From an uncultured Gammaproteobacteria bacterium (GTDB lineage Bacteria > Patescibacteriota > Microgenomatia > Levybacterales > UBA12049): a DNA stretch of 64,000 bases. Location of the stretch: the NCBI GenBank assembly GCA_964603935.1, contig CAZRWL010000001.1:2306-66305 (forward strand). The letters are read 5' to 3'. Under the pieces are notes generated by a model. That model was not told the DNA's origin, searched no databases, and saw nothing but the letters and a program-made list of their open reading frames with translations. The translations under genes and the position numbers were made by a program. Positions 1 through 64,000 of the stretch are shown here, piece after piece. How positions within the stretch are numbered: position 1 is the stretch's first letter; every line of letters starts with the position of its first letter.

Positions 1-143
1 ATTTCATTCCTGATAGTTGCAGGAGAAGCGCTCAGACTGTATTTTTTCTCCAAAGTTTCCGACCCTACAGGCTCAGCTGTAGCGATATATTCCTCTATTA
101 AACTTTTGAGAATTTCTACCTGTCTCTGCGTCAAATCATTCAT
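1..143 (-). CDS. hrcA: Heat-inducible transcription repressor HrcA, N-terminal fragment (gene continues beyond window start)
   Basis: Minus-strand translation from ATG at 143 gives MNDLTQRQVEILKSLIEEYIATAEPVGSETLEKKYSLSASPATIRNE. This matches the conserved HrcA N-terminal winged-helix region (..PVGS..L......S.ATIRNEM). Confidence 0.75.
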   Translation of the reverse strand, partial: MNDLTQRQVEILKSLIEEYIATAEPVGSETLEKKYSLSASPATIRNE

Positions 144-155
144 AGGATTTTTGGT

Positions 156-182
156 TTAGCAGTAATATAACATGAGTGCTAA
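156..182. promoter_or_regulatory. CIRCE operator (HrcA binding site) upstream of hrcA
   Basis: TTAGCAGTA-N9-GAGTGCTAA at 156-182, against the consensus TTAGCACTC-N9-GAGTGCTAA. The right half matches 9/9 and the left half 7/9. It lies 13 bp upstream of the hrcA start. Confidence 0.8.
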
Positions 183-219
183 AAAAAGTCAAGGGGCAAC
201 TGATTATTGAAGTTGCCCC
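181..219 (-). terminator. Putative intrinsic terminator (9-bp stem hairpin + T7 on minus strand)
   Basis: GGGGCAACT-gattattga-AGTTGCCCC at 193-219 forms a perfect 9-bp stem. On the minus strand it is followed by TTTTTTT (181-187). Confidence 0.4.
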
Positions 220-318
220 GCGAATCCCGTACACGCGCTCTTGCGACGCGAGGACGTAGACCTCGGGAGCAAGTAAGCGATGTAGCGGGATCAAGAGGTA
301 AAGTGATAAACTCAATGT

Positions 319-684
319 ATGAATCGGAGAAAGCGGCCTTTTTGGCTTTTGGTTACTAGCCTTTTGTCTTTAGCCGGCATTATTTTTTTAATTAATTTTT
401 ACTCCCCATCAGCGCAATTTTCCTTGCCCCTCGGAGCCTTGGCAAAGGGGGGAATTTTCAATTTTCAATTTTCAATTCTTTCTGTTTTCTTTTTATTATT
501 TTTTACTTTCCTCTTGTCTCTTATCACTTATCTCCTACGTAGTTCTCGGAGGGCTTTCTTAATTGGATTTTTGACGATAATTTATCTTATTTTCCGCATG
601 CTTAATTTAAACAGCCCCTATTTTCTGCTCCTGCTCATCGCTCTTTTCGTGAGCCTTGAACTTTTCTTCAAAAAACAAGCATAA
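319..684 (+). CDS. Hypothetical small membrane protein (3-4 predicted TM helices); contains in-frame heptamer repeat
   Basis: 121-aa ORF, strongly hydrophobic. No recognisable family. Confidence 0.3.
   Translation: MNRRKRPFWLLVTSLLSLAGIIFLINFYSPSAQFSLPLGALAKGGIFNFQFSILSVFFLLFFTFLLSLITYLLRSSRRAFLIGFLTIIYLIFRMLNLNSPYFLLLLIALFVSLELFFKKQA
453..476. repeat. Heptanucleotide tandem repeat (AATTTTC)x3.4
   Basis: gaattttcaattttcaattttcaattc, translated in-frame as FNFQFSI within ORF 319-684. Confidence 0.9.
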
Positions 685-703
685 AATCTGATAAAATAGA
701 TTT

Positions 704-2143
704 GTGAATAAATTTTATATTACAACCGCAATTCCTTATGTTAATGCAGCTCCTCACATTGGACACGCTTTAGAATTTGTTCAGGCGGATGTTCTAACGC
801 GTTATAATAGAATCAAAGGGAACGAAATTTTACTTTTGTCAGGAGCGGACGAGAACGCTTTGAAAAATGTTCAGGCTGCGGAAAAAGCAAATTTGCCAAT
901 TCAGGAATTTATTGACAAAAACAGCGCTCTTTTTGCCGATCTTGCTAAAAAATTAAACATCAACTTTGACGTATTCCAAAAAGGCAGTGATCCAAAGCAT
1001 CATTCTTCTTCTCAAGCACTGTGGAATCTTTGTAATGCAAGCGGAGATATTTATAAAAAAATTTATACAGGACTTTATTGCGTAGGCTGTGAGTTGTTTT
1101 ACGAAAAAGAAGAATTAAATGAAGGGGGGGAATGCGCTGAGCACCCGGGGAAAAAACTTGACGAAGTTTCTGAAGAAAATTATTTTTTCCGCCTTTCAAA
1201 ATATGAAACGCAAATCAAAAAATTAATTGAAGATAATACTATTAATATAATCCCGGAAAATAGAAAAAATGAAATGCTGGCTTTTGTTAAACAAGGATTA
1301 AAAGATATCAGTATTTCAAGATCAAATGAACGGGCAAAGAATTGGGGAGTTTCGGTTCCCAATGATAATGCGCAAAAAATGTATGTTTGGTTTGACGCTC
1401 TTAATATTTACCAATCAGGAATTGGGTTTGGAGCGGACGAAAAAAAATATCACAAATGGTGGCCGGCAGACTTGCATGTTATCGGCAAGGGAATTTTGCG
1501 CTTTCATGCTATTTATTGGCCGGCATTTTTATTGTCCGCCAAACTTAAACTTCCCAAAGCTATTTTTGTCCACGAATACATCACTGTCAACGGACAAAAA
1601 ATGTCCAAGACTGTCGGGAATGTTTTAGACCCAATTCCTTTGATCGAGAAATACGGCGCAGATGCTTTGCGTTATTATCTGCTTGCAAAAATATCTCCAT
1701 TTTCCGATGGCGATTTTTCCGAAGAAAAATTCAAAGAAGTTTACAATGCAGATTTAGCAAATGGAATTGGAAATACAGTATCAAGAATTGCAAAACTAGC
1801 AGAAACTTCAGGATTAAACTTTGATGAAAAGAAAATTGCTGAAAAACTATATTCAGAAGAACTCGAAGATGCTTTTGAGGAATTTAGATTTAGCGATATT
1901 TTACAAAATCTTTGGAATGTTCGTCTTTTTCTTATTAACGAACATGTTAACCAACACAATCCATGGATTGAGCTTAAAAGAGATAAAAACAAATTCAAAA
2001 TTATCTTACAAGAAGAAATTAATATGTTAAGAGAATTTGCTAGACAAATTAAACCTTTTCTCCCCGAAACTTCCGCAAAAATCGAAGAACAATTTAAGGG
2101 ACCAAAAATCTCCTCCCAAAAACCTCTATTCCCTAGAGTATAA
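704..2143 (+). CDS. metG: Methionine--tRNA ligase (class I aaRS, short form lacking C-terminal tRNA-binding domain)
   Basis: HIGH motif (AAPHIGHA) and KMSKS motif (KMSKTVGN) are present, plus MetRS-like Zn-knuckle Cys (CVGCELF..GGECAEHPG). GTG start at 704. Confidence 0.9.
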   Translation: MNKFYITTAIPYVNAAPHIGHALEFVQADVLTRYNRIKGNEILLLSGADENALKNVQAAEKANLPIQEFIDKNSALFADLAKKLNINFDVFQKGSDPKHHSSSQALWNLCNASGDIYKKIYTGLYCVGCELFYEKEELNEGGECAEHPGKKLDEVSEENYFFRLSKYETQIKKLIEDNTINIIPENRKNEMLAFVKQGLKDISISRSNERAKNWGVSVPNDNAQKMYVWFDALNIYQSGIGFGADEKKYHKWWPADLHVIGKGILRFHAIYWPAFLLSAKLKLPKAIFVHEYITVNGQKMSKTVGNVLDPIPLIEKYGADALRYYLLAKISPFSDGDFSEEKFKEVYNADLANGIGNTVSRIAKLAETSGLNFDEKKIAEKLYSEELEDAFEEFRFSDILQNLWNVRLFLINEHVNQHNPWIELKRDKNKFKIILQEEINMLREFARQIKPFLPETSAKIEEQFKGPKISSQKPLFPRV

Positions 2144-2208
2144 ATCTTCTCTCCGGAAAATATAATTTTCTAGTAAAAAATATTTATTGACACAGCATGC
2201 GAGAATGT

Positions 2209-2234
2209 GCTTTAATGATTTAAATCATTAAAGC
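2209..2234. promoter_or_regulatory. 26-bp perfect palindrome GCTTTAATGATTTAAATCATTAAAGC immediately upstream of trpR-like gene (candidate operator)
   Basis: Perfect dyad symmetry, 4 bp before the ATG at 2238. An upstream TTGACA sits at 2186-2191. Confidence 0.5.
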
Positions 2235-2237
2235 GAT

Positions 2238-2690
2238 ATGACACAGGTTTCCAGCTATCCCATTTCGAAAGAAATCGCCGACCGGATTTTTGAGATTTTT
2301 CTTAAAAGTCTTGTTAAAATACGTGATCAGAAAGAAGCGGATCAATTTATTTCTGACCTTTTAACTCCCACCGAAAAAATCATGCTTTCAAAAAGACTTG
2401 CGATTGCCTTGCTTCTGCAAAAAGATTATGACTACAGAACTATTCAAAAAATTATTAGAGTAAGCGCTGCTACTATTGCCTCTGTGAATATGGCAATCCG
2501 ATACGGAAGCGAAGGATACAGAAATCTGCTTAATAAAATTCTCAGGGAGGAAAAATTGATTAGCATTATGGAGAAATCGATTTCAAAACTCCTGTCTTTT
2601 CCGGCTAAAGCAACCAAAGGCGGAGCGGTCTGGAGATATTTAAAAGATGAGATAGATAAAAGCAGGAAGAAAAATAAGAAAGCGTTCTGA
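2238..2690 (+). CDS. TrpR/YerC/YecD-family (Trp repressor-like) DNA-binding protein
   Basis: 150 aa. The pattern LTPTEKIMLSKRLAIALLLQKDYDYRTIQKIIRVSAATIASV is typical of the YerC/YecD TrpR-like helix-turn-helix. Confidence 0.6.
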   Translation: MTQVSSYPISKEIADRIFEIFLKSLVKIRDQKEADQFISDLLTPTEKIMLSKRLAIALLLQKDYDYRTIQKIIRVSAATIASVNMAIRYGSEGYRNLLNKILREEKLISIMEKSISKLLSFPAKATKGGAVWRYLKDEIDKSRKKNKKAF

Positions 2691-2714
2691 CTTCAATGAT
2701 TTAAATCATTGAAG
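2691..2714. promoter_or_regulatory. 24-bp perfect palindrome CTTCAATGATTTAAATCATTGAAG immediately downstream of trpR-like gene (second operator copy or terminator hairpin)
   Basis: It shares the 16-bp core AATGATTTAAATCATT with the upstream palindrome and starts 1 bp after the stop codon. Confidence 0.45.
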
Positions 2715-2785
2715 CAATTAGAAAAAAAGGAATTTAGTGCTTGCAAAGAGATGCTTTTTTATACTAAGATTAATGTCGTTTTGAC

Positions 2786-3958
2786 ATGAAACATCCCAAA
2801 AAAACTGACAAGCAAAAACTCCTTATTATTTTATTTTTATGCTTAATTGTTCTTAGCGCTATTTCCTTCTTCTATTTTCTTGAGTCAAGAAAATCTCAAA
2901 ATTTCATTTTAAGCTTGAATAAGACTATAGACTCTACAAAAAAAGAATTGAGTAAGTTAAAAAACGAAGATCAATACAAGATTAACGAACAACTAAAAAC
3001 AGACATTAAATCAACCCATGATTCCTATAGCGAAACTGTTAAAGCCTATGAGAAAATCTTGGATTTAAAAGCGCAAAAGCAAGATGTTGGCGATTTGGAA
3101 AAAACTTATGCGGGAATTTTACAATATTTAACTGATCTTAATTATTCATCCGGATCCGCTCTGCTGACGGAATTAAATAACGATATAAACAAGAAATATA
3201 ACGCAATTGCTGCGACACAGAGTTCATTACCTTCAAATCAAACAGCAACTGCAAGCAATACTCCGCCATCAAGCGGATACAGTTTTCAGACAGTCAAAAC
3301 CGACAATGGAACTTTTAACGTGGCTATTATAGCAGCTGATCTTAATTCAACTAAAGTCATTATTGATACCGCATCGGATTCGGATTGCAATAATAATTGT
3401 CCGGTTATGGCTTTGGGTGATTATGCTGCCAGATCCGGAGCTTATGCGGGAATCAACGGCCCGTTTTTCTGTCCGGCAGAATATCCCAGCTGCGCAGGCA
3501 AAACTAATTCTTTTGATACTCTTTTGATGAATAAAAATAAACATTATTTTAATTCCGATAATAATAAATACAGCACCGTGCCGCTTATTTATTTTAGCGG
3601 CAATACCATGGGAGTACGGGGACAATCTTTGGATTGGGGACGGGATACGGGCGTAGATGCTGTTGTGGCTAACTTTCCTCTTTATCTTTCAGGCGGCAAT
3701 AATAATTTTGGAGGAAGTTCGGATCCTAAGATTAATAGCGCCGGCGCCCGAACTTTTGTCGCCAACAAAGGCAACTCTGTTTATATCGGTATTGTCTATA
3801 ATGCTTCAGCAGCCCAAGCAGCAGGCGTTCTTAAGACGCTTGGGATGGATAACGCTCTGGGATTGGATCAGGGAGGGTCAACTGCGCTTTGGTTCAACGG
3901 CTACAAAGCAGGTCCGGGAAGAAACATCCCCAGCGCTCTTCTTTTCGTCAGAAAATAA
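2786..3958 (+). CDS. Membrane-anchored phosphodiester glycosidase (DUF2233/NAGPA-like) family protein
   Basis: N-terminal TM helix, then a coiled-coil region, then a C-terminal domain with GINGPFF..DQGGSTALW motifs resembling DUF2233. Confidence 0.45.
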   Translation: MKHPKKTDKQKLLIILFLCLIVLSAISFFYFLESRKSQNFILSLNKTIDSTKKELSKLKNEDQYKINEQLKTDIKSTHDSYSETVKAYEKILDLKAQKQDVGDLEKTYAGILQYLTDLNYSSGSALLTELNNDINKKYNAIAATQSSLPSNQTATASNTPPSSGYSFQTVKTDNGTFNVAIIAADLNSTKVIIDTASDSDCNNNCPVMALGDYAARSGAYAGINGPFFCPAEYPSCAGKTNSFDTLLMNKNKHYFNSDNNKYSTVPLIYFSGNTMGVRGQSLDWGRDTGVDAVVANFPLYLSGGNNNFGGSSDPKINSAGARTFVANKGNSVYIGIVYNASAAQAAGVLKTLGMDNALGLDQGGSTALWFNGYKAGPGRNIPSALLFVRK

Positions 3959-4050
3959 ATATTAGAGAAGAGAAACAGGAACTCTTAATCCCATTCTAAT
4001 CAGCTTCTTGAATTGATTTCTGCAGATTTGCCTTACGCTCTCCAATTTAG

Positions 4051-4078
4051 AAAAAGAGATATCTCTTTTTATTTTTCT
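4051..4078 (+). terminator. Putative intrinsic terminator
   Basis: aaaaAGAGATATCTCTtttt palindrome followed by ATTTTTC, about 90 bp downstream of the 3958 stop. Confidence 0.4.
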
Positions 4079-4137
4079 TGCAAAAATTCTCATAGCAGCG
4101 ATCTTCATAGCTTCGATTTGCTCATTCTTCGATTCCA

Positions 4138-4180
4138 CTCAGAATCCTGAGCGAGTCGAAGGACTATGACCCTGAGCCTG
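4138..4180. repeat. Dispersed ~45-bp repeat family, copy A (intergenic)
   Basis: ctcagaatcctgagcgagtcgaaggactatgaccctgag resembles copies at 12593-12640 and 17855-17913. Shared core is CAGAATC..CTGA..CGAG.TC.AGGA..TGAC. Confidence 0.4.
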
Positions 4181-4357
4181 CCGAACGGATCATACTACCC
4201 AAATTGCTGCGTGCGCATTAGCATATAAAACCCTATTGCGCTCACCGCAATCAACAGCGATATTTCCATGCACTCATTTTAAGTTTCGGGTGTAAATATT
4301 ACTTTAAGCGCAAGTAAGAAACATGAAAGAGAAACTGATATATAATAATGGTACCCT

Positions 4358-5152
4358 ATGATTGACGTGCACTGTCATCTGAATTTTCATGCTTTTGCAA
4401 AAGATACCGATAAAGTTATCGGAAACGCATTTGCAGCCGGAGTTACCAAAATCATTAATGTGGGGACTAAAATTGACTCAAGCCAAACCGCTGTAGATTT
4501 GGCGCAAAAATACGAAAATTTATATGCAATTGTTGGAATCCATCCCCACCACGCTGATAAATTAGAAAGCAATTGGCTTGAAGAGTTGGAAGAATTAGCA
4601 AAAAAACCAAAAGTAGTGGCAATTGGCGAGATTGGAATGGATTATTATTCTTACAAATCAAATGCTATTGTTGACCCCAAATTGCAAAAAGAAGTATTCA
4701 TAAAACAGATTCAGTTGGCGCATAAACTAAATCTTCCTCTGCAAATTCATAATCGTCAGGCAGGAAAAGACATAGTGGATATACTGCTAAATCATAAGTC
4801 ATATCTCTTAAATCCCCCGGGCATGTTTCACTGCATGTCAGGAGACTTAGATTTGTTGAAAAAAGTCCTGGATTTTGGATTTTATGTTGGCTTTGATGGC
4901 AATATTACCTATAATGGTATCGCTAAAGGAGAAACAACAGCTCTATCCGAGCTGGTAGAATATGCTCCCTGCGATAGAATTGTGACTGAAACAGACAGTC
5001 CTTTTTTGACGCCCGAGCCCCACAGGGGTAGCAGAAATATACCCTCCTATGTTATAATTACAGCTAGGAAAATTGCGGAAATTAAGAAAATTCCCTTTGA
5101 AGAATTAGCCGATAATGCAATCCAAAACGCAATAAGACTCTTTAAGCTATGA
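4358..5152 (+). CDS. tatD: TatD-family metal-dependent hydrolase (DNase)
   Basis: MIDVHCHLNFHAF start, GEIGMDY motif and a D..G...FDG pattern typical of the TatD family. Confidence 0.85.
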   Translation: MIDVHCHLNFHAFAKDTDKVIGNAFAAGVTKIINVGTKIDSSQTAVDLAQKYENLYAIVGIHPHHADKLESNWLEELEELAKKPKVVAIGEIGMDYYSYKSNAIVDPKLQKEVFIKQIQLAHKLNLPLQIHNRQAGKDIVDILLNHKSYLLNPPGMFHCMSGDLDLLKKVLDFGFYVGFDGNITYNGIAKGETTALSELVEYAPCDRIVTETDSPFLTPEPHRGSRNIPSYVIITARKIAEIKKIPFEELADNAIQNAIRLFKL

Positions 5153-5195
5153 CACGTTCGACTATCGCTCAGTGTCATAGTGAGGAATTCGAACT

Positions 5196-6689
5196 ATGAC
5201 TGCTTTCTTTCAAAAAGTATTTACACGCTATCCCATAAAGACAAAAAGATTTCTGGAAATACTCCCTGGAACCGTATCTTGGACATTAATTCTTTTTCCC
5301 GTATGGGGTTCGCTTCTAATACCATATATTGTCGCATATTTTATTTTATTCTTTGATGTTTATTGGTTTTACAAATCATTCTCGCTTGCAATCATGGCTT
5401 TCATCGCATCCAGGAAGATAAAAAAATCGGAAAATGAAAATTGGTTTAATAAAATTAAAACTCTTAAGAATTACCAAAAAATTAGCCATGTGGTAATAAT
5501 CCCGAATTATACCGAAACTGTAGGTAAGTTAAGAACAACTCTTAATTCAATTGCGTCCCAAACATTCCCTGCAAAAAGAATATTTGTAGTTCTAGGAATG
5601 GAAGAAAGAGAAAGTCAGGGAGCAGAACGAGCCAAAATACTAATTCGGGAATTTAAGAGCATATTTGGAGGAATATATGCTACGTATCATCCTGATATTC
5701 CAGGTGAAGTAAAAGGAAAATCGTCAAATCAGTCGTTTGCATCAAAAGAAATTTACAAAAAACTTATTCTTAAAAAAATCATTGATATAAATTATGCAAC
5801 CATATCTTCTGTTGACGCTGATTCGATTTTCGATAAACAATATTTTTCTTATTTGACATACGAATTTTTAACCGATCCCAAGCCGTACAATAGATTTTGG
5901 CAATCGGCAAATGTTAATCACAATAATTTTTGGAATGTGCCCGCGCCAATAAGAATTATCTCTTTTTTCGGTTCTCTTTGGAGAACGGCAGTATTAGTGC
6001 AGGGAGACAGGCTTATTTCCAATTCAACTTATTCGCTATCTTTCGCTCTACTTAAGAAAATAGACTTTTGGGATACGGACGTTATTCCGGAAGACTATAG
6101 AATTTTCTTCAAGGCGTTTTACAAACTTAACGGCAATGTATGGGCAAAGCCAATATTCCTAAAAACATCTATGGATTCTCCGCGGTCATCCAATTTTCTC
6201 AAAAGTCTTAAGAGTAAATATCAGCAAGAGCAAAGATGGTCTTGGGGCGCTTCCGATGACCCCGTATTTATTAAATGGTGGTTCACTGTCCCCAACGTCC
6301 CTTTTGCAAGAAAAACAATTATGCTTTTCCATGTTCTGTTTGATCATTTCCTTTGGCCTGTAAATTGGTTCATTATCACTATTTCCGCAAACATCATAAC
6401 TCTTGTAAATCCTATTTTTTCAAGAACAACTATTGGGTATATGTTACCTCGTTTGGCAGGATTTATTTTAACTTCTTGCACAATAGCTTTTATCTCCATG
6501 ATTATTATTGATTTCAGAAACAGACCAAAAGATCCTTCCGTTTCTAAAATTCGTCAATTTATTTTTCCTCTGGAATTCATCCTTCTGCCAATCGTAGGAT
6601 TTTTTCTATCCACTCTTCCTGCTTTAATCTCTCATACTCGGCTTATGTTTGGAAAAAGAATGGAATATAAAGTCACGGAAAAATTATGA
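5196..6689 (+). CDS. Processive family-2 glycosyltransferase (CesA/chitin-synthase-like) integral membrane protein
   Basis: VVIIPNYTE start of the GT-A domain, DAD(S) DxD motif, QQEQRWSWG (QxxRW) motif, N- and C-terminal TM helices. Confidence 0.65.
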   Translation: MTAFFQKVFTRYPIKTKRFLEILPGTVSWTLILFPVWGSLLIPYIVAYFILFFDVYWFYKSFSLAIMAFIASRKIKKSENENWFNKIKTLKNYQKISHVVIIPNYTETVGKLRTTLNSIASQTFPAKRIFVVLGMEERESQGAERAKILIREFKSIFGGIYATYHPDIPGEVKGKSSNQSFASKEIYKKLILKKIIDINYATISSVDADSIFDKQYFSYLTYEFLTDPKPYNRFWQSANVNHNNFWNVPAPIRIISFFGSLWRTAVLVQGDRLISNSTYSLSFALLKKIDFWDTDVIPEDYRIFFKAFYKLNGNVWAKPIFLKTSMDSPRSSNFLKSLKSKYQQEQRWSWGASDDPVFIKWWFTVPNVPFARKTIMLFHVLFDHFLWPVNWFIITISANIITLVNPIFSRTTIGYMLPRLAGFILTSCTIAFISMIIIDFRNRPKDPSVSKIRQFIFPLEFILLPIVGFFLSTLPALISHTRLMFGKRMEYKVTEKL

Positions 6690-8161
6690 CCCTTACAAAA
6701 ATTCTAAAAGGACTTGAGAGAAGCAAAGAATTCTGGTTTGCTATTTTAACCTTATTCTTATTCTTTATACTAAGACTCCCTTCACTTTTTGAACCTCTTT
6801 GGTACGGAGATGAAGGAATATATCAAACAATAGGATCCTCGTTGAATCATGGAAAGTTGCTTTATTCGGAGGTATTCGATAACAAACCGCCTCTTTTGTA
6901 TTGGCTATATTCCTTTCTTCGCTCCGATCAGTTCAGCGTAAGGCTTGCATCTCTTATGTTTGGCGCGCTTTCTGTCGGAGCATTTTTCCTATTATCAAGA
7001 AGGCTTTTCAAAGGCAAAAATAGTGCTTCTTGTCTGGCAACTCTTGTTTTTGCTATTTTATTTGGCTTACCAACGTTAGAAGGAAATATCGCAAATGCGG
7101 AAAACTTTATGCTGCTACCAATCCTAGTTGCTGCGTTCATAATTTCAAATTTCAAATTTCACCTGTCCCCAGCGGGGGAAATTTCAAATTTCAAATTATT
7201 TATAGCCGGGACTTTCCTGGGTATTGCTTTTCTTTTCAAGATTGTCGCAATTTTTGATCTAGCTGCTTTTACCATTTTTTATTTTATCGCTAATTATAAT
7301 TTACTAAAAAAGGGCGTTAAAATACGATCTATTATTGTCGGATTTGCGCTTCCAATACTTCTTATTGCTTTGTTTTTTATCCTTAATGGAACATTTGCAG
7401 ACTTTATAAGAGCTGCATTTATCTCTAATATCTCTTATGTTAGTTATGGAAACAGAATTGGCGCATTCCCCATTATTCTTTTTATAAAATTGATTATTTT
7501 AGGAATTTTTATTCTATATGTCTTTAAGGAAAAAGAGAAAATTAGTCAAGTTTATCTTTTTATTCTGACTTGGTTCGCATTCTCATTGTTCAACGCTTAC
7601 TTTCCCCAACGCCCATACACTCATTATCTATTAATTTTAATTCCAAGCCTATCTCTTCTGATAGGGTTAATTTTATTTGATAAAAAGTATCGAAAAACTA
7701 TAGCTGTTATTTTTTTAATAGCTTTATTAATTGTAATAAAAGGATTTGGTATTCCAAAATTTCACAAAAGCATTAACTATTATCAAAATTTCCTATCTTA
7801 TGCTAAAGGCGAAAAGACAATGAGCTCGTATCAGGAATTTTTTGACCGAAATACGCCATTTGATTATGAAATAGCGCGTTTTATTAAGCCCAAACTTACC
7901 AAGAACGAGACTATTTTTGTTTGGGGAAACAATGCTCAATTATATCAATTGACCAACACAATTGCTCCAGCAAAATATACTGTTGCATATCACACATCAA
8001 ATTATAGCGATGGAGAAATAAACACAAAAACAATGATTGAAAAAGCAAGACCAAAATTTATCGTATTAATGCCTAATCAGAAAGCACTTCCTTTTTCGCT
8101 TATAGGTTATTTTCAAATAATAGAAATTAACAAAACAATAATATATGAGAGATTTTTTTAA
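6686..8161 (+). CDS. GT-C fold membrane glycosyltransferase (ArnT/PMT, family 39/83-like)
   Basis: About 11 TM helices. PLWYGDEGIY and DNKPPLLYWL motifs are typical of polyprenyl-phosphate-sugar dependent GT-C enzymes. Confidence 0.55.
   Translation: MTLTKILKGLERSKEFWFAILTLFLFFILRLPSLFEPLWYGDEGIYQTIGSSLNHGKLLYSEVFDNKPPLLYWLYSFLRSDQFSVRLASLMFGALSVGAFFLLSRRLFKGKNSASCLATLVFAILFGLPTLEGNIANAENFMLLPILVAAFIISNFKFHLSPAGEISNFKLFIAGTFLGIAFLFKIVAIFDLAAFTIFYFIANYNLLKKGVKIRSIIVGFALPILLIALFFILNGTFADFIRAAFISNISYVSYGNRIGAFPIILFIKLIILGIFILYVFKEKEKISQVYLFILTWFAFSLFNAYFPQRPYTHYLLILIPSLSLLIGLILFDKKYRKTIAVIFLIALLIVIKGFGIPKFHKSINYYQNFLSYAKGEKTMSSYQEFFDRNTPFDYEIARFIKPKLTKNETIFVWGNNAQLYQLTNTIAPAKYTVAYHTSNYSDGEINTKTMIEKARPKFIVLMPNQKALPFSLIGYFQIIEINKTIIYERFF
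7141..7197. repeat. Heptamer repeat (AATTTCA)x3 - hairpin (TCCCCagcGGGGA) - (AATTTCA)x2.7
   Basis: aatttcaaatttcaaatttca cctgTCCCCagcGGGGAa atttcaaatttcaaatt, in-frame inside the GT-C gene, giving peptide ISNFKFHLSPAGEISNFKLF. Confidence 0.9.
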
Positions 8162-8498
8162 AGAAATAACGCAGGATAAAACCGTAACTTTAGTATACTT
8201 TATCAACGGATTTTTTATTATTTCGTCCGTTGTTCTTGTTTTATTTTTCTACAGACGCTTCCCCCCATTGATTCCAATTTTCAATCAGCTGCCATGGGGC
8301 GAGCAAAGACTGGGAACAACAATAACTATATTTATACCCATATTTGTGTCGCTGTCAATTTTGGTAAGCAATATTTTTATTTCGGCTTTAATCTACAAAA
8401 ATATTCCCCTCGCTGCCCGCATGCTCGCAGCCATTAGCCTTCTTATAGGAATACTTACGCTGCTTCTTGTTGTAAAAACTATTGCATTGACTGCTTGA
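8145..8498 (+). CDS. Hypothetical small membrane protein
   Basis: 117-aa hydrophobic ORF. No family recognised. Confidence 0.3.
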   Translation: MRDFFKEITQDKTVTLVYFINGFFIISSVVLVLFFYRRFPPLIPIFNQLPWGEQRLGTTITIFIPIFVSLSILVSNIFISALIYKNIPLAARMLAAISLLIGILTLLLVVKTIALTA

Positions 8499-8499
8499 T

Positions 8500-9549
8500 A
8501 TGACAATATTTTTTTCTTTTCTAACAGCATTTATTGCGACTATCATCGCAACACCTTTATCTATATTCATTATGAAAAAGATGAATATTATTGATGATCC
8601 AAAAATCCATAAGCATCCCGCAATAATTCATAAAAAACCTATTCCCCGAGGCGGAGGAATTCCTCTTTTTGCAGGAACTGTCTTGGCTGCAATATTTTTT
8701 CTGCCTCTTCCCAAAACCATGATTATGCTTTTCATCGCAGGATTTATTGCGCTTCTAATCGGCATTATAGATGATAAATATGATATTTCCCCATACTTAC
8801 GATTTCTTTCAAATATTGCAGTTGCAGGAATTGTCGTTGGAAGCGGAATAACTATTCCTTTCGTAACAAATCCATTGGGAGGAATATTGTATCTTGATTC
8901 AATGAGTCTCCCTTTTGGGCTCAAACTTCCCGACATGATTGCGATGCTTTGGATTATCTGGGTTATGAATATGTTAAACTGGAGCAAAGGAGTTGACGGC
9001 CAAATGCCCGGAATTGTAGCAATATCGGCAATCGTAATAGGACTCCTTGGTATTCGTCTCGCAGATCCCAGCCACACAAATCAAGTAAGCATAATGCTTT
9101 CTTTTATTATAGCCGGAGCATCGCTTGGATTCTTAGTATTTAATTATCATCCGGCGAGGATATTTCCCGGATATGGCGCCACTGCTATTTATCTCTTGCT
9201 TGGCGCGGCTTCTATTTTGTCCGGAGCAAAACTAGCAACAGCTATATTGGTAATGGGAGTGCCAATGGTGGATGGCGCATTCACGATAATACGCCGTCTT
9301 TTAACAGGGCGTTCTCCTTTCTGGCATGACAAAAAACATCTCCACCATCTGCTCTTAAGTCTTGGCATGGGACAGAAGCGTATCGCATTGTTTTATTGGA
9401 CAATCTCTGCTATATTAGGAGCGCTTGCTTTGGTTTTGTCAAGTCAAGCTAAGGCTTTTGCGATTATAATGCTTTTAATTGTATTAGGCGGAACATTGCT
9501 TTTTCTGCATTATGCTCTTGAAAACACCTATGACAAAAATCGCCTATAA
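8500..9549 (+). CDS. MraY/WecA-family (GT4) polyprenyl-phosphate N-acetylhexosamine-1-phosphate transferase
   Basis: About 10 TM helices. Motifs IIDDP, NMLNWSKGVDG (NxxNxxDGxDG) and the general MraY/WecA topology. Confidence 0.65.
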   Translation: MTIFFSFLTAFIATIIATPLSIFIMKKMNIIDDPKIHKHPAIIHKKPIPRGGGIPLFAGTVLAAIFFLPLPKTMIMLFIAGFIALLIGIIDDKYDISPYLRFLSNIAVAGIVVGSGITIPFVTNPLGGILYLDSMSLPFGLKLPDMIAMLWIIWVMNMLNWSKGVDGQMPGIVAISAIVIGLLGIRLADPSHTNQVSIMLSFIIAGASLGFLVFNYHPARIFPGYGATAIYLLLGAASILSGAKLATAILVMGVPMVDGAFTIIRRLLTGRSPFWHDKKHLHHLLLSLGMGQKRIALFYWTISAILGALALVLSSQAKAFAIIMLLIVLGGTLLFLHYALENTYDKNRL

Positions 9550-10477
9550 TACATTGCGATTGCTTAGGCCAAGGCAGTGGATAAAAAATACTGCAATATT
9601 TGCTGCGATAACATTTTCAGGCGATCTTTTCGAATGGGCAATCTTACAAAAAGTGCTATTTGCTTTTTTCGTATTCTGCGCCTTATCTTCCGCAAGCTAC
9701 ATAATCAATGATATTTTCGATGCAAAAAACGATAGGCTTCATCCATTCAAACGGTTTAGACCTATTGCAAGTAAAAACCTGACAACAAATTACGCATTAG
9801 CGTTTGCATTTTTTTTAATATTTATTTCTTTTGTATTGGGTATTATGGTCAATCCGGCATTTTTCATTATTCAAATTATATATTTGCTGACTCAATTCCT
9901 TTATTCCGCCTCCCTTAAATTAATTGCCGTTGTAGATATTCTGGCAATAGCTTTAGGGTACATATTGAGAGTTTATGCCGGAGAATTAGCCGGAGGATTT
10001 CACATATCGGTATGGCTTTTATTGACAACTATTTCCCTTTCGCTTTTTCTGGCAATTGGAAAAAGAAGATCGGAATTAACACTTGTTTCTCAAATTAAAT
10101 CCGTAAACATATCCGATGTGAGAAAAACCCTATCTCATTATTCCGAACGCTTATTGGATGTTTACGCCTCTATTTTCGCAACATCTACATTTGTTTCCTA
10201 TTCGCTTTTTACTTTTCTGGAAAATCCGCGGGGATTCAAACTCGGGCTTAGCATTTTTTTGCCTGATTTTTTGCCGGCCTTTTTCCAAAGAAAGTGGCTC
10301 ATGATAACAATAGTCCCTGTTGTTTACGGACTCATGAAATATCTTCAGGATATCTACGAAAAACACGAAGGTGAAAGCCCGGAAAGAGTATTGTTGTCAG
10401 ACAAGTCCTTGCTTGCATCCGTAATTATCTGGATTGTCTTAGTTATTACCATAATCTACTTAATCGGTCCCAATTAG
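9512..10477 (+). CDS. UbiA-family prenyltransferase resembling decaprenyl-phosphate 5-phosphoribosyltransferase (DPPR synthase)
   Basis: RPRQWIKN N-terminus, NDIFDAKNDRLHPFKRFRPIAS (NDxxDxxxD plus KRFRPIA) as in Rv3806c-type enzymes, 8-9 TM helices. The start may be the ATG at 9530. Confidence 0.65.
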   Translation: MLLKTPMTKIAYNTLRLLRPRQWIKNTAIFAAITFSGDLFEWAILQKVLFAFFVFCALSSASYIINDIFDAKNDRLHPFKRFRPIASKNLTTNYALAFAFFLIFISFVLGIMVNPAFFIIQIIYLLTQFLYSASLKLIAVVDILAIALGYILRVYAGELAGGFHISVWLLLTTISLSLFLAIGKRRSELTLVSQIKSVNISDVRKTLSHYSERLLDVYASIFATSTFVSYSLFTFLENPRGFKLGLSIFLPDFLPAFFQRKWLMITIVPVVYGLMKYLQDIYEKHEGESPERVLLSDKSLLASVIIWIVLVITIIYLIGPN

Positions 10478-10484
10478 TTTTACT

Positions 10485-11351
10485 ATGAAATTAGAACACG
10501 CAGACAAGCTTAAAAAAGTAATCCAATATTTTAATACAAAAGAGTCTAAATGGGGATATGCGCTTCTCCTAAAGGGAACTAAGCATTTTGGATATTACCC
10601 GAAAGGAAAAGAAAAAATTTCTATGTCTCAGGCTCAAGGATTAATGGAAGACAAACTCGCAGAAAAGCTTGGTTTGCCAGCTAACTCTCTCGTGTTGGAT
10701 GCCGGAAGCGGTGAGGGAAATGTGGCAATTAATCTTGCAAAAAAATATGGACTGCGTATTTATGGAGTTGATTTGTTAGATTTTGCCGTAAACAAAGCAA
10801 GTTCTAAATCCAAAGAACTTAACTTACAAAATAAAGTAAAATTTAAACTTGGAGATTATACCAGATTAGACTTTCCCGATGAAACCTTCGACGGTGTCTA
10901 TACAATGGAAACTTTGGTACACGTCCCCGACTACAAGAAAGCTCTTAAGGAATTCTATCGAGTTCTAAAACCAAATGGAAAACTTGTTCTTTTCGAATAC
11001 TCGATGTGTTCCAAGAAAAATCTTACGCCAAAAGAACTAAAAATTGTAGATATTTTAGACATGGTTAATGAAGAATCAGGAATGCATAGCTTGCCTCATT
11101 TTCTTCACAATAAATTTCCTGAAGTACTGAAAAATGCCGGTTTTAATCATGTTACCGTAAGCAATATTACCTCCAATATTATGCCCATGCTAAAAACATT
11201 TTATTTGATTGCATATGCGCCTTACATGCTTATTAAATTCTTAGGGTTGCAACGAAAATTTATCAATGCAACATCTGCAGTTGAAGGCTACAGGAATATA
11301 AAAAAAGGTGATTTTTGGCGTTATAATATAATTTCAGCAGTAAAAAAATAG
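10485..11351 (+). CDS. Class I SAM-dependent methyltransferase
   Basis: VLDAGSGEGNVAINLAKKYGLRIYGVDL SAM-binding motif I. Confidence 0.65.
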   Translation: MKLEHADKLKKVIQYFNTKESKWGYALLLKGTKHFGYYPKGKEKISMSQAQGLMEDKLAEKLGLPANSLVLDAGSGEGNVAINLAKKYGLRIYGVDLLDFAVNKASSKSKELNLQNKVKFKLGDYTRLDFPDETFDGVYTMETLVHVPDYKKALKEFYRVLKPNGKLVLFEYSMCSKKNLTPKELKIVDILDMVNEESGMHSLPHFLHNKFPEVLKNAGFNHVTVSNITSNIMPMLKTFYLIAYAPYMLIKFLGLQRKFINATSAVEGYRNIKKGDFWRYNIISAVKK

Positions 11352-11358
11352 TCGGCCG

Positions 11359-12195
11359 TTACTCTTTAACAGCGTAGGAGGCGCTTACCCATCCCTTTTT
11401 TCCATCATTAAGTTTTATTTCAAGCCAGTCTTCTTCCTCGGAAACTAATTCATAGCTTTCTCCGGGCTTTACCTGGGCTATTTCAGAAGATGTAACAGAA
11501 TTGCCCTCTCTAACTCTTAAAAATCCTGTTGGAGTATTTAGGATTAAAACTCGGGAAACCACAACGGTTGGAGAAAGCAAGGCTTCCGATGATGCCAAAG
11601 GAATGCCGGGTAAATCAGGACTTATACCTAAAAAAATAAAAGAATTAAGCCTAAATCCCAGAGCTGTTTTAATTTTTATAGACTTTTCCTTATAGCCATC
11701 GCGAGTAATCCTAATATCATGATCAGACTCGCTAACTTGTTTCAGAAGTAAAGGCGTTACCCCAACGGGACTACTGTCCAAAAAGACATTTGCCTTGTCA
11801 GGCAGAGAAATTACCAGCAGCTCCACATCTTTTTTATTGCCCAAAGGAGACAGACTGATGATGCTCCCATCGCTTCCTCCGCTATTCGCAAATGTTCTAT
11901 CGATAACTGTCAGTGTCCCTTTATTGATGGTAACTTTGTCTTCAAAAGGTCTGTAGTTCCCATCCATTGGCGCTAATTTAACATCATAATCGCCGATAGA
12001 TAACATGTGATCTAAATCACAAATACAAAGAGGTGTAGTTCCTACTAATTTATTTTCCAAATAAACTTTGCTTTTGGGAACAGAAGTAACCTGAAGCGCT
12101 CCTTTGCCTGTTTTTTTATCCAAGAAAAACAAAATGCCGGAAAAAATAACTATCGCAATCAAAAGCGGCGCTAAAAATAACAAAGCTCTTTTCAT
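11359..12195 (-). CDS. Membrane-anchored PEGA-domain / bacterial SH3 (SH3b) domain protein
   Basis: N-terminal TM helix, two PEGA-like segments (..KVYLENKLVGTTPL.., ..NVFLDSSPVGVTPL..), and a C-terminal SH3_3-like region (VKPGESYELVSEEEDWLEIKLNDGKKGWV). Confidence 0.5.
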   Translation of the reverse strand: MKRALLFLAPLLIAIVIFSGILFFLDKKTGKGALQVTSVPKSKVYLENKLVGTTPLCICDLDHMLSIGDYDVKLAPMDGNYRPFEDKVTINKGTLTVIDRTFANSGGSDGSIISLSPLGNKKDVELLVISLPDKANVFLDSSPVGVTPLLLKQVSESDHDIRITRDGYKEKSIKIKTALGFRLNSFIFLGISPDLPGIPLASSEALLSPTVVVSRVLILNTPTGFLRVREGNSVTSSEIAQVKPGESYELVSEEEDWLEIKLNDGKKGWVSASYAVKE

Positions 12196-12232
12196 AAAAG
12201 TAGAGATAATTATATCATGCTATAATTTATTC

Positions 12233-12568
12233 ATGTTAATAAATTACGGTGATTTTAAGAAAGTGGATATTAGAGTCGGAAAAATTATAAAAGCGGAAGA
12301 TTTTCCGCAAGCTCGAAAACCGGCTTATAAACTAACTATTGATTTTGGAGCGGAAATTGGAATTAAAAAATCCAGTGTTCAAATTGTTGATCTTTATAAA
12401 AAAGAAGAACTGCAAGGCTTATTGATTATGGGAGTTATAAATTTCCCTTCAAAACAAATCGGTCCTTTCATGTCTGAAGTTCTAACAGTCGGAGTTGCAA
12501 ATGAAGAAGGTCAAGTAGTCCTAGTCCGCCCGGATAAAAATGCCAAACTCGGTTCTAAACTTTTCTAG
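12233..12568 (+). CDS. CsaA/Trbp111-type tRNA-binding domain protein
   Basis: FKKVDIRVGKIIKAEDFPQARKPAYKLTIDFG matches the MetRS C-terminal-like tRNA-binding fold. The ORF track's N-terminal extension from 12104 is rejected. An ATG at 12233 is preceded by TATAAT at 12222-12227. Confidence 0.7.
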   Translation: MLINYGDFKKVDIRVGKIIKAEDFPQARKPAYKLTIDFGAEIGIKKSSVQIVDLYKKEELQGLLIMGVINFPSKQIGPFMSEVLTVGVANEEGQVVLVRPDKNAKLGSKLF

Positions 12569-12574
12569 TCTAAT

Positions 12575-12592
12575 AAAAATCCCCTTTCGGGG
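12575..12592 (-). terminator. Putative intrinsic terminator for minus-strand RhuM gene
   Basis: CCCC-tttc-GGGG hairpin at 12581-12592, followed on the minus strand by TTTTTATT. Confidence 0.4.
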
Positions 12593-12640
12593 AATTCTGA
12601 GAACCGAGATCCTGAAATAAATTCAGGATGACATTTTAAT
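12593..12640. repeat. Dispersed ~45-bp repeat family, copy B (intergenic, contains ATCCTGAA-ataa-ATTCAGGAT hairpin)
   Basis: gaattctgagaaccgagatcctgaaataaattcaggatgacatt. The lepA copy looks like this one with the hairpin loop deleted (gaaccgag + ttcaggatgaca). Confidence 0.5.
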
Positions 12641-12664
12641 AAACCAGTAGTCCATTTTTCTCAA

Positions 12665-13219
12665 TCATTTTTTAATTCTTTTCAAAAGTTTTTTAACTTC
12701 TTTATCAAAGTCGGAAATATAATTTTTGTCCTGTACTTTTTTATATTTTTCGTATTCGCCAAGAGCAAGAGTTTCTGCAACTTCGTGGCTTATTTTTCCG
12801 GCATTGGTTAAAATCTCATATTCACTAAACTTCAAAAAAGCATTTAGCTTTTCTGTCCAATCTTTCATCGTCATTGCCTTTCCCCTTGCCGCCTGCATTT
12901 CCGCATAATCCAAATACATATTGCCGATACGATTAAGATGGGCCAATTCTTTTTTGTCCAGATAATTTTTCCCATCTTCGGCAGTATGTGCAAATTTTGC
13001 ACTAACTGAATCTTTATCTAACTCATTCTCAATAAAAATGTTCTTTAGGTGTTTGGTGACAACGCTTCTCTCGACATCAAAAAGTTCCGCTATCCTTTTT
13101 TGCGTCAACCAGATATTTTCCCTAGCATAGAGCACCTCAATATTTACTGCTCCGTCTGGAGATTGATAGAAAGCGATTTGATTATCCGGTATTTTTCTAA
13201 CTGAATATTTCCGATTCAT
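12665..13219 (-). CDS. RhuM-family virulence/mobile-element-associated protein
   Basis: 184 aa. NIEVLYARENIWLTQKRIAELFDVERSVVTKHLKNIF matches the RhuM (PF13310) signature. Confidence 0.6.
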   Translation of the reverse strand: MNRKYSVRKIPDNQIAFYQSPDGAVNIEVLYARENIWLTQKRIAELFDVERSVVTKHLKNIFIENELDKDSVSAKFAHTAEDGKNYLDKKELAHLNRIGNMYLDYAEMQAARGKAMTMKDWTEKLNAFLKFSEYEILTNAGKISHEVAETLALGEYEKYKKVQDKNYISDFDKEVKKLLKRIKK

Positions 13220-13242
13220 TGAAGCTCATTATAACAAAACCA

Positions 13243-13266
13243 CAAAAAAACCGCCTTTCAGCGGTA
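13243..13266 (-). terminator. Intrinsic terminator downstream of groEL
   Basis: Minus strand reads ACCGC-tgaaag-GCGGT followed by TTTTTTT. Confidence 0.7.
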
Positions 13267-13305
13267 CAATTATTTTTAACTTTGCACTTTAAATTTTGAA
13301 CTTAT

Positions 13306-14967
13306 TTAATAGTCCATTCCGCCCATGCCCCCTGGCATCCCGCCCGGCATTGGAGATTCTTTTTTCTCCGGAAGATCGGTAACAAGCGCCTCTGTCGTAA
13401 GGATCATAATTGCCACAGAGATTGCATTTTGAATTGCAGTTCTGACAACTTTCAAAGGATCAATAATTCCTTCTTTGAGCATATCCACAGGCTTGGCAGT
13501 TTCAACCGAATCCAAAGTCATGATGTTAAATCCCTGACCGGAAGCGCTTATTTGCCGAGCCTTAGCAATTAGTTGCCCCGCGTCCACTCCTGCATTTTCC
13601 ATAAGCTTTACGAATGGAGACTCCAAGGCTTTTTTGACAATTTCAAACCCAAACACTTCGTCTCGGGATGAACTTGCTTTTTCCAAATCTTTTATGGTCA
13701 TTCTTCCTGAAATATCCAAAAGCGCAACTGCTCCTCCAGGAACAATTCCCTCCTCCAAAGCTGCTTTTGTTGCTGCTACCGCATCATTAACTCTTTCTTT
13801 TCTGTCTTTCATCTCCACTTCCGTTGCTGCGCCGACATTGATAACCGCAACTCCGCCGGACATCTTGGCCAATCTTTCCTGCAATTTTTCTTTATCAAAA
13901 TCTGAGGTTGAATCGGCAATGGCTGTCCTTATCTGAGCAACTCTGGCGGTAATTTTAACTTTAAGCCCTTTTCCTCCAATAATTCTTGCGTTGTCTTTGT
14001 CTGCCCATACTTTATCTGCGCGTCCGCAATCTTCAATGGTAACCGAGTCAAATTTCCGTCCGGTGTCATCCGAGATAACAGTTCCGCCTGTTAAAATTGC
14101 TATGTCTTCCAGCATTTCTTTTCTTCTGTCTCCAAATCCCGGAGCTTTAATAGCTAAAGCATTAAATGTGCCTCTTAATTTATTCACCACCAAAGTTGCC
14201 AAAGCTTCACCGTCTATCTCATCGGCAATAATTACCAAATTTTTGGAAACTTTGACCAGATTTTCCAGGAAAGGCAGAAGCTCATTAAGAGCGGAGATTT
14301 TTTTGTCGGTGATTAAAATATACGGATCTTCAATTTCCGCTTCCATTTTATCGGAATTTGTTACCAAATAAGCAGAGGCATAACCTTTGTCAAATTCCAT
14401 TCCCTCTTTATATTCGATCTCCGTTGACAATCCTTTTCCTTCTTCAACTGTTACAACTCCGTCTTTCCCAACTTTTTTCAACGCTTCCGCGATAAGATTT
14501 CCCAACTGGGAATCGCCTGCTGAAATTGTCGCAACATTGGCAATATCGGTTTGCTTGATTGCTTTGCCCATTTTCTTAAGTTCGGAAACTACAAACTCAC
14601 TGGCTTTTTCAAGTCCTCTTCTCATAACCATGGGATTTGATCCGGCGGTGATCATTTTTATTCCCTCCGTTACTATTGCGTGGGCTAAAACAGTGGATGT
14701 GGTTGTTCCGTCTCCCGCAACATCTGCAGTTTTTGAAGCTGCTTCTTTGACGAGTTGCGCGCCCATATTTTCAAATGGGTTTTCCAACTCTATTTCTTTT
14801 GCTACAGTTACGCCATCATGAATAACATTTGGCGCTCCCCATTTTTTATCCAATGCGACATTGCGTCCTTTAGGGCCAAGTGTCGTTGCCACAGCTTTGG
14901 CCAGCTGGTCTACGCCTTTTTTGAGTAATTCCCGCGCTTCTGCACTGTATTTAATTTGCTTTGCCAT
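13306..14967 (-). CDS. groL: Chaperonin GroEL (Cpn60)
   Basis: [12 protein letters not shown].. start, [13 protein letters not shown] and the C-terminal [10 protein letters not shown] tail. Confidence 0.95.
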
Positions 14968-14968
14968 A

Positions 14969-15268
14969 TTAATTCAAAATTGCCAATATATCTTCCTGTC
15001 CGACCATTGTCCACTCTTCACCTTCTACTTTAACCTCTGTTCCGCCCCATTTTTTATACATCACTTTTTGTCCGACTTTTACGACGACCGGATGTTTTTC
15101 TCCTTTTGGCCCGATTTTTCCTTCTCCAACGGCCATAATTAAGCCCATTTGCGGTTTTTCTTTTGCGCTGTCGGGAAGAATTATTCCGCTTGCGGTCTTG
15201 GCTTCTGCCTCCAAAGGCTTAATCAAAACATTGTCAAAAAGCGGTTTTATGTTAATTTTCTTTGCCAT
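14969..15268 (-). CDS. groS: Co-chaperonin GroES (Cpn10)
   Basis: [42 protein letters not shown]. The stop is 1 bp from the groEL start. Confidence 0.9.
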
Positions 15269-15271
15269 AAC

Positions 15272-15298
15272 TTATCACTCGTTAAATACGACTGACAA
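15272..15298. promoter_or_regulatory. Degenerate CIRCE-like inverted repeat between groES promoter and start
   Basis: Plus strand reads TTATCACTC-N9-GACTGACAA, about 14/18 against the CIRCE consensus. It sits between the predicted -10 and the groES ATG, as in classical groESL operons. An hrcA fragment is present in the window. Confidence 0.45.
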
Positions 15299-15327
15299 TT
15301 TATACAACAAAACTAAAATCATGTCAA
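15299..15327 (-). promoter_or_regulatory. Putative sigma70-like promoter for groES-groEL
   Basis: Minus strand reads TTGACA (plus 15322-15327), then a 17-nt spacer, then TATAAA (plus 15299-15304). Confidence 0.45.
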
Positions 15328-15395
15328 TAACCTATAGTTATAACCGTTGTTGACATGCTCTTTATTTCTTTATACGATAATTTATAGGAATTATT

Positions 15396-16301
15396 ATGTC
15401 CATTTTTTCGTCATACAAAAAAATATTTTTATTAGGCTTCATGGTTATGGTTCTGGTAATAACTCCTCTTTTCGTATTTGTAGCTCAGCAAAACCAGCAA
15501 ACAAAAAGCAAAGCATCCGCATCCACCACTCTTGCTTTTGAACCTATATCTTCCGCAGTAAAAGTAGGGGAGATTTTAACTTTAAATGTCATATTGGACC
15601 CGGGAAAAAGCACATCATCTCCAAATTTAGTCTCTTTTGTAAAACTAGTCATTAACTTTGACCCGAGAAAATTTACAGCTGAAAACACATGCCTTACCGA
15701 AAACACTGTTGCCAACACCTTAACTACCAAATTGGAAGGGCCGATATGCGAACCAGGAAAAGCATCTATTTCTTTGTCTATCGGCGCTGATCCTGCCAAG
15801 GTCGTAACAGAAGTAACCAAAATTGCCGTACTTCAGCTTAAAGCTTTATCCCCAACTGAAGGCAATAATCCCAGCAGTATCACATTTGATATTTCCAACA
15901 ATAATACCCAAGTTTTGTCAATTGCATCAACAGACAAAACAAGCGAAAATGTGCTAAATTTATTATCAACCAGCACGCCTGCTTCGATAACCATTAACCC
16001 CGCGCCATCTGCTCCCGGAGCTAGTCCAACTCCAACCCCAACTCCTACTCCAGCTACTGCCCCATCCGCATCCGCTGGAAGCGCTCCTGCTGCTCCTCAA
16101 ACAGGAGATGCCGTTGTTAACGCAGGAACGCCTGAAGCAATTGCTCCGACTGCTGCTCCTGAGATAATTGCTCTAGCTCCGCAGCCCCCACCTACCGAAA
16201 TAGTCCTTCCCCCAACAGGTCCTGAAGAAAACATATTGGGAATTGGGGCAATTGGGATAATACTTACAATTATAGGCAGCGCTTTATTTATGCTCCTTTA
16301 G
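15396..16301 (+). CDS. Cell-surface protein with cohesin-like domain, Pro/Thr/Ala-rich linker and C-terminal LPXTG-type anchor (LPPTG + TM)
   Basis: N-terminal signal anchor, a cohesin-like beta domain, PTPTPTP linker, then ..IVLPPTGPEENILGIGAIGIILTIIGSALFMLL at the C-terminus. Confidence 0.55.
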   Translation: MSIFSSYKKIFLLGFMVMVLVITPLFVFVAQQNQQTKSKASASTTLAFEPISSAVKVGEILTLNVILDPGKSTSSPNLVSFVKLVINFDPRKFTAENTCLTENTVANTLTTKLEGPICEPGKASISLSIGADPAKVVTEVTKIAVLQLKALSPTEGNNPSSITFDISNNNTQVLSIASTDKTSENVLNLLSTSTPASITINPAPSAPGASPTPTPTPTPATAPSASAGSAPAAPQTGDAVVNAGTPEAIAPTAAPEIIALAPQPPPTEIVLPPTGPEENILGIGAIGIILTIIGSALFMLL

Positions 16302-18109
16302 TTGTTTTCTTCAATCATCGAAAGAAGAGCTTCTTGGGGAATAGAAATTTTTGCCTGCTCGATCATTCGCGATTTTCCTTTTTTCTGGGCTTCTAATAAT
16401 TTATCCTTTCTTCTTCTGTCCCCGCCTGACATTTTCGCCAAAACATCTTTCCTGAAAGGAGGTATTTCTTCCCGAGTAACAATCTCTCCGTTCATAACCC
16501 CTTGAATAATTTGTCTGAATTGCTGTCTAGGCAAAGAGTTTTTAAGTCTTTCAGCTTTCTTCCTCACCGCACTAACTGCCTCGTCTTTGTATGCAAGCTC
16601 AGACAAGACATCTATTGCAATATCATTCACTTTTATTTCTACCTTTGCCAAATCTGCTTCTTTATATGATGTAACTTCATAATCTAGGCTTGCAAATCCT
16701 TCCGACGCGGATTTCAGATCTGAAGAAATTCCTCTAATAAACATGCTGAATGGCATATCATAAGATAATACCGCATAGGACTCATGGTAATTTAAGTCCA
16801 AAAGATTGCCCTTTCTGGTCTGGCAAATATTCATTACCGGACCGACATACTCTTTTGGCGTATAAACTACAAGCTTCATGTATGGTTCAAGCATTATTCC
16901 GTCAGGTGTTTTTTCGTATAAGACTTGGGGCATTGTCAGCAATATTTCAAGATTAAATTCCTGTTTTATTCTTTCTTTAACAATCTGCGCATGCAAAAGC
17001 CCCAGAAAGCCTATTCTAAATCCGCTTCCCAAATATGACGAGTACTCCTCAGTGTAGGTTAAAGCCGTATCGTTCAAAGTTAATTTTGCTAAAGATTCTC
17101 TTAAGTAAACAAAATCATTCGTATCCTTAGGATATGCTCCAAAGAACACCATAGGTTTTGGAATCTTATATCCCGCCAACGCTTCAACTTTTCCATCTTC
17201 CATCTTCCATCTTCCATCTTCAGCCGTTACTGTGTCTCCAACGCGCACTTTTCTAATATCTTTTATTCCTGTAATAACATAGCCGATTTCGCCTGTTGAT
17301 AAGCTTCCCGAAGATATCAAGTGAGGAGAAAAATAACCTAAATCAGTTACTTCTGTTTGAATATTATTCTGATAGAGCTTGAGACTGTCTCCTTTATTCA
17401 AATGTCCGTCAACAATCCTGACGTACGCGACTACTCCGCGGAATTCGTCATAGACCGCATCGAAAATCAAACCGCGAAGAGGCTTATCTTTTTCTCCAAT
17501 TGGGGGCGGCAGTTTTTTTACAATCGTATCTAATAATAAATCCACATTTTTGCCGGTTTTGGCCGAAATATATATTATTTCCTCTTTTTTAAACCCAAAG
17601 GTCTCTATTAATTCTTGAGCTGTCATTTCTGTCCGGGCGCTTTCCAAATCTATTTTATTAACAACAGGAATCATTATCAAATTCTGTTTTTGAGCTTCTC
17701 TAAAATGAGCAACAGTCTGCGCCTGAATGCCTTGTGTCGCATCAACCAATAAAATAGCTCCCTCGCAAGCAGCCAGAGTTCGGGAAACTTCGTAGGAAAA
17801 ATCAACATGCCCGGGAGTATCTATCAAGTTCAAAATGCATTCCTCACTCATATTGTCATTCTGACGAATGTCAGAATCTAGATACTGAACCGAGTTCAGG
17901 ATGACACGCGACTTATACCTCATTCTTACCGGCGCTAATTTGATTGTAATTCCCCGCTTACGGCTGATTGGATTCTGGTCCAGAAATTGCTCCTGCATCT
18001 TATCTTTTTTGACAGTACCTGTTATTTCCAAAAACCTATCCGCAAGAGTAGATTTCCCGTGATCCACATGGGCAATAATCGCAAAATTCCTGATCTGTTT
18101 CTGCTCCAT
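16298..18109 (-). CDS. lepA: Translation elongation factor 4 (LepA) with ~19-aa in-frame insertion in G domain
   Basis: NFAIIAHVDHGKSTL, IDTPGHVDFSYEV and the LepA C-terminal domain are all present. An extra segment SRVILNSVQYLDSDIRQNDNMSEEC lies between G1 and G2, relative to E. coli LepA. Confidence 0.9.
   Translation of the reverse strand: MEQKQIRNFAIIAHVDHGKSTLADRFLEITGTVKKDKMQEQFLDQNPISRKRGITIKLAPVRMRYKSRVILNSVQYLDSDIRQNDNMSEECILNLIDTPGHVDFSYEVSRTLAACEGAILLVDATQGIQAQTVAHFREAQKQNLIMIPVVNKIDLESARTEMTAQELIETFGFKKEEIIYISAKTGKNVDLLLDTIVKKLPPPIGEKDKPLRGLIFDAVYDEFRGVVAYVRIVDGHLNKGDSLKLYQNNIQTEVTDLGYFSPHLISSGSLSTGEIGYVITGIKDIRKVRVGDTVTAEDGRWKMEDGKVEALAGYKIPKPMVFFGAYPKDTNDFVYLRESLAKLTLNDTALTYTEEYSSYLGSGFRIGFLGLLHAQIVKERIKQEFNLEILLTMPQVLYEKTPDGIMLEPYMKLVVYTPKEYVGPVMNICQTRKGNLLDLNYHESYAVLSYDMPFSMFIRGISSDLKSASEGFASLDYEVTSYKEADLAKVEIKVNDIAIDVLSELAYKDEAVSAVRKKAERLKNSLPRQQFRQIIQGVMNGEIVTREEIPPFRKDVLAKMSGGDRRRKDKLLEAQKKGKSRMIEQAKISIPQEALLSMIEENN
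17855..17913. repeat. Dispersed ~45-bp repeat family, copy C, inserted in-frame within lepA; two adjacent perfect hairpins
   Basis: ATTCTGAC-gaat-GTCAGAAT (17858-17877) and CTGAAC-cga-GTTCAG (17885-17899), then ttcaggatgaca shared with 12628-12639. Confidence 0.5.
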
Positions 18110-18131
18110 AAGACACGTATTATACTCTATT

Positions 18132-19796
18132 CTAAGAAGTGGGGCGGGTGCCGTCTATAACTTCATCGCTTTTACCTAAAATTTCTTTCCAGTTACCGAC
18201 TTTCTTGAAAATTAACAAAAACGTACTTGCTTCTTTAACATTCAAAAGCCATGTCAGAAAAAGGTAAAAAGAAAGTCCGATAAAACTCGATATACCCGTA
18301 AGGAGAATTAAGTTAACGGTACGAGTGGTATCAAACACCAGCTGATCTAATAATTTTATCGGCATATATAATGCTATGCCTGTAAAAAAACCGGCCAAAA
18401 AAATCTTGAATGCCGGGAAAAAAAGCTGTATTTTCGGAAATCCGCCGACTCTTTTGTCCAGAAGAACAATTAATATAAAAAGCTGAAGTATATTTGCCAA
18501 TGTAAAGGCAATAGCTACACTTTCTATACTCATATTTCCGATAACAACAAAATAATAACCCAAAATTACAAGCAAAAGCGTTGAGAAAGCACTGATAATA
18601 AGGGGCATAATCGAATTGTGCAGAGCGTAAAACGCTCTATAAAAAAGGACAATTAAAGCCTGTGCGAAAATAGACAAAGATAAAAAAGCCAGGATATGGC
18701 CGGTCAAAACAGTGGCAGGCCAATCAAATTTATCCGCTCCATACGCAAGTCTCACAATCGGTACGCGCAAAACAAGAATAATTGCGGAAAGCGGCAAAAT
18801 CAAATACAGCATTTGATTAAAACTCGTAGCAAAAGTCATTTTAAAATCACTAAGACTGTTTTTCTCTCTTGAAAGAACAGGAAATGCGGCCTGGGCTATA
18901 CTAACTCCAACAAGAGAAACCGGAGCAAACATCAGGGTTTTTGCCGCGTCAAAAAGTAAATGCATGCGTCCGGGCTCAACCATAAACGCAATAATAGCGG
19001 CAAGAAAAATTGTCCCCGCCTGTTGCACGGCAACCTGAATTGTACGGGGCCACATAAGCATAACTATTTTCCTGAGTCCTCTTGATTTAAGAAAATTAAT
19101 TGTCGGAGTAAAGGAAAATCCTACTTTTTTAGCAAGAGGAATTTGAAAGACGACAAAAATAAAAGCTCCCATGATAACTCCAAGCGGAATAGCATAAATT
19201 CCAAAAGGCCGGTGAAACAGCAGAATACCTATTATTATTCCCACATTATAAAATGCGGCGGCAATGCCCGGAATAAAAAAATGACTGTAAGACTGAAGCA
19301 ATGCGCTAAAAAATGTTCCTATTACGTATATAAGCTGACCGATAATAATGATCCGGGTCAGATTAACCATTAAGGCCATATCTTGTGATGAGAAATTTTG
19401 TCCTCCGTTGAAGATTGAAAGTATTTGAGAAGCAAATAAAACCAGAATCAAAGAAAAAACCGCAAAAATAGCAAGTCCTGCCATAAGAAGAGTAGATGCC
19501 ATTTTATGCGCGTCTTTTTCGCTCCCTTTGGTTAAATATTCTGAAAAAACAGGTATAAAAGATGACGTTAGCGCTGCCGCGATAGTCAGCTGAAAAATAG
19601 TGTCGGGAAGAATTGAAGCGTAATTATAAATACCCAAAGTATTTGACGCTCCGAAAATAGAAAATGACAGTCGTGCGCGAAATACCCCCAGGACTTGAGA
19701 CAAAACAACAGTTGCCATAATAACAAAAGCAGCGGTTAAAATATTTGTCTGGCGGGCAAGCAAAATATCGAGGCTTTTTTTTATAAAATTCGGCAT
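18132..19796 (-). CDS. murJ: Lipid II flippase MurJ (MviN)
   Basis: 554 aa with 14 predicted TM helices. MurJ-like N-terminus (..LLARQTNILTAAFVIMATVVLSQVLGVFR..). Confidence 0.8.
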   Translation of the reverse strand: MPNFIKKSLDILLARQTNILTAAFVIMATVVLSQVLGVFRARLSFSIFGASNTLGIYNYASILPDTIFQLTIAAALTSSFIPVFSEYLTKGSEKDAHKMASTLLMAGLAIFAVFSLILVLFASQILSIFNGGQNFSSQDMALMVNLTRIIIIGQLIYVIGTFFSALLQSYSHFFIPGIAAAFYNVGIIIGILLFHRPFGIYAIPLGVIMGAFIFVVFQIPLAKKVGFSFTPTINFLKSRGLRKIVMLMWPRTIQVAVQQAGTIFLAAIIAFMVEPGRMHLLFDAAKTLMFAPVSLVGVSIAQAAFPVLSREKNSLSDFKMTFATSFNQMLYLILPLSAIILVLRVPIVRLAYGADKFDWPATVLTGHILAFLSLSIFAQALIVLFYRAFYALHNSIMPLIISAFSTLLLVILGYYFVVIGNMSIESVAIAFTLANILQLFILIVLLDKRVGGFPKIQLFFPAFKIFLAGFFTGIALYMPIKLLDQLVFDTTRTVNLILLTGISSFIGLSFYLFLTWLLNVKEASTFLLIFKKVGNWKEILGKSDEVIDGTRPTS

Positions 19797-19832
19797 GTTG
19801 TTTTTTATAGTATAGCATGTTAAAATAGCACA

Positions 19833-20102
19833 ATGCCGGTAATAAAATCTGCTAAGAAAAAATTGCGGGTCGATAGAAAAAGACAGTCAGCCAACAAAAA
19901 AGTAAAAGCAGCTATTGAATCGTTTATCAAAAAAGCTGAAAAAAAACCAACCCCTAAGGGTGTGCAGGAAGCTTTCAGTGTTATAGACAAAGGTGTTAAG
20001 CTCAATGTAATCCACAAGAATAAAGCATCCCGAATAAAATCCAGATTGTCAAGACTCTTGAAGCCAGCCAAAACAAAAGAAACTAAAAAGAGCAAGAAAT
20101 AG
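19833..20102 (+). CDS. rpsT: 30S ribosomal protein S20
   Basis: MPVIKSAKKKLRVDRKRQSANKKVKAAIESFIKKA.. basic helical protein typical of S20. Confidence 0.85.
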   Translation: MPVIKSAKKKLRVDRKRQSANKKVKAAIESFIKKAEKKPTPKGVQEAFSVIDKGVKLNVIHKNKASRIKSRLSRLLKPAKTKETKKSKK

Positions 20103-20115
20103 CCTCAACTAGACT

Positions 20116-20144
20116 TTGACAAAAGCGCCTAATTCCCCTAGACT
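20116..20144 (+). promoter_or_regulatory. Putative promoter TTGACA-N17-TAGACT upstream of pilN-like gene
   Basis: ttgaca at 20116-20121 and tagact at 20139-20144. The ATG is at 20154. Confidence 0.35.
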
Positions 20145-20153
20145 AAATTTAGT

Positions 20154-20684
20154 ATGTCAAATAGTCTGCCCTCGATAAATTTAGTCCGAAATAAAAAAAT
20201 TCCCCTTATTGACAGGTTTATGGATTGGGCGCTAACAATAGGCCGTCTAATCGTAATCCTTACCGAAGTAATAGCGCTGTTAACTTTTCTTTATAGATTT
20301 TCTTTGGATGAAAAGCTTATCGATCTTCATTCTTTAATCAAGCAAAAACAAACCGTAATTTCATTTCAAAAACAAGATGAAGATAAATACAGAAACTTGC
20401 AGGACCGCATCGCCTTGGCCTCGGATTATTCGGAAAAAATTACCAAGACTAACAGGGTCATTTTGGACATTATTAATCTAATACCGCAGGGAATAAAAAT
20501 TAGCGATTTAAACTTTAATAAGGACAGAATAACTATAAATTTAGATATGGCTTCTGCCTCAATGCTGAAGAATTTCGTAAATCCTCTTAAGAACTACTCC
20601 GAAGTAAAATCCGTAAGCATCGACAGTATTGAAAAAAAACCGGATATCGGCCTTTTGGCTTCCGTAACAGTTATGCTTAAATAA
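20154..20684 (+). CDS. PilN-like type IV pilus assembly membrane protein
   Basis: N-terminal SINLV (INLLP-like) motif, a single TM helix, then a coiled-coil periplasmic region. Followed by a PilO-like gene. Confidence 0.4.
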   Translation: MSNSLPSINLVRNKKIPLIDRFMDWALTIGRLIVILTEVIALLTFLYRFSLDEKLIDLHSLIKQKQTVISFQKQDEDKYRNLQDRIALASDYSEKITKTNRVILDIINLIPQGIKISDLNFNKDRITINLDMASASMLKNFVNPLKNYSEVKSVSIDSIEKKPDIGLLASVTVMLK

Positions 20685-20689
20685 AAAAT

Positions 20690-21292
20690 ATGCAAGATAT
20701 AGACAAGGATATAATAAAGCTTAAATATTTCCGGACGCTGCCATATCTAAATCAGGAAAGAACACAAAAATTTTTTGGCATAACATTGACCATTCTTGCT
20801 TTAATGTTCTTTGGATTCTTTGCTGTTAATCCAACAATTTCAGCTATTTTAAAATTAAAAAAAGAAGTTGCGGACAGCGAATTTGTTTATAGTCAATTAG
20901 GCGATAAGCTAAAAAATTTAAGCCAATTAAGAAATCGATATGATAACCTTCAGAGCGACCTTAACGTCATAACGGACTCTATTCCAATAGAACCAAATGC
21001 ACATCTGCTCTTTGCGCAGATACAAACCATCGCCTTACAATCAAATATTAAAATAAAAACTCTTAACAATTACGAAGTAGAGGTAATCAAAAACAATAAA
21101 ATATCCGGGAAAAAGTATTATTCTTACTCTTTTAATATTTCGGGAGAGGGATCTTTTGAGAATATATCCAAATTTATTTCAGCTATTACGGGGATGCAAA
21201 GAATTATAAGCATTGACTCTTTTACGATAGTTGACAAAAACAGCCAGTCGTTAGGATTTACTATTCAAGGAACAACTTTTTTTAAAGAATAG
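20690..21292 (+). CDS. PilO-like type IV pilus assembly membrane protein
   Basis: Short cytoplasmic N-terminus, one TM helix, then a coiled coil and a C-terminal alpha/beta region. Synteny with the pilN-like gene. Confidence 0.35.
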   Translation: MQDIDKDIIKLKYFRTLPYLNQERTQKFFGITLTILALMFFGFFAVNPTISAILKLKKEVADSEFVYSQLGDKLKNLSQLRNRYDNLQSDLNVITDSIPIEPNAHLLFAQIQTIALQSNIKIKTLNNYEVEVIKNNKISGKKYYSYSFNISGEGSFENISKFISAITGMQRIISIDSFTIVDKNSQSLGFTIQGTTFFKE

Positions 21293-21296
21293 GAAT

Positions 21297-21557
21297 ATGA
21301 AGAAAGCAGATGTTTTAATAATTTTAATTTTATTATTTGCTGTTGTTTCAGCCTGGATTATTTCCAATATCTACCATAGCGCAACAAGCTCAACGATATC
21401 CGAAGCTCTCAACAAAAACATATTGCCTATTGATCCAACTTTTAACGAAAACGCAATTAACAGTCTTAAGCAGAGACAAAAAATAGATCCCTCTTTCGAA
21501 CTGAAAAACGAAACGGAGGCGCCAACAGCATCCCAAGCAGGAGAACAAGCATTATGA
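21297..21557 (+). CDS. Hypothetical small membrane-anchored protein
   Basis: 86 aa, N-terminal TM helix. Overlaps the next gene by 4 bp (operon). Confidence 0.3.
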   Translation: MKKADVLIILILLFAVVSAWIISNIYHSATSSTISEALNKNILPIDPTFNENAINSLKQRQKIDPSFELKNETEAPTASQAGEQAL

Positions 21558-22897
21558 AAAATAAATTATTCAACAAAAGAATTCCGACTATTTTTGGCAT
21601 TGGCTTTGTAATATTGGGAATAGCATTAACGGCTATTGTTGCCAATAATCAAACCGGTCTTAAAAGTAAGGCTTCAAATTCGCAAAACCCTCAAGACATA
21701 AAAATTACTAACTTATCAGACAAATCTTTTACCATAACATATCAAACAGACGCTGTTGTTACAGGCTCCGTTAATTATGGCAGAGATAAAAACTTAGGCA
21801 ACATGGAATTAGAAGATTTGGATAAGGAGAAAGGGAATTTCTCTCCTAAGAATATTCATAGTATAACGGTAAAAAAACTGCTGCCTAAAACAAAATATAA
21901 TCTCGTTATAATTTCCGGCCAGAATACATTCCTAGATAATGGGTCGCCATTCAGAATAACAACTGCCCCAAATATTGCCTCCCCATCAGCAGGACAATAT
22001 ACGGTAAAAGGGAAAGTTTTACTGCCTAACGGAAATCCTCCCGATGAAGCGCTTGTTTATTTACGCACGCAAAATTCACAGCTTTTGTCCGCTCCTGTTG
22101 CGAAAAACGGAGAATTTGATTTTTCTTTAAAATCTTTGCGATCTGAAAATTTTACATCCTATTTAGATTTAAATGAAAATACGGTTTTAGAGATCACGGC
22201 TGTTGCTAGCGGATCTTTGAAGTCATCTGTTTTAACCTCTTTGAACAAAAAAGATTCTATGCCAACAATAACGTTGTCCAACAATTATGATTTCACGAGC
22301 GATATTGCTCCCATTGCTTCTCAATCAGGGGAAGAAAAATCTTCAGGCTTCCCTACTATTGCCCCCAAAGAAACAGGTCTTACCCCCCAAATTTTAACTC
22401 CTAAAGAAAATCAATCTTTTACCAACCAACAGCCTCAATTTCAGGGAAAAAGCTTACCTAACGAAAAAGTAGAAATTATAATTCATTCAGATGAAAATAT
22501 ACAAATTCAAATAACAGCAGACAGTAACGGTAATTGGACGTACCAGCCTCCAAATAATCTTTCTCCGGGAGCACATACGATAACTATAAAAACCCGCGAC
22601 TCCTCCGGGATACTAAAGACTTTAACGCAATCATTTATTGTTTTCGCCGCAGAAACAACTCCCCCTACCCTACAACCTATTCCAACCCTACAACCTTCTC
22701 CCACAGTTATTCTAATGCCAATTACCGCTCCAGCATTTAGCCCAACTCCCATTCCATTCGCAATTCTTCCACCTATGACATCGAAAGACGGTCTTCCGCC
22801 AACAGGAAGCTCTACCTTAACACCGCTGACTATCGGAGGCGTTATCGCAACTATAGCAGGAATAGCATTATTTTTAATAACGCGCTCTATGTTATGA
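21554..22897 (+). CDS. Cell-surface protein with C-terminal LPXTG-type sorting signal (LPPTG + TM + RS)
   Basis: N-terminal TM or signal, beta-rich domains, a PTLQP repeat linker, then ..DGLPPTGSSTLTPLTIGGVIATIAGIALFLITRSML. Confidence 0.55.
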   Translation: MKNKLFNKRIPTIFGIGFVILGIALTAIVANNQTGLKSKASNSQNPQDIKITNLSDKSFTITYQTDAVVTGSVNYGRDKNLGNMELEDLDKEKGNFSPKNIHSITVKKLLPKTKYNLVIISGQNTFLDNGSPFRITTAPNIASPSAGQYTVKGKVLLPNGNPPDEALVYLRTQNSQLLSAPVAKNGEFDFSLKSLRSENFTSYLDLNENTVLEITAVASGSLKSSVLTSLNKKDSMPTITLSNNYDFTSDIAPIASQSGEEKSSGFPTIAPKETGLTPQILTPKENQSFTNQQPQFQGKSLPNEKVEIIIHSDENIQIQITADSNGNWTYQPPNNLSPGAHTITIKTRDSSGILKTLTQSFIVFAAETTPPTLQPIPTLQPSPTVILMPITAPAFSPTPIPFAILPPMTSKDGLPPTGSSTLTPLTIGGVIATIAGIALFLITRSML

Positions 22898-22898
22898 T

Positions 22899-24548
22899 AT
22901 GCAAGTCTTTGTTAAAAACCACAAATTGTTATTTTATTTGCTTTTATTAACCGCTGTTGGCGGATTTTTTCGCTTTTATAATCTTGATTGGGATAATGGC
23001 AATTTTTTCCATCCGGACGAGAGAAATATATCCAATGCAGTTTCAAGAATTAAATTTTTCTCTCAATTAAATCCTGATTTTTTCGCGTATGGGGGATTTT
23101 TGATCTATTTATACAGGATAACAGGAGATATTTTGTATAAGATTACAAATAATTCTAATTGGGTTTATGACTGGGGACACATAAATATTATTGGAAGATT
23201 TTACTCCGCTTTATTCTCTACAATAACTATTCCTTTAGTTTTTTTTCTGGCTAAAAATATTTTTAATAAATATACCGCAATGATAGCAGCCGCGCTAACT
23301 GCTTTTACTGTTTCTTTTATCCAGATTTCTCATTTCAGCATTACGGAAAATCTCTTAACACTGATGGCTGTTTTAATTTGCTTTCTTGCTGTCAAATTAT
23401 TAGAAACAGGAAAGCTTATAAATTATATTTTATGTGCGATTGCAATCGGCATTGCTGCTGCAACCAAAACAACAGCTTTATCTTTTATAATATTTCCTTT
23501 AATTGCTCATTTCCTATCTATTACAAAACAGCCATATAATTTCATAAAGAGAGTTTGCTTTTTATTTGTCTTTTTATTAACAAGCTTTATTATCTTCAGT
23601 ATCTTATCTCCCTACACCTTTATAAAGTGGGATAAATTTATGGAGTCGATGAAATACGAATCGGGCGTAGCTTTAGGAACTCTCCCCGTCCCTTATACTC
23701 TTCAATTTACCAATACATCCCCTTATCTTTTTCAGCTTCAAAATTTCTTATGGCAATTGGGCCCAATTTCTTATTTACTAATTCCTTCTTTTATTCTATT
23801 TGTATTTCTTGCTATAAAAACAAGGAATCCCAAATTTATTTTGTTCATCTCTTTCCCTTTAATTTATTTTTTATATGTCGGTTATTGGCATACGAAATTT
23901 ATTAGATTTATGCTTCCGATTTTTCCTTTCATAATTATATTAATAAGCTATTCTCTATTTGCATTGCAAAAGAAAACTAAAACCTTGGGAAAACTCTTTC
24001 TTATTATTTCCATTCTCTCCTCAATTATTTGGGCTCTCGCATTTTTCTCAATCTACACAAAAGAGCAAACCAGAATTAATGCTTCTAAATGGATATATGA
24101 AAATATTCCAGACGGAAGCAAAATCCTAGGAGAACATTGGGATGATGGATTACCCACTACGATAGGCTCTTCTTATCCAAGTAAATACAATATTGAACAG
24201 CTAACTATTTACGAACCGGACAATCAAGCAAAAATTGATTATTATGTAAAAAAATTATCCTCTGCCGATTATATTATCATTAACAGCAAAAGACTTTACG
24301 GAACATTAATTAATCTACAGGATAAATACCCCATAACAAGCCGCTATTATAAATTATTATTTAACGGCAGATTGGGATATGAAAAAATTAAAGAATTTAA
24401 GTCCTACCCCTCAATCTTTGGCTTTGAAATAAACGATGATGCAAGCGAAGAAACCTTCCAAGTCTACGACCACCCAAAAGTAATGGTATTTAAAAATACT
24501 GCTTACCTCTCAGGAAAACAATTAGCTGAAATACTCCAAACAAAGTAG
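22899..24548 (+). CDS. GT-C fold membrane glycosyltransferase (family 39/PMT-like)
   Basis: About 12 TM helices. Conserved FHPDERN loop motif plus a C-terminal soluble domain. Confidence 0.45.
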   Translation: MQVFVKNHKLLFYLLLLTAVGGFFRFYNLDWDNGNFFHPDERNISNAVSRIKFFSQLNPDFFAYGGFLIYLYRITGDILYKITNNSNWVYDWGHINIIGRFYSALFSTITIPLVFFLAKNIFNKYTAMIAAALTAFTVSFIQISHFSITENLLTLMAVLICFLAVKLLETGKLINYILCAIAIGIAAATKTTALSFIIFPLIAHFLSITKQPYNFIKRVCFLFVFLLTSFIIFSILSPYTFIKWDKFMESMKYESGVALGTLPVPYTLQFTNTSPYLFQLQNFLWQLGPISYLLIPSFILFVFLAIKTRNPKFILFISFPLIYFLYVGYWHTKFIRFMLPIFPFIIILISYSLFALQKKTKTLGKLFLIISILSSIIWALAFFSIYTKEQTRINASKWIYENIPDGSKILGEHWDDGLPTTIGSSYPSKYNIEQLTIYEPDNQAKIDYYVKKLSSADYIIINSKRLYGTLINLQDKYPITSRYYKLLFNGRLGYEKIKEFKSYPSIFGFEINDDASEETFQVYDHPKVMVFKNTAYLSGKQLAEILQTK

Positions 24549-24572
24549 TACAATAGGTTTTATCCTAAGATT

Positions 24573-25121
24573 ATGAATGTTGGATTTGATTTGGACAGGA
24601 TATTTATACACAGTCCTCCTTTTGTTCCAGGAAAAATTGTTGACAGATTTTACAAAGGGAAACAAGATGGAAAACTAAAATATCGTATCCCCGGACGACT
24701 TGAGAAATTGATGAGAATTTTCAGCCATCATTCAATCTTCCGGCCGCCAATTGTCAAAAATGTGAATTATGTTAAAAATTTAGCATTAGCAAATACCCAT
24801 AAGTATTATCTTATCTCAAGCAGATTTAACTTCTTAAAGAAGAGAACCTCCAAGCTTATTCAACGTTATGAATTAGACAGAATATTTAATGCAATGTATT
24901 TCAATTATTCAGACGATCAACCGCATAATTTTAAAAATAAAGTAGTAGAAGAACTAAAATTGGACATGTATGTTGATGATGATTTGCAGCTTTTGAGACA
25001 CTTAGCAAGTAATAATTCCAAAACCAAATTTTTCTGGTTTAATAAAAAAATAAATCAAAAATTATCAAACAATCTCTTCGCCATTAGCAATCTTTCCGAA
25101 ATATTCCTAAACAAAGACTAA
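24573..25121 (+). CDS. HAD-superfamily hydrolase-like protein (5'(3')-deoxyribonucleotidase-like)
   Basis: GFDLDRIF (DxD motif I) near the N-terminus and MYVDDD near the C-terminus. Confidence 0.35.
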   Translation: MNVGFDLDRIFIHSPPFVPGKIVDRFYKGKQDGKLKYRIPGRLEKLMRIFSHHSIFRPPIVKNVNYVKNLALANTHKYYLISSRFNFLKKRTSKLIQRYELDRIFNAMYFNYSDDQPHNFKNKVVEELKLDMYVDDDLQLLRHLASNNSKTKFFWFNKKINQKLSNNLFAISNLSEIFLNKD

Positions 25122-25125
25122 ATCC

Positions 25126-27477
25126 ATGAATTTTTCCGACTTTTTATCCGTTGTGCAATGGTGGACAGTAATTTTTATTATTGGAGCTATTTTTATTCCA
25201 ATAACGAATTTAATTCTTTCAAATTTTTTTGACAAAGGCTATATTTTTTCAAAAATTATAGGGACAGCTGCAATAAGTTACGCTGTTTTTGTTCTCGGAT
25301 TTTTAAAAATCCTCCCCTTCACTCAAGCAACAATCTTTATTGTAATTGCCTTATTTGCAGGTATAAATATACTAATTTTCAAAAAAAAAATAAAGTTAGC
25401 AATTAAACAATTTGACAATGAAGCAATTAAAATAATTATCTTCGAAGAGGCTCTTTTTTTGGGAGTTCTATTTTTCTGGTCTTTTATTCACGCTCATCAG
25501 CCAGACATTCATGGTTTGGAAAAATACATGGATTACGGATTTATTAATTCGATATTGAGAGCCAAATATTTCCCGCCTCTAGATATGTGGTTTACTCCAT
25601 TCTCAATTAATTATTATTATTTCGGCCATTTAGTTACAGCCGTGCTAACAAAATTGTCCCTCCTTCCCTCACCAATTACTTTTAACCTAATGCTCTCGAC
25701 AATTTCTGCGCTATCTTTTGTTTCCGCTTTCTCAATCGGAGCTAATCTTTTCAAGATTTTAATGAACAAGGGACGGGTGGCAAAAGAGGAAGGGCTCCCG
25801 ACCCCACTTCGCTTGAAAGCTTCGAGGGGCAAAACAACGCTAGAGTCAGCGGGCTTGCCAGCCGTAGCTTTAGCGAAGGTTGGAGGGAAACTTTTGACAG
25901 GACCCGTCCTCGCAGGACTTTTGACGGCATTTATTTTAAACTTTGCGGGAAATTTACATACCCTGCATCTATTCTTTAAGCCTTATCTTAATGAAAATCC
26001 TGTGCCTTTTTGGAATTTAATATTCTCCCCCCAAACATTCCCCAATAATTATTGGTATCCAAATGCAACGCGTTTTATTGAAAATACGATCCACGAATTT
26101 CCCATTTATTCCTCTGTTGTTTCCGATCTTCACGGCCACTTCCTGGATCTCCCTTTTGTTTTACTAACAATAGCCATTCTCTTATCGCTAGTACTAAAAT
26201 CGCAAATCACAAATCACAAATCACAAATAAACCTTAATGTTCAAAATTCAAAACGTTTTGGATTTTTTAATTTTAGAAATTTGAATTTATTTGGAACTTG
26301 GAATTTTGAATTTAGAATTTTATTGCTGGCATTTTTGCTGGCAATAATGTATATGACGAATGCTTGGGACGGAATAATCTATTTCATACTAGCTACTCTT
26401 ATTATTGGCTATACTATTCTAAAATCACTAATTAATCCTTCAGAAATTAAAAATGCAAAATTCAAAAATTTTATTACTTTATTTATTCCCAAGATTTTAT
26501 TATTAGGATTCTTCTTTTTTCTATTCTCTCTACCCTTTAATTTAAATTTCAAGCCTTTTGCTTCCGCAATTGGCATACTTTGCGCGCCGGATTTCTTAGT
26601 GCGTTTGGAAAAATTCGGACCTTTCATTTTTGAAGCGAATCATTGCCAGCACTCTCCCGTATGGCAGTTATTTATTCTTTATGGCTTCTTTTACTTTTGG
26701 GTAGTTTCGTTCGTTATATTTCTTTTTAAAAATTTAAAAACAAAAATTGAAAATTTATCAGTATCCGATATATTCGTTGGAATTCTGATAATATTATCTA
26801 CCCTGCTTATTATTATCCCTGAATTTATCTATGTAAAAGATATTTATCCCGCGCACTACCGCGCCAATACGATGTTCAAGCTCGTTTATGAATCCTTCAT
26901 TATGCTTTCGTTAGCCTCGGGCTACATCGTAATAAGAATAATTAATAGTTTCAAATTTGTTTATTTGTTTATTGGCAGTATTGGATTATTCCTCGTAATG
27001 GTCTATCCTTATTTTGCGATTAAATCTTATTTTGGAGATTTAAAGGCTTACTCCGGACTTAATGGAACAAACTACCTTAAGCCGCTTTATCCTCAGGACT
27101 ACGATGCTATTTTATGGATAAATAAAAATATCAAAGGACAACCTGTAATTTTGGAAGCTCAAGGCGACTCGTACACGGATTATGGACGTATATCTACTAA
27201 TACCGGATTGCCGACAGTTTTGGGCTGGACTGTTCACGAATGGCTTTGGCGCGGCGCCTATGATATTCCAGCCCCAAGAATTGCGGAAATCGCAGAAATG
27301 TATGAGTCTAAAAACCCTAAGGAAACAAAAAAATTATTAAAAAAATATAACGTATCGCTTGTATTTTTGGGCGACCTTGAACGGCAAAAATATCTCAATC
27401 TTAACGAAGAGAAATTTAACTCATTTGGAAAAATAATTTACCAAAACAACCAGACAAAAATTTACAAAATTAATTAG
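25126..27477 (+). CDS. Large polytopic membrane protein of the YYY (TIGR03662/DUF2298) family
   Basis: SINYYYFGH motif and more than 15 TM helices. Contains a GC-rich insert (25765-25920) and variant heptamer repeats (26197-26320). Confidence 0.55.
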   Translation: MNFSDFLSVVQWWTVIFIIGAIFIPITNLILSNFFDKGYIFSKIIGTAAISYAVFVLGFLKILPFTQATIFIVIALFAGINILIFKKKIKLAIKQFDNEAIKIIIFEEALFLGVLFFWSFIHAHQPDIHGLEKYMDYGFINSILRAKYFPPLDMWFTPFSINYYYFGHLVTAVLTKLSLLPSPITFNLMLSTISALSFVSAFSIGANLFKILMNKGRVAKEEGLPTPLRLKASRGKTTLESAGLPAVALAKVGGKLLTGPVLAGLLTAFILNFAGNLHTLHLFFKPYLNENPVPFWNLIFSPQTFPNNYWYPNATRFIENTIHEFPIYSSVVSDLHGHFLDLPFVLLTIAILLSLVLKSQITNHKSQINLNVQNSKRFGFFNFRNLNLFGTWNFEFRILLLAFLLAIMYMTNAWDGIIYFILATLIIGYTILKSLINPSEIKNAKFKNFITLFIPKILLLGFFFFLFSLPFNLNFKPFASAIGILCAPDFLVRLEKFGPFIFEANHCQHSPVWQLFILYGFFYFWVVSFVIFLFKNLKTKIENLSVSDIFVGILIILSTLLIIIPEFIYVKDIYPAHYRANTMFKLVYESFIMLSLASGYIVIRIINSFKFVYLFIGSIGLFLVMVYPYFAIKSYFGDLKAYSGLNGTNYLKPLYPQDYDAILWINKNIKGQPVILEAQGDSYTDYGRISTNTGLPTVLGWTVHEWLWRGAYDIPAPRIAEIAEMYESKNPKETKKLLKKYNVSLVFLGDLERQKYLNLNEEKFNSFGKIIYQNNQTKIYKIN
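26197..26320. repeat. Variant heptamer repeats (AAATCAC)x4 followed by AATTTTGAATTT-type degenerate units
   Basis: aaatcgcaaatcacaaatcacaaatcacaaataaa ... ttgaatttatttggaacttggaattttgaatttagaatttt, in-frame, giving peptide KSQITNHKSQIN... Confidence 0.8.
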
Positions 27478-28540
27478 AGGGAATTTCTGGAACATGACAA
27501 TTGCCGACTGTTATTTCACAAGCGACAAACTTCTGGATCTCTGAAAAATTATCGTTCCCAACTCTTGGAATTAAAACCCACTGATTTTCATAAACTGAAG
27601 ATATTGGAGGATTTACCAAAAGACCGGGTCTCTCTTCCTGATTGTCTCCGTAATCCAATACAGCGCTTTCTATTTTCGCTTCTCTCATTTTATTTGCAAG
27701 CTTTATGAAATCATCTATTTCCCCCTCTTTTATATTTGTGTCTATACTGCCTTTCAAAGCTCCATAGACACTAACTATTTTTGCCGGATTAAGTAAAAAA
27801 TTTATGGAAAAAATTTTATCTTTCACTGCCTTTATTACCTGTTCCTGTCTTTTGGATCGTGCGAAATCCGTTCCATTTGATCCTTCCGCATGTCTGGATC
27901 TCACAAATTCAAGAGCTGCTTCTCCGTCTATATGGGTAACTCCCTTATCAAAATGCAGATGTTTGTACCTGCAGATAAATTTTTCCTGAATCTCTATTTC
28001 GGCAGAAATGGTAGCAACAAACGTCCCAATATCTTCATCGGAATATCCACAGGAATCATTTTCTCTTCCTGCTATGGGATACTTATAGTCATCAAAAGTG
28101 CTTTGAACATCAATGTCTATACCCCCAAGAATATCTAGAGTTTTGACAAAGCCGTCAAAATCAATTTTCACCGTATAGTCAATTGCATGCCCTATTACCT
28201 TCTTGACAACTGCGTTAGATAGCAAAATTCCCCCGCCCTTTTGTTTTGCTTCGGCTGTGGAATACGCAGTGTTAATTCTGGCATTTAAGTCGGTTATCCA
28301 TAAATCTCTTGGAACAGAAACCAGAGTGACTTTGTTATTTTCAGGATCAAGGCTTGCAAAAATCATAGTGTCTGTTAAATCAGGTCCTTGATGAATACCT
28401 CCTCCAACCCCTAACAAAAGAATGTTAATTCTGTCTTGAGTTTTCTTAAGGTCTATATTTTTATTGAAAGCCGTTTCTCCGACTTTCCCAAGAAATATCA
28501 AAAATAAAATTGAAAAAATTATCAATATTTTTTTATGCAT
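27470..28540 (-). CDS. LytR-CpsA-Psr (LCP) family cell-wall glycopolymer phosphotransferase
   Basis: N-terminal TM helix, NILLLGVGGG..DLTDTMIFASLDP..VSVPRDLW LCP core. Confidence 0.75.
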   Translation of the reverse strand: MHKKILIIFSILFLIFLGKVGETAFNKNIDLKKTQDRINILLLGVGGGIHQGPDLTDTMIFASLDPENNKVTLVSVPRDLWITDLNARINTAYSTAEAKQKGGGILLSNAVVKKVIGHAIDYTVKIDFDGFVKTLDILGGIDIDVQSTFDDYKYPIAGRENDSCGYSDEDIGTFVATISAEIEIQEKFICRYKHLHFDKGVTHIDGEAALEFVRSRHAEGSNGTDFARSKRQEQVIKAVKDKIFSINFLLNPAKIVSVYGALKGSIDTNIKEGEIDDFIKLANKMREAKIESAVLDYGDNQEERPGLLVNPPISSVYENQWVLIPRVGNDNFSEIQKFVACEITVGNCHVPEIPSN

Positions 28541-29198
28541 TTTTTATAATTTCCAAAAATTCTAAGACACCAAGACTTGCTGTTCCAACCCCTACGCCGT
28601 CTATATGAGGCATTGCGGTAAAAGATGATACATTTCCGGGATTCACGCTCCCGCCATACAAAACAACTTTTACGGGATTGTTACTCTTTGTAAATTCAGC
28701 AACTTCATTGGCATTACGAGGATTATCCGGAATGCCCGTACCAATTGCCTCTATTGGCTCGTATAGCACAATATCTGTATTTTTGGGTACAAACGTATTT
28801 CTGCTTTGAATGCAAAAAATTGAAATTAAATTATTGGCTTTGGCTAAATTAACTTTACGTTCCAACATCTCATCGTTTTCTAAAAAATTTTTTCTTCTTT
28901 CGGAATGTCCAATAATTACATAGTCCGCTAATTCCTTTATTTGCTTTGCGTTGATTTCGCCGGTATACGCTCCTTCACTAAAAGGCGAGATGTTTTGCGC
29001 TCCCAGCTTTATATTCAATTTGTGATTTAAGATATAAGATTTAAGAATGGGAAGAAGCGTAAAAGGCGGACAAATAATGATTTCCTTCCCTGAAATTGAA
29101 AATTGAAAATTGAAAATTGAAAATTTATGGAGCCAATCTTTAGCTTCAGATTCGGTTTTATTGGACTTCCAATTGGCAATAATATAGAGTTTTTTCAT
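28533..29198 (-). CDS. tpiA: Triosephosphate isomerase with in-frame heptamer-repeat insertion
   Basis: ANWKSN, IIGHSERR, YEPIEAIGTG and YGGSV motifs. The inserted loop FSIFNFQFSISGKE is encoded by (GAAAATT)n at 29091-29126. Confidence 0.85.
   Translation of the reverse strand: MKKLYIIANWKSNKTESEAKDWLHKFSIFNFQFSISGKEIIICPPFTLLPILKSYILNHKLNIKLGAQNISPFSEGAYTGEINAKQIKELADYVIIGHSERRKNFLENDEMLERKVNLAKANNLISIFCIQSRNTFVPKNTDIVLYEPIEAIGTGIPDNPRNANEVAEFTKSNNPVKVVLYGGSVNPGNVSSFTAMPHIDGVGVGTASLGVLEFLEIIKNA
29091..29126. repeat. Heptanucleotide tandem repeat (GAAAATT)x5 (= AATTTTC on coding strand) inside tpiA
   Basis: tgaaattgaaaattgaaaattgaaaattgaaaattt. Confidence 0.9.
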
Positions 29199-29233
29199 GC
29201 TATAATTACAAAGCCGCGGATTTATTATACGCT

Positions 29234-31099
29234 ATGAATAAGGACTTTCTCAAGGACTTAAACCCTGAGCAGCAAAAGGCAGTTTTAGCTACTGAGGGTC
29301 CAATTATTATTCTGGCAGGCGCGGGCTCGGGAAAAACCCGTGTTCTAACTTACAAAGTCATGTACTTAACAAAAGAGAAAGATGTAAATCCTTTTAATAT
29401 TCTCATGATAACTTTTACCAATAAAGCAGCCAATGAGATGAAAGAACGCGTGCGGCAATCTCTTACTAATGACCAAAGACTAACGACTAGAGACCAGCCT
29501 GCAATCGCTACTTTTCATTCTCTCTGCGCGAAAATCTTAAGAATTGAAGGTAAATACATAGGTCTTCCCCCGCAATTTGCGATTTACGATACTCAAGACC
29601 AAATAGATGCAGTAAAAGAAGCTATGAGAAGGCTTGACATATCAATAAAAGATTACAAACCGTCATCAGTCTTAGCCAATATATCTCAAGCAAAAAATGA
29701 ACTTATAAACGAATCCGAATATCCAAAATACGCAAGGGGTAATTTTCAGGAAAAAGTTGCAAAAATTTATTTTATTTACCAAAAAGTTTTGTCTGAAAAT
29801 AGCGCGCTTGATTTTGACGATCTTCTTGCAAAAACGGTATTTTTATTTGAAAACAATCCTCGAATTCTTCAGAAATATCAGAATCGTTTTCAGTACATAT
29901 TAATTGACGAATATCAGGATACAAACAAAGCGCAATATATTTTGACCAAATATTTAGCTAAAAAATGGAATAATATTTGCGTTGTAGGAGATTTCTCTCA
30001 AAGCATTTATTCATGGAGAGGCGCTGACTTTACCAATCTCACTCGTTTTAAGGAAGATTTCAAAAATACGAAAACATTTTCCCTTTCTCAAAACTATCGC
30101 TCTACACAAAAAATCTTGGATGCTGCATCATCTGTAATCTCTAAAAATACTACTCATCCAGTTCTGACTCTTTGGACGGAAAATTCGGAAGGTGAAGAAG
30201 TTTCAATCTTTGAAGCGCGAAATGAACAACAGGAAATAGAATTTATTGTAAATCAAATTTCAACCCTTCGGCTCCGCTCAGAGCAAGATTTTAAATATTC
30301 GAATATTGCGGTACTGTATAGAACCAATGCTCAATCGCGAATTTTGGAAGAAATTTTCCTGCATAACAGCATTCCCTATATACTTATTGGGGGAACAAGG
30401 TTTTATGAAAGAAAAGAAATTAAAGACGTACTTGCTTATTTAAGAAATCTTAACAACAAAAGCGATAAAATTTCATTAAAGCGCATAGAAAAAATTGGCA
30501 AAAGAAAAATGGAAAAATATTTAGAATTTTCCCGTGAACGGGATCCCGATGCTTCGGGACAAGAAACTATCGAGCTTCTAGACGACGTCCTTAAACAAAC
30601 AGAATATCTTAAATTGTATGACGAAAAAGACGAAGAAGATAGACAAAGACTGGAGAATATTAAGGAACTTCGCTCTGTTGCCCTCAATTTTCCAGACTTA
30701 ACAAATTTCCTGGAAAATGTTTCCCTCGTAGAACAAGAGTATTTACCTGATAACGCCAATGGTCAAAACAAAAAAGATGCGGTAACTTTTATGACTTTAC
30801 ACGCAGCAAAAGGCTTGGAATTCCCTTATGTATTTATGATTGGGATGGAAGAAGGGTTATTTCCCCATTCCCGGTCGCTAATGGACAAACATGCGCTTGA
30901 AGAAGAGAGAAGACTTTGTTATGTTGGAATGACCAGAGCTCGCGAAAGACTTTTTTTAACTTATGCCAGAAGAAGAATTTTCTTTGGACAGAAAATTTCA
31001 AATGTTATTTCCAGATTCGTGTTGGAATTGCCAAGAAATGTAATCGAACAAAATATTCATGCAATCAGCAAGGAAAGCGATACGCAAGATTATTTATGA
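29234..31099 (+). CDS. pcrA: UvrD/PcrA-family ATP-dependent DNA helicase
   Basis: Walker A AGAGSGKT, LNPEQQKAV, and helicase motifs through the C-terminal domain. Confidence 0.85.
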   Translation: MNKDFLKDLNPEQQKAVLATEGPIIILAGAGSGKTRVLTYKVMYLTKEKDVNPFNILMITFTNKAANEMKERVRQSLTNDQRLTTRDQPAIATFHSLCAKILRIEGKYIGLPPQFAIYDTQDQIDAVKEAMRRLDISIKDYKPSSVLANISQAKNELINESEYPKYARGNFQEKVAKIYFIYQKVLSENSALDFDDLLAKTVFLFENNPRILQKYQNRFQYILIDEYQDTNKAQYILTKYLAKKWNNICVVGDFSQSIYSWRGADFTNLTRFKEDFKNTKTFSLSQNYRSTQKILDAASSVISKNTTHPVLTLWTENSEGEEVSIFEARNEQQEIEFIVNQISTLRLRSEQDFKYSNIAVLYRTNAQSRILEEIFLHNSIPYILIGGTRFYERKEIKDVLAYLRNLNNKSDKISLKRIEKIGKRKMEKYLEFSRERDPDASGQETIELLDDVLKQTEYLKLYDEKDEEDRQRLENIKELRSVALNFPDLTNFLENVSLVEQEYLPDNANGQNKKDAVTFMTLHAAKGLEFPYVFMIGMEEGLFPHSRSLMDKHALEEERRLCYVGMTRARERLFLTYARRRIFFGQKISNVISRFVLELPRNVIEQNIHAISKESDTQDYL

Positions 31100-32031
31100 A
31101 AGACGATTTGCCCAGTCATCCCCTGCAATCAAAGGAATGGGGAGAATTTAGAAAAAAAACAGAAGTCAAAGTAATTAGAATAGGTGGAGTTCAAATGACA
31201 GTCCACAAAATTCCCCATATGCCTTGGACAATCGGCTATGTACCAAAAGGACCTTTGCCTACGCAAGATATGATTTCCGATCTCAAAAAAATTGGCAAAC
31301 AGGAAAAATGCATTTTTATTCAACTAGAACCCAACGCCTCAAAAATTTCAAATTTCAAATTTCAAATTTCAAATTTGGGGCTTCGGCCGTCTGTTCATCC
31401 TCTTTTTACCAAATATACCTTCATTCTTGATCTGACAAAATCAGAAGAAGAATTATTAAAAGCAATGCATCCGAAAACTCGTTACAACATCAAAGTAGCG
31501 CTTAAACATGGTGTTAAAATTGTTGAAGATAATTCGGACGGGACATTTGAAACTTATTTAGATCTCACAAAAGAAACAACCAAGCGTCAAGGTTTTTATG
31601 CACACACAGAAATGTACCATCAGCTAATGTGGGATACTCTTAAAAATAAGATAGCTCACTTACTTTTGGCAAAATATGGGAAGCAAACGCTGGCGGCGTG
31701 GATTTTATTTGTTTACAAAGATACCCTTTATTACCCATATGGAGCTTCCTCAAGCTTACATAGAGAAACAATGGCATCCAATCTAATGATGTGGGAAGCA
31801 ATAAGGTTTGGAAAAAAATTAGGTCTTAAAAGATTTGACATGTGGGGAGCGCTAGAGCCAAATCCGGACAAGAATGATTCCTGGTATGGATTTCACAAAT
31901 TTAAAGAAGGGTATGGACCGCAACATGTGGAGTTTTTAGGAAGCTTCGACCTGATTATAAACCCCGTGCTTTATCAACTCTATAAAATATTAGACAAGAT
32001 TAGATGGATATTTCTAGGGCTTAAAAAATGA
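31096..32031 (+). CDS. FemAB-family peptidoglycan interpeptide-bridge aminoacyltransferase (start corrected; ATGA overlap with helicase stop)
   Basis: PLQSKEWGEFRK N-terminus and FemX-like GNAT-fold C-terminal half. The upstream extension of ORF 30916 lies inside the helicase gene and is rejected. Contains the in-frame repeat peptide KISNFKFQISNLG. Confidence 0.7.
   Translation: MKDDLPSHPLQSKEWGEFRKKTEVKVIRIGGVQMTVHKIPHMPWTIGYVPKGPLPTQDMISDLKKIGKQEKCIFIQLEPNASKISNFKFQISNLGLRPSVHPLFTKYTFILDLTKSEEELLKAMHPKTRYNIKVALKHGVKIVEDNSDGTFETYLDLTKETTKRQGFYAHTEMYHQLMWDTLKNKIAHLLLAKYGKQTLAAWILFVYKDTLYYPYGASSSLHRETMASNLMMWEAIRFGKKLGLKRFDMWGALEPNPDKNDSWYGFHKFKEGYGPQHVEFLGSFDLIINPVLYQLYKILDKIRWIFLGLKK
31341..31376. 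repeat. Heptanucleotide tandem repeat (AAATTTC)x5 inside FemAB-family gene
   Basis: aaaaatttcaaatttcaaatttcaaatttcaaattt, followed by ggggcttcggcc. Confidence 0.9.
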
Positions 32032-33395
32032 AAAGAATTATTCCTCTTTTTTTCTCAATTTCTCTTTTTTTAATAATAAAAATTGCCAACAATAGCGTTC
32101 GTCTTTCAGACACAAATATATATTTCAATATTGCCTACCAGATATCTCAAGGCAAACTTCTTTATAAAGACATATTTTTCTCTAATTTTCCTTTTTTTTC
32201 CTACGCGTCTTCTTTTTATTATATGTTGAGCGGAAAAAATATAGATTTTTTTTATCTTACATCTGCCATCGAAGTTTCCGTAATTACAATCTTCATATAT
32301 CTTATTGTTTATAGAAAAACGACAGACTATATGGTCTCAATAATAAGTTCTCTTTTGTATATTTTCTCCTTCATTGTCCTTTCGACCTCCGATCATCAGA
32401 CAGGAATCTTCACTGCTTCCCTGTTCGCAATATTGAGCTACTATTTTTTCCAAGAAAAAAAGATGCTGCTGTCGGGAATTTTTATTGCCATATCTTTTCT
32501 TACAAAAGCCTATCTTCTGCCCATCCTAATCTCCTTTTACATGTATTTAACGATCAAAAAAGAATGGAAAAAATCATTAAAATTCAGCATAGGATTGGGA
32601 GCAGTAGGATTAATAATATTGTTACCCTTTTTAATACAAGCTCCCAAAGCTTTTTTCTCCGATATATTTGGCTTTTCTTTAACTCGTCCGATTGGTCTTT
32701 CAAAAATAAACATAATGTGGTTTTTCATAGTAAAAGACTTTCCGCTTTTTGTTTTGTTATTGTTCAACATAATCAACATTAGAAGAAATGTCCTGTTTGG
32801 CTTAATGTCAATTTTGTCTATTATCTTTTTCGCAGGCTATAAAGACATCTATTATCTTTATCTTAATTTCCTGACACCCTTTCTCTGCATTTCTTTTTAT
32901 GAATTAGATTATTTCTTTAAAAATAAATTGAATTTACAGAAAATGGTAATTCCAACTATAATTTTAGCTTTCCTGTTATATAATTTGATTACCTACTTAA
33001 GCGCATATAGAAATTTAGGAAAACTTCCGGAAATTAATAAAGTTATAGGAATAATCCTTGAAGAAAAACCTGATTTTTTGTTTGGAGTAAATGATATTAC
33101 TCCGCTGCTGCTTTCGCTTACTAAAATTCCACCCCTTGAAAATGTCAGCGATGCACACGAATATTTTTTTACAAAGGGCGTTTATGACAGAAAACTCTTA
33201 ACAGAGAAAGCAATCTCGAACAAAACTGTTGTCATTGCTCATGGAGCAAATTATCCTCAATATGGAATCCAACAGGACATATTAGATAATATTTTTATAA
33301 AAGATTCTATCTATGAATCTTGCAAGATTATCCTAAGCGTTCCGGTTCAAGCTGAAGGAGATACCAACAGAATAAATCTATTTAAATGCTATTAA
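32028..33395 (+). CDS. Polytopic membrane protein, probable GT-C-like glycosyltransferase
   Basis: About 12 TM helices and a 4-bp overlap with the FemAB-family gene. No sharp motif, so the assignment is weak. Confidence 0.3.
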   Translation: MKRIIPLFFSISLFLIIKIANNSVRLSDTNIYFNIAYQISQGKLLYKDIFFSNFPFFSYASSFYYMLSGKNIDFFYLTSAIEVSVITIFIYLIVYRKTTDYMVSIISSLLYIFSFIVLSTSDHQTGIFTASLFAILSYYFFQEKKMLLSGIFIAISFLTKAYLLPILISFYMYLTIKKEWKKSLKFSIGLGAVGLIILLPFLIQAPKAFFSDIFGFSLTRPIGLSKINIMWFFIVKDFPLFVLLLFNIINIRRNVLFGLMSILSIIFFAGYKDIYYLYLNFLTPFLCISFYELDYFFKNKLNLQKMVIPTIILAFLLYNLITYLSAYRNLGKLPEINKVIGIILEEKPDFLFGVNDITPLLLSLTKIPPLENVSDAHEYFFTKGVYDRKLLTEKAISNKTVVIAHGANYPQYGIQQDILDNIFIKDSIYESCKIILSVPVQAEGDTNRINLFKCY

Positions 33396-33919
33396 ACTTT
33401 ATATAAATAGATATTATTTGCTTTATCGTAAGCAACAAGAGGCAAATTAGTTTTATATCTAAAACTTACCAATAAAGTCCCGCTTCTTAACTCCTTTAAA
33501 AATTTTGGCCTGAGTCTTTCCAGAGCTTTGGGAACAAGATAAACAAAAACTACGGATGCTGAAGAAATATTTACATGATGAAAATTTTTCTTAATAATTC
33601 TTACTTTCTCATCTAATCCGTTTAGTCTAAATCTAAGCTTGGAGAATAAGTATCGTAGAGGATCGATCTCTATACCAACTCCCCGCGCTCCAAATTCTTT
33701 TGCTGCAATGCTAAGAGCTGTCCCATCACCGCATCCCAAATCACAAACGACATCTTTCTTGCCAACTTTTGCCAACCGGCACATCGCGCGGGCTACCTTC
33801 TTATTTGTTCTCCACCAGGGAGCCCACGGACTGTCCGGCGGCCAAACCCAAGATAAGAGTACCAGAAGAAAAATTATTATTAATAATAAAACTATATTTA
33901 TAATCCACCACAATGTCAT
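33392..33919 (-). CDS. Membrane-anchored class I SAM-dependent methyltransferase
   Basis: N-terminal TM helix, then VVCDLGCGDGTALSIAAKEFGARGVGIEID motif I. Confidence 0.6.
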   Translation of the reverse strand: MTLWWIINIVLLLIIIFLLVLLSWVWPPDSPWAPWWRTNKKVARAMCRLAKVGKKDVVCDLGCGDGTALSIAAKEFGARGVGIEIDPLRYLFSKLRFRLNGLDEKVRIIKKNFHHVNISSASVVFVYLVPKALERLRPKFLKELRSGTLLVSFRYKTNLPLVAYDKANNIYLYKV

Positions 33920-33920
33920 A

Positions 33921-34226
33921 TTAAATTTTAAACATCACCCTCCCAACAATGTCTTTTTTTCTCACCCAGCCAAAATGCCTGCTATCTGTGCTTTCTCTCC
34001 TGTTGTCTCCGGTAACAAAAAAGATGTCTCCGTCAGCTGACGGCTTTATTTTTGCGATTCGTTTTATTATAAACTTTTCTCTCTTCAAAACAACAACATC
34101 TCTAATCCTGGGTTTATTTAAGAGATATGAAAGTCTATTCACCAAAATCCTATCGCCCACTCTAAATGCAGGAGTCATGCTATTACCTTTAATTTGAAAT
34201 TTAAAAAGAGGGAGTAAGCTAAACAC
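33921..34226 (-). CDS. sodX: S26-family signal-peptidase-like protease, putative Ni-SOD maturation peptidase SodX
   Basis: GNSMTPAF (catalytic Ser box), KRIAK (Lys box) and GDNRRESTDSRHFGWV (SPase box E). Immediately downstream of, and co-oriented with, a Ni-SOD precursor gene. Confidence 0.65.
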   Translation of the reverse strand: MFSLLPLFKFQIKGNSMTPAFRVGDRILVNRLSYLLNKPRIRDVVVLKREKFIIKRIAKIKPSADGDIFFVTGDNRRESTDSRHFGWVRKKDIVGRVMFKI

Positions 34227-34663
34227 TATTTCGCTTTAGACTTTACAAATATTCCTGCTATTTCATCTACCGCTTTCACCAATTCCTGGGCGGCTTGTAA
34301 ATTTACTTCCTGTTTATTCTTAGAACAAAGTTTTGCTGCTTGCCAAAATTTTTCGTGCAGATTAGAGAATCGAACTAAATGTTCAGGCTTAAAATAATCA
34401 GTCCATAATATTAAAAGTTCCTCTTTGCATCTTCTCGCATGTTCTTCTTTGGTTAGAACACAACGGACAAATTTACTTCTATCATTAACTGTGGGTTTCT
34501 CCGCAGGCAAGTCTTGAATTAATTGCACCATTTTTAAAACTGTTTGCGCTGCAATTTGGGCTGACTTCGGATCATAAATTCCGCAAGGCACATCACAATG
34601 AGCATAAGCTATCCTTACCGGAAGAAACTTTGAGATTATTATAGATATACTTCTCGGAATCAT
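34226..34663 (-). CDS. sodN: Nickel superoxide dismutase precursor (SodN) with N-terminal propeptide
   Basis: The propeptide MIPRSISIIISKFLPVRIAYA is followed by the Ni-hook HCDVPCGIYDP (His1-Cys2-x-x-Pro-Cys6-Gly-x-Tyr). About 120 aa of helical bundle follow. Confidence 0.8.
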   Translation of the reverse strand: MIPRSISIIISKFLPVRIAYAHCDVPCGIYDPKSAQIAAQTVLKMVQLIQDLPAEKPTVNDRSKFVRCVLTKEEHARRCKEELLILWTDYFKPEHLVRFSNLHEKFWQAAKLCSKNKQEVNLQAAQELVKAVDEIAGIFVKSKAK

Positions 34664-34708
34664 ATGACAATATAATACTAATCTCTTTTGAAAAAACTGT
34701 CAATTCGC

Positions 34709-35788
34709 CTAATCATCATTTAAATCTCTCTCAAATCTTACAAAACGCTTTATCGCTTCTGCAAATGGTACGATTGTCAATAAATATCTTAAAAAAATAA
34801 GCTGCTGAAGTACGTATGCAAAAATTCCGGAAATGTAAAATTTGCCCATTGCAAATGTGGCAAAATGGCCTCCCAAAGGAATTACATATCCCATATCTCG
34901 ATAGTCGAAAACTAAAAGAGGTTCGTTTCTGATAGATCTTAGTATGTTTTCTGCCGCAATCTTACCCATCTCTATAGCCTTCGGGGCAACACCAGGGAAA
35001 ATTGCATCTCCTATTGCAAAAACGTTCTTTAAGTTTTTTACTGCAAGGTTTTCGTCAATTTCAATCTTGCCTAAAAGATTATTCGATTTAACTCCTCCGG
35101 TCCAGACAAATACATCGTAAGGAAGCGTTTCTTCCCCTTTCAATTCAATTGCTTCTTTGGAAACTTTTTTTATATGCTTTCCAAACAGGAGATTCACTCC
35201 GCTTCTTTCCAATCTTTTCTTAGCGAGCATGGAAATTCCTTCCCCTAGCTCCTTTAACAGCATGGTTGAACCTTGAATAAGCGTAATGCCCAAATGACCT
35301 TTATGAATTGCCAGTTCGCAGGCAAGTTCTGTTCCCGAAAATCCTCCTCCACCTATTATAATTGTTTTGGCAATTTTCAAGGCATTTTTTATTTTCGTTG
35401 CGTCTTCCAATGTTTTCAGCGGAATTCCGTATTCCTTAATTCCGGGTATACCAAAGTCTGCAGATTCGCTTCCTAGCGCAAAAACCAAATAGTCATAAGA
35501 ATACTCCCCGTTGTTATCCAGGAAGATTTTTTGGCGCTCTGTATCTATTTTTTCAACATTTCCTTTAACCACTTCAAAGGCATTATTAAATATAGATTTG
35601 TATGGAATGGTTGCATTCCTTTCCGACTCTTCTGCAGCCGCAACCTCATAAAGCGACGGGGTAAAGGTATGAGAACTATTCCTGTCAATAATAATTACAT
35701 TTAAATCATAAGATCTGATTTTATTTTTAAGAGTAAGAGCAGTTCTTATTCCCGCAAATCCCCCTCCCAAAATAATAACTCTTTTCAT
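34709..35788 (-). CDS. FAD-dependent pyridine nucleotide-disulfide oxidoreductase (type II NADH dehydrogenase-like)
   Basis: N-terminal MKRVIILGGGFAGI Rossmann motif and a second GGGFSGTE dinucleotide-binding motif. Confidence 0.6.
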   Translation of the reverse strand: MKRVIILGGGFAGIRTALTLKNKIRSYDLNVIIIDRNSSHTFTPSLYEVAAAEESERNATIPYKSIFNNAFEVVKGNVEKIDTERQKIFLDNNGEYSYDYLVFALGSESADFGIPGIKEYGIPLKTLEDATKIKNALKIAKTIIIGGGGFSGTELACELAIHKGHLGITLIQGSTMLLKELGEGISMLAKKRLERSGVNLLFGKHIKKVSKEAIELKGEETLPYDVFVWTGGVKSNNLLGKIEIDENLAVKNLKNVFAIGDAIFPGVAPKAIEMGKIAAENILRSIRNEPLLVFDYRDMGYVIPLGGHFATFAMGKFYISGIFAYVLQQLIFLRYLLTIVPFAEAIKRFVRFERDLNDD

Positions 35789-35857
35789 CTATACCTTTCC
35801 TATCTTATCTATTCCATAAACTTTTCTCAAGATGTATACTGTAAAACAGAGGATTAT

Positions 35858-36799
35858 ATGATGCCTAATCATTTTGACGCTATATGTGTCGGGAATGCAA
35901 AAATAGACACTTTCCTTACGCTCCATGAGGCAAATTCCCACCTTCGCTTAATAAAAGATACTAATGAACTTTGTATAAAATTCGGAGAAAAAATAACTGT
36001 TGACAAAGCGGAAATCCTGCTTGGGGGAAATGCAGCGAATGTGGCGGTTGGCATCTCTCGTCTTGGATTAAATGCAGGCATTGTCGCAGAAATAGGTAAA
36101 GACGAATTTGCGCAGAAAATAATAAATACCTTGTCCAAGGAAAAAGTTGATGTCTCAAATGTTACCCAAACAGAAGGAGCGCAATCCTCTTTTTCCACGA
36201 TCATTAATTTTAAAAACGAAAGGACAATTTTCTCAGAACACGTAAAAAGACTGCATAATTTCGACCTTGACAATCTTTCAGCAAAATGGGTTTACTTAAC
36301 CTCTTTGGGAGAGGAATGGCGAAACGCCTACAATAAAGTCTTCCATTTCGTTAAAGAAAAACAGTGTTTACTCGCTTTTAATCCCGGTACACTGCAAATC
36401 AAAAGCGGTAAAAATAGCATAGAAAATCTCTTATCGATTACAAATCTCCTTTTTGTAAACAAGGAAGAAGGAGAAGAATTACTAAATTATCCTAAGGGGC
36501 AAAATACAATTCAAGAAATCATTGTAAATTTACAAAAACTCGGACCAAAGATAGTCGTGGTTACGGATGGAAAAAACGGATCTTACGCGATTGATGAAAA
36601 AGATGAAATTTTTAAGCAAGGGATAACTAAGGAAATAAAGGTTGTGGAAAAAACCGGAGCAGGAGATGCTTATTCATCGGGTTTCCTTTCCTCAATGATA
36701 CGCAATAAATCAATTACGGATGCTATGATCTGGGGCGCGAAAAATTCAGCGTCTGTTATACGTAAAGTCGGCGCTCAAGCCGGACTTCTTTATGATTGA
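35858..36799 (+). CDS. PfkB-family carbohydrate/nucleoside kinase (ribokinase-like)
   Basis: GGNAANVAVG and TGAGDAYSSGF motifs. Confidence 0.75.
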   Translation: MMPNHFDAICVGNAKIDTFLTLHEANSHLRLIKDTNELCIKFGEKITVDKAEILLGGNAANVAVGISRLGLNAGIVAEIGKDEFAQKIINTLSKEKVDVSNVTQTEGAQSSFSTIINFKNERTIFSEHVKRLHNFDLDNLSAKWVYLTSLGEEWRNAYNKVFHFVKEKQCLLAFNPGTLQIKSGKNSIENLLSITNLLFVNKEEGEELLNYPKGQNTIQEIIVNLQKLGPKIVVVTDGKNGSYAIDEKDEIFKQGITKEIKVVEKTGAGDAYSSGFLSSMIRNKSITDAMIWGAKNSASVIRKVGAQAGLLYD

Positions 36800-37652
36800 C
36801 AATCTAGGGTACAAAAAAAATCTTTTCATACTTCCATTCGACCACAGAGCATCATTTGCGAAAATGTTTGGATTTGCAAATTTAACTCTTGAGGAAAAAA
36901 ATTATATTGTTTCTGCCAAAAAACTTATCTATGAAGCTTTCAGAATGTCTCTCTCTCAAGGAATTTCAAAGAAAGAAGCCGCAATCTTGGTTGACGAAGA
37001 ATACGGAGATGAAATTTTAAAAGATGCCGGAAATCAAGGGATTACAACTATTTTAACTGCGGAAAAAAGCGGGCTCGCCTCGCCGCGAAGCGGGCAAGAA
37101 GGATTTAGCTTTGAGTATGGAGATAAATTTGCGCAGCATTTAGAAAAATATAAACCTACTTTTGCAAAAGCATTGATTCGATATAAACCGAATGCAGATT
37201 GGGTTAATTTAAAAGTCCTTTCGGATTATTGCCATACTCACGGATATAAGTTTTTGCTGGAAATGTTAATGGGATTAGACATTCCTAATGCGCAAAATTT
37301 TTTACCCGCAATCGAGGAGCTCAAAGAATTAGGTATTGAGCCTGATGTCTGGAAATTAGAAGGAATGGAAAATAAAAATGACTATGAACTTGTTGTTGCA
37401 AAAATTAGAGAAGGAGAAAGACAAAATGTAGGACTTGTCATCTTGGGACGCGGAGAAAGCAAGGAAAAAGTAGAACAGTGGATAATGGCTGGAAAAGATG
37501 TAAGCGGAGTGATAGGATTTGCAGTGGGCCGGACAATTTTTGCGGATTCCCTGAAAAAATACAAAGATGGTAAAATAGATAAAAATAAAGCAATAGAAAA
37601 AATTAGCGATAATTTTTTACATTTTTACCATATTTTTATAAATAAACAATGA
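36792..37652 (+). CDS. Conserved protein, possibly DUF2090/aldolase-like TIM-barrel partner of PfkB kinases
   Basis: LPFDHRASF N-terminus. Overlaps the PfkB gene by 8 bp. Assignment is from memory of the PfkB plus DUF2090 architecture and is weak. Confidence 0.3.
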   Translation: MIDNLGYKKNLFILPFDHRASFAKMFGFANLTLEEKNYIVSAKKLIYEAFRMSLSQGISKKEAAILVDEEYGDEILKDAGNQGITTILTAEKSGLASPRSGQEGFSFEYGDKFAQHLEKYKPTFAKALIRYKPNADWVNLKVLSDYCHTHGYKFLLEMLMGLDIPNAQNFLPAIEELKELGIEPDVWKLEGMENKNDYELVVAKIREGERQNVGLVILGRGESKEKVEQWIMAGKDVSGVIGFAVGRTIFADSLKKYKDGKIDKNKAIEKISDNFLHFYHIFINKQ

Positions 37653-38104
37653 AGATTTATTTGGGGACAGACCATGCGGGATTTGAGCTGAAGGAACAAA
37701 TTAAAGAATACCTCATTCAAGAACATTATGATGTTGTTGATTGCGGCGCTTACTCATTTGATAAAAATGATGACTATCCGGACTTTATCGGTAAAGTTGG
37801 AGAGAATGTTTCGAAAGATTTAAGCTCTCGCGGCGTTGTACTGGGGAAATCAGGGGCAGGAGAGTGCATTGTGGCTAATAAATATAAAAATGTGCGGGCA
37901 TTTCTTGCAGTCAATGAAAAAAATGTTAGGCTTGCAAGAGAACATAATGATGCAAATGTTATTTCTGTCGGATCAGAAATTGTTTCCCCTACCGAGACCA
38001 AAACGCTTATAAAACTTTTCCTTGAAACTCCATTTCCGGGAGACGAGCGCCATGCAAGAAGAATTAATAAAATTAAAGCGATTGAAGGAAGTCAGACTTC
38101 CTGA
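37649..38104 (+). CDS. rpiB: Ribose-5-phosphate isomerase B (RpiB/LacAB family)
   Basis: MKIYLGTDHAGFELKEQIKEYL..GKSGAGECIVANK. Confidence 0.85.
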   Translation: MKIYLGTDHAGFELKEQIKEYLIQEHYDVVDCGAYSFDKNDDYPDFIGKVGENVSKDLSSRGVVLGKSGAGECIVANKYKNVRAFLAVNEKNVRLAREHNDANVISVGSEIVSPTETKTLIKLFLETPFPGDERHARRINKIKAIEGSQTS

Positions 38105-38109
38105 AAAAA

Positions 38110-39387
38110 ATGTTAATTAAAAATTTTGATGCATTAAATTCCACTCCCCAAAGAAAAATCTGCCTGGAGCTCATAGAAGCAGCGCTTGAGTCAATTCAAC
38201 CCAAAAATGTAATTAAAAAAAATATTTCCTTAAAAGAAAGTGTTCTAAAAATTCAGGATAAAACTTTTAATTTAAAAGACTTTGATCGAGTTTTTCTTAT
38301 TGGTTTTGGAAAAGGATCTGCCGGTATTTCCAAAAGAATTGAAACCATACTTAAGGAAAAACTAACTGAAGGTTACATTATCGATACAACTTCTGAGGAA
38401 TTTGCAAAAATAAAATTTACTCAAGGCGCTCATCCATTGCCCTCCGAGACAAATCTTGACTTTACAAAAAAAATAATTCAACAATTTAACAACCTGACAA
38501 TTAAAGACTTAGCTATCGTTGTAATTGCCGGAGGCGGGTCCGTGCTGTTTGAAAATCCATATAAAATTAATCTTGAAAAATTGACTGAAGTAAATAATGC
38601 CTTACTTAAATCCGGAGCAAATATTATAGAAATGAATATCGTAAGACAACATTTGTCAGATGTTAAAGGAGGAGGTCTTGCTAAAATTCTATATCCGTCA
38701 ACAGTTGTAAGCTTAATTTTTTCTGATGTCCCAGGAAACGATATTTCCTATATTGCGTCCGGCCCGACAGTAAAAAATCATACAACAATTTCAGATGCCC
38801 TCGATATTCTCAAAAAATACAATCTTGAAAAGGAGTTGAATTTGCCGGCCGATTCATTTACGGAAAATCCAAAAGAAGATAAATATTTTGAAAAAGTTAA
38901 TAATTTAATAATCTTAAGCAATCAAACTGCACTGCAGACAATGAAGAAAAAGGGAGAAGAATTGGGATTTGCTGCCAGAATTTACTCGGATAAATTTGAA
39001 TCAGATGCCAAAACCGCAGGTAAAACATTAATTGACGCAGTAAATTCTGATGAAATTTTGCTAGTTGGCGGAGAAACAACTGTAAAAGTTTTGAATAAAG
39101 GAGGACAGGGAGGAAGAAATCAAGAGTTAGTTTTGGCTGCGCTTGCATCAATCGATGAAAGGACAACAATTGTTTCCTTTGATTCTGACGGATGGGATAA
39201 CTCTTCTTTCGCAGGAGCTATTGGAGATTTACTGACAATTCAAAAAGCTAAGGAATTAAACATTGTTCCCGATGTTTTCTCACAGGAAAATAACAGCTTT
39301 CTCTTCTTTGAAAAAACAGGCGACGGAATTATTACAGACCGCCTTCCCTCCAACGTGTCCGACCTCATGATTGTTCTGAAAAAATAA
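38110..39387 (+). CDS. Glycerate kinase (MOFRL/GckA family, glycerate 2-kinase)
   Basis: GFGKGSAG, AGGGSVLFENP, LVGGETTVKV and GGQGGRNQEL motifs of DUF4147 plus MOFRL. Confidence 0.7.
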   Translation: MLIKNFDALNSTPQRKICLELIEAALESIQPKNVIKKNISLKESVLKIQDKTFNLKDFDRVFLIGFGKGSAGISKRIETILKEKLTEGYIIDTTSEEFAKIKFTQGAHPLPSETNLDFTKKIIQQFNNLTIKDLAIVVIAGGGSVLFENPYKINLEKLTEVNNALLKSGANIIEMNIVRQHLSDVKGGGLAKILYPSTVVSLIFSDVPGNDISYIASGPTVKNHTTISDALDILKKYNLEKELNLPADSFTENPKEDKYFEKVNNLIILSNQTALQTMKKKGEELGFAARIYSDKFESDAKTAGKTLIDAVNSDEILLVGGETTVKVLNKGGQGGRNQELVLAALASIDERTTIVSFDSDGWDNSSFAGAIGDLLTIQKAKELNIVPDVFSQENNSFLFFEKTGDGIITDRLPSNVSDLMIVLKK

Positions 39388-39405
39388 TTCTGTTACTATA
39401 GATTA

Positions 39406-40248
39406 ATGATTGCAACTCCGGAAAAAATAAAAGATCTTGATCTTAAAGCAGATAAAATAAGACAGCTTATTATTGAAATGCTTTTGGAGGCAGGCTCGGG
39501 ACATTCGGCAGGACCCTTGGGAATGGCAGATATCTTTACTGCTTTTTATTTTCATATTCTAAACCATGATCCTAAAAACCCAAGTTTGCCTGACCGAGAC
39601 AGATTAGTTTTATCCAACGGACACATTTGTCCCGTTCAATATGCAGCTATGGCTTTAGCAGGATATTTCCCCATTGAGGAATTAAAAACTTTGCGAAAAA
39701 TAAATTCCCGGCTGCAAGGACATCCCCACAGAACCTCCCTTCCGGGAATTGAAACAACTTCCGGACCCCTTGGTGAAGGATTATCTCAAGCGATCGGAAT
39801 TGCCTTAGCCGGAAGACTGGATAATAAAAATTACAAAGTGTACTGCTTAACATCAGATGGCGAACATGAAGAAGGAAATACTTGGGAAGCGGTGATGTTT
39901 GCCGCGAAAAATAAGTTAAATAATTTAATTCAAGTTATAGACCGCAATTATATTCAAATTGATGGCAACACGGAAAATGTTATGCCTCTTGATCTCCTAA
40001 AAGCAAAATACGAATCATTTAATTGGAACGTTATTGAAGTAGACGGAAATGATATTAAGAGTTTTATTGAGGCAGTTGAAAAAGCAAAATTAGCAACAGA
40101 CAAACCCACCATTATAATTGCCAAAACAATTCCGGGAAAAGGAGTAAGCTTTATGGAAAATGATTATCATTGGCATGGCAAACCGCCAAACAAAGAAGAA
40201 GCAAAGAAAGCTCTCGAAGAGCTTCGTAGTTCAAAATTTAAAATTTAA
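39406..40248 (+). CDS. Transketolase, N-terminal (TPP-binding) subunit
   Basis: GSGHSAGPLGMADI, LSNGH and GEHEEGNTWEA motifs. Split tkt. Confidence 0.85.
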   Translation: MIATPEKIKDLDLKADKIRQLIIEMLLEAGSGHSAGPLGMADIFTAFYFHILNHDPKNPSLPDRDRLVLSNGHICPVQYAAMALAGYFPIEELKTLRKINSRLQGHPHRTSLPGIETTSGPLGEGLSQAIGIALAGRLDNKNYKVYCLTSDGEHEEGNTWEAVMFAAKNKLNNLIQVIDRNYIQIDGNTENVMPLDLLKAKYESFNWNVIEVDGNDIKSFIEAVEKAKLATDKPTIIIAKTIPGKGVSFMENDYHWHGKPPNKEEAKKALEELRSSKFKI

Positions 40249-40257
40249 AATTATACT

Positions 40258-41250
40258 ATGTTGAATCCTGATTTGAAACTTAACCAAAAATTATTTGATG
40301 CTGACGCAGAAATTAAACCTACCCGCGCAGGTTATGGAGAAGGACTTTTGGAGCTTGGCGGAAAAAATCCCAATATTGTTGCTCTTTGCGCTGATTTAAC
40401 AGAATCAACCTACGCTCATCTTTTTGCGGAGAAATATCCCGAAAGATTTTTCCAAGTCGGAGTTGCCGAGCAAAATATGGCTGCAATCGCAGCGGGTCTT
40501 GGAGTAAGCGGAAAAATTCCCTTTATTTCTTCGTACGCAACTTTTTCTCCGGGCAAAAACTGGGAAACTATCAGAACAACTATTGCCTATAACAACTCTA
40601 ATGTGAAAATTGCCGGACACCACGCAGGAATAATGACCGGTCCGGATGGCGCAACTCACCAGGCAACCGAGGACATTGCAAGCATCAGATCCTGGCCGAA
40701 TATAAAAATTCTTGCTCCTTGCGACAGTATTGAGGCAAAAAAAGCAACAATTGCAGCCGGAGAAACAAACGGCCCTGTTTATCTCAGATTCTCCAGAGAT
40801 AAAACTCCAATAATCACAACGCAGGATTCGCCTTTTGAAATAGGTAAGATTCAAATTTTTTGGACTAGTGATACTCCAATTGCAACAATTCTTGCAATGG
40901 GCTACATGCTCCATTACGCGCTGGTTGCTGCAAAGGAGTTAGAGCAAGAAGGAGTTAGAGTGCTGGTTGCAAATGCTTCAACTGTCAAACCTTTGGATGA
41001 AGAAGCTGTTTTTTCCCTTGCTAAAAGGACCGGCGCTTTTGTTACAGTTGAGGATCACCAGGTTATGGGCGGACTGGGAGGAACGATCGCAGAATATTTG
41101 GCTAAAAATGTTCCAACACCAATGGAATTTATCGGTCTTCAGGACACCTTTGCGGAATCAGGAAATCCAAAAGAATTAATTGAAAAGTATGGAATGGGAG
41201 TTCAGGCAATAAAACAAGCAGTGAAAAAAGTAATCGCCAGAAAAATATAA
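40258..41250 (+). CDS. Transketolase, C-terminal (pyrimidine-binding + C-terminal domain) subunit
   Basis: GVAEQNMAAIAAGL and PDGATHQATEDIA motifs. Confidence 0.85.
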   Translation: MLNPDLKLNQKLFDADAEIKPTRAGYGEGLLELGGKNPNIVALCADLTESTYAHLFAEKYPERFFQVGVAEQNMAAIAAGLGVSGKIPFISSYATFSPGKNWETIRTTIAYNNSNVKIAGHHAGIMTGPDGATHQATEDIASIRSWPNIKILAPCDSIEAKKATIAAGETNGPVYLRFSRDKTPIITTQDSPFEIGKIQIFWTSDTPIATILAMGYMLHYALVAAKELEQEGVRVLVANASTVKPLDEEAVFSLAKRTGAFVTVEDHQVMGGLGGTIAEYLAKNVPTPMEFIGLQDTFAESGNPKELIEKYGMGVQAIKQAVKKVIARKI

Positions 41251-41333
41251 TTTTCAATTTGAAATTTAAAATTTGAAATGAAAATTTAATTTTAAAAATT
41301 CAATGAAAATTAAAAATTGAAAATTTAAAATTA
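41251..41333. repeat. Degenerate A/T heptamer repeat tract (GAAATTT/GAAAATT-like units) in intergenic region
   Basis: ttttcaatttgaaatttaaaatttgaaatgaaaatttaattttaaaaattcaatgaaaattaaaaattgaaaatttaaaatt. Confidence 0.6.
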
Positions 41334-42986
41334 ATGGAAAATAATCTTATTGATCAAATCAAAACCATAATCAAAGGGGATGTCTTAGGAGATGAAAAAA
41401 CTCTTCAGGAATATTCCCATGATGCCAGTCTTTTTGAAGTAAAACCCCAAGCAGTCGTCTTCCCAAAAGACGTGGAGGATATAAAAAAACTGGTTAAATT
41501 TGTATCGGAAAATAAGAAAAGCAATCCCTCGCTTTCTCTAACCGGAAGATCTGCGGGAACAGATATGGGAGGAGGGTCTATCAATGATTCTATCATTGTG
41601 GAATTTAATAAATATTTTAATCATACCCCGCAAATAAACGGTACTGTTGCCACAACAGAACCCGGTGTTTTTTATCGGGATTTTGAAAAAGAAACATTAA
41701 AACACAACCTTATTTTTCCTTCTTATCCTGCGTCCAGAGAAATCTGCGCAATGGGCGGAATTTTGAATAATAATTCCGGCGGAGAAAAATCACTGCAATA
41801 TGGAAAAACAGAAAAATACATTGAGGCAATGAAAGTTGTATTAAGTGATGGAAATATTTACGAGTTCAAAAAACTCTCAGAACAGGAGCTCCAAGAAAAA
41901 ATATCGCTCAAAACATTTGAAGGCAAAATTTACAGAAAGATATATAAACTCATTATTGATAACCAAGATAAGATTAGCAAAGCCAAACCTAATGTTTCTA
42001 AAAATTCCGCAGGATACTATCTATGGAATGTTTACGACAGGGAGAAGAAAACTTTTGACCTAACGCAGTTATTTGTCGGAGCACAAGGGACATTAGGACT
42101 TCTGACGGAAGCAAAGGTTAAGCTTGTCCCCGTACCCATACACCGGGAGATGGAAATTATTTTCCTGCGCGATCTTGCACATTTAGGAGAGATTATTGAT
42201 GCAGCCTTATCTTTGCAGCCGGAAAGTTTTGAGTCATATGACGATAACACGCTAAAACTGTCTCTGAGATATTTCCCTGAATTCGCTCACCAGCTGGGCA
42301 TTGCCGGACTTATCCAGGCAGGCATAGCGTTTCTGCCGGCATTTTTACAAATGCTTATCGGCAGACTTCCAAAATTGGTTCTGCAAATTGATTTTGCCGG
42401 AAATGATCTTAGCGAACTTAAGAAAAAAATAGATACTCTGCATGCAAAGCTTAAACCCTTTCACCCTCAAACACGTATCGCAATTGACGATCAGGAAAAA
42501 AAATATTGGCTGGTCAGACGGGAAAGTTTTAATTTGCTGCGCAAAAAAATCAGAAACAAACACACCGCGCCTTTTATTGATGATTTCGTAATCAACCCGC
42601 ATCAAATTGCAGAAGTCATTCCAAAAGTAACTTCAATTTTGAAAAAATATCCGGAATTTATTTTCACTGTGGCAGGTCATGTCGGCAATGGAAATTTCCA
42701 TATTATTCCATTGGCTGATATTACAAACAAAAAAGTACGTCAGGCCATCCCAATTATTGCCGACAAGACTTACGATATTATTGCCGAATATAAAGGTTCT
42801 ATAACCGGAGAGCATAATGATGGACTTATCCGTACCCCCTATTTGAAACAAATGTATGGCGAAAAAATAATAAAAATTTTCGAAGAGGTTAAAAATATTT
42901 TCGATCCCCAAAACATCTTTAATCCCAGAAAAAAAGTTTTTGGAGATTTGGATTTCGCCCTAAACCACATCAGAGAAAATTGGTAA
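41334..42986 (+). CDS. FAD-linked oxidase (GlcD/D-lactate dehydrogenase family)
   Basis: FAD-binding PCMH-type N-terminus (LTGRSAGTDMGGGS) and a C-terminal FAD-oxidase domain. Confidence 0.6.
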   Translation: MENNLIDQIKTIIKGDVLGDEKTLQEYSHDASLFEVKPQAVVFPKDVEDIKKLVKFVSENKKSNPSLSLTGRSAGTDMGGGSINDSIIVEFNKYFNHTPQINGTVATTEPGVFYRDFEKETLKHNLIFPSYPASREICAMGGILNNNSGGEKSLQYGKTEKYIEAMKVVLSDGNIYEFKKLSEQELQEKISLKTFEGKIYRKIYKLIIDNQDKISKAKPNVSKNSAGYYLWNVYDREKKTFDLTQLFVGAQGTLGLLTEAKVKLVPVPIHREMEIIFLRDLAHLGEIIDAALSLQPESFESYDDNTLKLSLRYFPEFAHQLGIAGLIQAGIAFLPAFLQMLIGRLPKLVLQIDFAGNDLSELKKKIDTLHAKLKPFHPQTRIAIDDQEKKYWLVRRESFNLLRKKIRNKHTAPFIDDFVINPHQIAEVIPKVTSILKKYPEFIFTVAGHVGNGNFHIIPLADITNKKVRQAIPIIADKTYDIIAEYKGSITGEHNDGLIRTPYLKQMYGEKIIKIFEEVKNIFDPQNIFNPRKKVFGDLDFALNHIRENW

Positions 42987-43607
42987 CTAAACTTCCTTAG
43001 TTTTTCTTCTTTTCGCGTAAAGTATGTAGGGAATAATGCTTAATAAATTGGTGATTGCCACCAGATAAAATAAAAATGCAAATCCATATCTGTTCGCTAC
43101 AAATCCTCCGATTGTTGCAGACATGGCCATTCCCATAAATACGAATCCGTCATAGATGCTCCATTCCGCTACTTCTTTGTCTTTATCAAGATGCGTTGAA
43201 AAAAGAGAATTTTTTGCAGGCGAAGCAATTCCCAATCCCATACCAATAACACCATAAAAAACAAATACCGAGGAAACATTTTTTGTCAGGGCAAAACCCA
43301 GATACCCAAGACTGACAAGAAAAATCCCGATAATTGATACTGCAAATTTCTGTATATCTTTTGACTTGGCTAAATACCTTCCGCTAACCAACTCGAAAAT
43401 AACTCTTACGATAAGGTAGGCGCTGAAAGATGATGCGGCAATTTCGGTATTTCCTCCGGATATTTCAGTGGCGGCAAAAATAGCAAAAATCGGAGTGATT
43501 GCATTCCATGAAGACCAGAGAAATATCTCGGAAATAATAAATGCCTTCACGATGGAATTCATGTGGAAATCCGAAGGCTTTCTTCCGATAAAAATTTCTT
43601 TTATCAT
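42987..43607 (-). CDS. Six-TM membrane protein, MFS-half-like
   Basis: 206 aa with 6 TM helices and a basic C-terminus. Confidence 0.3.
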   Translation of the reverse strand: MIKEIFIGRKPSDFHMNSIVKAFIISEIFLWSSWNAITPIFAIFAATEISGGNTEIAASSFSAYLIVRVIFELVSGRYLAKSKDIQKFAVSIIGIFLVSLGYLGFALTKNVSSVFVFYGVIGMGLGIASPAKNSLFSTHLDKDKEVAEWSIYDGFVFMGMAMSATIGGFVANRYGFAFLFYLVAITNLLSIIPYILYAKRRKTKEV

Positions 43608-43677
43608 TTGCTAGAATTAGCATATCACAAAATTCCAAAAAATATTCATTTTTGATAAGATAAGCCAGAGAAAACAA

Positions 43678-44451
43678 ATGAAACTTATATCTTTAAATAT
43701 TTGGGGAGGCAAAATCTATAAACCTCTTTTGGATTTTATTCAAATGCAGTCGCAAACAACTGATATTTTTTGCTTTCAGGAAGTTTTCCAAAACAATGCC
43801 GGCATAGCGGAAAGTTCCGGATATAAAACGGATATTTTAAGCGATCTTGCCTATACTCTGAACGACTTTCAGGAATATTTCGCTAAAACTTTTACAGGTT
43901 ACGACATGATAAAACTTGTTGATTTTGAACTTAATTTTGGCTTGGCAATGTTTGTAAAAAAATACATCAAAGTTTTGTCTTACGATAAGACATTGATTCA
44001 CAAGGCAGAAGGAGGAGTAAGAAGAAGAAAGGGTTATTTTGAAACTTCAAGAAGTATCCAAACCATACAATTTCAACAAAACAATAAAATATTCAATGTG
44101 TATAATCTGCATGGGCTATGGGTTCCCGATTCTTTAGGTAAAAGAGACAATGAAGAAAGAATTCAGCAGTCAAAAAGAATAGAGGATTTTATGCAAAAAC
44201 AAGCAGGCTTAAAAATTATGGCCGGAGATTTTAATTTGGATCCGGATACCCAAAGCCTAAAAATATTAGAAAAAAATTTAAAAAATTTAGTTAAAGAGTA
44301 TAATATTCCGACAACGAGAAGTAGTCTCTATACGAGAGGCCATAAATTTGCGGATTATATTTTGGTTTCGCAGGGAATTAAAGTAATTGACTTTCAAGTT
44401 CCAAATACTTCTGTTTCCGACCACCTCCCAATGATTCTGGAATTTACTTAG
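43678..44451 (+). CDS. Endonuclease/exonuclease/phosphatase (EEP) family protein
   Basis: MKLISLNIWGG N-terminus and a C-terminal SDHLP motif. Confidence 0.55.
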   Translation: MKLISLNIWGGKIYKPLLDFIQMQSQTTDIFCFQEVFQNNAGIAESSGYKTDILSDLAYTLNDFQEYFAKTFTGYDMIKLVDFELNFGLAMFVKKYIKVLSYDKTLIHKAEGGVRRRKGYFETSRSIQTIQFQQNNKIFNVYNLHGLWVPDSLGKRDNEERIQQSKRIEDFMQKQAGLKIMAGDFNLDPDTQSLKILEKNLKNLVKEYNIPTTRSSLYTRGHKFADYILVSQGIKVIDFQVPNTSVSDHLPMILEFT

Positions 44452-44484
44452 CAATTCCAGGCAAAATGTAGTATAATTTCAGAT

Positions 44485-45156
44485 ATGATTCCCAGTATTT
44501 TGGTGGTTGATGACGATGAAGGAATTCGCGAATATTTAAAAGATATTCTCACAGAAAACGGCTATTCCGTAAGAGTTGTCGCAGACGGAATAAGCGCTCT
44601 GAAGACGATAAAAAAATCCCAGCCTGATTTGATAATCCTTGATCTTAATCTTCCCGACATGAGCGGAGAAGGAGTTTGTCTTGAAGTAAGGAAAGACTAC
44701 CCATCTTTGCCTATCATCATGCTCACAGCCAAGGACGATATCAAGGACAAGGTCGAGGGGCTGAAAATGGGAGCGGATGATTATATCACCAAACCTTTTA
44801 TCGCAGACGAATTTATCGCGCGGGTTAAAGCAAGATTAAGAAACAATACTCAAGGAAAGTCTAATTTAAAAGTTGCGGATTTAGAGCTTGATAATAAAAA
44901 ATTCCAGGTAACCCGCGCAGGCAAGATTATTAATTTTACCCCGCAAGAATTCCGGCTGCTGGAATACCTTATGCTGAATAAAGGCGTTGTTCTGACAAGG
45001 GAAATGATTTTGAACAGAATTTGGCTTTATTCTCCCGACATAGAAAGCAGAGTTGTTGACGTATATATCGGATACTTAAGGAAGAAGATAGATAGCGGTC
45101 ATAACCAAAAGCTCGTCCATTCCGTCAGGGGATTTGGATATACTATAAAAGACTAG
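44485..45156 (+). CDS. OmpR-family two-component response regulator
   Basis: Receiver domain (VVDDDEGI .. DLIILDLNLPDMSG .. MLTAKDD..K) plus a winged-helix trans_reg_C domain. Confidence 0.85.
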   Translation: MIPSILVVDDDEGIREYLKDILTENGYSVRVVADGISALKTIKKSQPDLIILDLNLPDMSGEGVCLEVRKDYPSLPIIMLTAKDDIKDKVEGLKMGADDYITKPFIADEFIARVKARLRNNTQGKSNLKVADLELDNKKFQVTRAGKIINFTPQEFRLLEYLMLNKGVVLTREMILNRIWLYSPDIESRVVDVYIGYLRKKIDSGHNQKLVHSVRGFGYTIKD

Positions 45157-45460
45157 CTGATCTGAAAATATTGTAAAAATCCCAGACGAAAGTTTTCCTG
45201 AGAAATACCTTTACGGCATAAATTATTTCCATTCGTATCACCTCTTTTCTAAGGAAGGGTAAAGTTATGATCTGAAAGTAAAAGTTTTCTAGGGGAGAAC
45301 GCAATTTTTGTCTCGGCCCTGATCCTTACTTTCTAATCCTTAACCTTACCCTCCTTCTTTACTAAATCCTATGCCCTGCCTCTCTAACCTGTCTTATCTA
45401 CAATTAAATAATACATTCGCAAAATAAGAATGGATATCGAAAAATGGTAAGAAATTTGTA

Positions 45461-45472
45461 AAACCGGTTTTA
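45461..45472 (-). terminator. Possible terminator hairpin AAAACCGGTTTT downstream of giant gene
   Basis: 12-bp palindrome, 10 bp after the minus-strand stop at 45482. Confidence 0.3.
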
Positions 45473-45481
45473 TTGAAGATT

Positions 45482-48400
45482 TTAGAAATTCAGCTTATGC
45501 AGTTTCCTGTAGAATAGCTCTCTGTTCAAGACTAGGACTGATGTGATCATCAAGACAATCAGGATAAGCATAATGTTCTTAGCAGGAAAACCTTTAGCTG
45601 TTTGAGTCTTGCCTTGAGGTGTTTCTTTTTCCTGAGTTGCCCCTAGAACTTCTTTTTCATTCTGACCTATTTGATCTAATTGAGTAATTAAGTTATCATC
45701 TGCTAAATCAGAAATAGTATTGCTGTTTCCCTCCCCATTTGCCGTAACTGTGGAAGTTGTATTTGAAGAAGCAGACGACAGAGTGGGAGTGGGAGTTGGA
45801 GCAGCAGTTACAACAACAGGAGCAACGGTTTGAGTAGTAGCTATATAATAGGAAGCTTTGGTTGCCTGAAACGTGCATGTCCCATCCGCAACAACACATT
45901 TGTGAGGCGGGAGAATGCCGTCATTTGTCCAGTTGTCCGTACCTGTTCTTGAGCGCAAAACACTGAGCGTTTGACCGTTAAGAGCGGTTCCTACAAAAAT
46001 ATTTAATGTGATGGGATTGCTGAACGAAAGTCCATGATTTGGAATACCCCATTGCAGCTTGCCGTTAACCACTATCCCCTCGCCTACTCCTGTTATAGAG
46101 TCGCTTGTAGGTTCAATCGCTGTGAGAGCGGCAATATCCAGATTGCTTCCGTCGATCTTGGTAATTTCTGTTCCGTCAGGCACTGTTACGAAACTTGTTC
46201 CTCCGTTAACAGTAACGTTAACAACAGATGTTCCTAAGGAAATTACTTTGGAAGTGATTGTCTCTCCGTTTAGGGGAGCAAATTTACCCTGTCCGTCAAT
46301 ACTTTTGAAAACCGCATTGCCAAAGCTTAATCCTTCGATTTGGTCTCCTCCGGAAATGGTAACAGCGTGCTTCCCATTTCCTCCTCTTGGCGTGGATAAT
46401 TCCCAGTTGCTTTGCAGAATTTCCCTGACATTGTATGATCCGGGAATTAAATCGGAGAATTGATAGTTACCAAATGCATCGGTTACGGTTGAGAATTCCC
46501 CTGTATCCAATATACTATTGTCGTTGGCATCCAGGAAAATCGTCCAGCCGGAAAGCGCTAATTCATTTACATCTTTGACCCGATTTATATTTGCATCCTG
46601 AAAGACTATTCCGCTAATTGCGCCTTTCTTGTCTTCATCAGGCACAACTACGTCCAAAGGAGCAGTTACCGTAATAGCTGCAGCTATGGGACTTATTCTT
46701 TTGGCAGGACCAAAACTATACGCCCGCAGGAAAACCTGATGCGAGGGGTGCGAGGTATAAGTTTGATTTTGGTCAACAAAAGGAGATGTTTGATTTATGT
46801 GTTCGCGGATATCATCCGAAGTTCCCATAATCCCGTCAGGTCCGGGTAAATTGGTTGCGCGGGTTAAGACCATGAAGTTGGAATGGCTTAACGGATTGAA
46901 AAGAGGATCATCCGGCATAAGAGGTACGAACACTGTGCCGCTTTTTCCCTTGTTAACCAGGTCAAGACCATGATCAAAAAACTGGCCGAATAGAATAAAC
47001 CATGAATTGAATGATGCGGACAAACCCATATCCGGAGCAACATTTGGAATAAATAGAGTGCCTGCAAAAGGATCGGGCAAGGTAAGTTCTCCTGCGGCGG
47101 CAACAGCTGCGGGATTGCTTGGGGTTTGATCAACAATCAAATTGCTGATCAAACGCGGTTTGGAATCAAACACAAAACCATTGGTTTGAGCGTAAGATGT
47201 TAAGTCCCCTACCTTTAACGGTCCCGGCCCATCCAGGTCAATACTAACTATTTCTCCCTCTCTAAATATCGGAGTTGTCAAACGGGGGAATATCCGGTCT
47301 GCTGCGCCAAAACTTGATTGGCCGGGCACAATATTATTCCATGATCCGTCAATCGTACGAAGACCCCAAGGCAAAGTATCTTTGGGGATTAGATTCAATA
47401 ACGGTGTGCCCGCCGCATGAGCTTCCGCAATCCTGATTTGGTCTAAAATGAATTGCAGGTCAGATCTTATCAGGGTCAGTCCTGATCCGCCAAGGAAACT
47501 GCTGCCTGCAGATATTGCCAAAATACCCTTAAGCTTCGGAGATTCTACTTTGTTAAGACCATGCTCCAGATCTATTGTCTGATCGGCAAACTGTAATTTT
47601 TCAATGTTGCGGATTGTGTCTATGCCATTGTTTTCTTTGCCCCCATTGTCAGCTCTATTATCGGTTACTGTTATTCTGCCCTGAGCATCAGGCAAGCTAA
47701 TAGTATAGTCGGCAAAATTACCTGAAAATACGGCTGTGTCAATATCATTTTCGGCAGTACCCGATACCAATATTTCACGGATTATTCTGATTTGACCCGG
47801 ATTTATTTTGCCTTCAAAGATCGCTTCCTGAAGCTCTGTCATGCTGTCAGCAGTCAGAATTTCAATGCCGGGATCATTGCTGTCTCTTACGCTAAGACGC
47901 GCATTAAGCCATGCGTCCCCGTCTATAAGATCGTTTCCGCCGCGTCCCTCAATAATATCGTTTCCGCCCCCGCCCAGAATAATATTACCGCCGGAAAAAG
48001 AGGTAATATCGTCTCCAAGCAAACTTTGCAAACCGTCAATCAGCGCAATTTGACCTGCATTATTTAATGAATTGTTTTGGCCGGAGTTACCGTCAATTTT
48101 TGAGAGTTCAATGCTGCCAAGATTGTCTCCCCGCAGAATGTCGTTGAATTGTCCGCCTGATAAACCTTCGACCGAATCGAAGCGGTCGCGAAGAGTATCT
48201 ACTTCCGGCAACATTAAGCCTTTGAAAAACATATCCGCGTTAGCCGGCTGAGGATCATTTTTATAAGTAACCCAGTCAAAACCCTGCATGCCTTCATTGC
48301 GTTCAATACCCGGATCGGAAAGCATAATGTCATCTCCTGATTCGGAGTCGTAATCGTCGTCTCCTCCGCCACCTATAATAACATCATTGCCGATAGTTGA

Positions 48401-51400
48401 GCTGTTTTGAAACGGATTGCCGTTATCGCCCTGAAGCAGATCGGCCTGCGCTCCGCCTTCAATCCAATCATCGCCTTCATTGCCAAACACCGTATCGGCA
48501 GCATCCCCTGCCAAAATAAAATCATTCCCCTCTCCGCCAAAAATCTCTTTGGGATCTCTTCCTCCGACAACAAAGTCATGGCCTGATCCTCCCAGGATAA
48601 GATCAATACCCGAACCCGCATTAATCACATCATTGCCCTCTCCGCCCTTGATATTGTCGTCGCCAAAGATGTCGGTCAAAATATCATCCCCTGTTCCTCC
48701 GATTATAAAATCATTGCCCTCTCCGCCTTCCAGACGGTCGTTTCCGCCATCTCCCCACAGTGTATCGTCTCCTTCGCTTGAGCGCATTTTGTCATTACCT
48801 TCGGTTCCTCCCATAACAATGTGCTCAATACCTGTATAGCGGATAGTGCCGTCAGGCATGATAATTGTGTCTGAGGGAAGCGTTGACGGATCCAGGGGAT
48901 CTATGTCAGCCGCTTCAATATTAAAAGCCGGATGGGAGAAAATGTCATGCGGCGGATGCTTTATTCCGGAAGTATTACGCATCGCAAGTTCCGCAAACGA
49001 GTTTTGCTCAAGCTGAGTAAGAAAATTTAATCCTGCGTTGCGGGACAAATAGTAAAGCCTGTCGCCGTCCTGCAGTTTTTCCATCTGCGTTTCAAAAACA
49101 AAGTTAAAAGTAGAACCCAGAAGTCCGCCGAACGGCATTTGTTTTTCCGCAAGACCGCCTATCCAAAAATCAACATCATTAACACCGGTAATAATCCCCT
49201 TATCCGTGCTTGCCCATGCGCCCGTACTATTTAAGAAATCAAGACGATCCTCCGGCGCTCCCTCACCGCCAAGCACCAATAGTGTTGCTGCTGCGCGTTT
49301 GTCCGCAAGAGTTACGGCGTCCGTAATGGCCGTGTGCGTGCCATACGCGGCAATAAAATTAATTAAAGACTCCGGATGTCTAATGCCAAGTTTAAATTCT
49401 ACCCAGCTGCCATAGGGTTTTAAAGCAGGGTCGCCTGCAGTTGCCAAAAAGAATTGAGCGCGGGCCGAATTAAGAGACGGAATACCCGTATCACGGCCCC
49501 TTGCTAAATTTATCGTGGCAAGGTCCAAGGGTAATCCCAATAGATTATTGCGCAGTGACTCTGTTACAAATTCGTCAATTTCGCTGCCAACCTGTCCAAT
49601 CATACCAGCTGCAATAGCTCCGGCCGCCGCATCCGGAGTTGTTCCGCTTTCTAAAAATTCCAGAGGATTTAAGAAAGCCTGAATCAAACCGATATCATTA
49701 CTTGTGCCATCCGGATTAGTGCGGGCGATTGTATCGGTCAGCATGGTGTGGCCAAAGCGGTAAACCGTATGAGCGAACTCGGCTGCAATTGCAGGATCAA
49801 TATCCGTATGATAACCGCTGAATACATTAACCTGCGGCTGAATTTTGCGCGCGAATTCCTCGAATACCAAATGCTGATATTGCATTTCCGTGCCGAATTT
49901 AGCTGCTTGAAACAAACGCTCGCCATTCCAGGAAAGACCGTTAATTGCCTCTTGAGTTATTGGGAAAACTGCAGGCACGGTACCGGGCATAAGCCATTGA
50001 GTTAAGAATTCCAGATCGCCCGTATCCAAAATTACATTCTTAGTATATTCAACCAGACGATTATGTTCGGAATGAAAAATATGATGAACAGAGGTAAGGC
50101 CGATATTTTCATTAACCCTGCCGTCTCCTGCTATAAAATGAGCGTCTAAAAGTTCGTTATCATAGGTACCAGGTTCGGATAATCCGATAACGCTATCCGA
50201 ATCGGGTTTAAGCGGTACGCCTCTGGTATTTACAGGATTGGCGTCATGAGCAATATCAGCCAGGAAAGGATGTCCGCTTCGTATTGCGCCTGTAGCATCA
50301 ACCGGAGATAAGGGATTCCCTTCTACTAAAATTGGGGAATCTGCGGGGCTTAATCCGGGCATCACCAACTGAGGAAAACCGCTTACGCCTTTTAAGAAAT
50401 TTCCGTATGCGTCAACAGCCAAAAGGGGCAGGTCAAGAACATCAAGATCATCGAGTAAAATACCCAGCATGTTTTTCGCCTGAGCTTTAACCTCTGCCCA
50501 GGTAGCCATTCCTCCTCCAAGATTGCGGCTTTCAATCAGCCGTCCCGTCGCAACCGGAGCATTTACTCCATCGGATACTAAAATGTCAAATGTAAATGCG
50601 CCTGCTATTGTAGGTGTCCAGGAAAAAACTCCGCTTACGGGATCTATAGTTGCGCCTTCCGGAGCGTCATTTCCCAGTGAAAATGTCAAAATGTCGCTAT
50701 CAGCATCCGTGGCGGCAACAGTGAAGGAAACAGGCGTGCCAAGCGTGATAGACAGATTTGGAATTGGCGCGATTACAGGAGGAGTGTTTGCCGGAGAAGG
50801 CAAGGGGGCGGGTTCAGGGATTGGCAAAGGCGTTGGTAAAGGTTCGGGCGCGGGTATTGCATTAACTGTTACAGCAGTTGATCCTGTTACTTCTGCGCTA
50901 ACGGCGGTAATTATCGTTACACCTTCGGAAAGAGCAGTAAATGAACCTGTTGAGGAGTTTATTAATCCCACCGCAATATTAGAACTTGTCCACGTAACTG
51001 CTGCTGCAATCGGATTGCCGAATTGATCAAGAGCAGCTGCGCTAAACGCCTGAACTGCTCCAACATTAATCGCAGGAGCTGCAGGACTAACGTTAATTAC
51101 AGCTAAAACAGGTTGAACTGTAACTGTTGTTGATCCGCTAACTGCTCCGCTAGTGGCGGTAATTGTAGTTATGCCGCCTTTAAGAGGAGTGAATACTCCG
51201 GTTGCGGAATCAATTGTTCCAACCAGAGGATCAGAGCTTGTCCACGATACTGCTGCTGCAATCGGATTGCCGAATTGATCAAGAGTAGCTGCGCTAAATG
51301 CCTGAACTGCTCCCACATTGATTATTGGCAAAACAGGAACTACATTAATTGTGTTTAAGACTGGGGCTTCCGCTGCCACATTGATTGTTCTTATTACCTG

Positions 51401-52933
51401 TGTTGCGGTATTTCCCGCGGCATCAGATACATTGTAAGTAATAGTGAATGTTCCGACTGCCGATGTATTAATAGGCAAGCCTGTGGTTATAATACTAGCT
51501 GTAATATCTCCGTCAACATTGTCTATGGCTGTTGCGCCGGCATCAACATAAACAGTGTTTCGTATGACTTCTACCGGGCTTGTTCCATTAAGTGTAATAA
51601 CCGGAGCAATTGTATCAGCGGGAGGAACAGGCGCCGGAGGCAAGGGAGCAACTATCACATTGACTGTTCTGATAACCGGGATCGCTGCATTTCCTGCCGA
51701 ATCTATAGCAGTATATGTAACTGTGTATTCTCCTATAACTGCCGTATTAACAGTACTGACGGAATTAACTTCAACAGCCGTATCAACATTGTCTGCAGCA
51801 GTTGCGCCCGCGTCAATATAAACAGTGTTTTGTACTATTTCTACAGGATTTTCTCCGTTGAGCGTAATAACCGGAGCAGTTACGTCAGCAGGAGGGGGAG
51901 GAGGTTCAGGAGGCAAAGGGACAGCAATTACATTAACAGTCCTTATAACAGGAGCAGCGCTGTTGCCCGCAGTATCAGCTGCTGTATAGACAACAGTGTA
52001 GGCGCCGATTACGCTTGTATTTACAGAATTTACTACATTAACCGTAACTTCCGGATCAACGTTATCAGCAGCGGTTGCGCCGGCATCAGTATAAGTTTCC
52101 CCAACAAACACGCTGACAGGATTGTCGCCAAGCATAGTAATAATAGGAGCAACGGTGTCGGTGGGCGCGGGCGGTGTAGATGGCGTATCATCAACAGGCG
52201 GAGTCGGTGTGGGAGGAGTAGGTTCAGATGCTGAAACAAAAAGAGAAGATTCTATTCTGGTCTGCGCAGCTGAAGTTTGTCCGTCTTCAAATATTAATAA
52301 TGTTTTCCCGGCATTACAATCCGCGATACAATGATCAAATATTTGCACTACAAGATAAGCATTGTTGAATTCAAATTGGCTCTGCGAGGCAGCAAAACTA
52401 AGCTGTTCATCATTATTGTTCCACCAGTCCGGTCCTTCAATGTCAAATAGGAAAACAGCATCTGTCAAACTCGTATTGCTTGGGCTTGAGTAAACGTTAA
52501 TATGGGGCTTTGAAAATTCTCCTCCTGTATTGTCATCTTTATGGATTACGAATTTCCAGCTGCCTGCTTGAAAACTGCCATTAAGAGGCGTCTCGCTTAT
52601 CCACGAAGCGGAATCAACCGGCGGAGCGTGAGACGGCTCTGTTGATGGAAAAATGTGCTGGTGATTAACTTTTCCAGGATGAAAATGCCGAAAAGAAGGA
52701 GTGTTAGTGCTGTTGATGGATGAGACTTGAGAATTACCCAACGTTGGAGCGGTAGTACTCAAAACATGACTATTGGTAAGCGCAGCTGTTTGATTATGGA
52801 AATAAAATATTTTGCTTTCGCCGCCCGATGGCGCAGGGGGTACAGCTTGAGCAAAAGCCAAAAAACTATTTGAAAAAGTTATAGTTAAGGCTAAGAAAAC
52901 TGATAAAATTTTTGATAAAATAGTTTTATTCAC
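45482..52933 (-). CDS. Giant (2483 aa) surface protein
   Basis: Domain order: signal peptide, 3x DUF5011-type Ig-like repeats, 2x Big_2, a cadherin-like repeat, peroxidase C-terminal half, RTX block, peroxidase N-terminal half, SdrD-B/CnaB-like repeat, a conserved C-terminal module, a Pro/Thr linker and a C-terminal TM anchor. Peroxidase C-half spans about aa 880-1310 (FIAGDGRVNEN..HHIFHSEHNRLV, RGRDTGIPS, DGDRLYY). RTX Ca-binding nonapeptide block spans about aa 1375-1680 (GGEGNDFIIGGTGDD...). Peroxidase N-half spans about aa 1855-2075 (RTIDGSWNN, PRLISN, FGQFFDHGLD, VDQNQTY). Confidence 0.8.
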   Translation of the reverse strand: MNKTILSKILSVFLALTITFSNSFLAFAQAVPPAPSGGESKIFYFHNQTAALTNSHVLSTTAPTLGNSQVSSINSTNTPSFRHFHPGKVNHQHIFPSTEPSHAPPVDSASWISETPLNGSFQAGSWKFVIHKDDNTGGEFSKPHINVYSSPSNTSLTDAVFLFDIEGPDWWNNNDEQLSFAASQSQFEFNNAYLVVQIFDHCIADCNAGKTLLIFEDGQTSAAQTRIESSLFVSASEPTPPTPTPPVDDTPSTPPAPTDTVAPIITMLGDNPVSVFVGETYTDAGATAADNVDPEVTVNVVNSVNTSVIGAYTVVYTAADTAGNSAAPVIRTVNVIAVPLPPEPPPPPADVTAPVITLNGENPVEIVQNTVYIDAGATAADNVDTAVEVNSVSTVNTAVIGEYTVTYTAIDSAGNAAIPVIRTVNVIVAPLPPAPVPPADTIAPVITLNGTSPVEVIRNTVYVDAGATAIDNVDGDITASIITTGLPINTSAVGTFTITYNVSDAAGNTATQVIRTINVAAEAPVLNTINVVPVLPIINVGAVQAFSAATLDQFGNPIAAAVSWTSSDPLVGTIDSATGVFTPLKGGITTITATSGAVSGSTTVTVQPVLAVINVSPAAPAINVGAVQAFSAAALDQFGNPIAAAVTWTSSNIAVGLINSSTGSFTALSEGVTIITAVSAEVTGSTAVTVNAIPAPEPLPTPLPIPEPAPLPSPANTPPVIAPIPNLSITLGTPVSFTVAATDADSDILTFSLGNDAPEGATIDPVSGVFSWTPTIAGAFTFDILVSDGVNAPVATGRLIESRNLGGGMATWAEVKAQAKNMLGILLDDLDVLDLPLLAVDAYGNFLKGVSGFPQLVMPGLSPADSPILVEGNPLSPVDATGAIRSGHPFLADIAHDANPVNTRGVPLKPDSDSVIGLSEPGTYDNELLDAHFIAGDGRVNENIGLTSVHHIFHSEHNRLVEYTKNVILDTGDLEFLTQWLMPGTVPAVFPITQEAINGLSWNGERLFQAAKFGTEMQYQHLVFEEFARKIQPQVNVFSGYHTDIDPAIAAEFAHTVYRFGHTMLTDTIARTNPDGTSNDIGLIQAFLNPLEFLESGTTPDAAAGAIAAGMIGQVGSEIDEFVTESLRNNLLGLPLDLATINLARGRDTGIPSLNSARAQFFLATAGDPALKPYGSWVEFKLGIRHPESLINFIAAYGTHTAITDAVTLADKRAAATLLVLGGEGAPEDRLDFLNSTGAWASTDKGIITGVNDVDFWIGGLAEKQMPFGGLLGSTFNFVFETQMEKLQDGDRLYYLSRNAGLNFLTQLEQNSFAELAMRNTSGIKHPPHDIFSHPAFNIEAADIDPLDPSTLPSDTIIMPDGTIRYTGIEHIVMGGTEGNDKMRSSEGDDTLWGDGGNDRLEGGEGNDFIIGGTGDDILTDIFGDDNIKGGEGNDVINAGSGIDLILGGSGHDFVVGGRDPKEIFGGEGNDFILAGDAADTVFGNEGDDWIEGGAQADLLQGDNGNPFQNSSTIGNDVIIGGGGDDDYDSESGDDIMLSDPGIERNEGMQGFDWVTYKNDPQPANADMFFKGLMLPEVDTLRDRFDSVEGLSGGQFNDILRGDNLGSIELSKIDGNSGQNNSLNNAGQIALIDGLQSLLGDDITSFSGGNIILGGGGNDIIEGRGGNDLIDGDAWLNARLSVRDSNDPGIEILTADSMTELQEAIFEGKINPGQIRIIREILVSGTAENDIDTAVFSGNFADYTISLPDAQGRITVTDNRADNGGKENNGIDTIRNIEKLQFADQTIDLEHGLNKVESPKLKGILAISAGSSFLGGSGLTLIRSDLQFILDQIRIAEAHAAGTPLLNLIPKDTLPWGLRTIDGSWNNIVPGQSSFGAADRIFPRLTTPIFREGEIVSIDLDGPGPLKVGDLTSYAQTNGFVFDSKPRLISNLIVDQTPSNPAAVAAAGELTLPDPFAGTLFIPNVAPDMGLSASFNSWFILFGQFFDHGLDLVNKGKSGTVFVPLMPDDPLFNPLSHSNFMVLTRATNLPGPDGIMGTSDDIREHINQTSPFVDQNQTYTSHPSHQVFLRAYSFGPAKRISPIAAAITVTAPLDVVVPDEDKKGAISGIVFQDANINRVKDVNELALSGWTIFLDANDNSILDTGEFSTVTDAFGNYQFSDLIPGSYNVREILQSNWELSTPRGGNGKHAVTISGGDQIEGLSFGNAVFKSIDGQGKFAPLNGETITSKVISLGTSVVNVTVNGGTSFVTVPDGTEITKIDGSNLDIAALTAIEPTSDSITGVGEGIVVNGKLQWGIPNHGLSFSNPITLNIFVGTALNGQTLSVLRSRTGTDNWTNDGILPPHKCVVADGTCTFQATKASYYIATTQTVAPVVVTAAPTPTPTLSSASSNTTSTVTANGEGNSNTISDLADDNLITQLDQIGQNEKEVLGATQEKETPQGKTQTAKGFPAKNIMLILIVLMITSVLVLNRELFYRKLHKLNF

Positions 52934-52953
52934 TTAATTATTGGATAAAAAAA

Positions 52954-55900
52954 TTACTTAAGCTTTCTATAAGAAAGCCTGTAATAGCTAAGACCCAAAA
53001 CTGTCAGCACCAATAACATTTGTACCGGCCAATTTTTCAGAATGCCCAGAATAAATTTTTCCACATCTTTTGGTGAAGGCAAACTCAAAACTCCAGATTC
53101 CTGTACTTGGGTTCCCTGTTTGTCTTCTTCGGATTGAGTAGTACCCAAAACTGTTTGGTTAAATTCCGAAGTAGATGCTGAACCAGGAACAACAGAGAGT
53201 TCATTGGAGAAATCTCCGGGCATGCAGTTATTAATCGCTTGAATTCTGAAGTAATATGGGGTGCCTGAAGACAAATCGCTTACGGTATAAGATGTGGCAT
53301 TTTTATCTCCGATATTTGTATTGCCGAACTGCATGGAGCCGGAAGAAAGTCCATACACTAACAAGTAGTGAGTTACGGGATCGTTTGCTTTGGCCCAAGT
53401 CAGGGTAACTTCATCGGATGCATTTGTAGTAACTGCGGAAAGCAGAATTGGCAGGCTTGCCGGTTTAGCATCCGAGCAGGCGGATGAAGAACTAACTGAC
53501 GTGAAGGAGGCGTTATTAGATGATTGGGATGATGCAGTAACAACAGGCGCAGAAGTTGGAGTTGCGGCCGGAACTGGCGCAGCATGGGATACGGCATAGA
53601 AAGATGCTTTTGTAGTCTGGAAAGAGCAGATTCCTGATGCGATTACACAGGTGGCAGGAGCCGCAATTCCGTCATTTGTCCATCCTGAAACTCCGGAAAC
53701 CGAACGCTGTATATCTAATGTTTGTCCATCAAGCGAAGTTCCAACGAAAATATTTAAAGTGATTGCGGGATTAAATGACAGACTTATGTTAGGAATACCC
53801 CACTGTAATACTCCATCAACAACCGCATTCTCAAGTCCCAAAATAGAACTTGCGGCAGGAATAGATGAGGCAAGAAGCGACATGTCAAAAGGTGTGCCGT
53901 CAACTCTGGTAATTATCGTACCGTCGGGAATGATTATTGCGCTTGTTCCGCCATTTCCCTCAACCGTAATAGTTGATTCTCCGCGGGATACAACCGAGGT
54001 AGTTCCTCCCGAAGCTCCGCCTGTTGAGACAAATCTGCCCTGATTTCCGATATTGAATATCTGCGCGTTACCAAAGTCGTTGTTGATGGATGCGGAGTTA
54101 TTGGCAATTGCTATAGCATGTTTGCTGCCTGAAGGAGAGGTCTGTTCCCAATTGCTCTGTACGAGTTCCCGTATATCGTACGTTCCGTCCGTAAAATCTG
54201 CGAATTGATACTCGCCATTTGCGTCTGTTATAACCGAAATCTCACCGCTGTCCAAAATTCCGTTGTTGTTGGTATCTGAAAACACTATCCATCCGGAAAT
54301 TCCTGTTTCGCCCATGTCTTTAATTCCATTGGCGTTAAGATCATCGAAAACAGTACCTGTTACGGATTGTCTTAATGAATTGGTAAGCGTGCAGATTATA
54401 TTTTCTCCGGCATCAAGATCAACTGTTGCCATGCGAGCCCCTGCATCAACAGTTGTTCCGTTGTCGGAATCTATGCAGCTGATATTTAGAATCCAATTTG
54501 ACGCGGAATCTTCCCTTAGTTCATACGAACCCTGCGCAATATCTGAAAATACTCTGACATTAGATAATTCATTTAGGCTGTTTCCGTCATCATCCAAAGA
54601 GAATCTTTCATCAAAACTGCCGTTCTCTGTTATTCTTAGTCTGAATCCAAAATCCTGCGCGCCGTTAGGTATTGTGTTTTCGATAATGGTAATCGTACCG
54701 GTTGCAGGAACAGGAATTGCAGTTACGTTAACTGTTCTGGTTACGGGGGTTGCCGCATTACCTGCGCTATCCGATACATTGTAAGTAACTGTAAAAGTGC
54801 CGGGAACAATAGTTGAAATTGGCAGTCCTGTTGTAGCAATAGCCAGAGTCAAGTCTCCGTCAATATTATCCAAAGCTGTAGCGCCGGCATCGGTATAGAC
54901 AGTGCCGATTAAGATGTTAACCGAGTTTGCTCCAAGAAGAGTAATCACAGGAGCTGTAACATCAGCAACAGGAGCTGCCGCAACTACATTCACTGTTCTT
55001 GTTACCGCAGTCGCAGCATTTCCCGCAGCATCAGACACATTGTAGACAACAGTAAATATTCCAACTGCTGATGTGTCAATTGGCAAACCTGTGGTTACAA
55101 TACCGGCTGTAATATCTCCATCAACATTGTCCAAAGCTGTAGCGCCGGCATCGGTATAGACAGTGCCGATTAAGATGTTAACAGAATTTGCGCCTGTGAT
55201 GGTAATGACCGGAGCCACAGTGTCAGCAACCACATTGACTGTTCTGGTTACTTGAGTTGCAGCATTTCCGGCTGCGTCTGAAACATTGTAGGTAACAGTG
55301 TAAGTACCAATTACTGCCGTATTAACAGGATTAACGGTAACAATATTGGCTGTGATATTTCCATCGACATTGTCCAAAGCGGTAGCTCCGGCATCAATGT
55401 AGGGAATACCTGCAACTACATTTACAGAGTTTGCGCCAAGAAGGGTAATAACCGGAGCTGTGGTATCAATGCCGGTTACGTTCACGGTTCTAGTCGCGGT
55501 AGCTGTATTGCCTGATCTATCGGTTGCAGAATACGTCACGGTCTTCGCGCCTACTATAGATGTGTCAACAGGCAGTCCTGTAGTTGTAACCGTTACTATT
55601 CCGTCGAAATCATCGGTTGCGGTTGCGCCGGCATCAACATAAACCGAATTCTGCGCAACTTCAACAGGATTTACGCCATTTAGTGTAATAACAGGTGCTT
55701 GTGTATCCGCCAATCTTCCGCTGACTGCGAAAAGGTCGGTTGTGAAATTCGACAACCCGGGACCTGTAACAGAGAATGAGTTTTGTCCGATAGGGCTTCC
55801 TATTACCGTATGTTCAATGCCCGGATTTCCAACATATCTTCTGCCGGGATTGGCAGCGTTAACTAGTAATGGATCTGTAAGACTGGAGTTTGCGCTAAAT

Positions 55901-58900
55901 GTATCCCATGTTAAGTATGGTCCAACTTGTCCGTTAAGCGCTGTGGAAAAGTTGGGTGTAGCTATTTGATCGCAGGTAACTCCTCCTCCCGCAAAGCATC
56001 CTATGTCATCGGTAACATTAATTACTCCGACCTCATCTGCAACTTCATCCACGTTTCCATATGGATGATGAATGGTATAGGTTTCGCCGGGTACTAACCC
56101 TGTAAGTCTGTATCTTAACCTGTTTTGTACGGATTGTTCTCCGTCAACAGCATCTTCTCCTGCAAACGCCGCCTCAACTGCCAGGACAATAAGCGCTGTT
56201 TGAGTTCCATTGTCTATTGCCGCTTCGGCAGACCACCAGAATCCTTCGGCTCCAAAGCCGATTTGCTCTGAAAAAGGATTTTCAGGATCAACAGGATCGG
56301 AGATACCGAATCCGTCAGTTGCTTCCATTAAATCCAATGCCAGACCATTGGAATCTTTATACCAGATCGGGAAACCTGCTATAAGACCGCCTGCAGGCGC
56401 AACCGGACCGACTTCGACCAGGCCTCCCGGAAGAGTATCTGCTACATTTACTGTTCTAGTCTTGACAGCAGTATTTCCCGCAGCATCGGCTACAGTATAA
56501 GTAACAGTGTTTGCTCCAACAATTGTGGTGTTAATCGGCAAACCGGTTGTGACAATACTGGCCGTAATATCTCCGTCAACATTGTCTATGGCAGTTGCTC
56601 CTGCGTCATTATAAGCTGCTCCAACGAATACGTTAACCGGATCTGCTCCAAGCAAAGTGATTACAGGCGCTGTAATATCTGATGTCACATTAACAGTTCT
56701 GGTTGCAGGTGCCGCAGGGTTTCCCGCGCTATCTGACACATTGTAAGTTACCGTGAATGTTCCGATTGCCGAAGTATCAATTGGAAGTCCTGCGGTTACA
56801 ATACTTCCTGTAATATTTCCGTCAACATCATCCAAAGCTGTTGCCCCTGCATCGATGTAGGGAGTTCCAACAACTACACTTACCGTATTTATTCCAAGCA
56901 GAGTGATTATGGGAGCTGTAGTATCAACTGCGCCGCCGGCTACAACTATATTAACAGTTCTAGTTACAGCAGCTGTATGTCCGGTGCTGTCAGTTACAGT
57001 ATACGTAACTGTTTTTGCTCCCAAAGTTGCAGTATCAACAGGCAGCCCTGTAACAACAATGCTTCCGGTTAAGTTTCCGTCAAGATCGTCAAGCGCTGTT
57101 GCTCCGGCGTCAATGTAAGTTGTGTTTTGAAGAACGTTTACGGAGCTATTTCCGAACAAAGTGATTACGGGCGCTCCTGCATCCGCCAGTCTTCCTGAGA
57201 CTGCAAAGAGTTCTGTTTCTATTGAATCAATTCCTTCTCCTCCGACATTGGGACCTTCAACGCGGAAGATATTATTGTTGGTTGGGCTTCCGGTTACCTC
57301 ATGCTCTATAGCTGGATTTCCAACGTATCTTCTGCTTGGATTTGCAGCATTAGTAAGCTGAGGATCAGTAAGATTAGGATCTGCATTGAAAGTCGTCCAG
57401 GTTAAGAATGGTCCGACCTGGCCGTTAAGTGGTGTAGAAAAGTTAGGAGCAGCTGCTTGATTGCATGTAACTCCTCCTCCCGCAAAGCATCCTATGTCAT
57501 CGGTAACATTGATTACTCCGACCTCATCTGCAACTTCATCTACGCTGCCGAAAGGATGAGTGATGGTGTAAGTTTCGCCCGGCACTAACCCGTCAATTCT
57601 GTATCTGACTCTGTTTTGCACCGATTGTTCTCCGTCAACTGCCTCTTCTCCGGCAAACGCTGCTTCAAGAGCCAGCACCAGTATGGTGCGCGTGCCTATC
57701 GGGCGGTCTATTCCCGCTTCCGCAGACCACCAGAATCCTTCAGCGTTGAAACCTACTGTCTGGGAGAAAGGATTGGCAGGATCAACAGGATCGGAGATAC
57801 CGAATCCGTCAGCCGCTTCCATTAAATCCAATGCCAGACCATTGGAATCTTTATACCAGATCGGGAAACCTGCTATAAGACCGCCTGCAGGCGCAATTGG
57901 ACCGACTTCTACGAGTCTGTCAGTTGGCGCGGGTATTACATTCGCTGTTCCTTTTGTGGGAGCAGTGAAAATTGCCCATTCGGAAACTCCGTCTGTTTTT
58001 CTGCCGACTGACTCGCCAACTAAAGGATAATGGTCAATGGCAAAACCCGGAGAAGTCAGAGATACGGTAACAGTATCTACAGTTGATCCCAATTCATTGG
58101 ACAAGCTGATTGTCTCGGGAGCAACATTGCTTAACCAGCCTGCCGGCGCTTCAAAAACAACTCTTCCTGCAGCCGCAACAGTCCCCAACGCAGACAAATT
58201 TTGCGGATTATTAGCGGAATTATTGATCATCCAGCCTGTTCCATTGGCTAAATCTACAGGAGAAGTGCTGTTGTTAAAAAGCTCAACCCATTCTGCTCCT
58301 GACGCAGGATTTGGCATAATTTCATTAATCAAAACTCTTTGAATAGTATCCGGAGCGGGCGCTGTAACTACGAAAACTGTAAAGTGGTTCAAACCTTTAA
58401 TAGTAATAGTGTCCGGAGATTTTTCTTCTTTTGGCTCTTCAACTTTTTGCGCGCTATTTAATTGATCAATATTTTCCGCTGATTTTATTTCGACATTTTC
58501 GGACTGTACATTTTCCGGCAGAGGCAAAGTCAAATCATATGCGAAAGTCCCATCCGTCATTGTTGAGGTAATATCATAAGCAGTATCGGACAAAGCTTTG
58601 GTTTGCTCTTTCTGTTCTTGAGTTAATTTAATTTCTTTAATTGTTAATTTGCCTGAGGAATCCGGCAATTTTGTAAACGCGATTTTTACCTTATCGTTTT
58701 GAGGAGCAGCATACTCTTTGTTTAATTCAACATTTTCCGTTGTTCCCCAACTATTAGCGTCCAAAACACTCCACAATGGGTTTGCCGAAGACTCGGCGGT
58801 TTGAGAAGGAGTCAAATCGATAGCTGCATCCGGGGAAACATTTTCGGATGGAATTTCTTCTGTTTCTGTTCCAAGAATTTCTTGAGGAGTCGCTGTTGGT

Positions 58901-59304
58901 TCCTGAACTGCCGGCTGCTCCTCTTGGGTTAAACCGGTTTCTGCGGATGGTGTTGGAGTTTGGGTTGGAGCTATTGCTTGAGGATCTGAAGGAATTACAT
59001 CGGTATTGTCAGGAACAGGAGTTGTGTCTAAAACAGGAGCAGTATCTGAAGCTGGAACTGGAACTGGAACTGGAGTTTCCGACGGAGCAACTTCTGGTGT
59101 TAAATTACCTGTTGGTAAAGTCGCTGGCTCAGGGTTTGGGTTAACAACCGGAATATTAGTATCCGCAACTGCTTCCTGAGCAAACGCAGTGTAAGTAAGC
59201 GTACCGGGCAAAACCAAATTAGCAATCAGCGAAAAGATGATTAATCTGAAAAATAATTTTTGCAAGAACTTTATTTTCATTTTGTATAACGCCCTTAGAA
59301 ACAT
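52954..59304 (-). CDS. Giant (2116 aa) surface protein
   Basis: Domain order: signal peptide, Glu/Pro/Thr-rich region, lamin-tail-like domain, then two copies of [~330-aa unknown module + 3x DUF5011 Ig-like repeats], an SdrD-B/CnaB-like repeat, a C-terminal module shared with the 2483-aa paralog, and a C-terminal TM anchor. The lamin-tail-like motif is INEIMPNPASGAEWVELFN..VDLANGTGW. The shared C-terminal module reads ..LQWGIPN.SLSF.P.ITLNIFVGT.L.GQTL... Confidence 0.8.
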   Translation of the reverse strand: MFLRALYKMKIKFLQKLFFRLIIFSLIANLVLPGTLTYTAFAQEAVADTNIPVVNPNPEPATLPTGNLTPEVAPSETPVPVPVPASDTAPVLDTTPVPDNTDVIPSDPQAIAPTQTPTPSAETGLTQEEQPAVQEPTATPQEILGTETEEIPSENVSPDAAIDLTPSQTAESSANPLWSVLDANSWGTTENVELNKEYAAPQNDKVKIAFTKLPDSSGKLTIKEIKLTQEQKEQTKALSDTAYDITSTMTDGTFAYDLTLPLPENVQSENVEIKSAENIDQLNSAQKVEEPKEEKSPDTITIKGLNHFTVFVVTAPAPDTIQRVLINEIMPNPASGAEWVELFNNSTSPVDLANGTGWMINNSANNPQNLSALGTVAAAGRVVFEAPAGWLSNVAPETISLSNELGSTVDTVTVSLTSPGFAIDHYPLVGESVGRKTDGVSEWAIFTAPTKGTANVIPAPTDRLVEVGPIAPAGGLIAGFPIWYKDSNGLALDLMEAADGFGISDPVDPANPFSQTVGFNAEGFWWSAEAGIDRPIGTRTILVLALEAAFAGEEAVDGEQSVQNRVRYRIDGLVPGETYTITHPFGSVDEVADEVGVINVTDDIGCFAGGGVTCNQAAAPNFSTPLNGQVGPFLTWTTFNADPNLTDPQLTNAANPSRRYVGNPAIEHEVTGSPTNNNIFRVEGPNVGGEGIDSIETELFAVSGRLADAGAPVITLFGNSSVNVLQNTTYIDAGATALDDLDGNLTGSIVVTGLPVDTATLGAKTVTYTVTDSTGHTAAVTRTVNIVVAGGAVDTTAPIITLLGINTVSVVVGTPYIDAGATALDDVDGNITGSIVTAGLPIDTSAIGTFTVTYNVSDSAGNPAAPATRTVNVTSDITAPVITLLGADPVNVFVGAAYNDAGATAIDNVDGDITASIVTTGLPINTTIVGANTVTYTVADAAGNTAVKTRTVNVADTLPGGLVEVGPVAPAGGLIAGFPIWYKDSNGLALDLMEATDGFGISDPVDPENPFSEQIGFGAEGFWWSAEAAIDNGTQTALIVLAVEAAFAGEDAVDGEQSVQNRLRYRLTGLVPGETYTIHHPYGNVDEVADEVGVINVTDDIGCFAGGGVTCDQIATPNFSTALNGQVGPYLTWDTFSANSSLTDPLLVNAANPGRRYVGNPGIEHTVIGSPIGQNSFSVTGPGLSNFTTDLFAVSGRLADTQAPVITLNGVNPVEVAQNSVYVDAGATATDDFDGIVTVTTTGLPVDTSIVGAKTVTYSATDRSGNTATATRTVNVTGIDTTAPVITLLGANSVNVVAGIPYIDAGATALDNVDGNITANIVTVNPVNTAVIGTYTVTYNVSDAAGNAATQVTRTVNVVADTVAPVITITGANSVNILIGTVYTDAGATALDNVDGDITAGIVTTGLPIDTSAVGIFTVVYNVSDAAGNAATAVTRTVNVVAAAPVADVTAPVITLLGANSVNILIGTVYTDAGATALDNIDGDLTLAIATTGLPISTIVPGTFTVTYNVSDSAGNAATPVTRTVNVTAIPVPATGTITIIENTIPNGAQDFGFRLRITENGSFDERFSLDDDGNSLNELSNVRVFSDIAQGSYELREDSASNWILNISCIDSDNGTTVDAGARMATVDLDAGENIICTLTNSLRQSVTGTVFDDLNANGIKDMGETGISGWIVFSDTNNNGILDSGEISVITDANGEYQFADFTDGTYDIRELVQSNWEQTSPSGSKHAIAIANNSASINNDFGNAQIFNIGNQGRFVSTGGASGGTTSVVSRGESTITVEGNGGTSAIIIPDGTIITRVDGTPFDMSLLASSIPAASSILGLENAVVDGVLQWGIPNISLSFNPAITLNIFVGTSLDGQTLDIQRSVSGVSGWTNDGIAAPATCVIASGICSFQTTKASFYAVSHAAPVPAATPTSAPVVTASSQSSNNASFTSVSSSSACSDAKPASLPILLSAVTTNASDEVTLTWAKANDPVTHYLLVYGLSSGSMQFGNTNIGDKNATSYTVSDLSSGTPYYFRIQAINNCMPGDFSNELSVVPGSASTSEFNQTVLGTTQSEEDKQGTQVQESGVLSLPSPKDVEKFILGILKNWPVQMLLVLTVLGLSYYRLSYRKLK
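54935..57915. repeat. ~1.49-kb tandem duplication inside the 2116-aa gene (two near-identical copies)
   Basis: Near-identical DNA recurs at a 1490-bp offset (the run ctcctcctcccgcaaagcatcctatgtcatcggtaacatt.. at about 55981 and about 57471). Matching near-identical reverse-strand ORFs lie at 56210-56500 and 57683-58030. Copy boundaries are approximate. Confidence 0.75.
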
Positions 59305-59374
59305 AAAACTATCACAGCATATCGCGGCAGAGTAAGAACGAAATGATTAGACGGTAAAAGTTTTGTAAGAAGTT

Positions 59375-60586
59375 TTAATTAAGGCTTGTGATTTTTGGGG
59401 CAAAATTTGAAGGTGTAAGATTATCTTTCTTTAACTTCAGAACAAAAACTAATCCTTTCGGCTTGTTATTTCTAACCTTTATTTCACCATCATACCTTTT
59501 CAGAGTTTTCTCTACTATATATAACCCCAAACCCGTGTGGCCTGTTTTACCATATACAAATCCTTCTTTGAAAAGATTGTTTTTTACAGAGTCCGGAATT
59601 CCTATTCCGTAATCAGCGATACTCACCTCAACAGCGTCCTTCATATTCTTTATCTCAATGTCTATTCTCTTTGTCCTGCCATGAGAAGAAGCATTTCGAA
59701 TAATATTTTCTATCACTGATGTTATCGCCTGATCTGCCAAAACCACCCCGCTGCCTTTTATCTCAAATTTAATTGCCGGAAAATATGAGCAAATTTCCTC
59801 TACTACTTCCCGCAATTTGTAAGGAACTAATGGTTCTCCTGTTGAAACAGCGCGCTCAAGAGACCCTATCTGCTGGATCAAATGCGCGCTGCGGTCAACA
59901 GCGGCATGCATATTCTTAAGCGTTTTTTCTTTTCTCTTTCCTTCCGTATAAAGTTGCATATTCCCCTTGACAACAGTCAGATTATTCAAAACATCATGTC
60001 TGAGAATTTTATTCAGGAGCCTTAAAACATCATTCAGTTCATTAACTTTCGCCTCTGCTTTGATCTTGGCTTTCAGAGCCCGGCTAAGCTCATGAATATT
60101 AATCTCCTGCTCAGCCCATGCGCTAAAACTCTTCAGCAGTAACTCTTCTTCTTTATTCAAATAACGGGGCTTGTAATCTTTTATGCAGAAAGCTCCTATT
60201 CTCCTGCCGTCTGCTGCTCTAAGCGGCACTCCCGCATAAAATCTAATATACGGCTTACCAATTACCATTGGATTTCCTGCAAATTTTGAGTCTTTTTTTG
60301 CATCAGGTATAATGAAGGTGTCGTCAGCAAGCATGGCGTGTCCGCAAAAAGAGATGGCTCTTTTTCCCTCCCGATTGAGCAAACCCTGACATGATTTAAA
60401 CCATTCTCTGTGGGAATCTACCAAAGTAACTGTTGATATCGGCACTTTAAATAAAGAAAGAGCCAGTCTGGTAATGCGATCGAATCTTTCTTCCGGAGGC
60501 GTATCCAATATTTGCAGCGCGCTTAAAGATTCAAGGCGTTTTTCTTCATCGGGCGGTATTGGCGCTTTTTGATAAGACGGTTGCAT
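59375..60586 (-). CDS. Cytoplasmic GAF-domain sensor histidine kinase
   Basis: No TM helices. GAF-like region (FCGHAMLADDTFIIPD..GVPLRAADGRRIGAFCI), a HisKA-like helix (LRHDVLNNL), and HATPase_c G-boxes (DYGIGI, GLGLYIV). Confidence 0.75.
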   Translation of the reverse strand: MQPSYQKAPIPPDEEKRLESLSALQILDTPPEERFDRITRLALSLFKVPISTVTLVDSHREWFKSCQGLLNREGKRAISFCGHAMLADDTFIIPDAKKDSKFAGNPMVIGKPYIRFYAGVPLRAADGRRIGAFCIKDYKPRYLNKEEELLLKSFSAWAEQEINIHELSRALKAKIKAEAKVNELNDVLRLLNKILRHDVLNNLTVVKGNMQLYTEGKRKEKTLKNMHAAVDRSAHLIQQIGSLERAVSTGEPLVPYKLREVVEEICSYFPAIKFEIKGSGVVLADQAITSVIENIIRNASSHGRTKRIDIEIKNMKDAVEVSIADYGIGIPDSVKNNLFKEGFVYGKTGHTGLGLYIVEKTLKRYDGEIKVRNNKPKGLVFVLKLKKDNLTPSNFAPKITSLN

Positions 60587-60623
60587 TATAATCTGAAGTA
60601 TACCACAAACTGCCGCAATTTCC

Positions 60624-61241
60624 CTAGAAGCCTAATTTCTCTTTGACTAAAATTATTGTAATTCTGCCTTGCGTAATTTCTTTGTTGACTATCAAGATTT
60701 TGTTAACCGCGCTTCCCGGCACCCCATAAGCTTTTTTGGCTCTTTCACTTTCCAAGGGAAGAGTGTGCTCGTAAATGCGTCTTATGCCTTCATCTGTGTT
60801 TTTAACAACTTTTTGAGATCCGACTACCCAGATGACGCGCCCTGCGGCATAAGCGTATGCCGGCAATTGACTGCCTGTATTGGAAGCAATTAAGACATGT
60901 CCGTCTTGGGTAACAGCGTGCGCGCTTCCGATGGCAAATTGGGGCGCTGCGCCCAGACGATTCATTTCCTGCGCCTCGGTTTTTCTATCCATTGCATAAA
61001 GCCTGTCTCTGACCGGCTTGAACTTTCCATCCGGTTTATTTATTTCCTCTGATAATCCAATAGCATCCAAGGTCACGGAAGTCATTGTCATAACTTCACT
61101 TCCCTGCGGAATAAGCTCCAAGACTTTTTCTTTGGCTTTTTTACCGCTGTCAACAGTTAACGCTTCTATTCCATTTTGCTGCAAAGCCTGTATGGTATTT
61201 TGTATTGTTTGCGCGCTGGCTAATTTATCCCAGTTAGTCAT
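60624..61241 (-). CDS. LUD-domain (LutC/YkgG-like) protein
   Basis: VLIASNTGSQL...GRVIWVVGSQKVV pattern resembling the LUD domain. Confidence 0.45.
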   Translation of the reverse strand: MTNWDKLASAQTIQNTIQALQQNGIEALTVDSGKKAKEKVLELIPQGSEVMTMTSVTLDAIGLSEEINKPDGKFKPVRDRLYAMDRKTEAQEMNRLGAAPQFAIGSAHAVTQDGHVLIASNTGSQLPAYAYAAGRVIWVVGSQKVVKNTDEGIRRIYEHTLPLESERAKKAYGVPGSAVNKILIVNKEITQGRITIILVKEKLGF

Positions 61242-61243
61242 AA

Positions 61244-61516
61244 TTAAGCAACTATTTTACTTATATCTATGCCAAGATTTTTTAGATATTTTTTATCTAC
61301 GCTGTAAAAATGGCTTGCCCCCTCTTTTCTGGCTTTTAATATATTTGCGTTAGAAAGTTTTCCGAAATGATGGGAAAGAGTCGGCTGGGAAAGAGGAAAT
61401 TTACTCAAAAGCTTTTTGCAGGAAAGTTCCTTTCCGTTATTTAAGATGTATTTAACAATATTTATTCTGGTTGTATCGGAAAGGGCTTTGAACAATTTAA
61501 CGACTTGTTTTTTCAT
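61244..61516 (-). CDS. ArsR/SmtB-family transcriptional regulator
   Basis: 90 aa. LSDTTRINIVKYIL..LSQPTLSHHFGKL winged HTH. Confidence 0.7.
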   Translation of the reverse strand: MKKQVVKLFKALSDTTRINIVKYILNNGKELSCKKLLSKFPLSQPTLSHHFGKLSNANILKARKEGASHFYSVDKKYLKNLGIDISKIVA

Positions 61517-61580
61517 GATTTAATTATAGAAATATTTGAATAATTCAATATTACTACGCGGTTTAATTTTTGTCAAGAGG

Positions 61581-62009
61581 CTATGAGCGAATAAATTTAG
61601 TAAACTCTGCCCAGTCTTTTCCGAGATAGTGTTTCCTTAACTCTCCTGTTTGGACAAACCCCATTTTTTTATAAAATTCGATCTCTCCCCACTCTTTACC
61701 TGTTAACAGAAATAATTTATGCGCTCCTTTTTCTCTTGCTATCTTTTCTGCTTTTGACATCAAGGCTTTTCCTATGCCGCGTTCTCGATGCTCATGGGAA
61801 ACAATTATTGTTACTATTTCCATAACTCCGGCTTTTAATAAATAATGAAGCATTCCGACTGTTGTTTCATTTTCCAATACGCTAATATAGTTATTTTCCT
61901 CTTTCCATCTTCCGGATTTACCAAAATGTTTTTCATCCGCTATTACCCATTCTTTATCGCTGAAATTTTTCATCTCTAATGTTTTACGCTTGGTTATCCT
62001 AAATTTCAT
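61581..62009 (-). CDS. GNAT-family N-acetyltransferase
   Basis: IVSHEHRERGIGKALMSKAEKIAREKG acetyl-CoA binding motif A. Confidence 0.7.
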   Translation of the reverse strand: MKFRITKRKTLEMKNFSDKEWVIADEKHFGKSGRWKEENNYISVLENETTVGMLHYLLKAGVMEIVTIIVSHEHRERGIGKALMSKAEKIAREKGAHKLFLLTGKEWGEIEFYKKMGFVQTGELRKHYLGKDWAEFTKFIRS

Positions 62010-62045
62010 GAGGCTATTATAGCAAAACAGAGAATTAGAAGATAA

Positions 62046-62417
62046 CTATTTTTCATTCTTCCAGGGAGACATGAGCTGGAAGTAGTTGCCGTCAGGATCA
62101 GCCAAAGTTGCTATCCACATCCCTTCCATTTCACCCATTTCATAAGGCTCTTTTATTACCTTGGCGCCGGCTGATTTGATTCTTTCAAATTCTTCTTTCA
62201 CTTTTTCCGTTTCCAAATTAAGTATTATCCTTTGCGGCTCTTTTGCATTACCCTTAACCTCCGAATGCTCCCCGATAGTCAGATAGGTCTTGCCTATTTG
62301 CCATCCATACCAATTATCTTCCATCATGTCCGCTTTTTTACCGAAAACTTTTGCGTAAAGTTCTGCCAAAACTTTTGGCTGTCGTGAGCCTATCATTACA
62401 GAATTAAAATTCAGCAT
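62046..62417 (-). CDS. VOC-family (glyoxalase/bleomycin-resistance fold) protein
   Basis: 123 aa with a paired beta-alpha-beta-beta-beta module pattern and DPDGNYFQL at the C-terminus. Confidence 0.55.
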   Translation of the reverse strand: MLNFNSVMIGSRQPKVLAELYAKVFGKKADMMEDNWYGWQIGKTYLTIGEHSEVKGNAKEPQRIILNLETEKVKEEFERIKSAGAKVIKEPYEMGEMEGMWIATLADPDGNYFQLMSPWKNEK

Positions 62418-62569
62418 AATTTATTACCACCTCCTTTTCTGCGTGAAGGATATTTTAATTTTAGGAAAAATTCAGTGAGAATTATTACAAAAATGGAGAT
62501 TTTAGGCTTGTTCCTATAGTTAAAAACATTGCTCCTAAGGACATCGTAATAAAGTTAAGCATATCATGT

Positions 62570-63121
62570 TTAAGGGAAAAATAATCTTACGAGAACCGCT
62601 AGTCCATTCATAGAGACGTGTAACATTGTTGTCGTATAAAATGCTTTCCATTTTGACTCATCCTTTTTGATTAAATACACCCAAGATAACAATATACCTG
62701 CTGGGATAATAGTTAAAATTGCTAACAATTCTAAATGAATTAAGGCAAATATAATTGCGGATACAAGTATTAATAAAACCTTTTTCTTTGTAAATATTGA
62801 TAAGAATTGCATTGCGAAATTTTGAAAAATCATTGTTTCAAAAGGCGGGAAAATAACCATTGAAATTATTGCTAATTTGCCTAAGCTCATTGTTGTAGTA
62901 AAACTTTGGTCAACAAAGAAATTGTCAATTAAATTTAAGCCAACCCCAGAAATTAACCCAACCGGTATAAGAATAAATATTAACACAAGAACCGCTACGC
63001 CAATTTTTGCTATCAAACCCAAAAGGGTAAATTCAACTATTAATCTAAAGGTTGAATAATTTTTAGCGTTATCGAAATATTTTGTTATTAAATTTAGTAG
63101 CCTATTTAGAATTGTCTTCAT
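62570..63121 (-). CDS. CPBP-family intramembrane metalloprotease (CAAX protease/Abi)
   Basis: TM protein with FETMIFQ (EExxxR-like), FALIH (FxxxH) and HVSMN (HxxxN/D) motifs. Confidence 0.55.
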   Translation of the reverse strand: MKTILNRLLNLITKYFDNAKNYSTFRLIVEFTLLGLIAKIGVAVLVLIFILIPVGLISGVGLNLIDNFFVDQSFTTTMSLGKLAIISMVIFPPFETMIFQNFAMQFLSIFTKKKVLLILVSAIIFALIHLELLAILTIIPAGILLSWVYLIKKDESKWKAFYTTTMLHVSMNGLAVLVRLFFP

Positions 63122-63196
63122 ATATATTTTAACTTTGGCACATTAAGCGCCAACTGGCCTTCCAATATTAGCATGCTTCGAATTAAGTTTCAGAAA

Positions 63197-63475
63197 CTAT
63201 TTATTGAAGAATTCTTTTAGCATGGTTCTCAATGTGGTTTTGCCTTTTGTGGTTTTAAAATATTTTTCTCTCCTTTTTGCGTCTTTTATATCCCTATACG
63301 CTTCATAATGAATAAGCTCGAATGGCGCATAAGGTTTCGTGGAAAATTCCTCTTTATCGTTGTGTTGCAAAAATCTTTTCTTTAAGTCTGTTGTAAAACC
63401 CGTATAGATAAAATTACGACTGAGGCTTTTTAGGATGTATACGTAATAAAATTTCATTGCTTGAGACAATGCCAT
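63197..63475 (-). CDS. Small GIY-YIG nuclease-family protein (YhbQ/UPF0213-like)
   Basis: MKFYYVYILKSLSRNFIYTGFTTDLKKRFLQHN.. is a GIY-YIG catalytic motif with no extra domains. The start may be 63475 or 63457. Confidence 0.7.
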   Translation of the reverse strand: MALSQAMKFYYVYILKSLSRNFIYTGFTTDLKKRFLQHNDKEEFSTKPYAPFELIHYEAYRDIKDAKRREKYFKTTKGKTTLRTMLKEFFNK

Positions 63476-63570
63476 GCGACATATCTCTTTGGGGACGTAC
63501 CAGTCGGTACATCCCTACCTCACCACTCATTGGCGAAGCGATGAACCCGAATGCAATGAGTGGTTCGTTG

Positions 63571-63850
63571 CTCCCCCGAGAGGACTCGGACCTCTAACCT
63601 TGTCCTTACAAAATTCCTTCTGTTACCAAAAGGTTTGGACTATCTCATCCCCCTACCATTTGATAGGGGATCGGGTATATAGTCTCTACACATTTACCAC
63701 ATTCAGTTTGCATGAACGTGGACTTAGCTCGGGATTACCCTTCGATAAACTCAGGGTTTCCCCGAATTAGCCCGATTTTTCATCCCAAATTACTTTGGGA
63801 AGCTGCGTTATGGTTCACAGGGACCTGCTCTACCATTGAGCTACAGGGGA
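63571..63850 (-). tRNA. tRNA-Asn(GUU) interrupted by a 208-nt group I intron in the anticodon loop (exons 63850-63817 and 63608-63571, minus strand)
   Basis: Acceptor stem UCCCCUG/CGGGGGA, D-arm UA-GCUC-AAUGGUA-GAGC, T-arm AGAGG-UCCGAGU-CCUCU. The spliced anticodon loop is CUGU|UAA, giving anticodon GUU. The U1-A72 start resembles E. coli tRNA-Asn. CCA is not encoded. Confidence 0.65.
63609..63816 (-). ncRNA. Group I intron (small, IC3-like) within tRNA-Asn
   Basis: The 5' exon ends with U, forming P1 CUGU/GCAG with a U.G wobble at the splice site. The intron ends with G. R-like GUAGAGACUAUA and S-like GAGAUAGUCC elements form a perfect 6-bp P7 (GACUAU/AUAGUC). P/Q-like elements are UUCGGGGAAACC and AAUCCCGAGC. 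Confidence 0.6.
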
Positions 63851-64000
63851 ACGAAACAAATTAAAAATTAAAAGTGCAAAATGAAAAATTAATTTCTGGT
63901 TAAGATTTTATCATTAATGACATCTGAAATCCAGCCCTCAACCTTTCTAGTCAGGATGTAATTGAAGAGTATTCAAAGTGTATTTGTATCGTTGACTAGA

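Follow-up and report, generated by a model that had tools for sequence, protein, structure and literature searches.

Short tandem arrays of heptanucleotides, translated in frame inside conserved genes, are dispersed over the 64,000-nt stretch of DNA analysed here (the window), which belongs to a groundwater bacterium of the Candidatus Levybacteria (CPR/Patescibacteria), a group in which small genomes are typical and in which a small genome is likely for this host. The evidence leans, with about even confidence, towards genome-wide microsatellites that coding sequence tolerates, passengers that produce hypervariable peptide patches and do not act as switches. The slots in which they lie are structurally tolerant protein segments whose position is conserved across the phylum; the unit in any one slot differs by lineage, and arrays range from perfect to decayed. 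Where slots differ in size the difference is ±7 aa, corresponding to three units or 21 nt, and genes that are otherwise near-identical can differ by whole slots.

Abundance and authenticity of the arrays

Perfect period-7 arrays of at least 2.5 units occurred eight times in the window, against a mean of 0.07 and a maximum of 1 in 100 dinucleotide-preserving shuffles of the same sequence, a comparison in which periods 4–6 and 8–12 showed no enrichment. Period-7 density was 14.7 arrays per 100 kb across 190 kb of Levybacteria loci versus 1.9 in 695 kb of unrelated metagenome contigs, with all other periods at 0–3.7 per 100 kb. Tracts are short (3–5 units). Long ORFs, which hold 91% of bases, contained 25 of 28 arrays; arrays are thus not depleted from coding DNA, and the preference for non-coding DNA described by Rehm et al. 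(2015) was not seen among them.

An initial annotation had described a dispersed heptamer family read in frame within conserved genes and had left its excess over AT-rich expectation to be checked. The shuffles confirm that excess, and the description itself stands: tract coordinates were reproduced to within 1–2 nt, the peptides NFKFQIS and FNFQFSI are correct translations, and Pfam confirmed the host genes as TIM, FemAB, PMT_2 (GT39), DUF2298 and a small membrane protein. Three arrays had been overlooked, in LepA, at a second site in triosephosphate isomerase (TPI) and near the end of the window (Table 1). Independent assemblies from four sources (Logan, NCBI, ENA and JGI) carry arrays at orthologous sites, so the arrays are not assembly artefacts. 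As the excess is also confined to period 7 and far above the shuffled expectation, an origin through assembly, polishing or chance in an AT-rich genome, for which the assembled sequences offered no supporting point, has next to no probability.

Table 1. Heptamer arrays and GC-rich inserts in the window
Location	Feature	Positions	Strand	Remarks
Small membrane protein (gene 319-684)	Lone AATTTTC unit	416..422	+	Left of GC-rich insert
Small membrane protein	GC-rich in-frame 30-nt insert CTTGCCCCTCGGAGCCTTGGCAAAGGGGGG	423..452	+	Peptide LPLGALAKGG; splits array
Small membrane protein	(AATTTTC)3.6	453..477	+	Translated GIFNFQFSI
GT39/PMT_2 (gene 6686-8161)	(AAATTTC) array, left half	7141..7160	+	
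GT39/PMT_2	18-nt GC-rich insert ACCTGTCCCCAGCGGGGG	7161..7178	+	CCCC/GGGG hairpin; at unit boundary
GT39/PMT_2	(AAATTTC) array, right half	7179..7197	+	
LepA	(GATGGAA)4.4	17191..17221	-	Translated EDGRWKMEDGK
DUF2298	GC-rich in-frame insert, about 135 nt	25771..25905	+	Hairpin-forming; -60 kcal/mol, z = -2.6
DUF2298	(AAATCAC)4.6	26197..26228	+	Translated KSQITNHKSQI
DUF2298	Degenerate period-7/14 array	26264..26321	+	TTTTGAA / AATTTGA type
TPI, slot 2	(TTAAATC)-type array	29024..29046	-	Surface helix 2
TPI, slot 1	(AATTTTC)4.7	29093..29125	-	Translated KFSIFNFQFSIS; unit on + strand, AAATTGA
UvrD	GC-rich mini-element Y CCCTTCGGCTCCGCTCAGAGC	30264..30284	+	Read as TLRLRSEQ; heptamer-like flanks
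FemAB	(AAATTTC)4.9	31343..31376	+	Translated KISNFKFQISNL
Transketolase N-terminal-half gene	(AAAATTT)2.9	40233..40252	+	Over last codons and stop codon
Intergenic	Degenerate heptamer arrays, both orientations	41251..41334	.	Imperfect hairpins, z = -2.4
	(AAATTAA)5	63858..63892		

Conserved slots with changing units

The first TPI slot spans the end of helix 1 and the loop ahead of strand 2, and at the same site AATTTTC also occurs in genomes L001 and L002 and AATTTCC in L207; the array is perfect in these three and in the window and degenerate in L205, L206 and L208. The idea that the repeats sit in surface loops therefore holds in part for this slot and fails for the second, which lies within a helix. 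In that second slot one unit of the window's array reads TTATATC exactly where an in-frame TAA would fall, and L206, whose unit is GTTAGAA, has GTCAGAA where an in-frame TAG would fall.

The FemAB slot is 34–39 nt long in all five genomes compared at the DNA level and is built from AAATTTC in the window and L208, AAATTGG in L205, AATGGCA in L206 and the octamer CAATTACC in L207. In a set of 120 orthologues, the peptides at this slot correspond to translated copies of these units and of others, and two of the proteins (P0171 and P0167) differ by a length step of 7 aa. With GATGGAA from LepA, the range across orthologous slots comprises AAATTTC, AAATTGG, AATGGCA, GATGGAA and an octamer. In LepA the array adds about 6 aa to a loop of domain II. 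The window and L210 are 97–100% identical over most of this gene, yet L210 carries (AAATTTC)5 in the slot. The two sequences match again from precisely the 3' edge of the array onwards, and a stretch of about 200 nt upstream has just 67–80% identity per 60-nt block, a pattern that indicates a probable exchange of the slot by recombination.

In the GT39/PMT_2 gene a perfect array is restored once the 18-nt insert is removed, and array and insert together fold into a long hairpin (z = -5.1). An orthologous copy of the insert, with decaying flanking units, is present in L210. Orthologues show no addition, an additional 7 aa or the full array–insert–array arrangement; as most of them (475–479 aa) have no array there, the array is a derived insertion. 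Most orthologues of the small membrane protein (a family of about 111 aa) are without the 30-nt insert and read ...QLSI FNFQFSI..., the FNFQFSI peptide being kept. In DUF2298, the (AAATCAC) array belongs to a 32-aa insertion relative to four orthologues, and L208 has an (AAATTCA) array in the slot of the 135-nt insert. The transketolase N-terminal-half protein has a C-terminus unlike that of its L208 orthologue.

Reading frame and orientation

All host genes are single continuous frames with full-length homology and contain no alternative-frame ORFs; across them the arrays start in all three codon phases. Gain or loss of one unit would shift the frame of the host gene, as had been predicted. 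The arrays also keep one orientation relative to their genes, as the initial annotation observed, though this carries no information of its own: the reverse complement of three or more units of AAATTTC or AATTTTC has TGA in all three frames, which forces the orientation. Stops that would fall in frame within an array are patched by single substitutions, as in the second TPI slot of the window and of L206. Units and orientation are thus filtered by the need for freedom from stops in three frames.

GC-rich inserts and their distribution

G-rich hairpins beside several tracts had been taken as hints of a miniature element. Two of them, the 30-nt and 18-nt inserts in Table 1, are indeed GC-rich sequences that split arrays. 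The third (GGGGCTTCGGCC, 3' of the FemAB array) was rejected as an element, as it consists of the codons for G-L-R-P, which every orthologue conserves. Related mini-inserts were found in different genes of different Levybacteria. For example, element X, CCCTCC(AAT)TCGG(C/T)GGGCAGGC, occurs in TPI of L002, in FemAB of L211 and in the N-terminus of a PMT gene in L205 and L207 (opposite orientation), always within arrays and directly 3' of ...TTTC on its own strand. The two array-splitting inserts of the window (18–30 nt) likewise come right after ...TTTC, and an insert in TPI of L209 comes after TTAC, so that TTTC or TTAC precedes every one of the seven inserts embedded in arrays, in a small sample with boundaries ambiguous by 1 nt. 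The filled site in L002 and the empty site in L001 have equal numbers of heptamer units; there was therefore no 7-bp target duplication, and without one the inserts cannot themselves generate heptamer arrays.

Near-identical copies of element Y were found in LepA of L210 and in UvrD of L209, the latter at another site than in the window, and L208 has a related 8-aa insert at the same UvrD site as L209. The three sites of Y are unrelated and use three different reading frames, and Y is not always flanked by arrays. Elements X and Y each occupy three unrelated gene sites spread over different genomes. Likeness between insert loci within the window is limited to a weak match of the 30-nt insert, whose own hairpin is not significant, to the reverse complement of part of the DUF2298 insert (score 33 versus a maximum of 25 in 300 shuffles).

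Origin of the arrays

As coding-tolerated microsatellites, the arrays would have begun as chance two-unit proto-repeats in AT-rich DNA and would have grown and been re-homogenised by slipped-strand mispairing or unequal exchange, perhaps aided by the quasi-palindromic AAATTT core. Selection would have removed all frame-breaking changes, and homologous recombination may have moved slot alleles between lineages. The slippage model does not explain the preference for period 7, for slippage alone gives no cause for it: periods 6 and 9 would be free of frameshifts, yet are not enriched. Growth from two to five units is beyond one simple slip, and single-unit intermediates frameshift genes such as TPI, which argues against slippage. 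For arrays to be perfect in several lineages at one old slot, regeneration must outpace point mutation. Set against the lack of length polymorphism among close relatives, such fast regeneration counts against the microsatellite reading. One small set of units is shared by different genes and genomes, which could point to a sequence-specific factor.

It is conceivable, though doubtful, that the arrays and the GC-rich mini-inserts form one mobile system driven by an element or enzyme. In such a system, hairpin mini-elements would enter 3' of TTTC or TTAC through a sequence-specific enzyme that leaves no target duplication, and the arrays would owe their creation or renewal to this activity or to one linked with it. 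Such an enzyme could be of the HUH/Y1 transposase kind, which acts on single strands and inserts without target duplication in IS200/IS605, PATE and REP-RAYT systems, or have some other heptamer-specific activity. It would supply the period-7 specificity that slippage leaves unexplained and would fit the placement of X in arrays of TPI, FemAB and PMT right after ...TTTC, the TTTC and TTAC preceding the window's two array-embedded inserts and the L209 insert, the matching unit numbers in L002 and L001, and the occurrence of Y in three frames at three sites. There is also a reported precedent in Nostoc, where Elhai et al. are said to have found mobile elements in tandem heptamer repeats in 2008. 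Against this, a scan of part of the window's proteins found no transposase or other candidate enzyme, the copies of X and Y are seen across different genomes, and the limits of the elements are uncertain by about 1 nt. Y also lies outside arrays, and shared tolerant segments could explain part of the association. Only tentatively, then, can it be suggested that Levybacteria, and possibly other heptamer-rich lineages, have an unrecognised sequence-specific mechanism that writes or renews 7-nt arrays and inserts 18–30 nt GC-rich hairpins after TTTC.

It is improbable that the arrays are functional cis-elements, with their place in genes incidental to a role as binding sites or structural signals on DNA or RNA. 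Such signals could be cruciforms, binding sites of nucleoid proteins, ribosome pause signals or -1 frameshift sites (A_AAT_TTC). One small set of units recurs over many genes and intergenic DNA, the intergenic arrays form inverted pairs, (AATTTTC)n arrays are present in many phyla, and AAATTTC matches X_XXY_YYZ, the slippery heptamer pattern of -1 frameshifting. However, a single slot can hold wholly different units in different lineages, as would not be expected of a sequence-specific site; arrays begin in all codon phases, and promoter-like matches in the intergenic arrays are not above chance. Programmed -1 frameshifting in particular was rejected: the heptamer fits, but the hosts are continuous ORFs with full-length homology and no alternative-frame ORFs. 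The analogy with contingency loci drawn in the initial annotation found no support, and it is very improbable that the arrays are hypermutable on/off switches worked by unit gain and loss. A 7-nt unit inside ORFs, not divisible by three, would suit a switch, quasi-palindromic AAATTTC arrays could favour slippage, and several hosts are envelope-related (GT39, FemAB, DUF2298 and the small membrane protein). GT39, FemAB and DUF2298 would also pass as dispensable hosts, but TPI and LepA, single-copy housekeeping genes, do not. Each tract has just 3–5 units, all assembled orthologues are in frame, and slots have stayed in frame throughout a phylum-wide radiation. In ten 90%-identity clusters of consensus assemblies, the lengths of full-length members stay within one residue of each other, with no ±7-aa variant, and slot peptides are identical in all three clusters compared.

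Significance

Where the unit length of a repeat is not divisible by three, coding DNA normally either loses the repeat or puts it to use as a switch. Levybacteria tolerate such repeats in frame within conserved, essential enzymes of a probably reduced genome, and array sites persist across the phylum while array sequence turns over. The arrays show how CPR core proteins can acquire hypervariable peptide patches and small mobile inserts, and they offer a natural system for asking why bacterial repeats favour period 7. They also carry a warning for annotation and alignment-based phylogenies, as the patches are DNA-level repeats and not homologous residues. Were the writing and insertion mechanism real, it would mean continual remodelling of tolerant segments in core proteins, among them TPI, LepA, UvrD and FemAB. 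It would then be the equivalent, within coding regions, of the cyanobacterial STRR/SDR system and might help to explain the excess of heptamers in bacterial repeats.

Comparison with known systems

Contingency loci include tetranucleotide repeats in Haemophilus and Neisseria and 7-bp repeats in hmw promoters. The Levybacteria arrays resemble them in having a unit that is not a multiple of three, in or next to genes, so that a change in unit number would switch expression, but differ in their short tracts, housekeeping hosts, constant frame and stable length among close relatives. Rickettsia palindromic elements (RPE), reportedly palindromes of 100–150 bp (Ogata et al. are said to have described them in 2000), are selfish palindromic DNA lying in frame at tolerant positions of conserved genes and adding peptide segments. 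The 135-nt DUF2298 insert is of this kind. RPE are not tandem heptamers, and there is no sequence relation to them. In Nostoc punctiforme, the mobile elements attributed to Elhai et al. (small dispersed repeats, SDR) are reportedly 21–27 nt long and embedded in tandem heptamer repeats. The Levybacteria inserts (18–30 nt, with X in L002, L211, L205 and L207) are similar in being hairpin-prone elements of about 20–30 nt in heptamer arrays, with near-identical copies at unrelated loci, here in different genomes. In contrast to SDR, they belong to another phylum, have other sequences and lie in frame within genes in every case, with Y also outside arrays.

Dispersed heptamer repeats are known from Xanthomonas (GGGAATC) and Nostoc (GGGGA(C/T)T) (Rehm et al. 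2015, PMC4692102), and STRR from Calothrix and Nostoc (Mazel et al. 1990, as cited in PMC4692102). Heptameric repeats are over-represented in many bacteria (as cited in Rehm et al. 2015), and why bacterial repeats favour period 7 was called an open question in 2015 (PMC4692102). As in these STRR-type families, the Levybacteria arrays consist of tandem 7-nt units, typically in 3–5 or more copies, dispersed and genome-specific (PMC4692102). The cyanobacterial and Xanthomonas families are G-rich, quadruplex-capable, enriched in non-coding DNA and depleted from ORFs (PMC4692102), whereas the Levybacteria arrays are AT-rich and translated, belong to a genome that is probably small, are not depleted from coding DNA and occupy phylum-conserved slots; among their units AAATTTC, AATTTTC, AAATCAC and GATGGAA there is no G-rich, quadruplex-forming heptamer of the subclass treated by Rehm et al. 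(2015). On the best reading, the arrays are a coding-tolerated, AT-rich variant of the heptamer families known in cyanobacteria and Xanthomonas, and occur together with small mobile GC-rich inserts.

Period-7 arrays in Levybacterial genes

Homologues of triosephosphate isomerase (TPI), FemAB and GT39 assign the window to Candidatus Levybacteria (Microgenomates, CPR/Patescibacteria); their best named matches are 60-77% identical. Tandem Repeats Finder and an exact scan recovered the (AAATTTC)n/(AATTTTC)n tracts of the initial annotation at their stated positions, along with three others, in LepA, at a second site in TPI and as (AAATTAA)5. The host genes were confirmed by Pfam as named, and all intragenic arrays are indeed read in-frame, with starts falling in all three codon phases. 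The enrichment above chance was also borne out, as the window holds eight perfect period-7 arrays (at least 2.5 units) versus 0.07 on average, and never more than 1, in 100 shuffles that preserved dinucleotide composition. No excess over shuffles was seen in the window for periods 4-6 or 8-12. Period-7 arrays occurred at 14.7 per 100 kb in 190 kb of Levybacteria DNA and at 1.9 per 100 kb in 695 kb of unrelated metagenome contigs, a background set taken from the metagenome scan with TPI alignment, whose generic TPIs (30-39% identity) are not Levybacterial. Other periods ranged from 0 to 3.7 arrays per 100 kb in the two sets. Long ORFs contained 25 of the 28 Levybacterial arrays versus 91% of bases (190 kb), and these arrays are therefore not depleted from coding DNA. 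An Rfam search returned no RNA family at any array.

Arrays of (AATTTTC)n/(AAATTTC)n with 3-11 units occur in many phyla among the genome-scan matches listed (L005-L124), including Bacteroidales, Thermoanaerobaculia, Saprospiraceae, Acidobacteriota and Saccharibacteria; among these matches, the loci hold many other heptamer arrays as well, and some arrays form inverted pairs ~30-250 nt apart (L084, L086, L106). Other-phyla loci with (AAWTTTC)3, among the matches listed (at least 120), carried 14.5 period-7 arrays per 100 kb with the seeded array excluded, and 37% of arrays lay inside long ORFs versus 85% of bases.

Window GC content is ~36% up to 46 kb, and ~36% overall outside the region of two giant ORFs, where it is 43-48%. 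These ORFs encode Ig-like, HYR, RTX and animal haem peroxidase domains, and the composition of the region may mark an acquired surface-protein island. The intron of the tRNA-like gene matched Rfam RF00028 (88.6 bits), and ARAGORN made no call at this gene.

Coordinates and units of arrays, inserts and neighbouring features in the window and in other Levybacteria loci (L-numbers)
Feature	Locus	Position (strand)	Unit or sequence	Remarks
LepA array	window	17191-17221 (-)	(GATGGAA)4.4	
TPI slot 2 array	window	29024-29046		
AAATTAA array	window	63858-63892	(AAATTAA)5	just upstream of intron-split tRNA-like gene
FemAB slot	window		AAATTTC	4.9 copies
FemAB slot	L208		AAATTTC	4.9 copies
FemAB slot	L205		AAATTGG	5 copies
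FemAB slot	L206		AATGGCA	4.7 copies
FemAB slot	L207	10254-10292	CAATTACC (octamer)	4.8 copies
Octamer array	L207	5535-5564	TTTTTGGA-type	slot with heptamer arrays in sister genomes
GC-rich insert	window	7161-7178	ACCTGTCCCCAGCGGGGG	cuts a perfect array at unit boundary; orthologous copy in L210 with decaying flanks
GC-rich insert, 30 nt	window	423-452		between lone AATTTTC unit and array; missing from most orthologues
Element Y in UvrD	window	30264-30284		
DUF2298 insert	window	25771-25905		in-frame, ~135 nt (40 aa); absent from four orthologues
LepA G-domain loop	window	17820-17929 (-)		second hypervariable loop
Glycosyltransferase region	window	5194-10470		compared with L210 1390-6753
Two giant ORFs	window	45482-59304 (-)		2483 and 2116 aa
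tRNA-like gene	window	63570-63852 (-)		split by group I intron, 63616-63806
Diversity-generating retroelement	L206	5574-6937		RVT_1 reverse transcriptase and bAvd; between TIM and UvrD
LAGLIDADG-type ORF	L001	1157-1969		weak Pfam match; adjoins TPI

Array slots in orthologous proteins

Across five syntenic Levybacteria loci (gene order DUF2298-LytR-TIM-UvrD-FemAB), FemAB arrays occupy one slot bounded by the conserved motifs FIQLEPN and LRPxxHPLF, which is 34-39 nt long in all five. Slot peptides among 120 FemAB orthologues are translations of the tabulated and other units (for example ISNFKFQISNLG, KNWKLEIGNWKL, MANGKWQMANLG, MEDGKWKMEELG and QLPNYPITQLPN), and some orthologues are shorter by exactly 7 aa (for example VKQMANGKWQMANLG versus AKQMANLG). 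A FemAB neighbour-joining tree with the slot removed was too star-like to relate slot types to phylogeny. TPI slot 1 of the window, L001 and L002 (62-64% amino acid identity among them) holds a perfect (AATTTTC)3-4 array; L207 has (AATTTCC)3 there, and in L205, L206 and L208 the period-7 tract has decayed. The retroelement in the same gene neighbourhood was seen in one Levybacteria genome. Most GT39 orthologues (475-479 aa) have no array, so the GT39 array, which lies in a loop between membrane helices, is a derived insertion; some orthologues are 7 aa longer and others have an array-insert-array arrangement. DUF2298 has several slots of a similar kind. Breaks or frameshifts at arrays were considered for a partial GT39 protein (P0246) and for short cluster members, but these are truncated at contig ends elsewhere in the gene.

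The proposed placement of the repeats in surface loops held only in part. In the TPI model (pLDDT 91), array 1 takes in the end of helix 1 together with the loop that precedes strand 2, where model confidence is lowest, and array 2 lies within surface helix 2. Compared with the Aquifex LepA structure 2ywe, the LepA array accounts for ~6 extra residues in a loop of domain II.

Stop codons and orientation

Three tandem 7-mer units cover all three frames, and a translated array must therefore be cyclically stop-free. AAATTTC and AATTTTC are, while their reverse complements contain TGA; the uniform orientation is therefore a selection filter and carries no mechanistic information. AAATTGG/AATTTCC, stop-free on both strands, is found in both orientations (L205 FemAB and L207 TPI). 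Where an in-frame stop would arise, as in TPI slot 2, exactly that one unit is altered, with TAA avoided in the window (TTAAATC TTATATC TTAAATC) and TAG in L206 (GTTAGAA GTTAGAA GTCAGAA). These sequences indicate that the arrays are DNA-level repeats.

GC-rich inserts within and near arrays

Two small GC-rich elements recur as near-identical copies in unrelated genes of different Levybacteria. Element X, CCCTCC(AAT)TCGG(C/T)GGGCAGGC, is present in TPI (L002) and FemAB (L211) and inverted in a PMT gene (L205, L207), at every site within arrays and after TTTC on its own strand. The filled L002 and empty L001 sites have equal unit numbers, so element X made no 7-bp target duplication, and such duplication is ruled out as the origin of the arrays for this element. 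Viral contigs matched element X only by chance, in GC-rich phages and away from arrays. Element Y occurs in the window UvrD, at another UvrD site in L209 (where L208 has a related 8-aa insert and the window is empty) and in L210 LepA; its reading frame differs among all three sites, and arrays do not flank every one.

The hairpins within the 30-nt window insert and within the L002 insert were not significant on their own, and a third proposed G-rich hairpin, GGGGCTTCGGCC, 3' of the FemAB array, proved to be conserved codons for G-L-R-P. GC hairpins preceding (AATTTTC)n arrays in other phyla were rejected as a general feature, as strong folds were found in 12% of upstream flanks versus 16% of random segments. 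The GC-rich DUF2298 insert folds into a single extended hairpin (-60 kcal/mol, z = -2.6) and is alike in kind to the RPE insertions of Rickettsia.

Variation, recombination and the origin of the arrays

Between the window and L210, a mosaic with 72-99% identity, most of LepA is 97-100% identical, but the slot holds (GATGGAA)4.4 versus (AAATTTC)5; identity returns exactly at the array 3' edge and is as low as 67-80% per 60-nt block in the 200 nt upstream of the array. The simplest reading of this alignment is that a different LepA slot allele was imported by homologous recombination. The LepA G-domain loop has flanks identical to L210 on both sides and is itself wholly different; the window loop exceeds that of L210 by 33 nt, and L210 has element Y there. 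Identity to L210 is only 72-75% in the glycosyltransferase region, immediately downstream of sequence at 98-99% (GroEL 94%), and this region is a putative recombination mosaic or variable glycosylation island.

The initial annotation likened the arrays to contingency loci, in which gain or loss of a unit would switch the gene. Ten 90%-identity clusters were compared across FemAB, GT39 and TPI; their full-length members differ in length by at most one residue, which leaves no +/-7-aa variant among them. In the three of these clusters whose slot peptides were compared, the peptides are identical. With no hypermutability in the consensus assemblies of these ten clusters, the contingency reading is not supported. 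Nor are the readings of the arrays as frameshift signals or as artefacts. The data fit a heptamer microsatellite family whose arrays lie in permissive protein segments, where they are tolerated and translated. Reading-frame constraints filter the arrays, whose lengths change in 21-nt steps; slot alleles would be swapped by recombination, and small, probably mobile GC-rich inserts occupy the arrays' sites too. The microsatellite reading leaves the period-7 specificity, and how arrays stay or become perfect, unaccounted for; an active mechanism behind the arrays is conceivable, though we consider it unlikely.

Comparison with known systems

The papers searched contained nothing relevant on these units or on heptamer repeats in CPR. 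Among the closest known systems are the SDR mini-elements that Elhai reportedly described in 2008 within Nostoc heptamer arrays. Similarly close are the heptameric repeats dispersed in the genomes of cyanobacteria and Xanthomonas, and those of Xanthomonas and Nostoc are mostly intergenic (Rehm et al. 2015, PMC4692102), as are the other-phyla arrays among the matches listed. In contrast to these systems, the Levybacteria arrays have AT-rich units, lie in a likely small CPR genome, do not avoid coding DNA and are translated, in slots conserved across a phylum.

Follow-up and report, generated by a model that had tools for sequence, protein, structure and literature searches.

A predicted lipid-linked ribose donor pathway and its conserved core operon in Candidatus Levybacteria

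The genes at 5196-11351 include one that, to judge from its sequence, almost certainly encodes a UbiA-fold polyprenyl-phosphate phosphoribosyltransferase (PPPRS) producing a lipid-linked ribose donor. In the pathway that we favour, with a probability of about 60% for the pathway as a whole, this donor would be used without epimerisation by GT-C glycosyltransferases acting on an acceptor outside the cell, and the product would be attached by an LCP ligase. Lipid-linked ribose donor pathways are of a recently established kind, so far undescribed in Levybacteria. New here are the conservation of the core operon in CPR bacteria, the fusion of the small membrane protein sm117 to the phosphotransferase GT4, the candidate phosphatase orf182 and, in relatives, the presence of an SDR gene beside orf182.

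The UbiA enzyme and its gene array

The DNA analysed here, referred to as the window, is 64 kb long; the host is an uncultivated ultra-small member of Candidatus Levybacteria. The first-pass annotation had described a run of five plus-strand genes for membrane proteins, with a SAM methyltransferase gene after them. All of these ORFs were found where it had placed them (Table 1), and its family assignments for the five membrane proteins proved correct. Neighbouring genes overlap (ATGA at 6686) or are separated by gaps of at most 7 nt; hence they form an operon-like array, and a chance arrangement is excluded. Both additional GT-C genes that had been listed downstream are PMT_2-positive, and the LCP gene scores 112.8 bits with PF03816 and 103 bits with TIGR00350. 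The GT-C cluster lies near type IV pilus assembly genes, with PilO at 20690-21292.

Table 1. Positions of the glycan-related genes in the window and the basis of their assignment
Feature	Position	Strand	Basis
GT2 synthase, HAS/BcsA-like	5196..6689	+	Pfam Glyco_trans_2_3, motifs
GT-C1, PMT_2 type, 491 aa	6686..8161	+	PMT_2
sm117, 117-aa 3-TM protein	8145..8498	+	AF2 3-helix model, conserved loop
Phosphotransferase GT4, WecA/TagO/MraY superfamily, 349 aa	8500..9549	+	Glycos_transf_4
UbiA-fold PPPRS/DPPR-synthase homologue	9530..10477 (upstream in-frame ATG 9512)	+	DPPRS models, Rv3806c alignment
SAM methyltransferase, soluble class-I	10485..11351	+	Methyltransf_11
GT-C2, PMT_2 type, 549 aa	22899..24548	+	PMT_2, 46.9 bits
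orf182, soluble HAD-like, 182 aa	24573..25121	+	HAD motifs in family alignment
DUF2298/Chlor_Arch_YYY polytopic membrane protein, 783 aa	25126..27477	+	PF10060, TIGR03662
LCP (LytR-CpsA-Psr) glycopolymer-peptidoglycan ligase	27470..28540	-	PF03816, TIGR00350
GT-C3, PMT_2 type, 455 aa	32028..33395	+	PMT_2, 35.6 bits; FemAB-family gene upstream

The likeness of the UbiA ORF to DPPR synthases, noted in the first pass, was upheld. The protein scores 232.4, 205.9 and 160.6 bits with the NCBIfam DPPRS models and 67 bits with Pfam UbiA. Its best PDB match is Rv3806c (8j8j, E 2.7e-36), aligned end to end (residues 6-311 with 9-295), and it shares 33% identity with M. tuberculosis Rv3806c over the full length. 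All 16 Rv3806c positions that were checked are identical in the window protein: R22, K28, Y70, N73, D74, D77, D81, K87, R90, Q135, Y138, K143, Y157, R160, K191 and K208. Thirteen of these (all but D74, D81 and R160) contact Mg2+, PRPP or decaprenyl phosphate in Rv3806c (PMC10994848), and the phosphoribose/5'-phosphate contacts K28, Y70, Q135 and Y157 are reported by Gao et al. not to be conserved in prenyltransferases.

The protein could instead be a conventional prenyltransferase of aromatic compounds or lipids (for quinones, haem O, chlorophyll or archaeal lipids) whose likeness to DPPR synthases is superficial. Membership of the UbiA superfamily, a score 1.6 bits under the NCBIfam DPPRS equivalog cut-off and the label '4-hydroxybenzoate polyprenyltransferase' on some homologues point that way. 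However, the models of the other UbiA subfamilies reach at most 42 bits against 232, the runner-up PDB fold, DGGGP synthase, has an E-value of 3e-7 against 2.7e-36 for Rv3806c, the four phosphoribose contacts are all present, and the genomic neighbourhood is one of glycan rather than quinone synthesis. Profile scores and PDB ranking thus place the protein among the DPPR synthases and away from the prenyltransferases of quinone, chlorophyll or haem synthesis, and we regard the prenyltransferase reading as scarcely credible. Homologues are 78-93% identical among those listed, and several are labelled Levybacteria; some carry the annotation 'decaprenyl-phosphate phosphoribosyltransferase'. The true start of the PPPRS is probably Met7 (9530) rather than 9512, the start given earlier, because homologues are 314 aa long.

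A conserved core operon and its membrane enzymes

About 65 CPR loci keep the gene order TatD-GT2-[GT-C]-sm117-GT4-UbiA, with UbiA identity falling as low as 41%. Across the 17 loci having all of the genes compared, median identity to the window is 68.9% for UbiA, 69.6% for GT2 and 62.5% for GT4, against 69.4% for GroEL and 59.8% for MetRS. The core operon (GT2, sm117, GT4 and UbiA), conserved at the level of GroEL, is a housekeeping-like trait shared by Levybacteria and related CPR lineages, and not a variable serotype cassette. Some of the synteny could stem from an overall collinearity of Microgenomates genomes, since the neighbouring genes are MetRS, TatD, GroEL and LepA.

GT4 scores 82.8 bits with Glycos_transf_4; among the NCBIfam models WecA is best (104 bits, the cut-off of 326 being far above) and MraY reaches 36 bits. 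Together with the motifs DDKYD91, NMLNWSKGVDG157 and HLHH280, these scores assign it to the polyprenyl-phosphate N-acetylhexosamine-1-phosphate transferase family. Its gene is found in 65 related loci, nearly always overlapping the UbiA start. The sm117 protein has no Pfam or NCBIfam family match. Its AF2 model comprises three helices (pLDDT 82.7) and resembles no fold in the PDB (best E 0.9), and the protein carries the conserved loop LPPxIPIFNQLPWGEQRLG. In 58 loci sm117 invariably lies directly upstream of GT4, and in one lineage (L060) it is fused onto the GT4 N-terminus (E 4.8e-5). It is a probable accessory subunit of the adjoining phosphotransferase.

The GT2 protein (497 aa, with 1-2 N-terminal and 3-4 C-terminal TM helices) is encoded in 55 related loci and scores 30.2 bits with Glyco_trans_2_3 (cut-off 27). 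Its motifs DAD207, PEDY298 and QEQRW344 are invariant across 31 homologues. The AF2 model is of medium confidence (pLDDT 65.6, pTM 0.71), and its best Foldseek matches are hyaluronan synthases and BcsA (E 2e-8 to 1e-7, TM about 0.45). Motifs and modelled fold suggest a membrane-integrated family-2 glycosyltransferase of the HAS/BcsA/chitin-synthase type. The earlier description of a 'processive GT2 (QxxRW)' thus stands for the motif and the family; 'processive' itself is a suggestion from the motifs and the medium-confidence model.

GT-C1 (PMT_2 31.2 bits, cut-off 26.1; about 10 hydrophobic or TM segments) has no PDB relative by sequence. The stretch WYGDE (39-43) after TM1 and the residues D65, K67 and P69 are invariant in 41 orthologues, and the protein is a predicted outer-face user of a polyprenyl-phosphate-sugar donor. 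Its gene is present in 42 related loci and missing at that position in Daviesbacteria-type loci. At the position of GT-C2, relatives carry 1-4 paralogues, preceded by PilO and a Big_13 protein, and the FemAB-GT-C3 pair is kept in relatives. The DUF2298 protein (PF10060 310 bits, TIGR03662 465 bits; about 17 hydrophobic segments) has no PDB relative either. With hhalign, the C-terminal third of the protein matches the profile of the GT-C1 family (probability 70%, E 4e-5). Its gene directly follows UbiA in one locus (L044), and the protein is probably a further GT-C-like transferase.

The methyltransferase announced in the first pass is present (Methyltransf_11 82.7 bits) and is not a conserved member of the locus: it is missing at this position in most relatives, and L001 has another gene there. 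Homologues lie elsewhere near the glycan system in L033, L052, L104, L141, L151-153 and L159. The best PDB matches are a D-glucose O-methyltransferase (6uv6, 8.6e-26) and MitM (8zc8 and related entries, 2.4e-23), followed by 3bus (1.8e-21), a methyltransferase of unstated specificity. It is possibly a sugar O-methyltransferase, and would act as a strain-variable decoration enzyme.

From donor to acceptor

The first step would be the transfer by the PPPRS of ribose-5-phosphate from PRPP to polyprenyl phosphate at the cytoplasmic face, yielding polyprenyl-P-ribofuranose-5-P, a step for which the sequence evidence is strong. The 5'-phosphate would then be removed, and the previously unassigned orf182 is the best candidate for this missing 5'-phosphatase on account of its motifs and gene neighbourhood. 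Although orf182 has no Pfam or NCBIfam match, HAD included, its family alignment displays HAD motifs: invariant D6/D8 ('GFDLDGV'), LIS[SG]R, K121 and DDD135-137. The best PDB matches of its profile, both weak, are the HAD phosphatases Pnkp1 (E 0.005) and 5'(3')-deoxyribonucleotidase (E 0.07). In the window it lies 14 kb from UbiA; in related loci it is always beside DUF2298, and it adjoins UbiA in L044, while in L029 and L136 it shares a continuous stretch with the UbiA operon. Homologues elsewhere are fused or adjacent to GT-B glycosyltransferases, so orf182 could act in a different phospho-sugar reaction.

A profile scan of the window's ORFs of at least 110 aa, those nested in or overlapping longer ones being left out, revealed no DprE1/DprE2, SDR epimerase or PAP2 gene. 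This agrees with the earlier remark that no DprE1/E2-type epimerase is visible. The sole FAD_binding_4 protein (41334-42986) was rejected as DprE1, being of the GlcD/YdiJ type. By contrast, in 37 of 80 metagenome loci an SDR epimerase adjoins orf182, always immediately upstream; given its absence from the window, the donor most likely stays polyprenyl-P-ribofuranose, the epimerisation step being skipped. In some relatives the second cluster additionally holds a gene resembling FAD amine oxidases. In Citrobacter youngae, the SDR epimerase decides between Ribf (O1) and Xylf (O2), and the O1 GT-C was shown experimentally to use polyprenyl-P-Ribf directly (Kelly et al. 2024, PMC11127046). The first-pass suggestion that the GT-C enzymes may use lipid-linked ribose directly matches, by analogy, this O1 mechanism.

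Alternatively, enzymes encoded outside the window may convert the lipid-linked ribose by epimerisation to arabinofuranose or xylofuranose ahead of the transfer step, as in mycobacterial DPA or Citrobacter O2. The 64 kb are part of a genome, and the second cluster of many relatives holds the SDR epimerase and sometimes the amine-oxidase-like gene. In M. tuberculosis, dprE1/E2 are not known to adjoin ubiA. However, the fixed SDR site is a 24-nt junction in the window, in which phmmer and tblastn found no SDR remnant; the epimerase-less arrangement recurs in no fewer than three further loci (L104, L117 and L118), and no ALO/DprE1-type or DprE2-type gene was seen in the roughly 160 related loci examined. 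We consider prior epimerisation improbable.

A putative flippase would carry the ribofuranose donor to the outer face; the locus contains no MATE, GtrA or SMR-type flippase, and MurJ (18132-19796) is the sole MOP-family protein of the window. On the outer face, the three GT-Cs, and probably the DUF2298 protein, would transfer pentofuranose onto an extracytoplasmic acceptor; in other CPR loci, UbiA is directly followed by a PMT-type GT-C. GT4, together with its 3-TM partner, and the HAS/BcsA-like GT2 most likely build this acceptor, a polyprenyl-PP-primed and/or synthase-exported glycan, which the LCP protein would then link to peptidoglycan by a logic like that of mycobacterial arabinogalactan.

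It is also conceivable, if rather unlikely, that the pentofuranose donor serves O-glycosylation of type IV pilins or other surface proteins instead of a peptidoglycan-linked polysaccharide, and that GT2, GT4 and UbiA/GT-C are separate envelope functions sharing an operon. The GT-Cs are of the protein O-mannosyltransferase-like PMT_2 type; in other CPR loci true PMT plus PMT_4TMC enzymes come after UbiA; genes for PilO-like and Big_13 surface proteins always precede the second cluster; and TfpW-mediated pilin arabinosylation in Pseudomonas aeruginosa is a precedent (cited in PMC11127046). However, ArnT-like transferases of lipids and glycans also fall within PMT_2, so membership of this Pfam family leaves the acceptor unfixed, whereas the overlapping GT4-UbiA pair and the sm117-GT4 fusion suggest a coupled function and the LCP gene is conserved beside DUF2298 in relatives too.

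Comparison with known systems

GT2 shares DxD, ED and QxxRW motifs and flanking TM helices with the synthase-dependent polymerases (HAS, BcsA, chitin synthase and NodC), from which it differs in having no PilZ or other accessory domain; its identity to HAS/BcsA is 11-14%, at a TM of about 0.45 from the medium-confidence model.

The mycobacterial DPA/arabinogalactan set comprises the UbiA protein Rv3806c, Rv3807c, DprE1/DprE2, Rv3789, Aft/Emb GT-Cs, WecA, GlfT2 and Lcp1. The window encodes an Rv3806c homologue with the checked active-site positions all identical and shares the logic of a WecA-type initiator, a GT2, GT-Cs supplied with a lipid-linked pentose, and an LCP ligase. In contrast to mycobacteria, it has no DprE1/DprE2, PAP2 phosphatase or GtrA-like Rv3789, its GT-Cs are by Pfam not of the Emb/Aft type, its GT2 is, unlike GlfT2, of the membrane-embedded synthase type, and the predicted sugar is ribofuranose rather than arabinofuranose.

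Pilin arabinosylation in P. aeruginosa Pa5196/PA7 uses a PPPRS, DprE1/E2 homologues and the GT-C TfpW (summarised in PMC11127046). The window lacks DprE1/E2 homologues and resembles this system in its stand-alone PPPRS, its GT-Cs and the position of the GT-C cluster near PilO.

The three-component pentofuranose side-chain system of C. youngae O1/O2 consists of a PPPRS-PRP (ORF15), a MATE flippase (ORF14), a GT136 GT-C (ORF12) and an optional SDR epimerase (ORF13; PMC11127046). Common to both, as predicted for the window, is a UbiA-fold PPPRS feeding polyprenyl-P-pentofuranose to GT-Cs; both lack DprE1/E2 (in the window, within its 64 kb), a HAD-type phosphatase candidate is at hand, and close relatives that have or lack the SDR mirror O2 and O1, respectively. 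However, the window PPPRS is stand-alone, unfused to a phosphatase, the candidate being encoded 14 kb away and belonging to a distinct HAD-like family that lacks annotation; the locus has no MATE flippase, and its GT-Cs are of the PMT_2 or DUF2298 types. Finally, whereas the Citrobacter system is a serotype-variable add-on, the window PPPRS sits in an operon with a WecA-like phosphotransferase, its 3-TM partner and a HAS-like GT2, which is a core feature, conserved at the level of GroEL, of a monoderm-like CPR bacterium.

Assignment of the UbiA-family protein

The fifth gene of the glycan operon encodes a UbiA-family protein for which the first-pass annotation had proposed a resemblance to DPPR synthase. 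The protein matched Pfam UbiA with 67.3 bits (cut-off 34.2) and the NCBIfam DPPR synthase (DPPRS) models with 232.4 bits (NF008977), 205.9 bits (NF008978) and 160.6 bits; all other NCBIfam UbiA subfamily models (GGGP synthase, ChlG, haem O synthase, UbiA and EboC) scored at most 42 bits. The two highest scores just missed the trusted cut-offs of 234 and 207, an equivalog trusted cut-off being an annotation rule and no biochemical feature. Among the close homologues, some are named DPPRS by NCBI and JGI and others 'UbiA family'. When all PDB sequences were searched, the top match was Rv3806c, the DPPR synthase of M. tuberculosis (8j8j; E 2.7e-36, residues 6-311 versus 9-295 of 302), and the next fold in the ranking was DGGGP synthase (E 3.2e-7).

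Active-site residues were compared with the Rv3806c structure, in which N73 and D77 are the Mg2+ ligands, a K/R cluster (R22, K87, R90 and K143) plus Y138 forms the pyrophosphate site, Q135 contacts the ribose, and K28, Y70, Y157 and K191 are 5'-phosphate or lipid-phosphate contacts, K208 being also listed (PMC10994848). According to Gao et al., true prenyltransferases do not conserve the phosphoribose site (PMC10994848). The window protein has the same seven Mg2+/pyrophosphate residues, which hardly vary in 81 relatives. The residues that distinguish phosphoribosyltransferases (K28, Y70, Q135, Y157 and K191) are likewise identical, as are K208, D74, D81 and R160, and most of the checked positions are invariant across the 81 relatives. 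The proposed resemblance is thus borne out by profile scores, PDB ranking and active-site identity and, because of the DPPRS scores, the Rv3806c match and the phosphoribose-site residues, the protein does not group with quinone or chlorophyll prenyltransferases. Taken together, these data provide strong sequence-level evidence that the window UbiA is a phosphoribosyltransferase (PPPRS). As its homologues are 314 aa long, the true start is likely Met7. An 18-residue insertion relative to Rv3806c, GFKLGLSIFLPDFLPAFF, lies between two C-terminal helices at residues about 231-254 (columns 241-258 of A1, an alignment of Levybacteria PPPRS proteins with Rv3806c) and is highly conserved among the Levybacteria proteins aligned there.

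The operon, its surroundings and its conservation

The ORFs of the locus lie where the first-pass annotation had placed them, and hydropathy agrees with its description of five consecutive membrane proteins and a methyltransferase: the first five products are polytopic and the methyltransferase is soluble. GT2 and GT-C1 meet at the ATGA at 6686, GT-C1 overlaps sm117 by 17 nt, sm117 and GT4 are 1 nt apart, GT4 overlaps UbiA by 20 nt, and 7 nt lie between UbiA and the methyltransferase. A search of 3900-12700 for promoters and terminators gave no information; promoter-like sites were about as frequent as expected by chance. The two further GT-C genes and the LCP gene noticed elsewhere in the window are also present.

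Features of the window discussed in the text
Feature	Position	Strand	Match or remark
NAGPA-domain protein	2786-3958	+	secreted or anchored
GT2	5196-6689	+	Glyco_trans_2_3, 30 bits
GT-C1	6686-8161	+	PMT_2, 31 bits
sm117	8145-8498	+	no family match
GT4	8500-9549	+	Glycos_transf_4, 83 bits
UbiA	9512-10477 (likely start 9530)	+	UbiA / DPPRS models
Methyltransferase	10485-11351	+	class-I SAM methyltransferase
RhuM-family gene	12665-13219	-	between tRNA-binding-domain gene and GroEL
MurJ	18132-19796		MOP family
GT-C2	22899-24548
orf182	24573-25121
DUF2298 protein	25126-27477
LCP	27470-28540
GT-C3	32028-33395
Nickel superoxide dismutase	34226-34663	-
FAD protein	41334-42986		FAD-oxidase_C; YdiJ/GlcD models
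Response regulator	44485-45156
Giant ORF, 2483 aa	45482-52933	-	animal haem peroxidase domain (199 bits); bacterial surface Ig-like, RTX and SdrD_B repeats
Giant ORF, 2116 aa	52954-59304	-	7 Bact_surface_Ig-like domains; HYR, fn3, LTD
GAF histidine kinase	59375-60586
Group I intron	63616-63806	-	Rfam RF00028, 88.6 bits

GT2 has the motifs DAD207, PEDY298 and QEQRW344, none of which varies among 31 homologues, and hydropathy places TM segments at both ends. The AF2 model (mean pLDDT 65.6, pTM 0.71) has a confident GT-A core and weak TM parts, and its best Foldseek matches are hyaluronan synthases, BcsA and chitin synthases (E 2e-8 to 1e-4, TM about 0.45). With medium confidence, motifs and model support a processive synthase of the HAS/BcsA/Chs type. 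GT4, the WecA/MraY-type phosphotransferase, carries the motifs DDKYD, NxxNxxxGxDG and HLHH, which follow the PNPT pattern DDxxD / NxxNxxxGxDG / HxHH. Its best NCBIfam model is WecA, with 104 bits against an equivalog cut-off of 326, and MraY reaches 36 bits against 192; by motifs and scores it is clearly assigned to the PNPT superfamily and not to MraY.

The 117-aa protein sm117 is modelled as three helices (pLDDT 82.7) and its TM1-TM2 loop is strongly conserved. We considered a flippase of the GtrA/SMR type and rejected it: the protein has no Pfam or NCBIfam family match, three helices instead of four, and no PDB fold match (best E 0.9), and in one related locus (L060) GT4 carries the sm117 domain as an in-frame N-terminal fusion (residues 38-143, E 4.8e-5), which points to a PNPT partner. 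Since sm117 is always directly upstream of GT4 in the related loci, it is best read as a phosphotransferase subunit.

Two features of GT-C1 do not vary among its 41 orthologues, a WYGDE sequence that follows TM1 and a D..K.P motif, which is what a GT-C catalytic loop would be expected to show. The GT-Cs of the window match only PMT_2 in Pfam, the GT-C1 profile found no Emb or Aft chain in the PDB, and PDB sequence searches with GT-C1, GT2 or the DUF2298 protein, as single sequences or profiles, returned nothing useful. The best solved relatives of the methyltransferase are the D-glucose O-methyltransferase 6uv6 (8.6e-26) and MitM (2.4e-23); it also matches 3bus (1.8e-21), a methyltransferase of unstated specificity. 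Homologues recur beside a second cluster in other genomes. We do not count the methyltransferase as a core member of the locus, its position not being conserved in the relatives; in the related locus L001, a Lycopene_cyc-domain gene takes its place. Just upstream of the operon, between MetRS and TatD, lies the gene of the NAGPA-domain protein ('uncovering enzyme', phosphodiester glycosidase), which is found in the same place in L001 and may process phosphodiester-linked surface glycans.

To survey the locus, one genome per species was scanned, which yielded 80 loci, followed by ORF calling, phmmer and clustering. The gene order (MetRS)-TatD-GT2-[GT-C]-sm117-GT4-UbiA-PEGA/SH3(-) recurs in about 65 CPR loci, the informatively labelled ones coming from Levy-, Davies-, Gottesman- and Cerribacteria, Paceibacterota and Saccharimonadales, and UbiA identity goes down to 41% among the syntenic CPR loci. 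In 82 loci, many of them cut by contig ends, GT4 was counted 65 times, sm117 58, GT2 55 and GT-C 42 times. Daviesbacteria-type loci (L035, L037, L040-L043, L045, L047, L048, L050, L052-L054) are without a GT-C between GT2 and sm117; the GT2 that they encode has 589-608 aa, about 100 more than that of the window, to which it is only about 30% identical. In another CPR group, a true PMT + PMT_4TMC GT-C directly follows UbiA. Among 17 loci with all genes, median identity to the window is 69.6% for GT2, 69.4% for GroEL, 68.9% for UbiA and 62.5% for GT4, and then 59.8% for MetRS, 47.6% for GT-C and 38.1% for sm117. UbiA, GT2 and GT4 are therefore, to judge from identities near those of GroEL and MetRS, evolving like housekeeping proteins.

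Several features outside the glycan genes were recorded. G+C content is 0.33-0.38 over most of the window, compared with 0.43-0.48 in the region of the two giant ORFs, which are flanked by the response regulator and the GAF histidine kinase; this region may be a horizontally acquired surface-protein island. The nickel superoxide dismutase is unusual equipment for a small-genome CPR organism. ARAGORN called no tRNA in the intact window, and in silico removal of about 205 nt around the group I intron (roughly 63603-63815) led to the call of a minus-strand tRNA, the anticodon of which depends on the exact splice boundaries. Because the anticodon varies in this way, the intron is placed in, and interrupts, the anticodon loop; a preprint deals with tRNA group I introns in Patescibacteria (10.1101/2025.07.03.662931).

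Epimerase, candidate phosphatase and a second cluster

The window scan covered ORFs from 110 aa upward, except those that lay within or overlapped a longer ORF. In agreement with the first reading, the ORFs scanned in the 64 kb include no DprE1 (FAD_binding_4 + ALO) and no DprE2/SDR. The FAD protein, an FAD_binding_4 match, was considered as DprE1 and set aside, as it has FAD-oxidase_C, matches YdiJ/GlcD models and has no ALO domain. The same ORFs showed no PAP2, no annotated HAD and no PRP domain fused to PPPRS. The locus has no MATE, GtrA or SMR-type gene, and MurJ is the only MOP-family protein in the window.

A candidate for the phosphatase came from gene neighbourhoods. Flanking UbiA in a Shapirobacteria locus (L044) are genes for DUF362 and DUF2298 proteins, two GT-C genes and a 198-aa ORF; the last is a homologue of orf182, which sits between GT-C2 and DUF2298 in the window. 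orf182 matches no curated family in Pfam or NCBIfam and no HAD model. An exhaustive search collected 144 relatives, and the family alignments show four HAD motifs, namely invariant D6/D8 in 'GFDLDGV', LIS[SG]R, K121 and DDD135-137, a pattern conserved in alignments of both 47 and 10 sequences. The best PDB matches of the profile are, weakly, HAD phosphatases (Pnkp1, E 0.005; 5'(3')-deoxyribonucleotidase, E 0.07), and one fused relative gives a weak HAD_2 match. From motifs, weak profile matches and gene neighbourhood, we infer that orf182 is a HAD-like protein and a candidate 5'-phosphatase. About ten relatives are fusions with GT-B glycosyltransferases, including P0381, P0383, P0391, P0403, P0410, P0429 and P0436 (550-600 aa), which carry the orf182 domain N-terminally to a Glycos_transf_1 GT-B; in L151-L153 and L159 a separate GT-B divergently adjoins orf182. 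These fusions and divergent neighbours suggest that the family may also act on a phospho-sugar, in a two-step reaction of synthase and phosphatase.

The 47-sequence alignment was too diverse for a locus scan; the 10-sequence alignment worked, and a metagenome scan with orf182 gave 80 more loci. These define the order of a second cluster: PilO-Big_13-[FAD amine-oxidase-like]-GT-C x1-4-[extended SDR epimerase, or GT-B with or without methyltransferase]-orf182-DUF2298-LCP(-)-TIM(-)-UvrD-FemAB-GT-C3. An SDR is present in 37 of the metagenome loci, the FAD protein in 18 and a GT-B in 13. L086 has the FAD amine-oxidase-like protein (1137-2414; NF005560, 380 bits) upstream of GT-C paralogues and the extended SDR (8950-9999) directly upstream of the HAD-like gene, as do 18 and 37 other metagenome loci, respectively. 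This pairing of flavoprotein and SDR recalls DprE1/DprE2 in logic, not in family. The best NCBIfam scores of the SDR (95-115 bits) are far below the cut-offs, and by these scores it is not a canonical GalE. GT-C2 is followed by orf182 after 24 nt in the window, L104, L117 and L118. orf182 is linked to UbiA in L044, L029 and L136, the UbiA operon and SDR-orf182-DUF2298 lying on one 13-kb stretch in the last two. By hhalign, the GT-C1 family can be aligned to the C-terminal third of the DUF2298 protein (probability 70%, E 4e-5).

The 64 kb contain no trace of the relatives' SDR, FAD amine-oxidase-like or GT-B genes, and searches of the window for DUF362 and Lycopene_cyc-like genes, which occur with UbiA or orf182 in relatives, found neither. 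A DUF362 protein is encoded directly 3' of the closest non-CPR UbiA homologues (L072:10810-11949, L074:2239-3336, L076:10860-12071 and L077:1933-3069), the hosts being Gemmatimonadota, Acidobacteriota, Thermoleophilia and an unclassified MAG, and two genes upstream of UbiA in Shapirobacteria (L044:7107-8195). DUF362 belongs to the Pfam clan that includes the LarA nickel-pincer racemases and epimerases (PMC11770544) and could therefore act, so far unrecognised, as the enzyme that epimerises the lipid-linked pentose.

Proposed pathway and known pentofuranose systems

In the pathway that we propose, UbiA as PPPRS would make lipid-linked phosphoribose, from which orf182 would remove the 5'-phosphate. 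The donor would stay ribofuranose, since the SDR carried by relatives is missing in the window, and would be moved outward by some flippase; MurJ is the only MOP-family protein nearby. On the outer side of the membrane, the pentofuranose would then be transferred by the PMT_2-type GT-Cs and the DUF2298 protein to an acceptor glycan built by GT4, sm117 and the GT2 synthase and joined to peptidoglycan by LCP. Alternatively, pilins or other surface proteins could act as the acceptor, as the second cluster always comes after pilus genes and the GT-Cs are PMT-like. With a glycan acceptor, the locus would follow an arabinogalactan-like logic of WecA-type initiator, synthase-type GT2, PPPRS-fed GT-Cs and LCP ligation. 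The broader reading is that a ribofuranose glycopolymer (another pentofuranose in epimerase-bearing relatives) assembled in this manner is a core, near-essential envelope component of Levybacteria and many other Microgenomates/CPR, that the 3-TM phosphotransferase subunit and the HAD-like lipid-phosphoribose phosphatase family were previously unrecognised, and that loss and gain of the epimerase tunes the sugar between lineages. This reading is tentative, and we give it a probability of about three in ten.

CPR/Patescibacteria, whose way of life is attachment to host cells, rely on their surface, and to our knowledge almost nothing is known experimentally about their envelope glycans. The lipid-linked phosphoribose synthase is a drug target in M. 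tuberculosis. The PPPRS operon shows GroEL-level conservation over many CPR lineages, which suggests that a pentofuranose glycoconjugate belongs to the core of the CPR envelope. A recently defined pathway of pentofuranose glycosylation, which in Proteobacteria serves serotype decoration, would thereby be extended to a deep-branching group, with a housekeeping role. PPPRS, the candidate HAD phosphatase and the PNPT partner protein are clonable hypotheses, to which the assays published for Citrobacter apply.

The pathway type is already published, and some homologues already carry the automatic label 'decaprenyl-phosphate phosphoribosyltransferase'. A paper on this operon did not turn up in literature searches that paired CPR or Patescibacteria with phosphoribosyltransferases and with decaprenyl or polyprenyl lipids, and CPR is not mentioned in the paper by Kelly et al. 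(2024) on the Citrobacter youngae O1/O2 system (PMC11127046). In C. youngae O1, undecaprenyl-P-ribofuranose is made by a PPPRS fused to a HAD phosphatase, a MATE protein flips the donor and a GT-C transfers Ribf with no epimerase; serotype O2 has one cytoplasmic SDR epimerase, which by itself turns the donor into Xylf (PMC11127046). Direct use of lipid-linked ribose by a GT-C, which the first-pass annotation had raised for the window, is hence a known mechanism, as Citrobacter O1 transfers Ribf without an epimerase (PMC11127046).

The window differs from the mycobacterial DPA pathway in that the DprE1/DprE2 pair is absent from its 64 kb and its GT-Cs are not of the Emb/Aft type (Pfam PMT_2 only). 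Its GT2 shares with HAS/BcsA/Chs synthases the DxD, (T/G)ED and QxxRW motifs and TM helices on both sides. With the Citrobacter system the window would share a PPPRS that generates the lipid-linked donor. However, the window PPPRS is stand-alone and coupled to a PNPT, whereas that of Citrobacter is fused to its HAD phosphatase, the candidate phosphatase of the window being a separate HAD-like protein. The window has, in addition, a new 3-TM partner and a HAS-like GT2, and its locus has no dedicated flippase, in contrast to the MATE of Citrobacter (SMR/GtrA-like in others). The GT-Cs are of the PMT_2 type with a conserved acidic motif after TM1 in the window, and GT136 in the Citrobacter prototype (PMC11127046). 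Finally, the Citrobacter cassette is serotype-variable, whereas the window operon is conserved at a housekeeping level.

Follow-up and report, generated by a model that had tools for sequence, protein, structure and literature searches.

A REP-like hairpin dimer carried in frame by lepA of a Levybacteria bacterium

The window analysed here, a stretch of 64,000 nucleotides (64 kb), carries a lepA gene whose product has 100% identity to a database entry annotated as elongation factor 4 from Candidatus Levybacteria and matches the Pfam families GTP_EFTU, EFG_C and LepA_C (Table 1). In E. coli, lepA is dispensable. The ORF is intact and the G1 (AHVDHGKST) and G3 (DTPGH) motifs are invariant, but the stretch from GITIK to DTPGH comprises 39 aa compared to 20 aa in P0003, the closest insert-free LepA orthologue (584 aa, ~88% identical), and the window LepA is 19 aa longer. 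An earlier note on this DNA had claimed about 19 extra residues between the P-loop region and DTPGH, and the comparison of orthologues bears this out; close orthologues lack the element. The insert lies in the GTPase domain, between β-strands 2 and 3. In an AlphaFold2 model of moderate overall confidence (mean pLDDT 72), these strands span residues 61-67 and 89-97 and are joined by coil at residues 68-88, with pLDDT below 50 for residues 73-87.

Seventeen of the ~19 added residues are encoded by an element of two hairpin units with their tags outside, i.e. a ‘head-head’ heterodimer, whose units resemble types among the CGTC-tagged REPs, CGTC-1 to CGTC-4 (Di Nocera, De Gregorio & Rocco 2013, PMC3733652). 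At the centre, the tails of the two units overlap over CTAG, leaving no spacer. The stem of unit B is perfect, and in unit A a single base of the second stem fails to pair with ATCCTGAA. Both adjacent hairpins proposed in the earlier note are present: ATTCTGAC-gaat-GTCAGAAT (17858-17877) pairs over 8 bp, and CTGAAC-cga-GTTCAG (17885-17899) pairs perfectly over 6 bp, or over 9 bp if one mismatch is allowed, the loop of unit A being 3 nt when it is drawn with the 9-bp stem. The span given there, 17855-17913, identified the right site, but its end adds seven flanking bases and the proper limits are those in Table 1. Folded as single-stranded DNA, the 53-mer forms exactly these two hairpins (z = -3.0 and -3.8 for the two strands). 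A scan of the window for tagged units returned three, compared to 0.16 expected from shuffles, and none of 100 shuffles reached this number. The family arm profile, built from other genomes only, matches the lepA element with E = 0.002, and the lepA, 12.6-kb and 4.1-kb sites were its top three matches in the window, lepA ranking first. Neither a search of the whole window nor one of the element at permissive thresholds gave an Rfam match at gathering score, and the sub-threshold matches, at the element and at one relative, were to generic hairpins only. Hammerhead-like motifs (GUC, CUGA and GAA) were considered by eye, and this reading was dropped because the CUGANGA core is absent.

Table 1. 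Features of the lepA element and its relatives in the window
Feature	Position	Strand	Description
lepA (elongation factor 4)	16298-18109	minus	603-aa intact ORF, hosts the element; ORF list
REP dimer, tags outside (‘head-head’ heterodimer)	17854-17906	.	53 nt, encodes V69-D85 (VILNSVQYLDSDIRQND) in frame
Unit B	17854-17880	+	CGTC-1-like, 8-bp stem, 4-nt loop; tag TGTC 17854-17857, stem ATTCTGAC 17858-17865, loop GAAT 17866-17869, second stem GTCAGAAT 17870-17877, tail CTA 17878-17880; unit scan
Unit A	17879-17906	minus	CGTC-2-like, 8-bp stem, 5-nt loop; tag TGTC 17906-17903, stem ATCCTGAA, loop CTCGG, stem TTCAGtAT, tail CTA 17881-17879; unit scan
Singleton intergenic unit, TGTC ATCCTGAA tttat TTCAGGAT CTC	12609-12633	minus	tag 12633-12630; arm profile E = 0.015
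Probable remnant of a partner unit B, GGTTCT--CAGAATTCC, stem-loop lost	12592-12608	minus	by-eye alignment with the lepA dimer
Two decayed arms of a sister sub-type, ATTCTGAGTGGAATCGAAGAAT (-) and ATCCTGAGCGAGTCGAAGGA (+)	4124-4163	.	arm profile E = 0.39 and 0.033

The intergenic unit at 12.6 kb has a perfect stem (ATCCTGAA/TTCAGGAT), a 5-nt TTTAT loop and the tail CTC, and is flanked by the stop of a minus-strand ORF (12665-13219) and a terminator-like hairpin, CCCC-gaaa-GGGG with a T-run. The core that the earlier note found common to this unit and the lepA copy, GAACCGAG..TTCAGGATGACA, has exactly two sites in the window, both exact (12601 and 17887), with none expected from 100 shuffles. 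Its view that the lepA copy equals the 12.6-kb element minus the hairpin loop was wrong; the two are homologous units with different loops, TGTC ATCCTGAA ctcgg TTCAGtAT CTA in lepA and TGTC ATCCTGAA tttat TTCAGGAT CTC at 12.6 kb. Beside the singleton, positions 12592-12605 read GgTTCT--CAGAATtcC, and the second unit of the intergenic copy looks collapsed, which would make this stretch the probable remnant of a partner unit B. A 28-nt unit identical to the 12.6-kb copy lies after groEL in another Levybacterium (L249, 15249-15272), within a different spacer. The third, diverged copy that had been suggested near 4.1 kb exists but is marginal (E = 0.03 and 0.39): its arms belong to another sub-type, stand back to back and have lost their tags. 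They lie within a 400-nt stretch that has no ORF of at least 70 aa and folds into a single long hairpin (z = -3.9); we regard the site as an apparently real, weak member of the family. The window thus holds three units and the decayed arms in 64 kb, and other Levybacteria loci hold about one unit per 15-20 kb; as the genome data comprise 64 kb only, a copy number for the source organism is an extrapolation from these three units.

Relatives of the element occur far beyond this genome. A scan of a genome collection returned at least 120 stretches, with more than 20 phyla among the matches listed, and a metagenome scan for the unit B hairpin (GATTCTGAC-NNNN-GTCAGAATGAC) returned at least 133 sites in at least 120 stretches. 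Copies of the family lie mostly outside any long ORF, in many genomes, and among the metagenome matches listed just 1 of 133 is located in lepA. The unit A type GTCATCCTGAACTTGTTTCAGGATCT is present in Sphingomonadales, Rikenellaceae, Ekhidna, Roseivirga, Aureitalea and others, and the metagenome matches listed are likewise dimers of two different units with outward tags, in which the partner units vary and include the published CGTC-3 type GTCATTCCGGGCTTGACCCGGAATC. Conservation stops sharply at T/GTCAT...ATGAC/A: in the 127 relatives compared, GTC is preceded (-1) by T in 76% and by C in 18%, the +1 base is A in 74%, and nothing is conserved beyond. The family consensus after the stem is CT. 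No target-site duplication was found, and 112 of the 127 relatives are without any flanking direct repeat.

All-versus-all clustering of the ORFs around 120 listed members showed no recurrent linked transposase and returned housekeeping families only. A RAYT/TIRYT profile built from the supplement of the 2013 paper (PMC3733652) gave no match in the window, in ~190 kb of Levybacteria or in 860 kb of family loci, in a search run without a positive control. Compared with plasmids and phages, the consensus dimer gave one weak plasmid match and no phage match, and IMG/VR returned 38 stretches only; no vector for the family is evident from these plasmid, phage and IMG/VR searches. Literature searches by raw sequence returned unrelated primers only, and those on in-frame palindromic repeats in the Candidate Phyla Radiation (CPR) returned nothing relevant.

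The same β2-β3 loop is occupied in 24 of 120 Levybacteria-like LepAs. What fills it varies: the TGTC REPs fall into three sub-types, and the other occupants are AT-rich hairpins and short fragments rich in GC. There are six distinct inserts of the TGTC type, in two reading frames, the one in L075 having been found by DNA pattern alone, and other Levybacteria and a Magasanikbacterium have different REPs or AT-rich hairpins at this loop. The carriers are not each other's nearest relatives, and each carrier's closest LepA relatives (83-93% identical) show a plain 4-aa turn. The lepA genes of the window and of L001 are 70.7% identical in DNA and 45% identical at third codon positions, while the two elements agree at 51 of 52 positions and this identity ends at their borders. 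As the identity of the elements far exceeds that of the host genes and close orthologues lack the element, the insert was very probably gained rather than inherited.

Every insert seen at the loop preserves the reading frame, and none uses the single frame containing TGA, a record that is biased towards survivors because most carriers were found through intact database proteins. Empty and filled junctions, compared in four pairs, are not clean because the closest insert-free relatives are 7-16% diverged in protein, and owing to this blurring, the exact insertion point and the absence of a target duplication rest on the family-wide flank statistics. Directly ahead of the element, the filled alleles have an L-to-S change in common. 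A seeding by microhomology between host ACATTCTGAAT (Y-I-L-N) and the REP end GTCATyCTGAA was considered and rejected, as the motif is not conserved in other insert-free lepA DNA.

These data suggest that the insert is very probably a dimer of two TGTC-tagged REPs of the CGTC superfamily, gained in a loop of the LepA GTPase domain. The observation made in the earlier note is confirmed, and its reading, a small REP- or MITE-like dispersed element that landed in frame, is supported by anatomy, abundance, sharp ends, absence from close orthologues and a nucleotide conservation far above that of the surrounding gene, which all agree. The opposite picture that it had named, with no other copies and an insert common to relatives as a protein feature, is not what was found. 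‘REP’ is the better label than ‘MITE’ because the element has neither target-site duplications nor long terminal inverted repeats around a core.

We propose that the dimer was inserted into lepA at the β2-β3 hairpin tip, where it occupies one of the two reading frames that are stop-free for its sequence type. Since the frame is kept, the element is presumably transcribed and translated with the gene, and the ~19 added residues would form an unstructured loop on the surface, distant from the nucleotide pocket, that the protein appears to tolerate. The insertion seems to be recent and lineage-specific, and other Levybacteria and the Magasanikbacterium probably gained their own REPs or AT-rich hairpins at the same loop independently. 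The simplest reason for such repeated hits may be selection, with only the insertions in a permissive loop and a stop-free frame surviving. Its abrupt ends, the T and A at its flanks and the lack of target duplications suggest movement by a hairpin-dependent single-strand DNA route, as in REP/IS200-type elements, with the enzyme possibly acting in trans; we know of no mobilising enzyme for the CGTC-tagged superfamily. A bolder proposal is that the lepA loop and the DNA just upstream of lepA form a true preferred landing site of still-mobile CGTC-type REPs in CPR bacteria, the pattern then not being due to selection alone. We consider this improbable; if true, the empty and filled lepA alleles would be a natural trap that reveals both the mobilising activity and its target rule.

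The non-sister pairs window/L001 and P0007/P0010 share both the element type and its site, which could also reflect transfer instead of repeated insertion, if filled loops spread between Levybacteria by short homologous-recombination tracts or were kept uniform by gene conversion from copies elsewhere in the genome. Consistent with this, filled alleles share TCA or TCG (Ser) before the element, L001 and L125 share TAT TCA TCA RAT, and several carriers share the R in VRMRY, unlike their nearest insert-free relatives. However, identity between the window and L001 collapses directly outside the element on both sides. Moreover, at least six element sequences in two frames occupy the loop, which requires multiple separate origins regardless, and we regard such spread or conversion as rather unlikely. 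Retention for a function would be an addition to the origin by insertion, not a substitute for it: the element may act as a hairpin in the lepA mRNA (in pausing, processing or stability), or the loop may have a role at the ribosome. The near-identity of the window and L001 elements, despite silent-site saturation of the surrounding lepA genes, would fit such a role, as would the occupancy of the loop in 24 of 120 Levybacteria-like LepAs and the idea that REPs outside genes act as RNA elements. Against it, the occupants are unrelated, with neither a peptide nor a structure conserved among them, and in most relatives the 4-aa turn suffices. High identity would be expected anyway if the copies were drawn from a conserved pool, and the identical 28-nt unit is found at unrelated spacers in two genomes. 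A retained function is doubtful in our view.

The length of the β2-β3 loop varies among translational GTPases, which might favour an ordinary lineage-specific expansion of the LepA loop, with coincidental hairpins and matches. Such an expansion is highly improbable given the excess of tagged units over the shuffles, the first rank of the lepA site with an independent family profile, the near-identity to the element of a distant lepA that is confined to the element, and the hundreds of relatives elsewhere. It is also conceivable that the element never reaches the protein, being spliced out, bypassed by the ribosome or an artefact of assembly. The window has a self-splicing group I intron elsewhere, but no support for removal or artefact was found and nothing in Rfam matches the element. 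The inserts keep the frame and avoid the TGA frame, which would be irrelevant if the element were removed, and NCBI, JGI, ENA and Logan data contain this architecture from independent assemblies. We give this explanation almost no credence.

In-frame ‘decoration’ of proteins by REPs would thus extend to the CPR, beyond Rickettsia and a few other bacteria, and one conserved loop of a translation factor appears to have been struck repeatedly by unrelated hairpin repeats. Such inserts inflate the apparent protein divergence in CPR genomes and can lead alignments, phylogenies and structure predictions astray. Filled and empty lepA alleles also offer clean material for the question of how repeats without a transposase move.

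Among known systems, MITEs are 70-300 bp long, with terminal inverted repeats of 15-30 bp around a core and usually direct repeats of the target, whereas the lepA element has 53 nt, consists of two hairpin units only and is without target duplication. GTAG REPs, REPINs and BIMEs are similar to it in their tagged hairpins, inverted doublets and lack of target duplication; they lie mostly 3′ of genes and are thought to move as single-strand hairpins. The element does not belong to the GTAG REP/REPIN-RAYT system, as its tag is TGTC instead of GTAG and searches of the window, of related loci and of the surroundings of the 120 listed members gave no RAYT-like gene. The Coxiella repeats QMITE1/2 are small and non-autonomous and sometimes lie in frame within ORFs, adding residues (PMC5896051). 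In Rickettsia, RPE-4 corresponds to CGTC-4 and RPE-6 to CGTC-1; both are palindromic repeats in frame in seemingly functional genes and a classic case of selfish DNA in coding genes (PMC3733652). The lepA element is likened to them as a short in-frame palindrome, and the hosts differ, those of RPE-4 and RPE-6 being obligate intracellular α-proteobacteria. RPE-1 is a different, longer element (>100 nt).

The closest match is the CGTC superfamily, which is defined by an unpaired CGTC tag at one end (often TGTC, CCTC also being allowed), a stem of 8-9 bp that starts with an A-T pair followed by a T-A pair, a loop of 4-5 nt and an unpaired 3-nt tail, mostly CCA (PMC3733652). Its members are mostly dimers with the tags outside (HH), often heterodimers; units or dimers inside genes encode 20-30 aa, and no transposase is linked to them (PMC3733652). 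The lepA element has the TGTC tag, the 8-bp A-T/T-A stems, the 4-5 nt loops, the HH heterodimer arrangement and no linked transposase. The peptide RHSELVSGS, encoded by a CGTC-2 unit of Sulfurovum, is what the unit A sequence type gives in the +1 frame. The element differs in that its two tails overlap without a spacer, and the 3-nt tails of the window units are CTA, CTA and CTC rather than the published CCA. CGTC repeats were known in five phyla, the CPR being absent (PMC3733652), whereas the window host is a CPR bacterium and the superfamily now appears far wider, with more than 20 phyla among the matches listed. The target genes listed in the same paper do not include lepA, and repeated occupation of one loop across lineages is not described there, save for recB in two Xanthomonas species. 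In summary, the lepA element joins the already-known kind of CGTC-tagged REPs, and the recurrently hit loop is the modestly new part.

The ORF at 16298–18109 (minus strand) is intact, and its 603-aa product is 100% identical to a database elongation factor 4 of Candidatus Levybacteria (CPR/Patescibacteria), the source of the window. The switch-I threonine motif (GITIK) of this LepA is separated from its G3 motif (DTPGH) by 39 residues, compared with 20 in P0003 (584 aa), its closest insert-free orthologue, in agreement with the roughly 19 extra residues reported in the earlier note. The extra coding-strand DNA, GTCATCCTGAACTCGGTTCAGTATCTAGATTCTGACATTCGTCAGAATGAC between T and A, corresponds to window 17906 down to 17854 and encodes VILNSVQYLDSDIRQND (V69–D85); the G-motif residues are all invariant. 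An AlphaFold2 model (64 homologues) has strands at 61–67 and 89–97 joined by a coil at 68–88, with pLDDT below 50 at 73–87, and predicts that the insert is a flexible extension of the hairpin tip in the GTPase domain. In Ras-like domains, this tip is on the far side of the sheet from the nucleotide pocket. Levybacteria LepA has two further indel hot spots, near residues 299 and 401, where inserts such as FDSAQDNKSGQEV, PSASSGQGG, and KWKMPARQRLRPHNQIQNKGLSQAKSGGE look repeat-derived; in the window protein the first of these has a short additional stretch, GRWKMEDGK.

The insert is one design used twice in inverted orientation, with tags outward and tails overlapping in a central CTAG. Folded as single-stranded DNA, the 53-mer forms exactly two hairpins on either strand (z = −3.0 and −3.8 versus shuffles), the same two adjacent hairpins that the earlier note described. 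Scanning the window for GTC followed by an 8-bp stem starting AT and a 3–6 nt loop returned exactly three units, against a mean of 0.16 in dinucleotide shuffles, none of 100 of which reached three. The third unit is flanked by a stop codon on one side and a terminator-like hairpin on the other.

Repeat units and other features, with positions in the window or in the named locus
Feature	Source	Position	Strand	Detail
Unit B	window	17854-17880	+	TGTC ATTCTGAC gaat GTCAGAAT CTA
Unit A	window	17906-17879	-	TGTC ATCCTGAA ctcgg TTCAGtAT CTA
Third unit	window	12609-12633	-	TGTC ATCCTGAA tttat TTCAGGAT CTC
Stretch with decayed REP arms	window	3958-4358		400 nt, no ORF of at least 70 aa
Arm-like fragment	window	4172-4185		CTGAGCCTGCCGAA; one of several in 3958-4358
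LepA indel hot spots	window	about 17215, 16905		
AT-rich phased palindromic repeats	window	453-477, 26194-26234, 29094-29131, 31343-31381, 41236-41338		AATTTTCAATTTTC, AAATTTCAAATTTC, AAATCACAAATCAC
tRNA gene	window	63540-63860	-	anticodon loop split by intron
Group I intron	window	63616-63806		Rfam RF00028, 88.6 bits
Giant ORFs (adjacent)	window	45482-52933, 52954-59304	-	2483 and 2116 aa
lepA-associated repeats	L098, L105, L120, L126, L075	2253-2309, 1440-1501, 6525-6581, 8578-8601, 1071-1147		
Sister sub-type arms	L055, L018	4064-4120, 3710-3783		examples from L005-L124

Members of the family are dispersed widely. In species-representative genomes, the end-derived pattern GTCATYCTGARC N26–56 TCAGRATGAC matched at least 120 stretches, and those listed come from Acidobacteriota, Chloroflexota, Clostridia, Bacteroidota (a few of them cultured), Planctomycetota, Cyanobacteria, Nitrospirota, Omnitrophota, several proteobacterial classes, several CPR groups, and others. 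The interior is conserved although it lies outside the search pattern (GTCATyCTGAgCGaAGCGAAGrATCT, a variable loop, and the reverse complement), and one sub-type among the listed matches is identical to unit A. Their flanks carry T at −1 in 76% and A at +1 in 74%, beyond which conservation stops abruptly, and show no target duplications. Of the 129 listed copies, only 13 lie within an open reading frame that extends 150 nt or more to each side. Plasmid and phage collections contain almost no members of the family, and IMG/VR few. Unit B occurs at 133 or more metagenomic sites, one of them in lepA among the matches listed, and its many different partners, including the published CGTC-3 type and the unit A type, show a modular dimer design. 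In anaerobic-digester metagenomes (L133, L135, L150, L158, L167, L189), unit B (GATTCTGACATyCGTCAGAATGAC) regularly terminates a longer conserved repeat, ...TAGTAAAAATACTAATGACTAATAACAAATGACTAATGACCTATAAAAACTATTTTTAAGATG, which is a composite element. Arms of a sister sub-type, GTCATyCTGAGCGAAGCGAAGrATC, hardly differ between Acidobacteriota, Cyanobacteria, and CPR; their y and r positions co-vary, so every arm forms a small hairpin of its own around GCGAAGC.

A single-arm profile built solely from foreign-genome copies ranked the lepA site (E = 0.002), the 12.6-kb site (E = 0.015), and the 4.1-kb site (E = 0.033) as the best three of the 64 kb; these are the three copies that had been proposed, of which the third is weak. 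The core said to be common to the first two is borne out by a gapped motif that occurs twice in the window, where none is expected. Their alignment, which had made the lepA copy the other minus its loop, is corrected at the unit level: both share the first arm and differ in the loop (ctcgg versus tttat). The element is dispersed and in frame, as described, and of the two labels offered REP is better than MITE. With three corrections, the observation and interpretation of the earlier note stand. An Rfam search found no RNA family match for the stretch holding the decayed arms.

At the LepA turn, 24 of the 120 best homologues carry extra residues (6–37), and in most of the others the turn is four residues long (LNSE, LDSQ, or LNAI). 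The inserts comprise the window's type, with a longer version in P0085/86; GTCATCCTGAACGAAGTGAAGGATC...CTCAGAATGAC in P0080; GTCATCTCGAAC...GTTCAGCATGAC in P0007/10; GTCATTGCGAGCGAAGTGAAGCAATC...CGCAATGAC in P0114; a single decayed arm in P0002, the closest relative of the window LepA; and long AT-rich hairpins, e.g. in P0038 and P0069. A Magasanikbacteria lepA, found by DNA pattern alone, carries a dimer at this turn too, read in the alternative open frame (CHPERSEGS...PQND). No carrier has another carrier as its nearest relative; the nearest relatives are in every case insert-free. The window lepA shares 70.7% of its DNA sequence with that of L001, a locus whose lepA has a similar element, and third-position identity is 45%; one 25-nt internal segment aside, 51 of 52 bases agree between the two elements, and the match stops at the element ends. 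All 17 third positions within the element are identical, making shared descent under protein-level constraint alone very unlikely (0.45^17, ~1e-6). These comparisons, together with an identical 28-nt unit that two Levybacteria genomes have in different spacers, point to independent acquisition on several occasions from a pool of conserved copies. AT-rich repeats of the kind found in the window also fill the loop in other Levybacteria (L249, L250) as long hairpins, encoding strings like NSKLQIPNKSQ...NSLEFGASDLEF.

The separate gains, the tagged-unit anatomy, and the dispersed family contradict a plain protein-loop expansion of LepA, which is excluded. There is no support for an element that is spliced out, bypassed, or an assembly artefact. 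One of the three reading frames through such dimers has a TGA at each end (TCA TCC TGA; TCA GAA TGA), and the observed inserts use only the two TGA-free frames, as expected under selection for a translated, uninterrupted gene; this bias argues against removal, and the same design was assembled in four independent data sources. Spread of filled loops by recombination or gene conversion is alive for some pairs, since filled alleles share a Leu-to-Ser change directly before the element and often an Arg in VRMRY, both lacking in their insert-free nearest relatives. The Ser is seen in LepA codons 62–68 of the window, L001, L125, and L002. These shared residues could reflect compensation or short recombination tracts. 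Maintenance of the element for a retained function is unlikely given the diversity of occupants, and need not be invoked.

Repeats also occur beside lepA. The gene is present in 4 of 120 listed loci selected by repeat pattern alone, against about 0.25 expected by chance; three repeats lie 30–185 nt upstream of its start in unrelated phyla (Clostridia, Betaproteobacteria, and Berkiella genomes), and one is inside lepA in Magasanikbacterium (L075). In a further Levybacterium, a unit precedes lepA by 10 nt. The association was not reproduced among the matches listed for the metagenome set. Elsewhere in the window, the exons of the split tRNA gene form a normal cloverleaf, probably with anticodon GUU (Asn), and ARAGORN predicted no tRNA at all in the 64 kb. 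Both giant ORFs contain families of internal repeats of about 250–270 nt.

No recurrent gene family was found beside the 120 family members listed. A RAYT profile that also covers related Y1 transposases, built from the supplement of the 2013 paper (PMC3733652), had no match in the window, about 190 kb of Levybacteria loci, or 860 kb of family loci. The sharp ends, hairpin units, and missing target duplications are reminiscent of single-strand transposition of the REP/IS200 type. The element may move by a similar single-strand DNA step, and GCGAAGC in the very widespread sister sub-type, an unusually stable DNA mini-hairpin, would fit such a step.

Judged from its sequence, the element has the anatomy that defines the CGTC-tagged REPs, and only the tail differs, being CTA or CTC in the window units and mostly CCA in the published repeats. 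In that superfamily the usual arrangement is a dimer with outward-facing tags, often a heterodimer; units and dimers that lie within genes encode 20–30 aa, and there is neither an associated transposase nor a reported dedicated enzyme (Di Nocera, De Gregorio & Rocco 2013, PMC3733652). CGTC-1 and CGTC-4 are equated there with Rickettsia RPE-6 and RPE-4, and a Sulfurovum CGTC-2 unit in the supplement encodes RHSELVSGS, which is the +1-frame reading of CGTCATTCTGAACTTGTTTCAGGATCT, i.e. the unit A type; peptides of the sister sub-type are absent from the paper's intragenic list. The superfamily and its in-frame habit are already known. New are the host group and the gene, the finding that one LepA loop has been occupied repeatedly and independently, and a phylogenetic range much wider than that reported in 2013.
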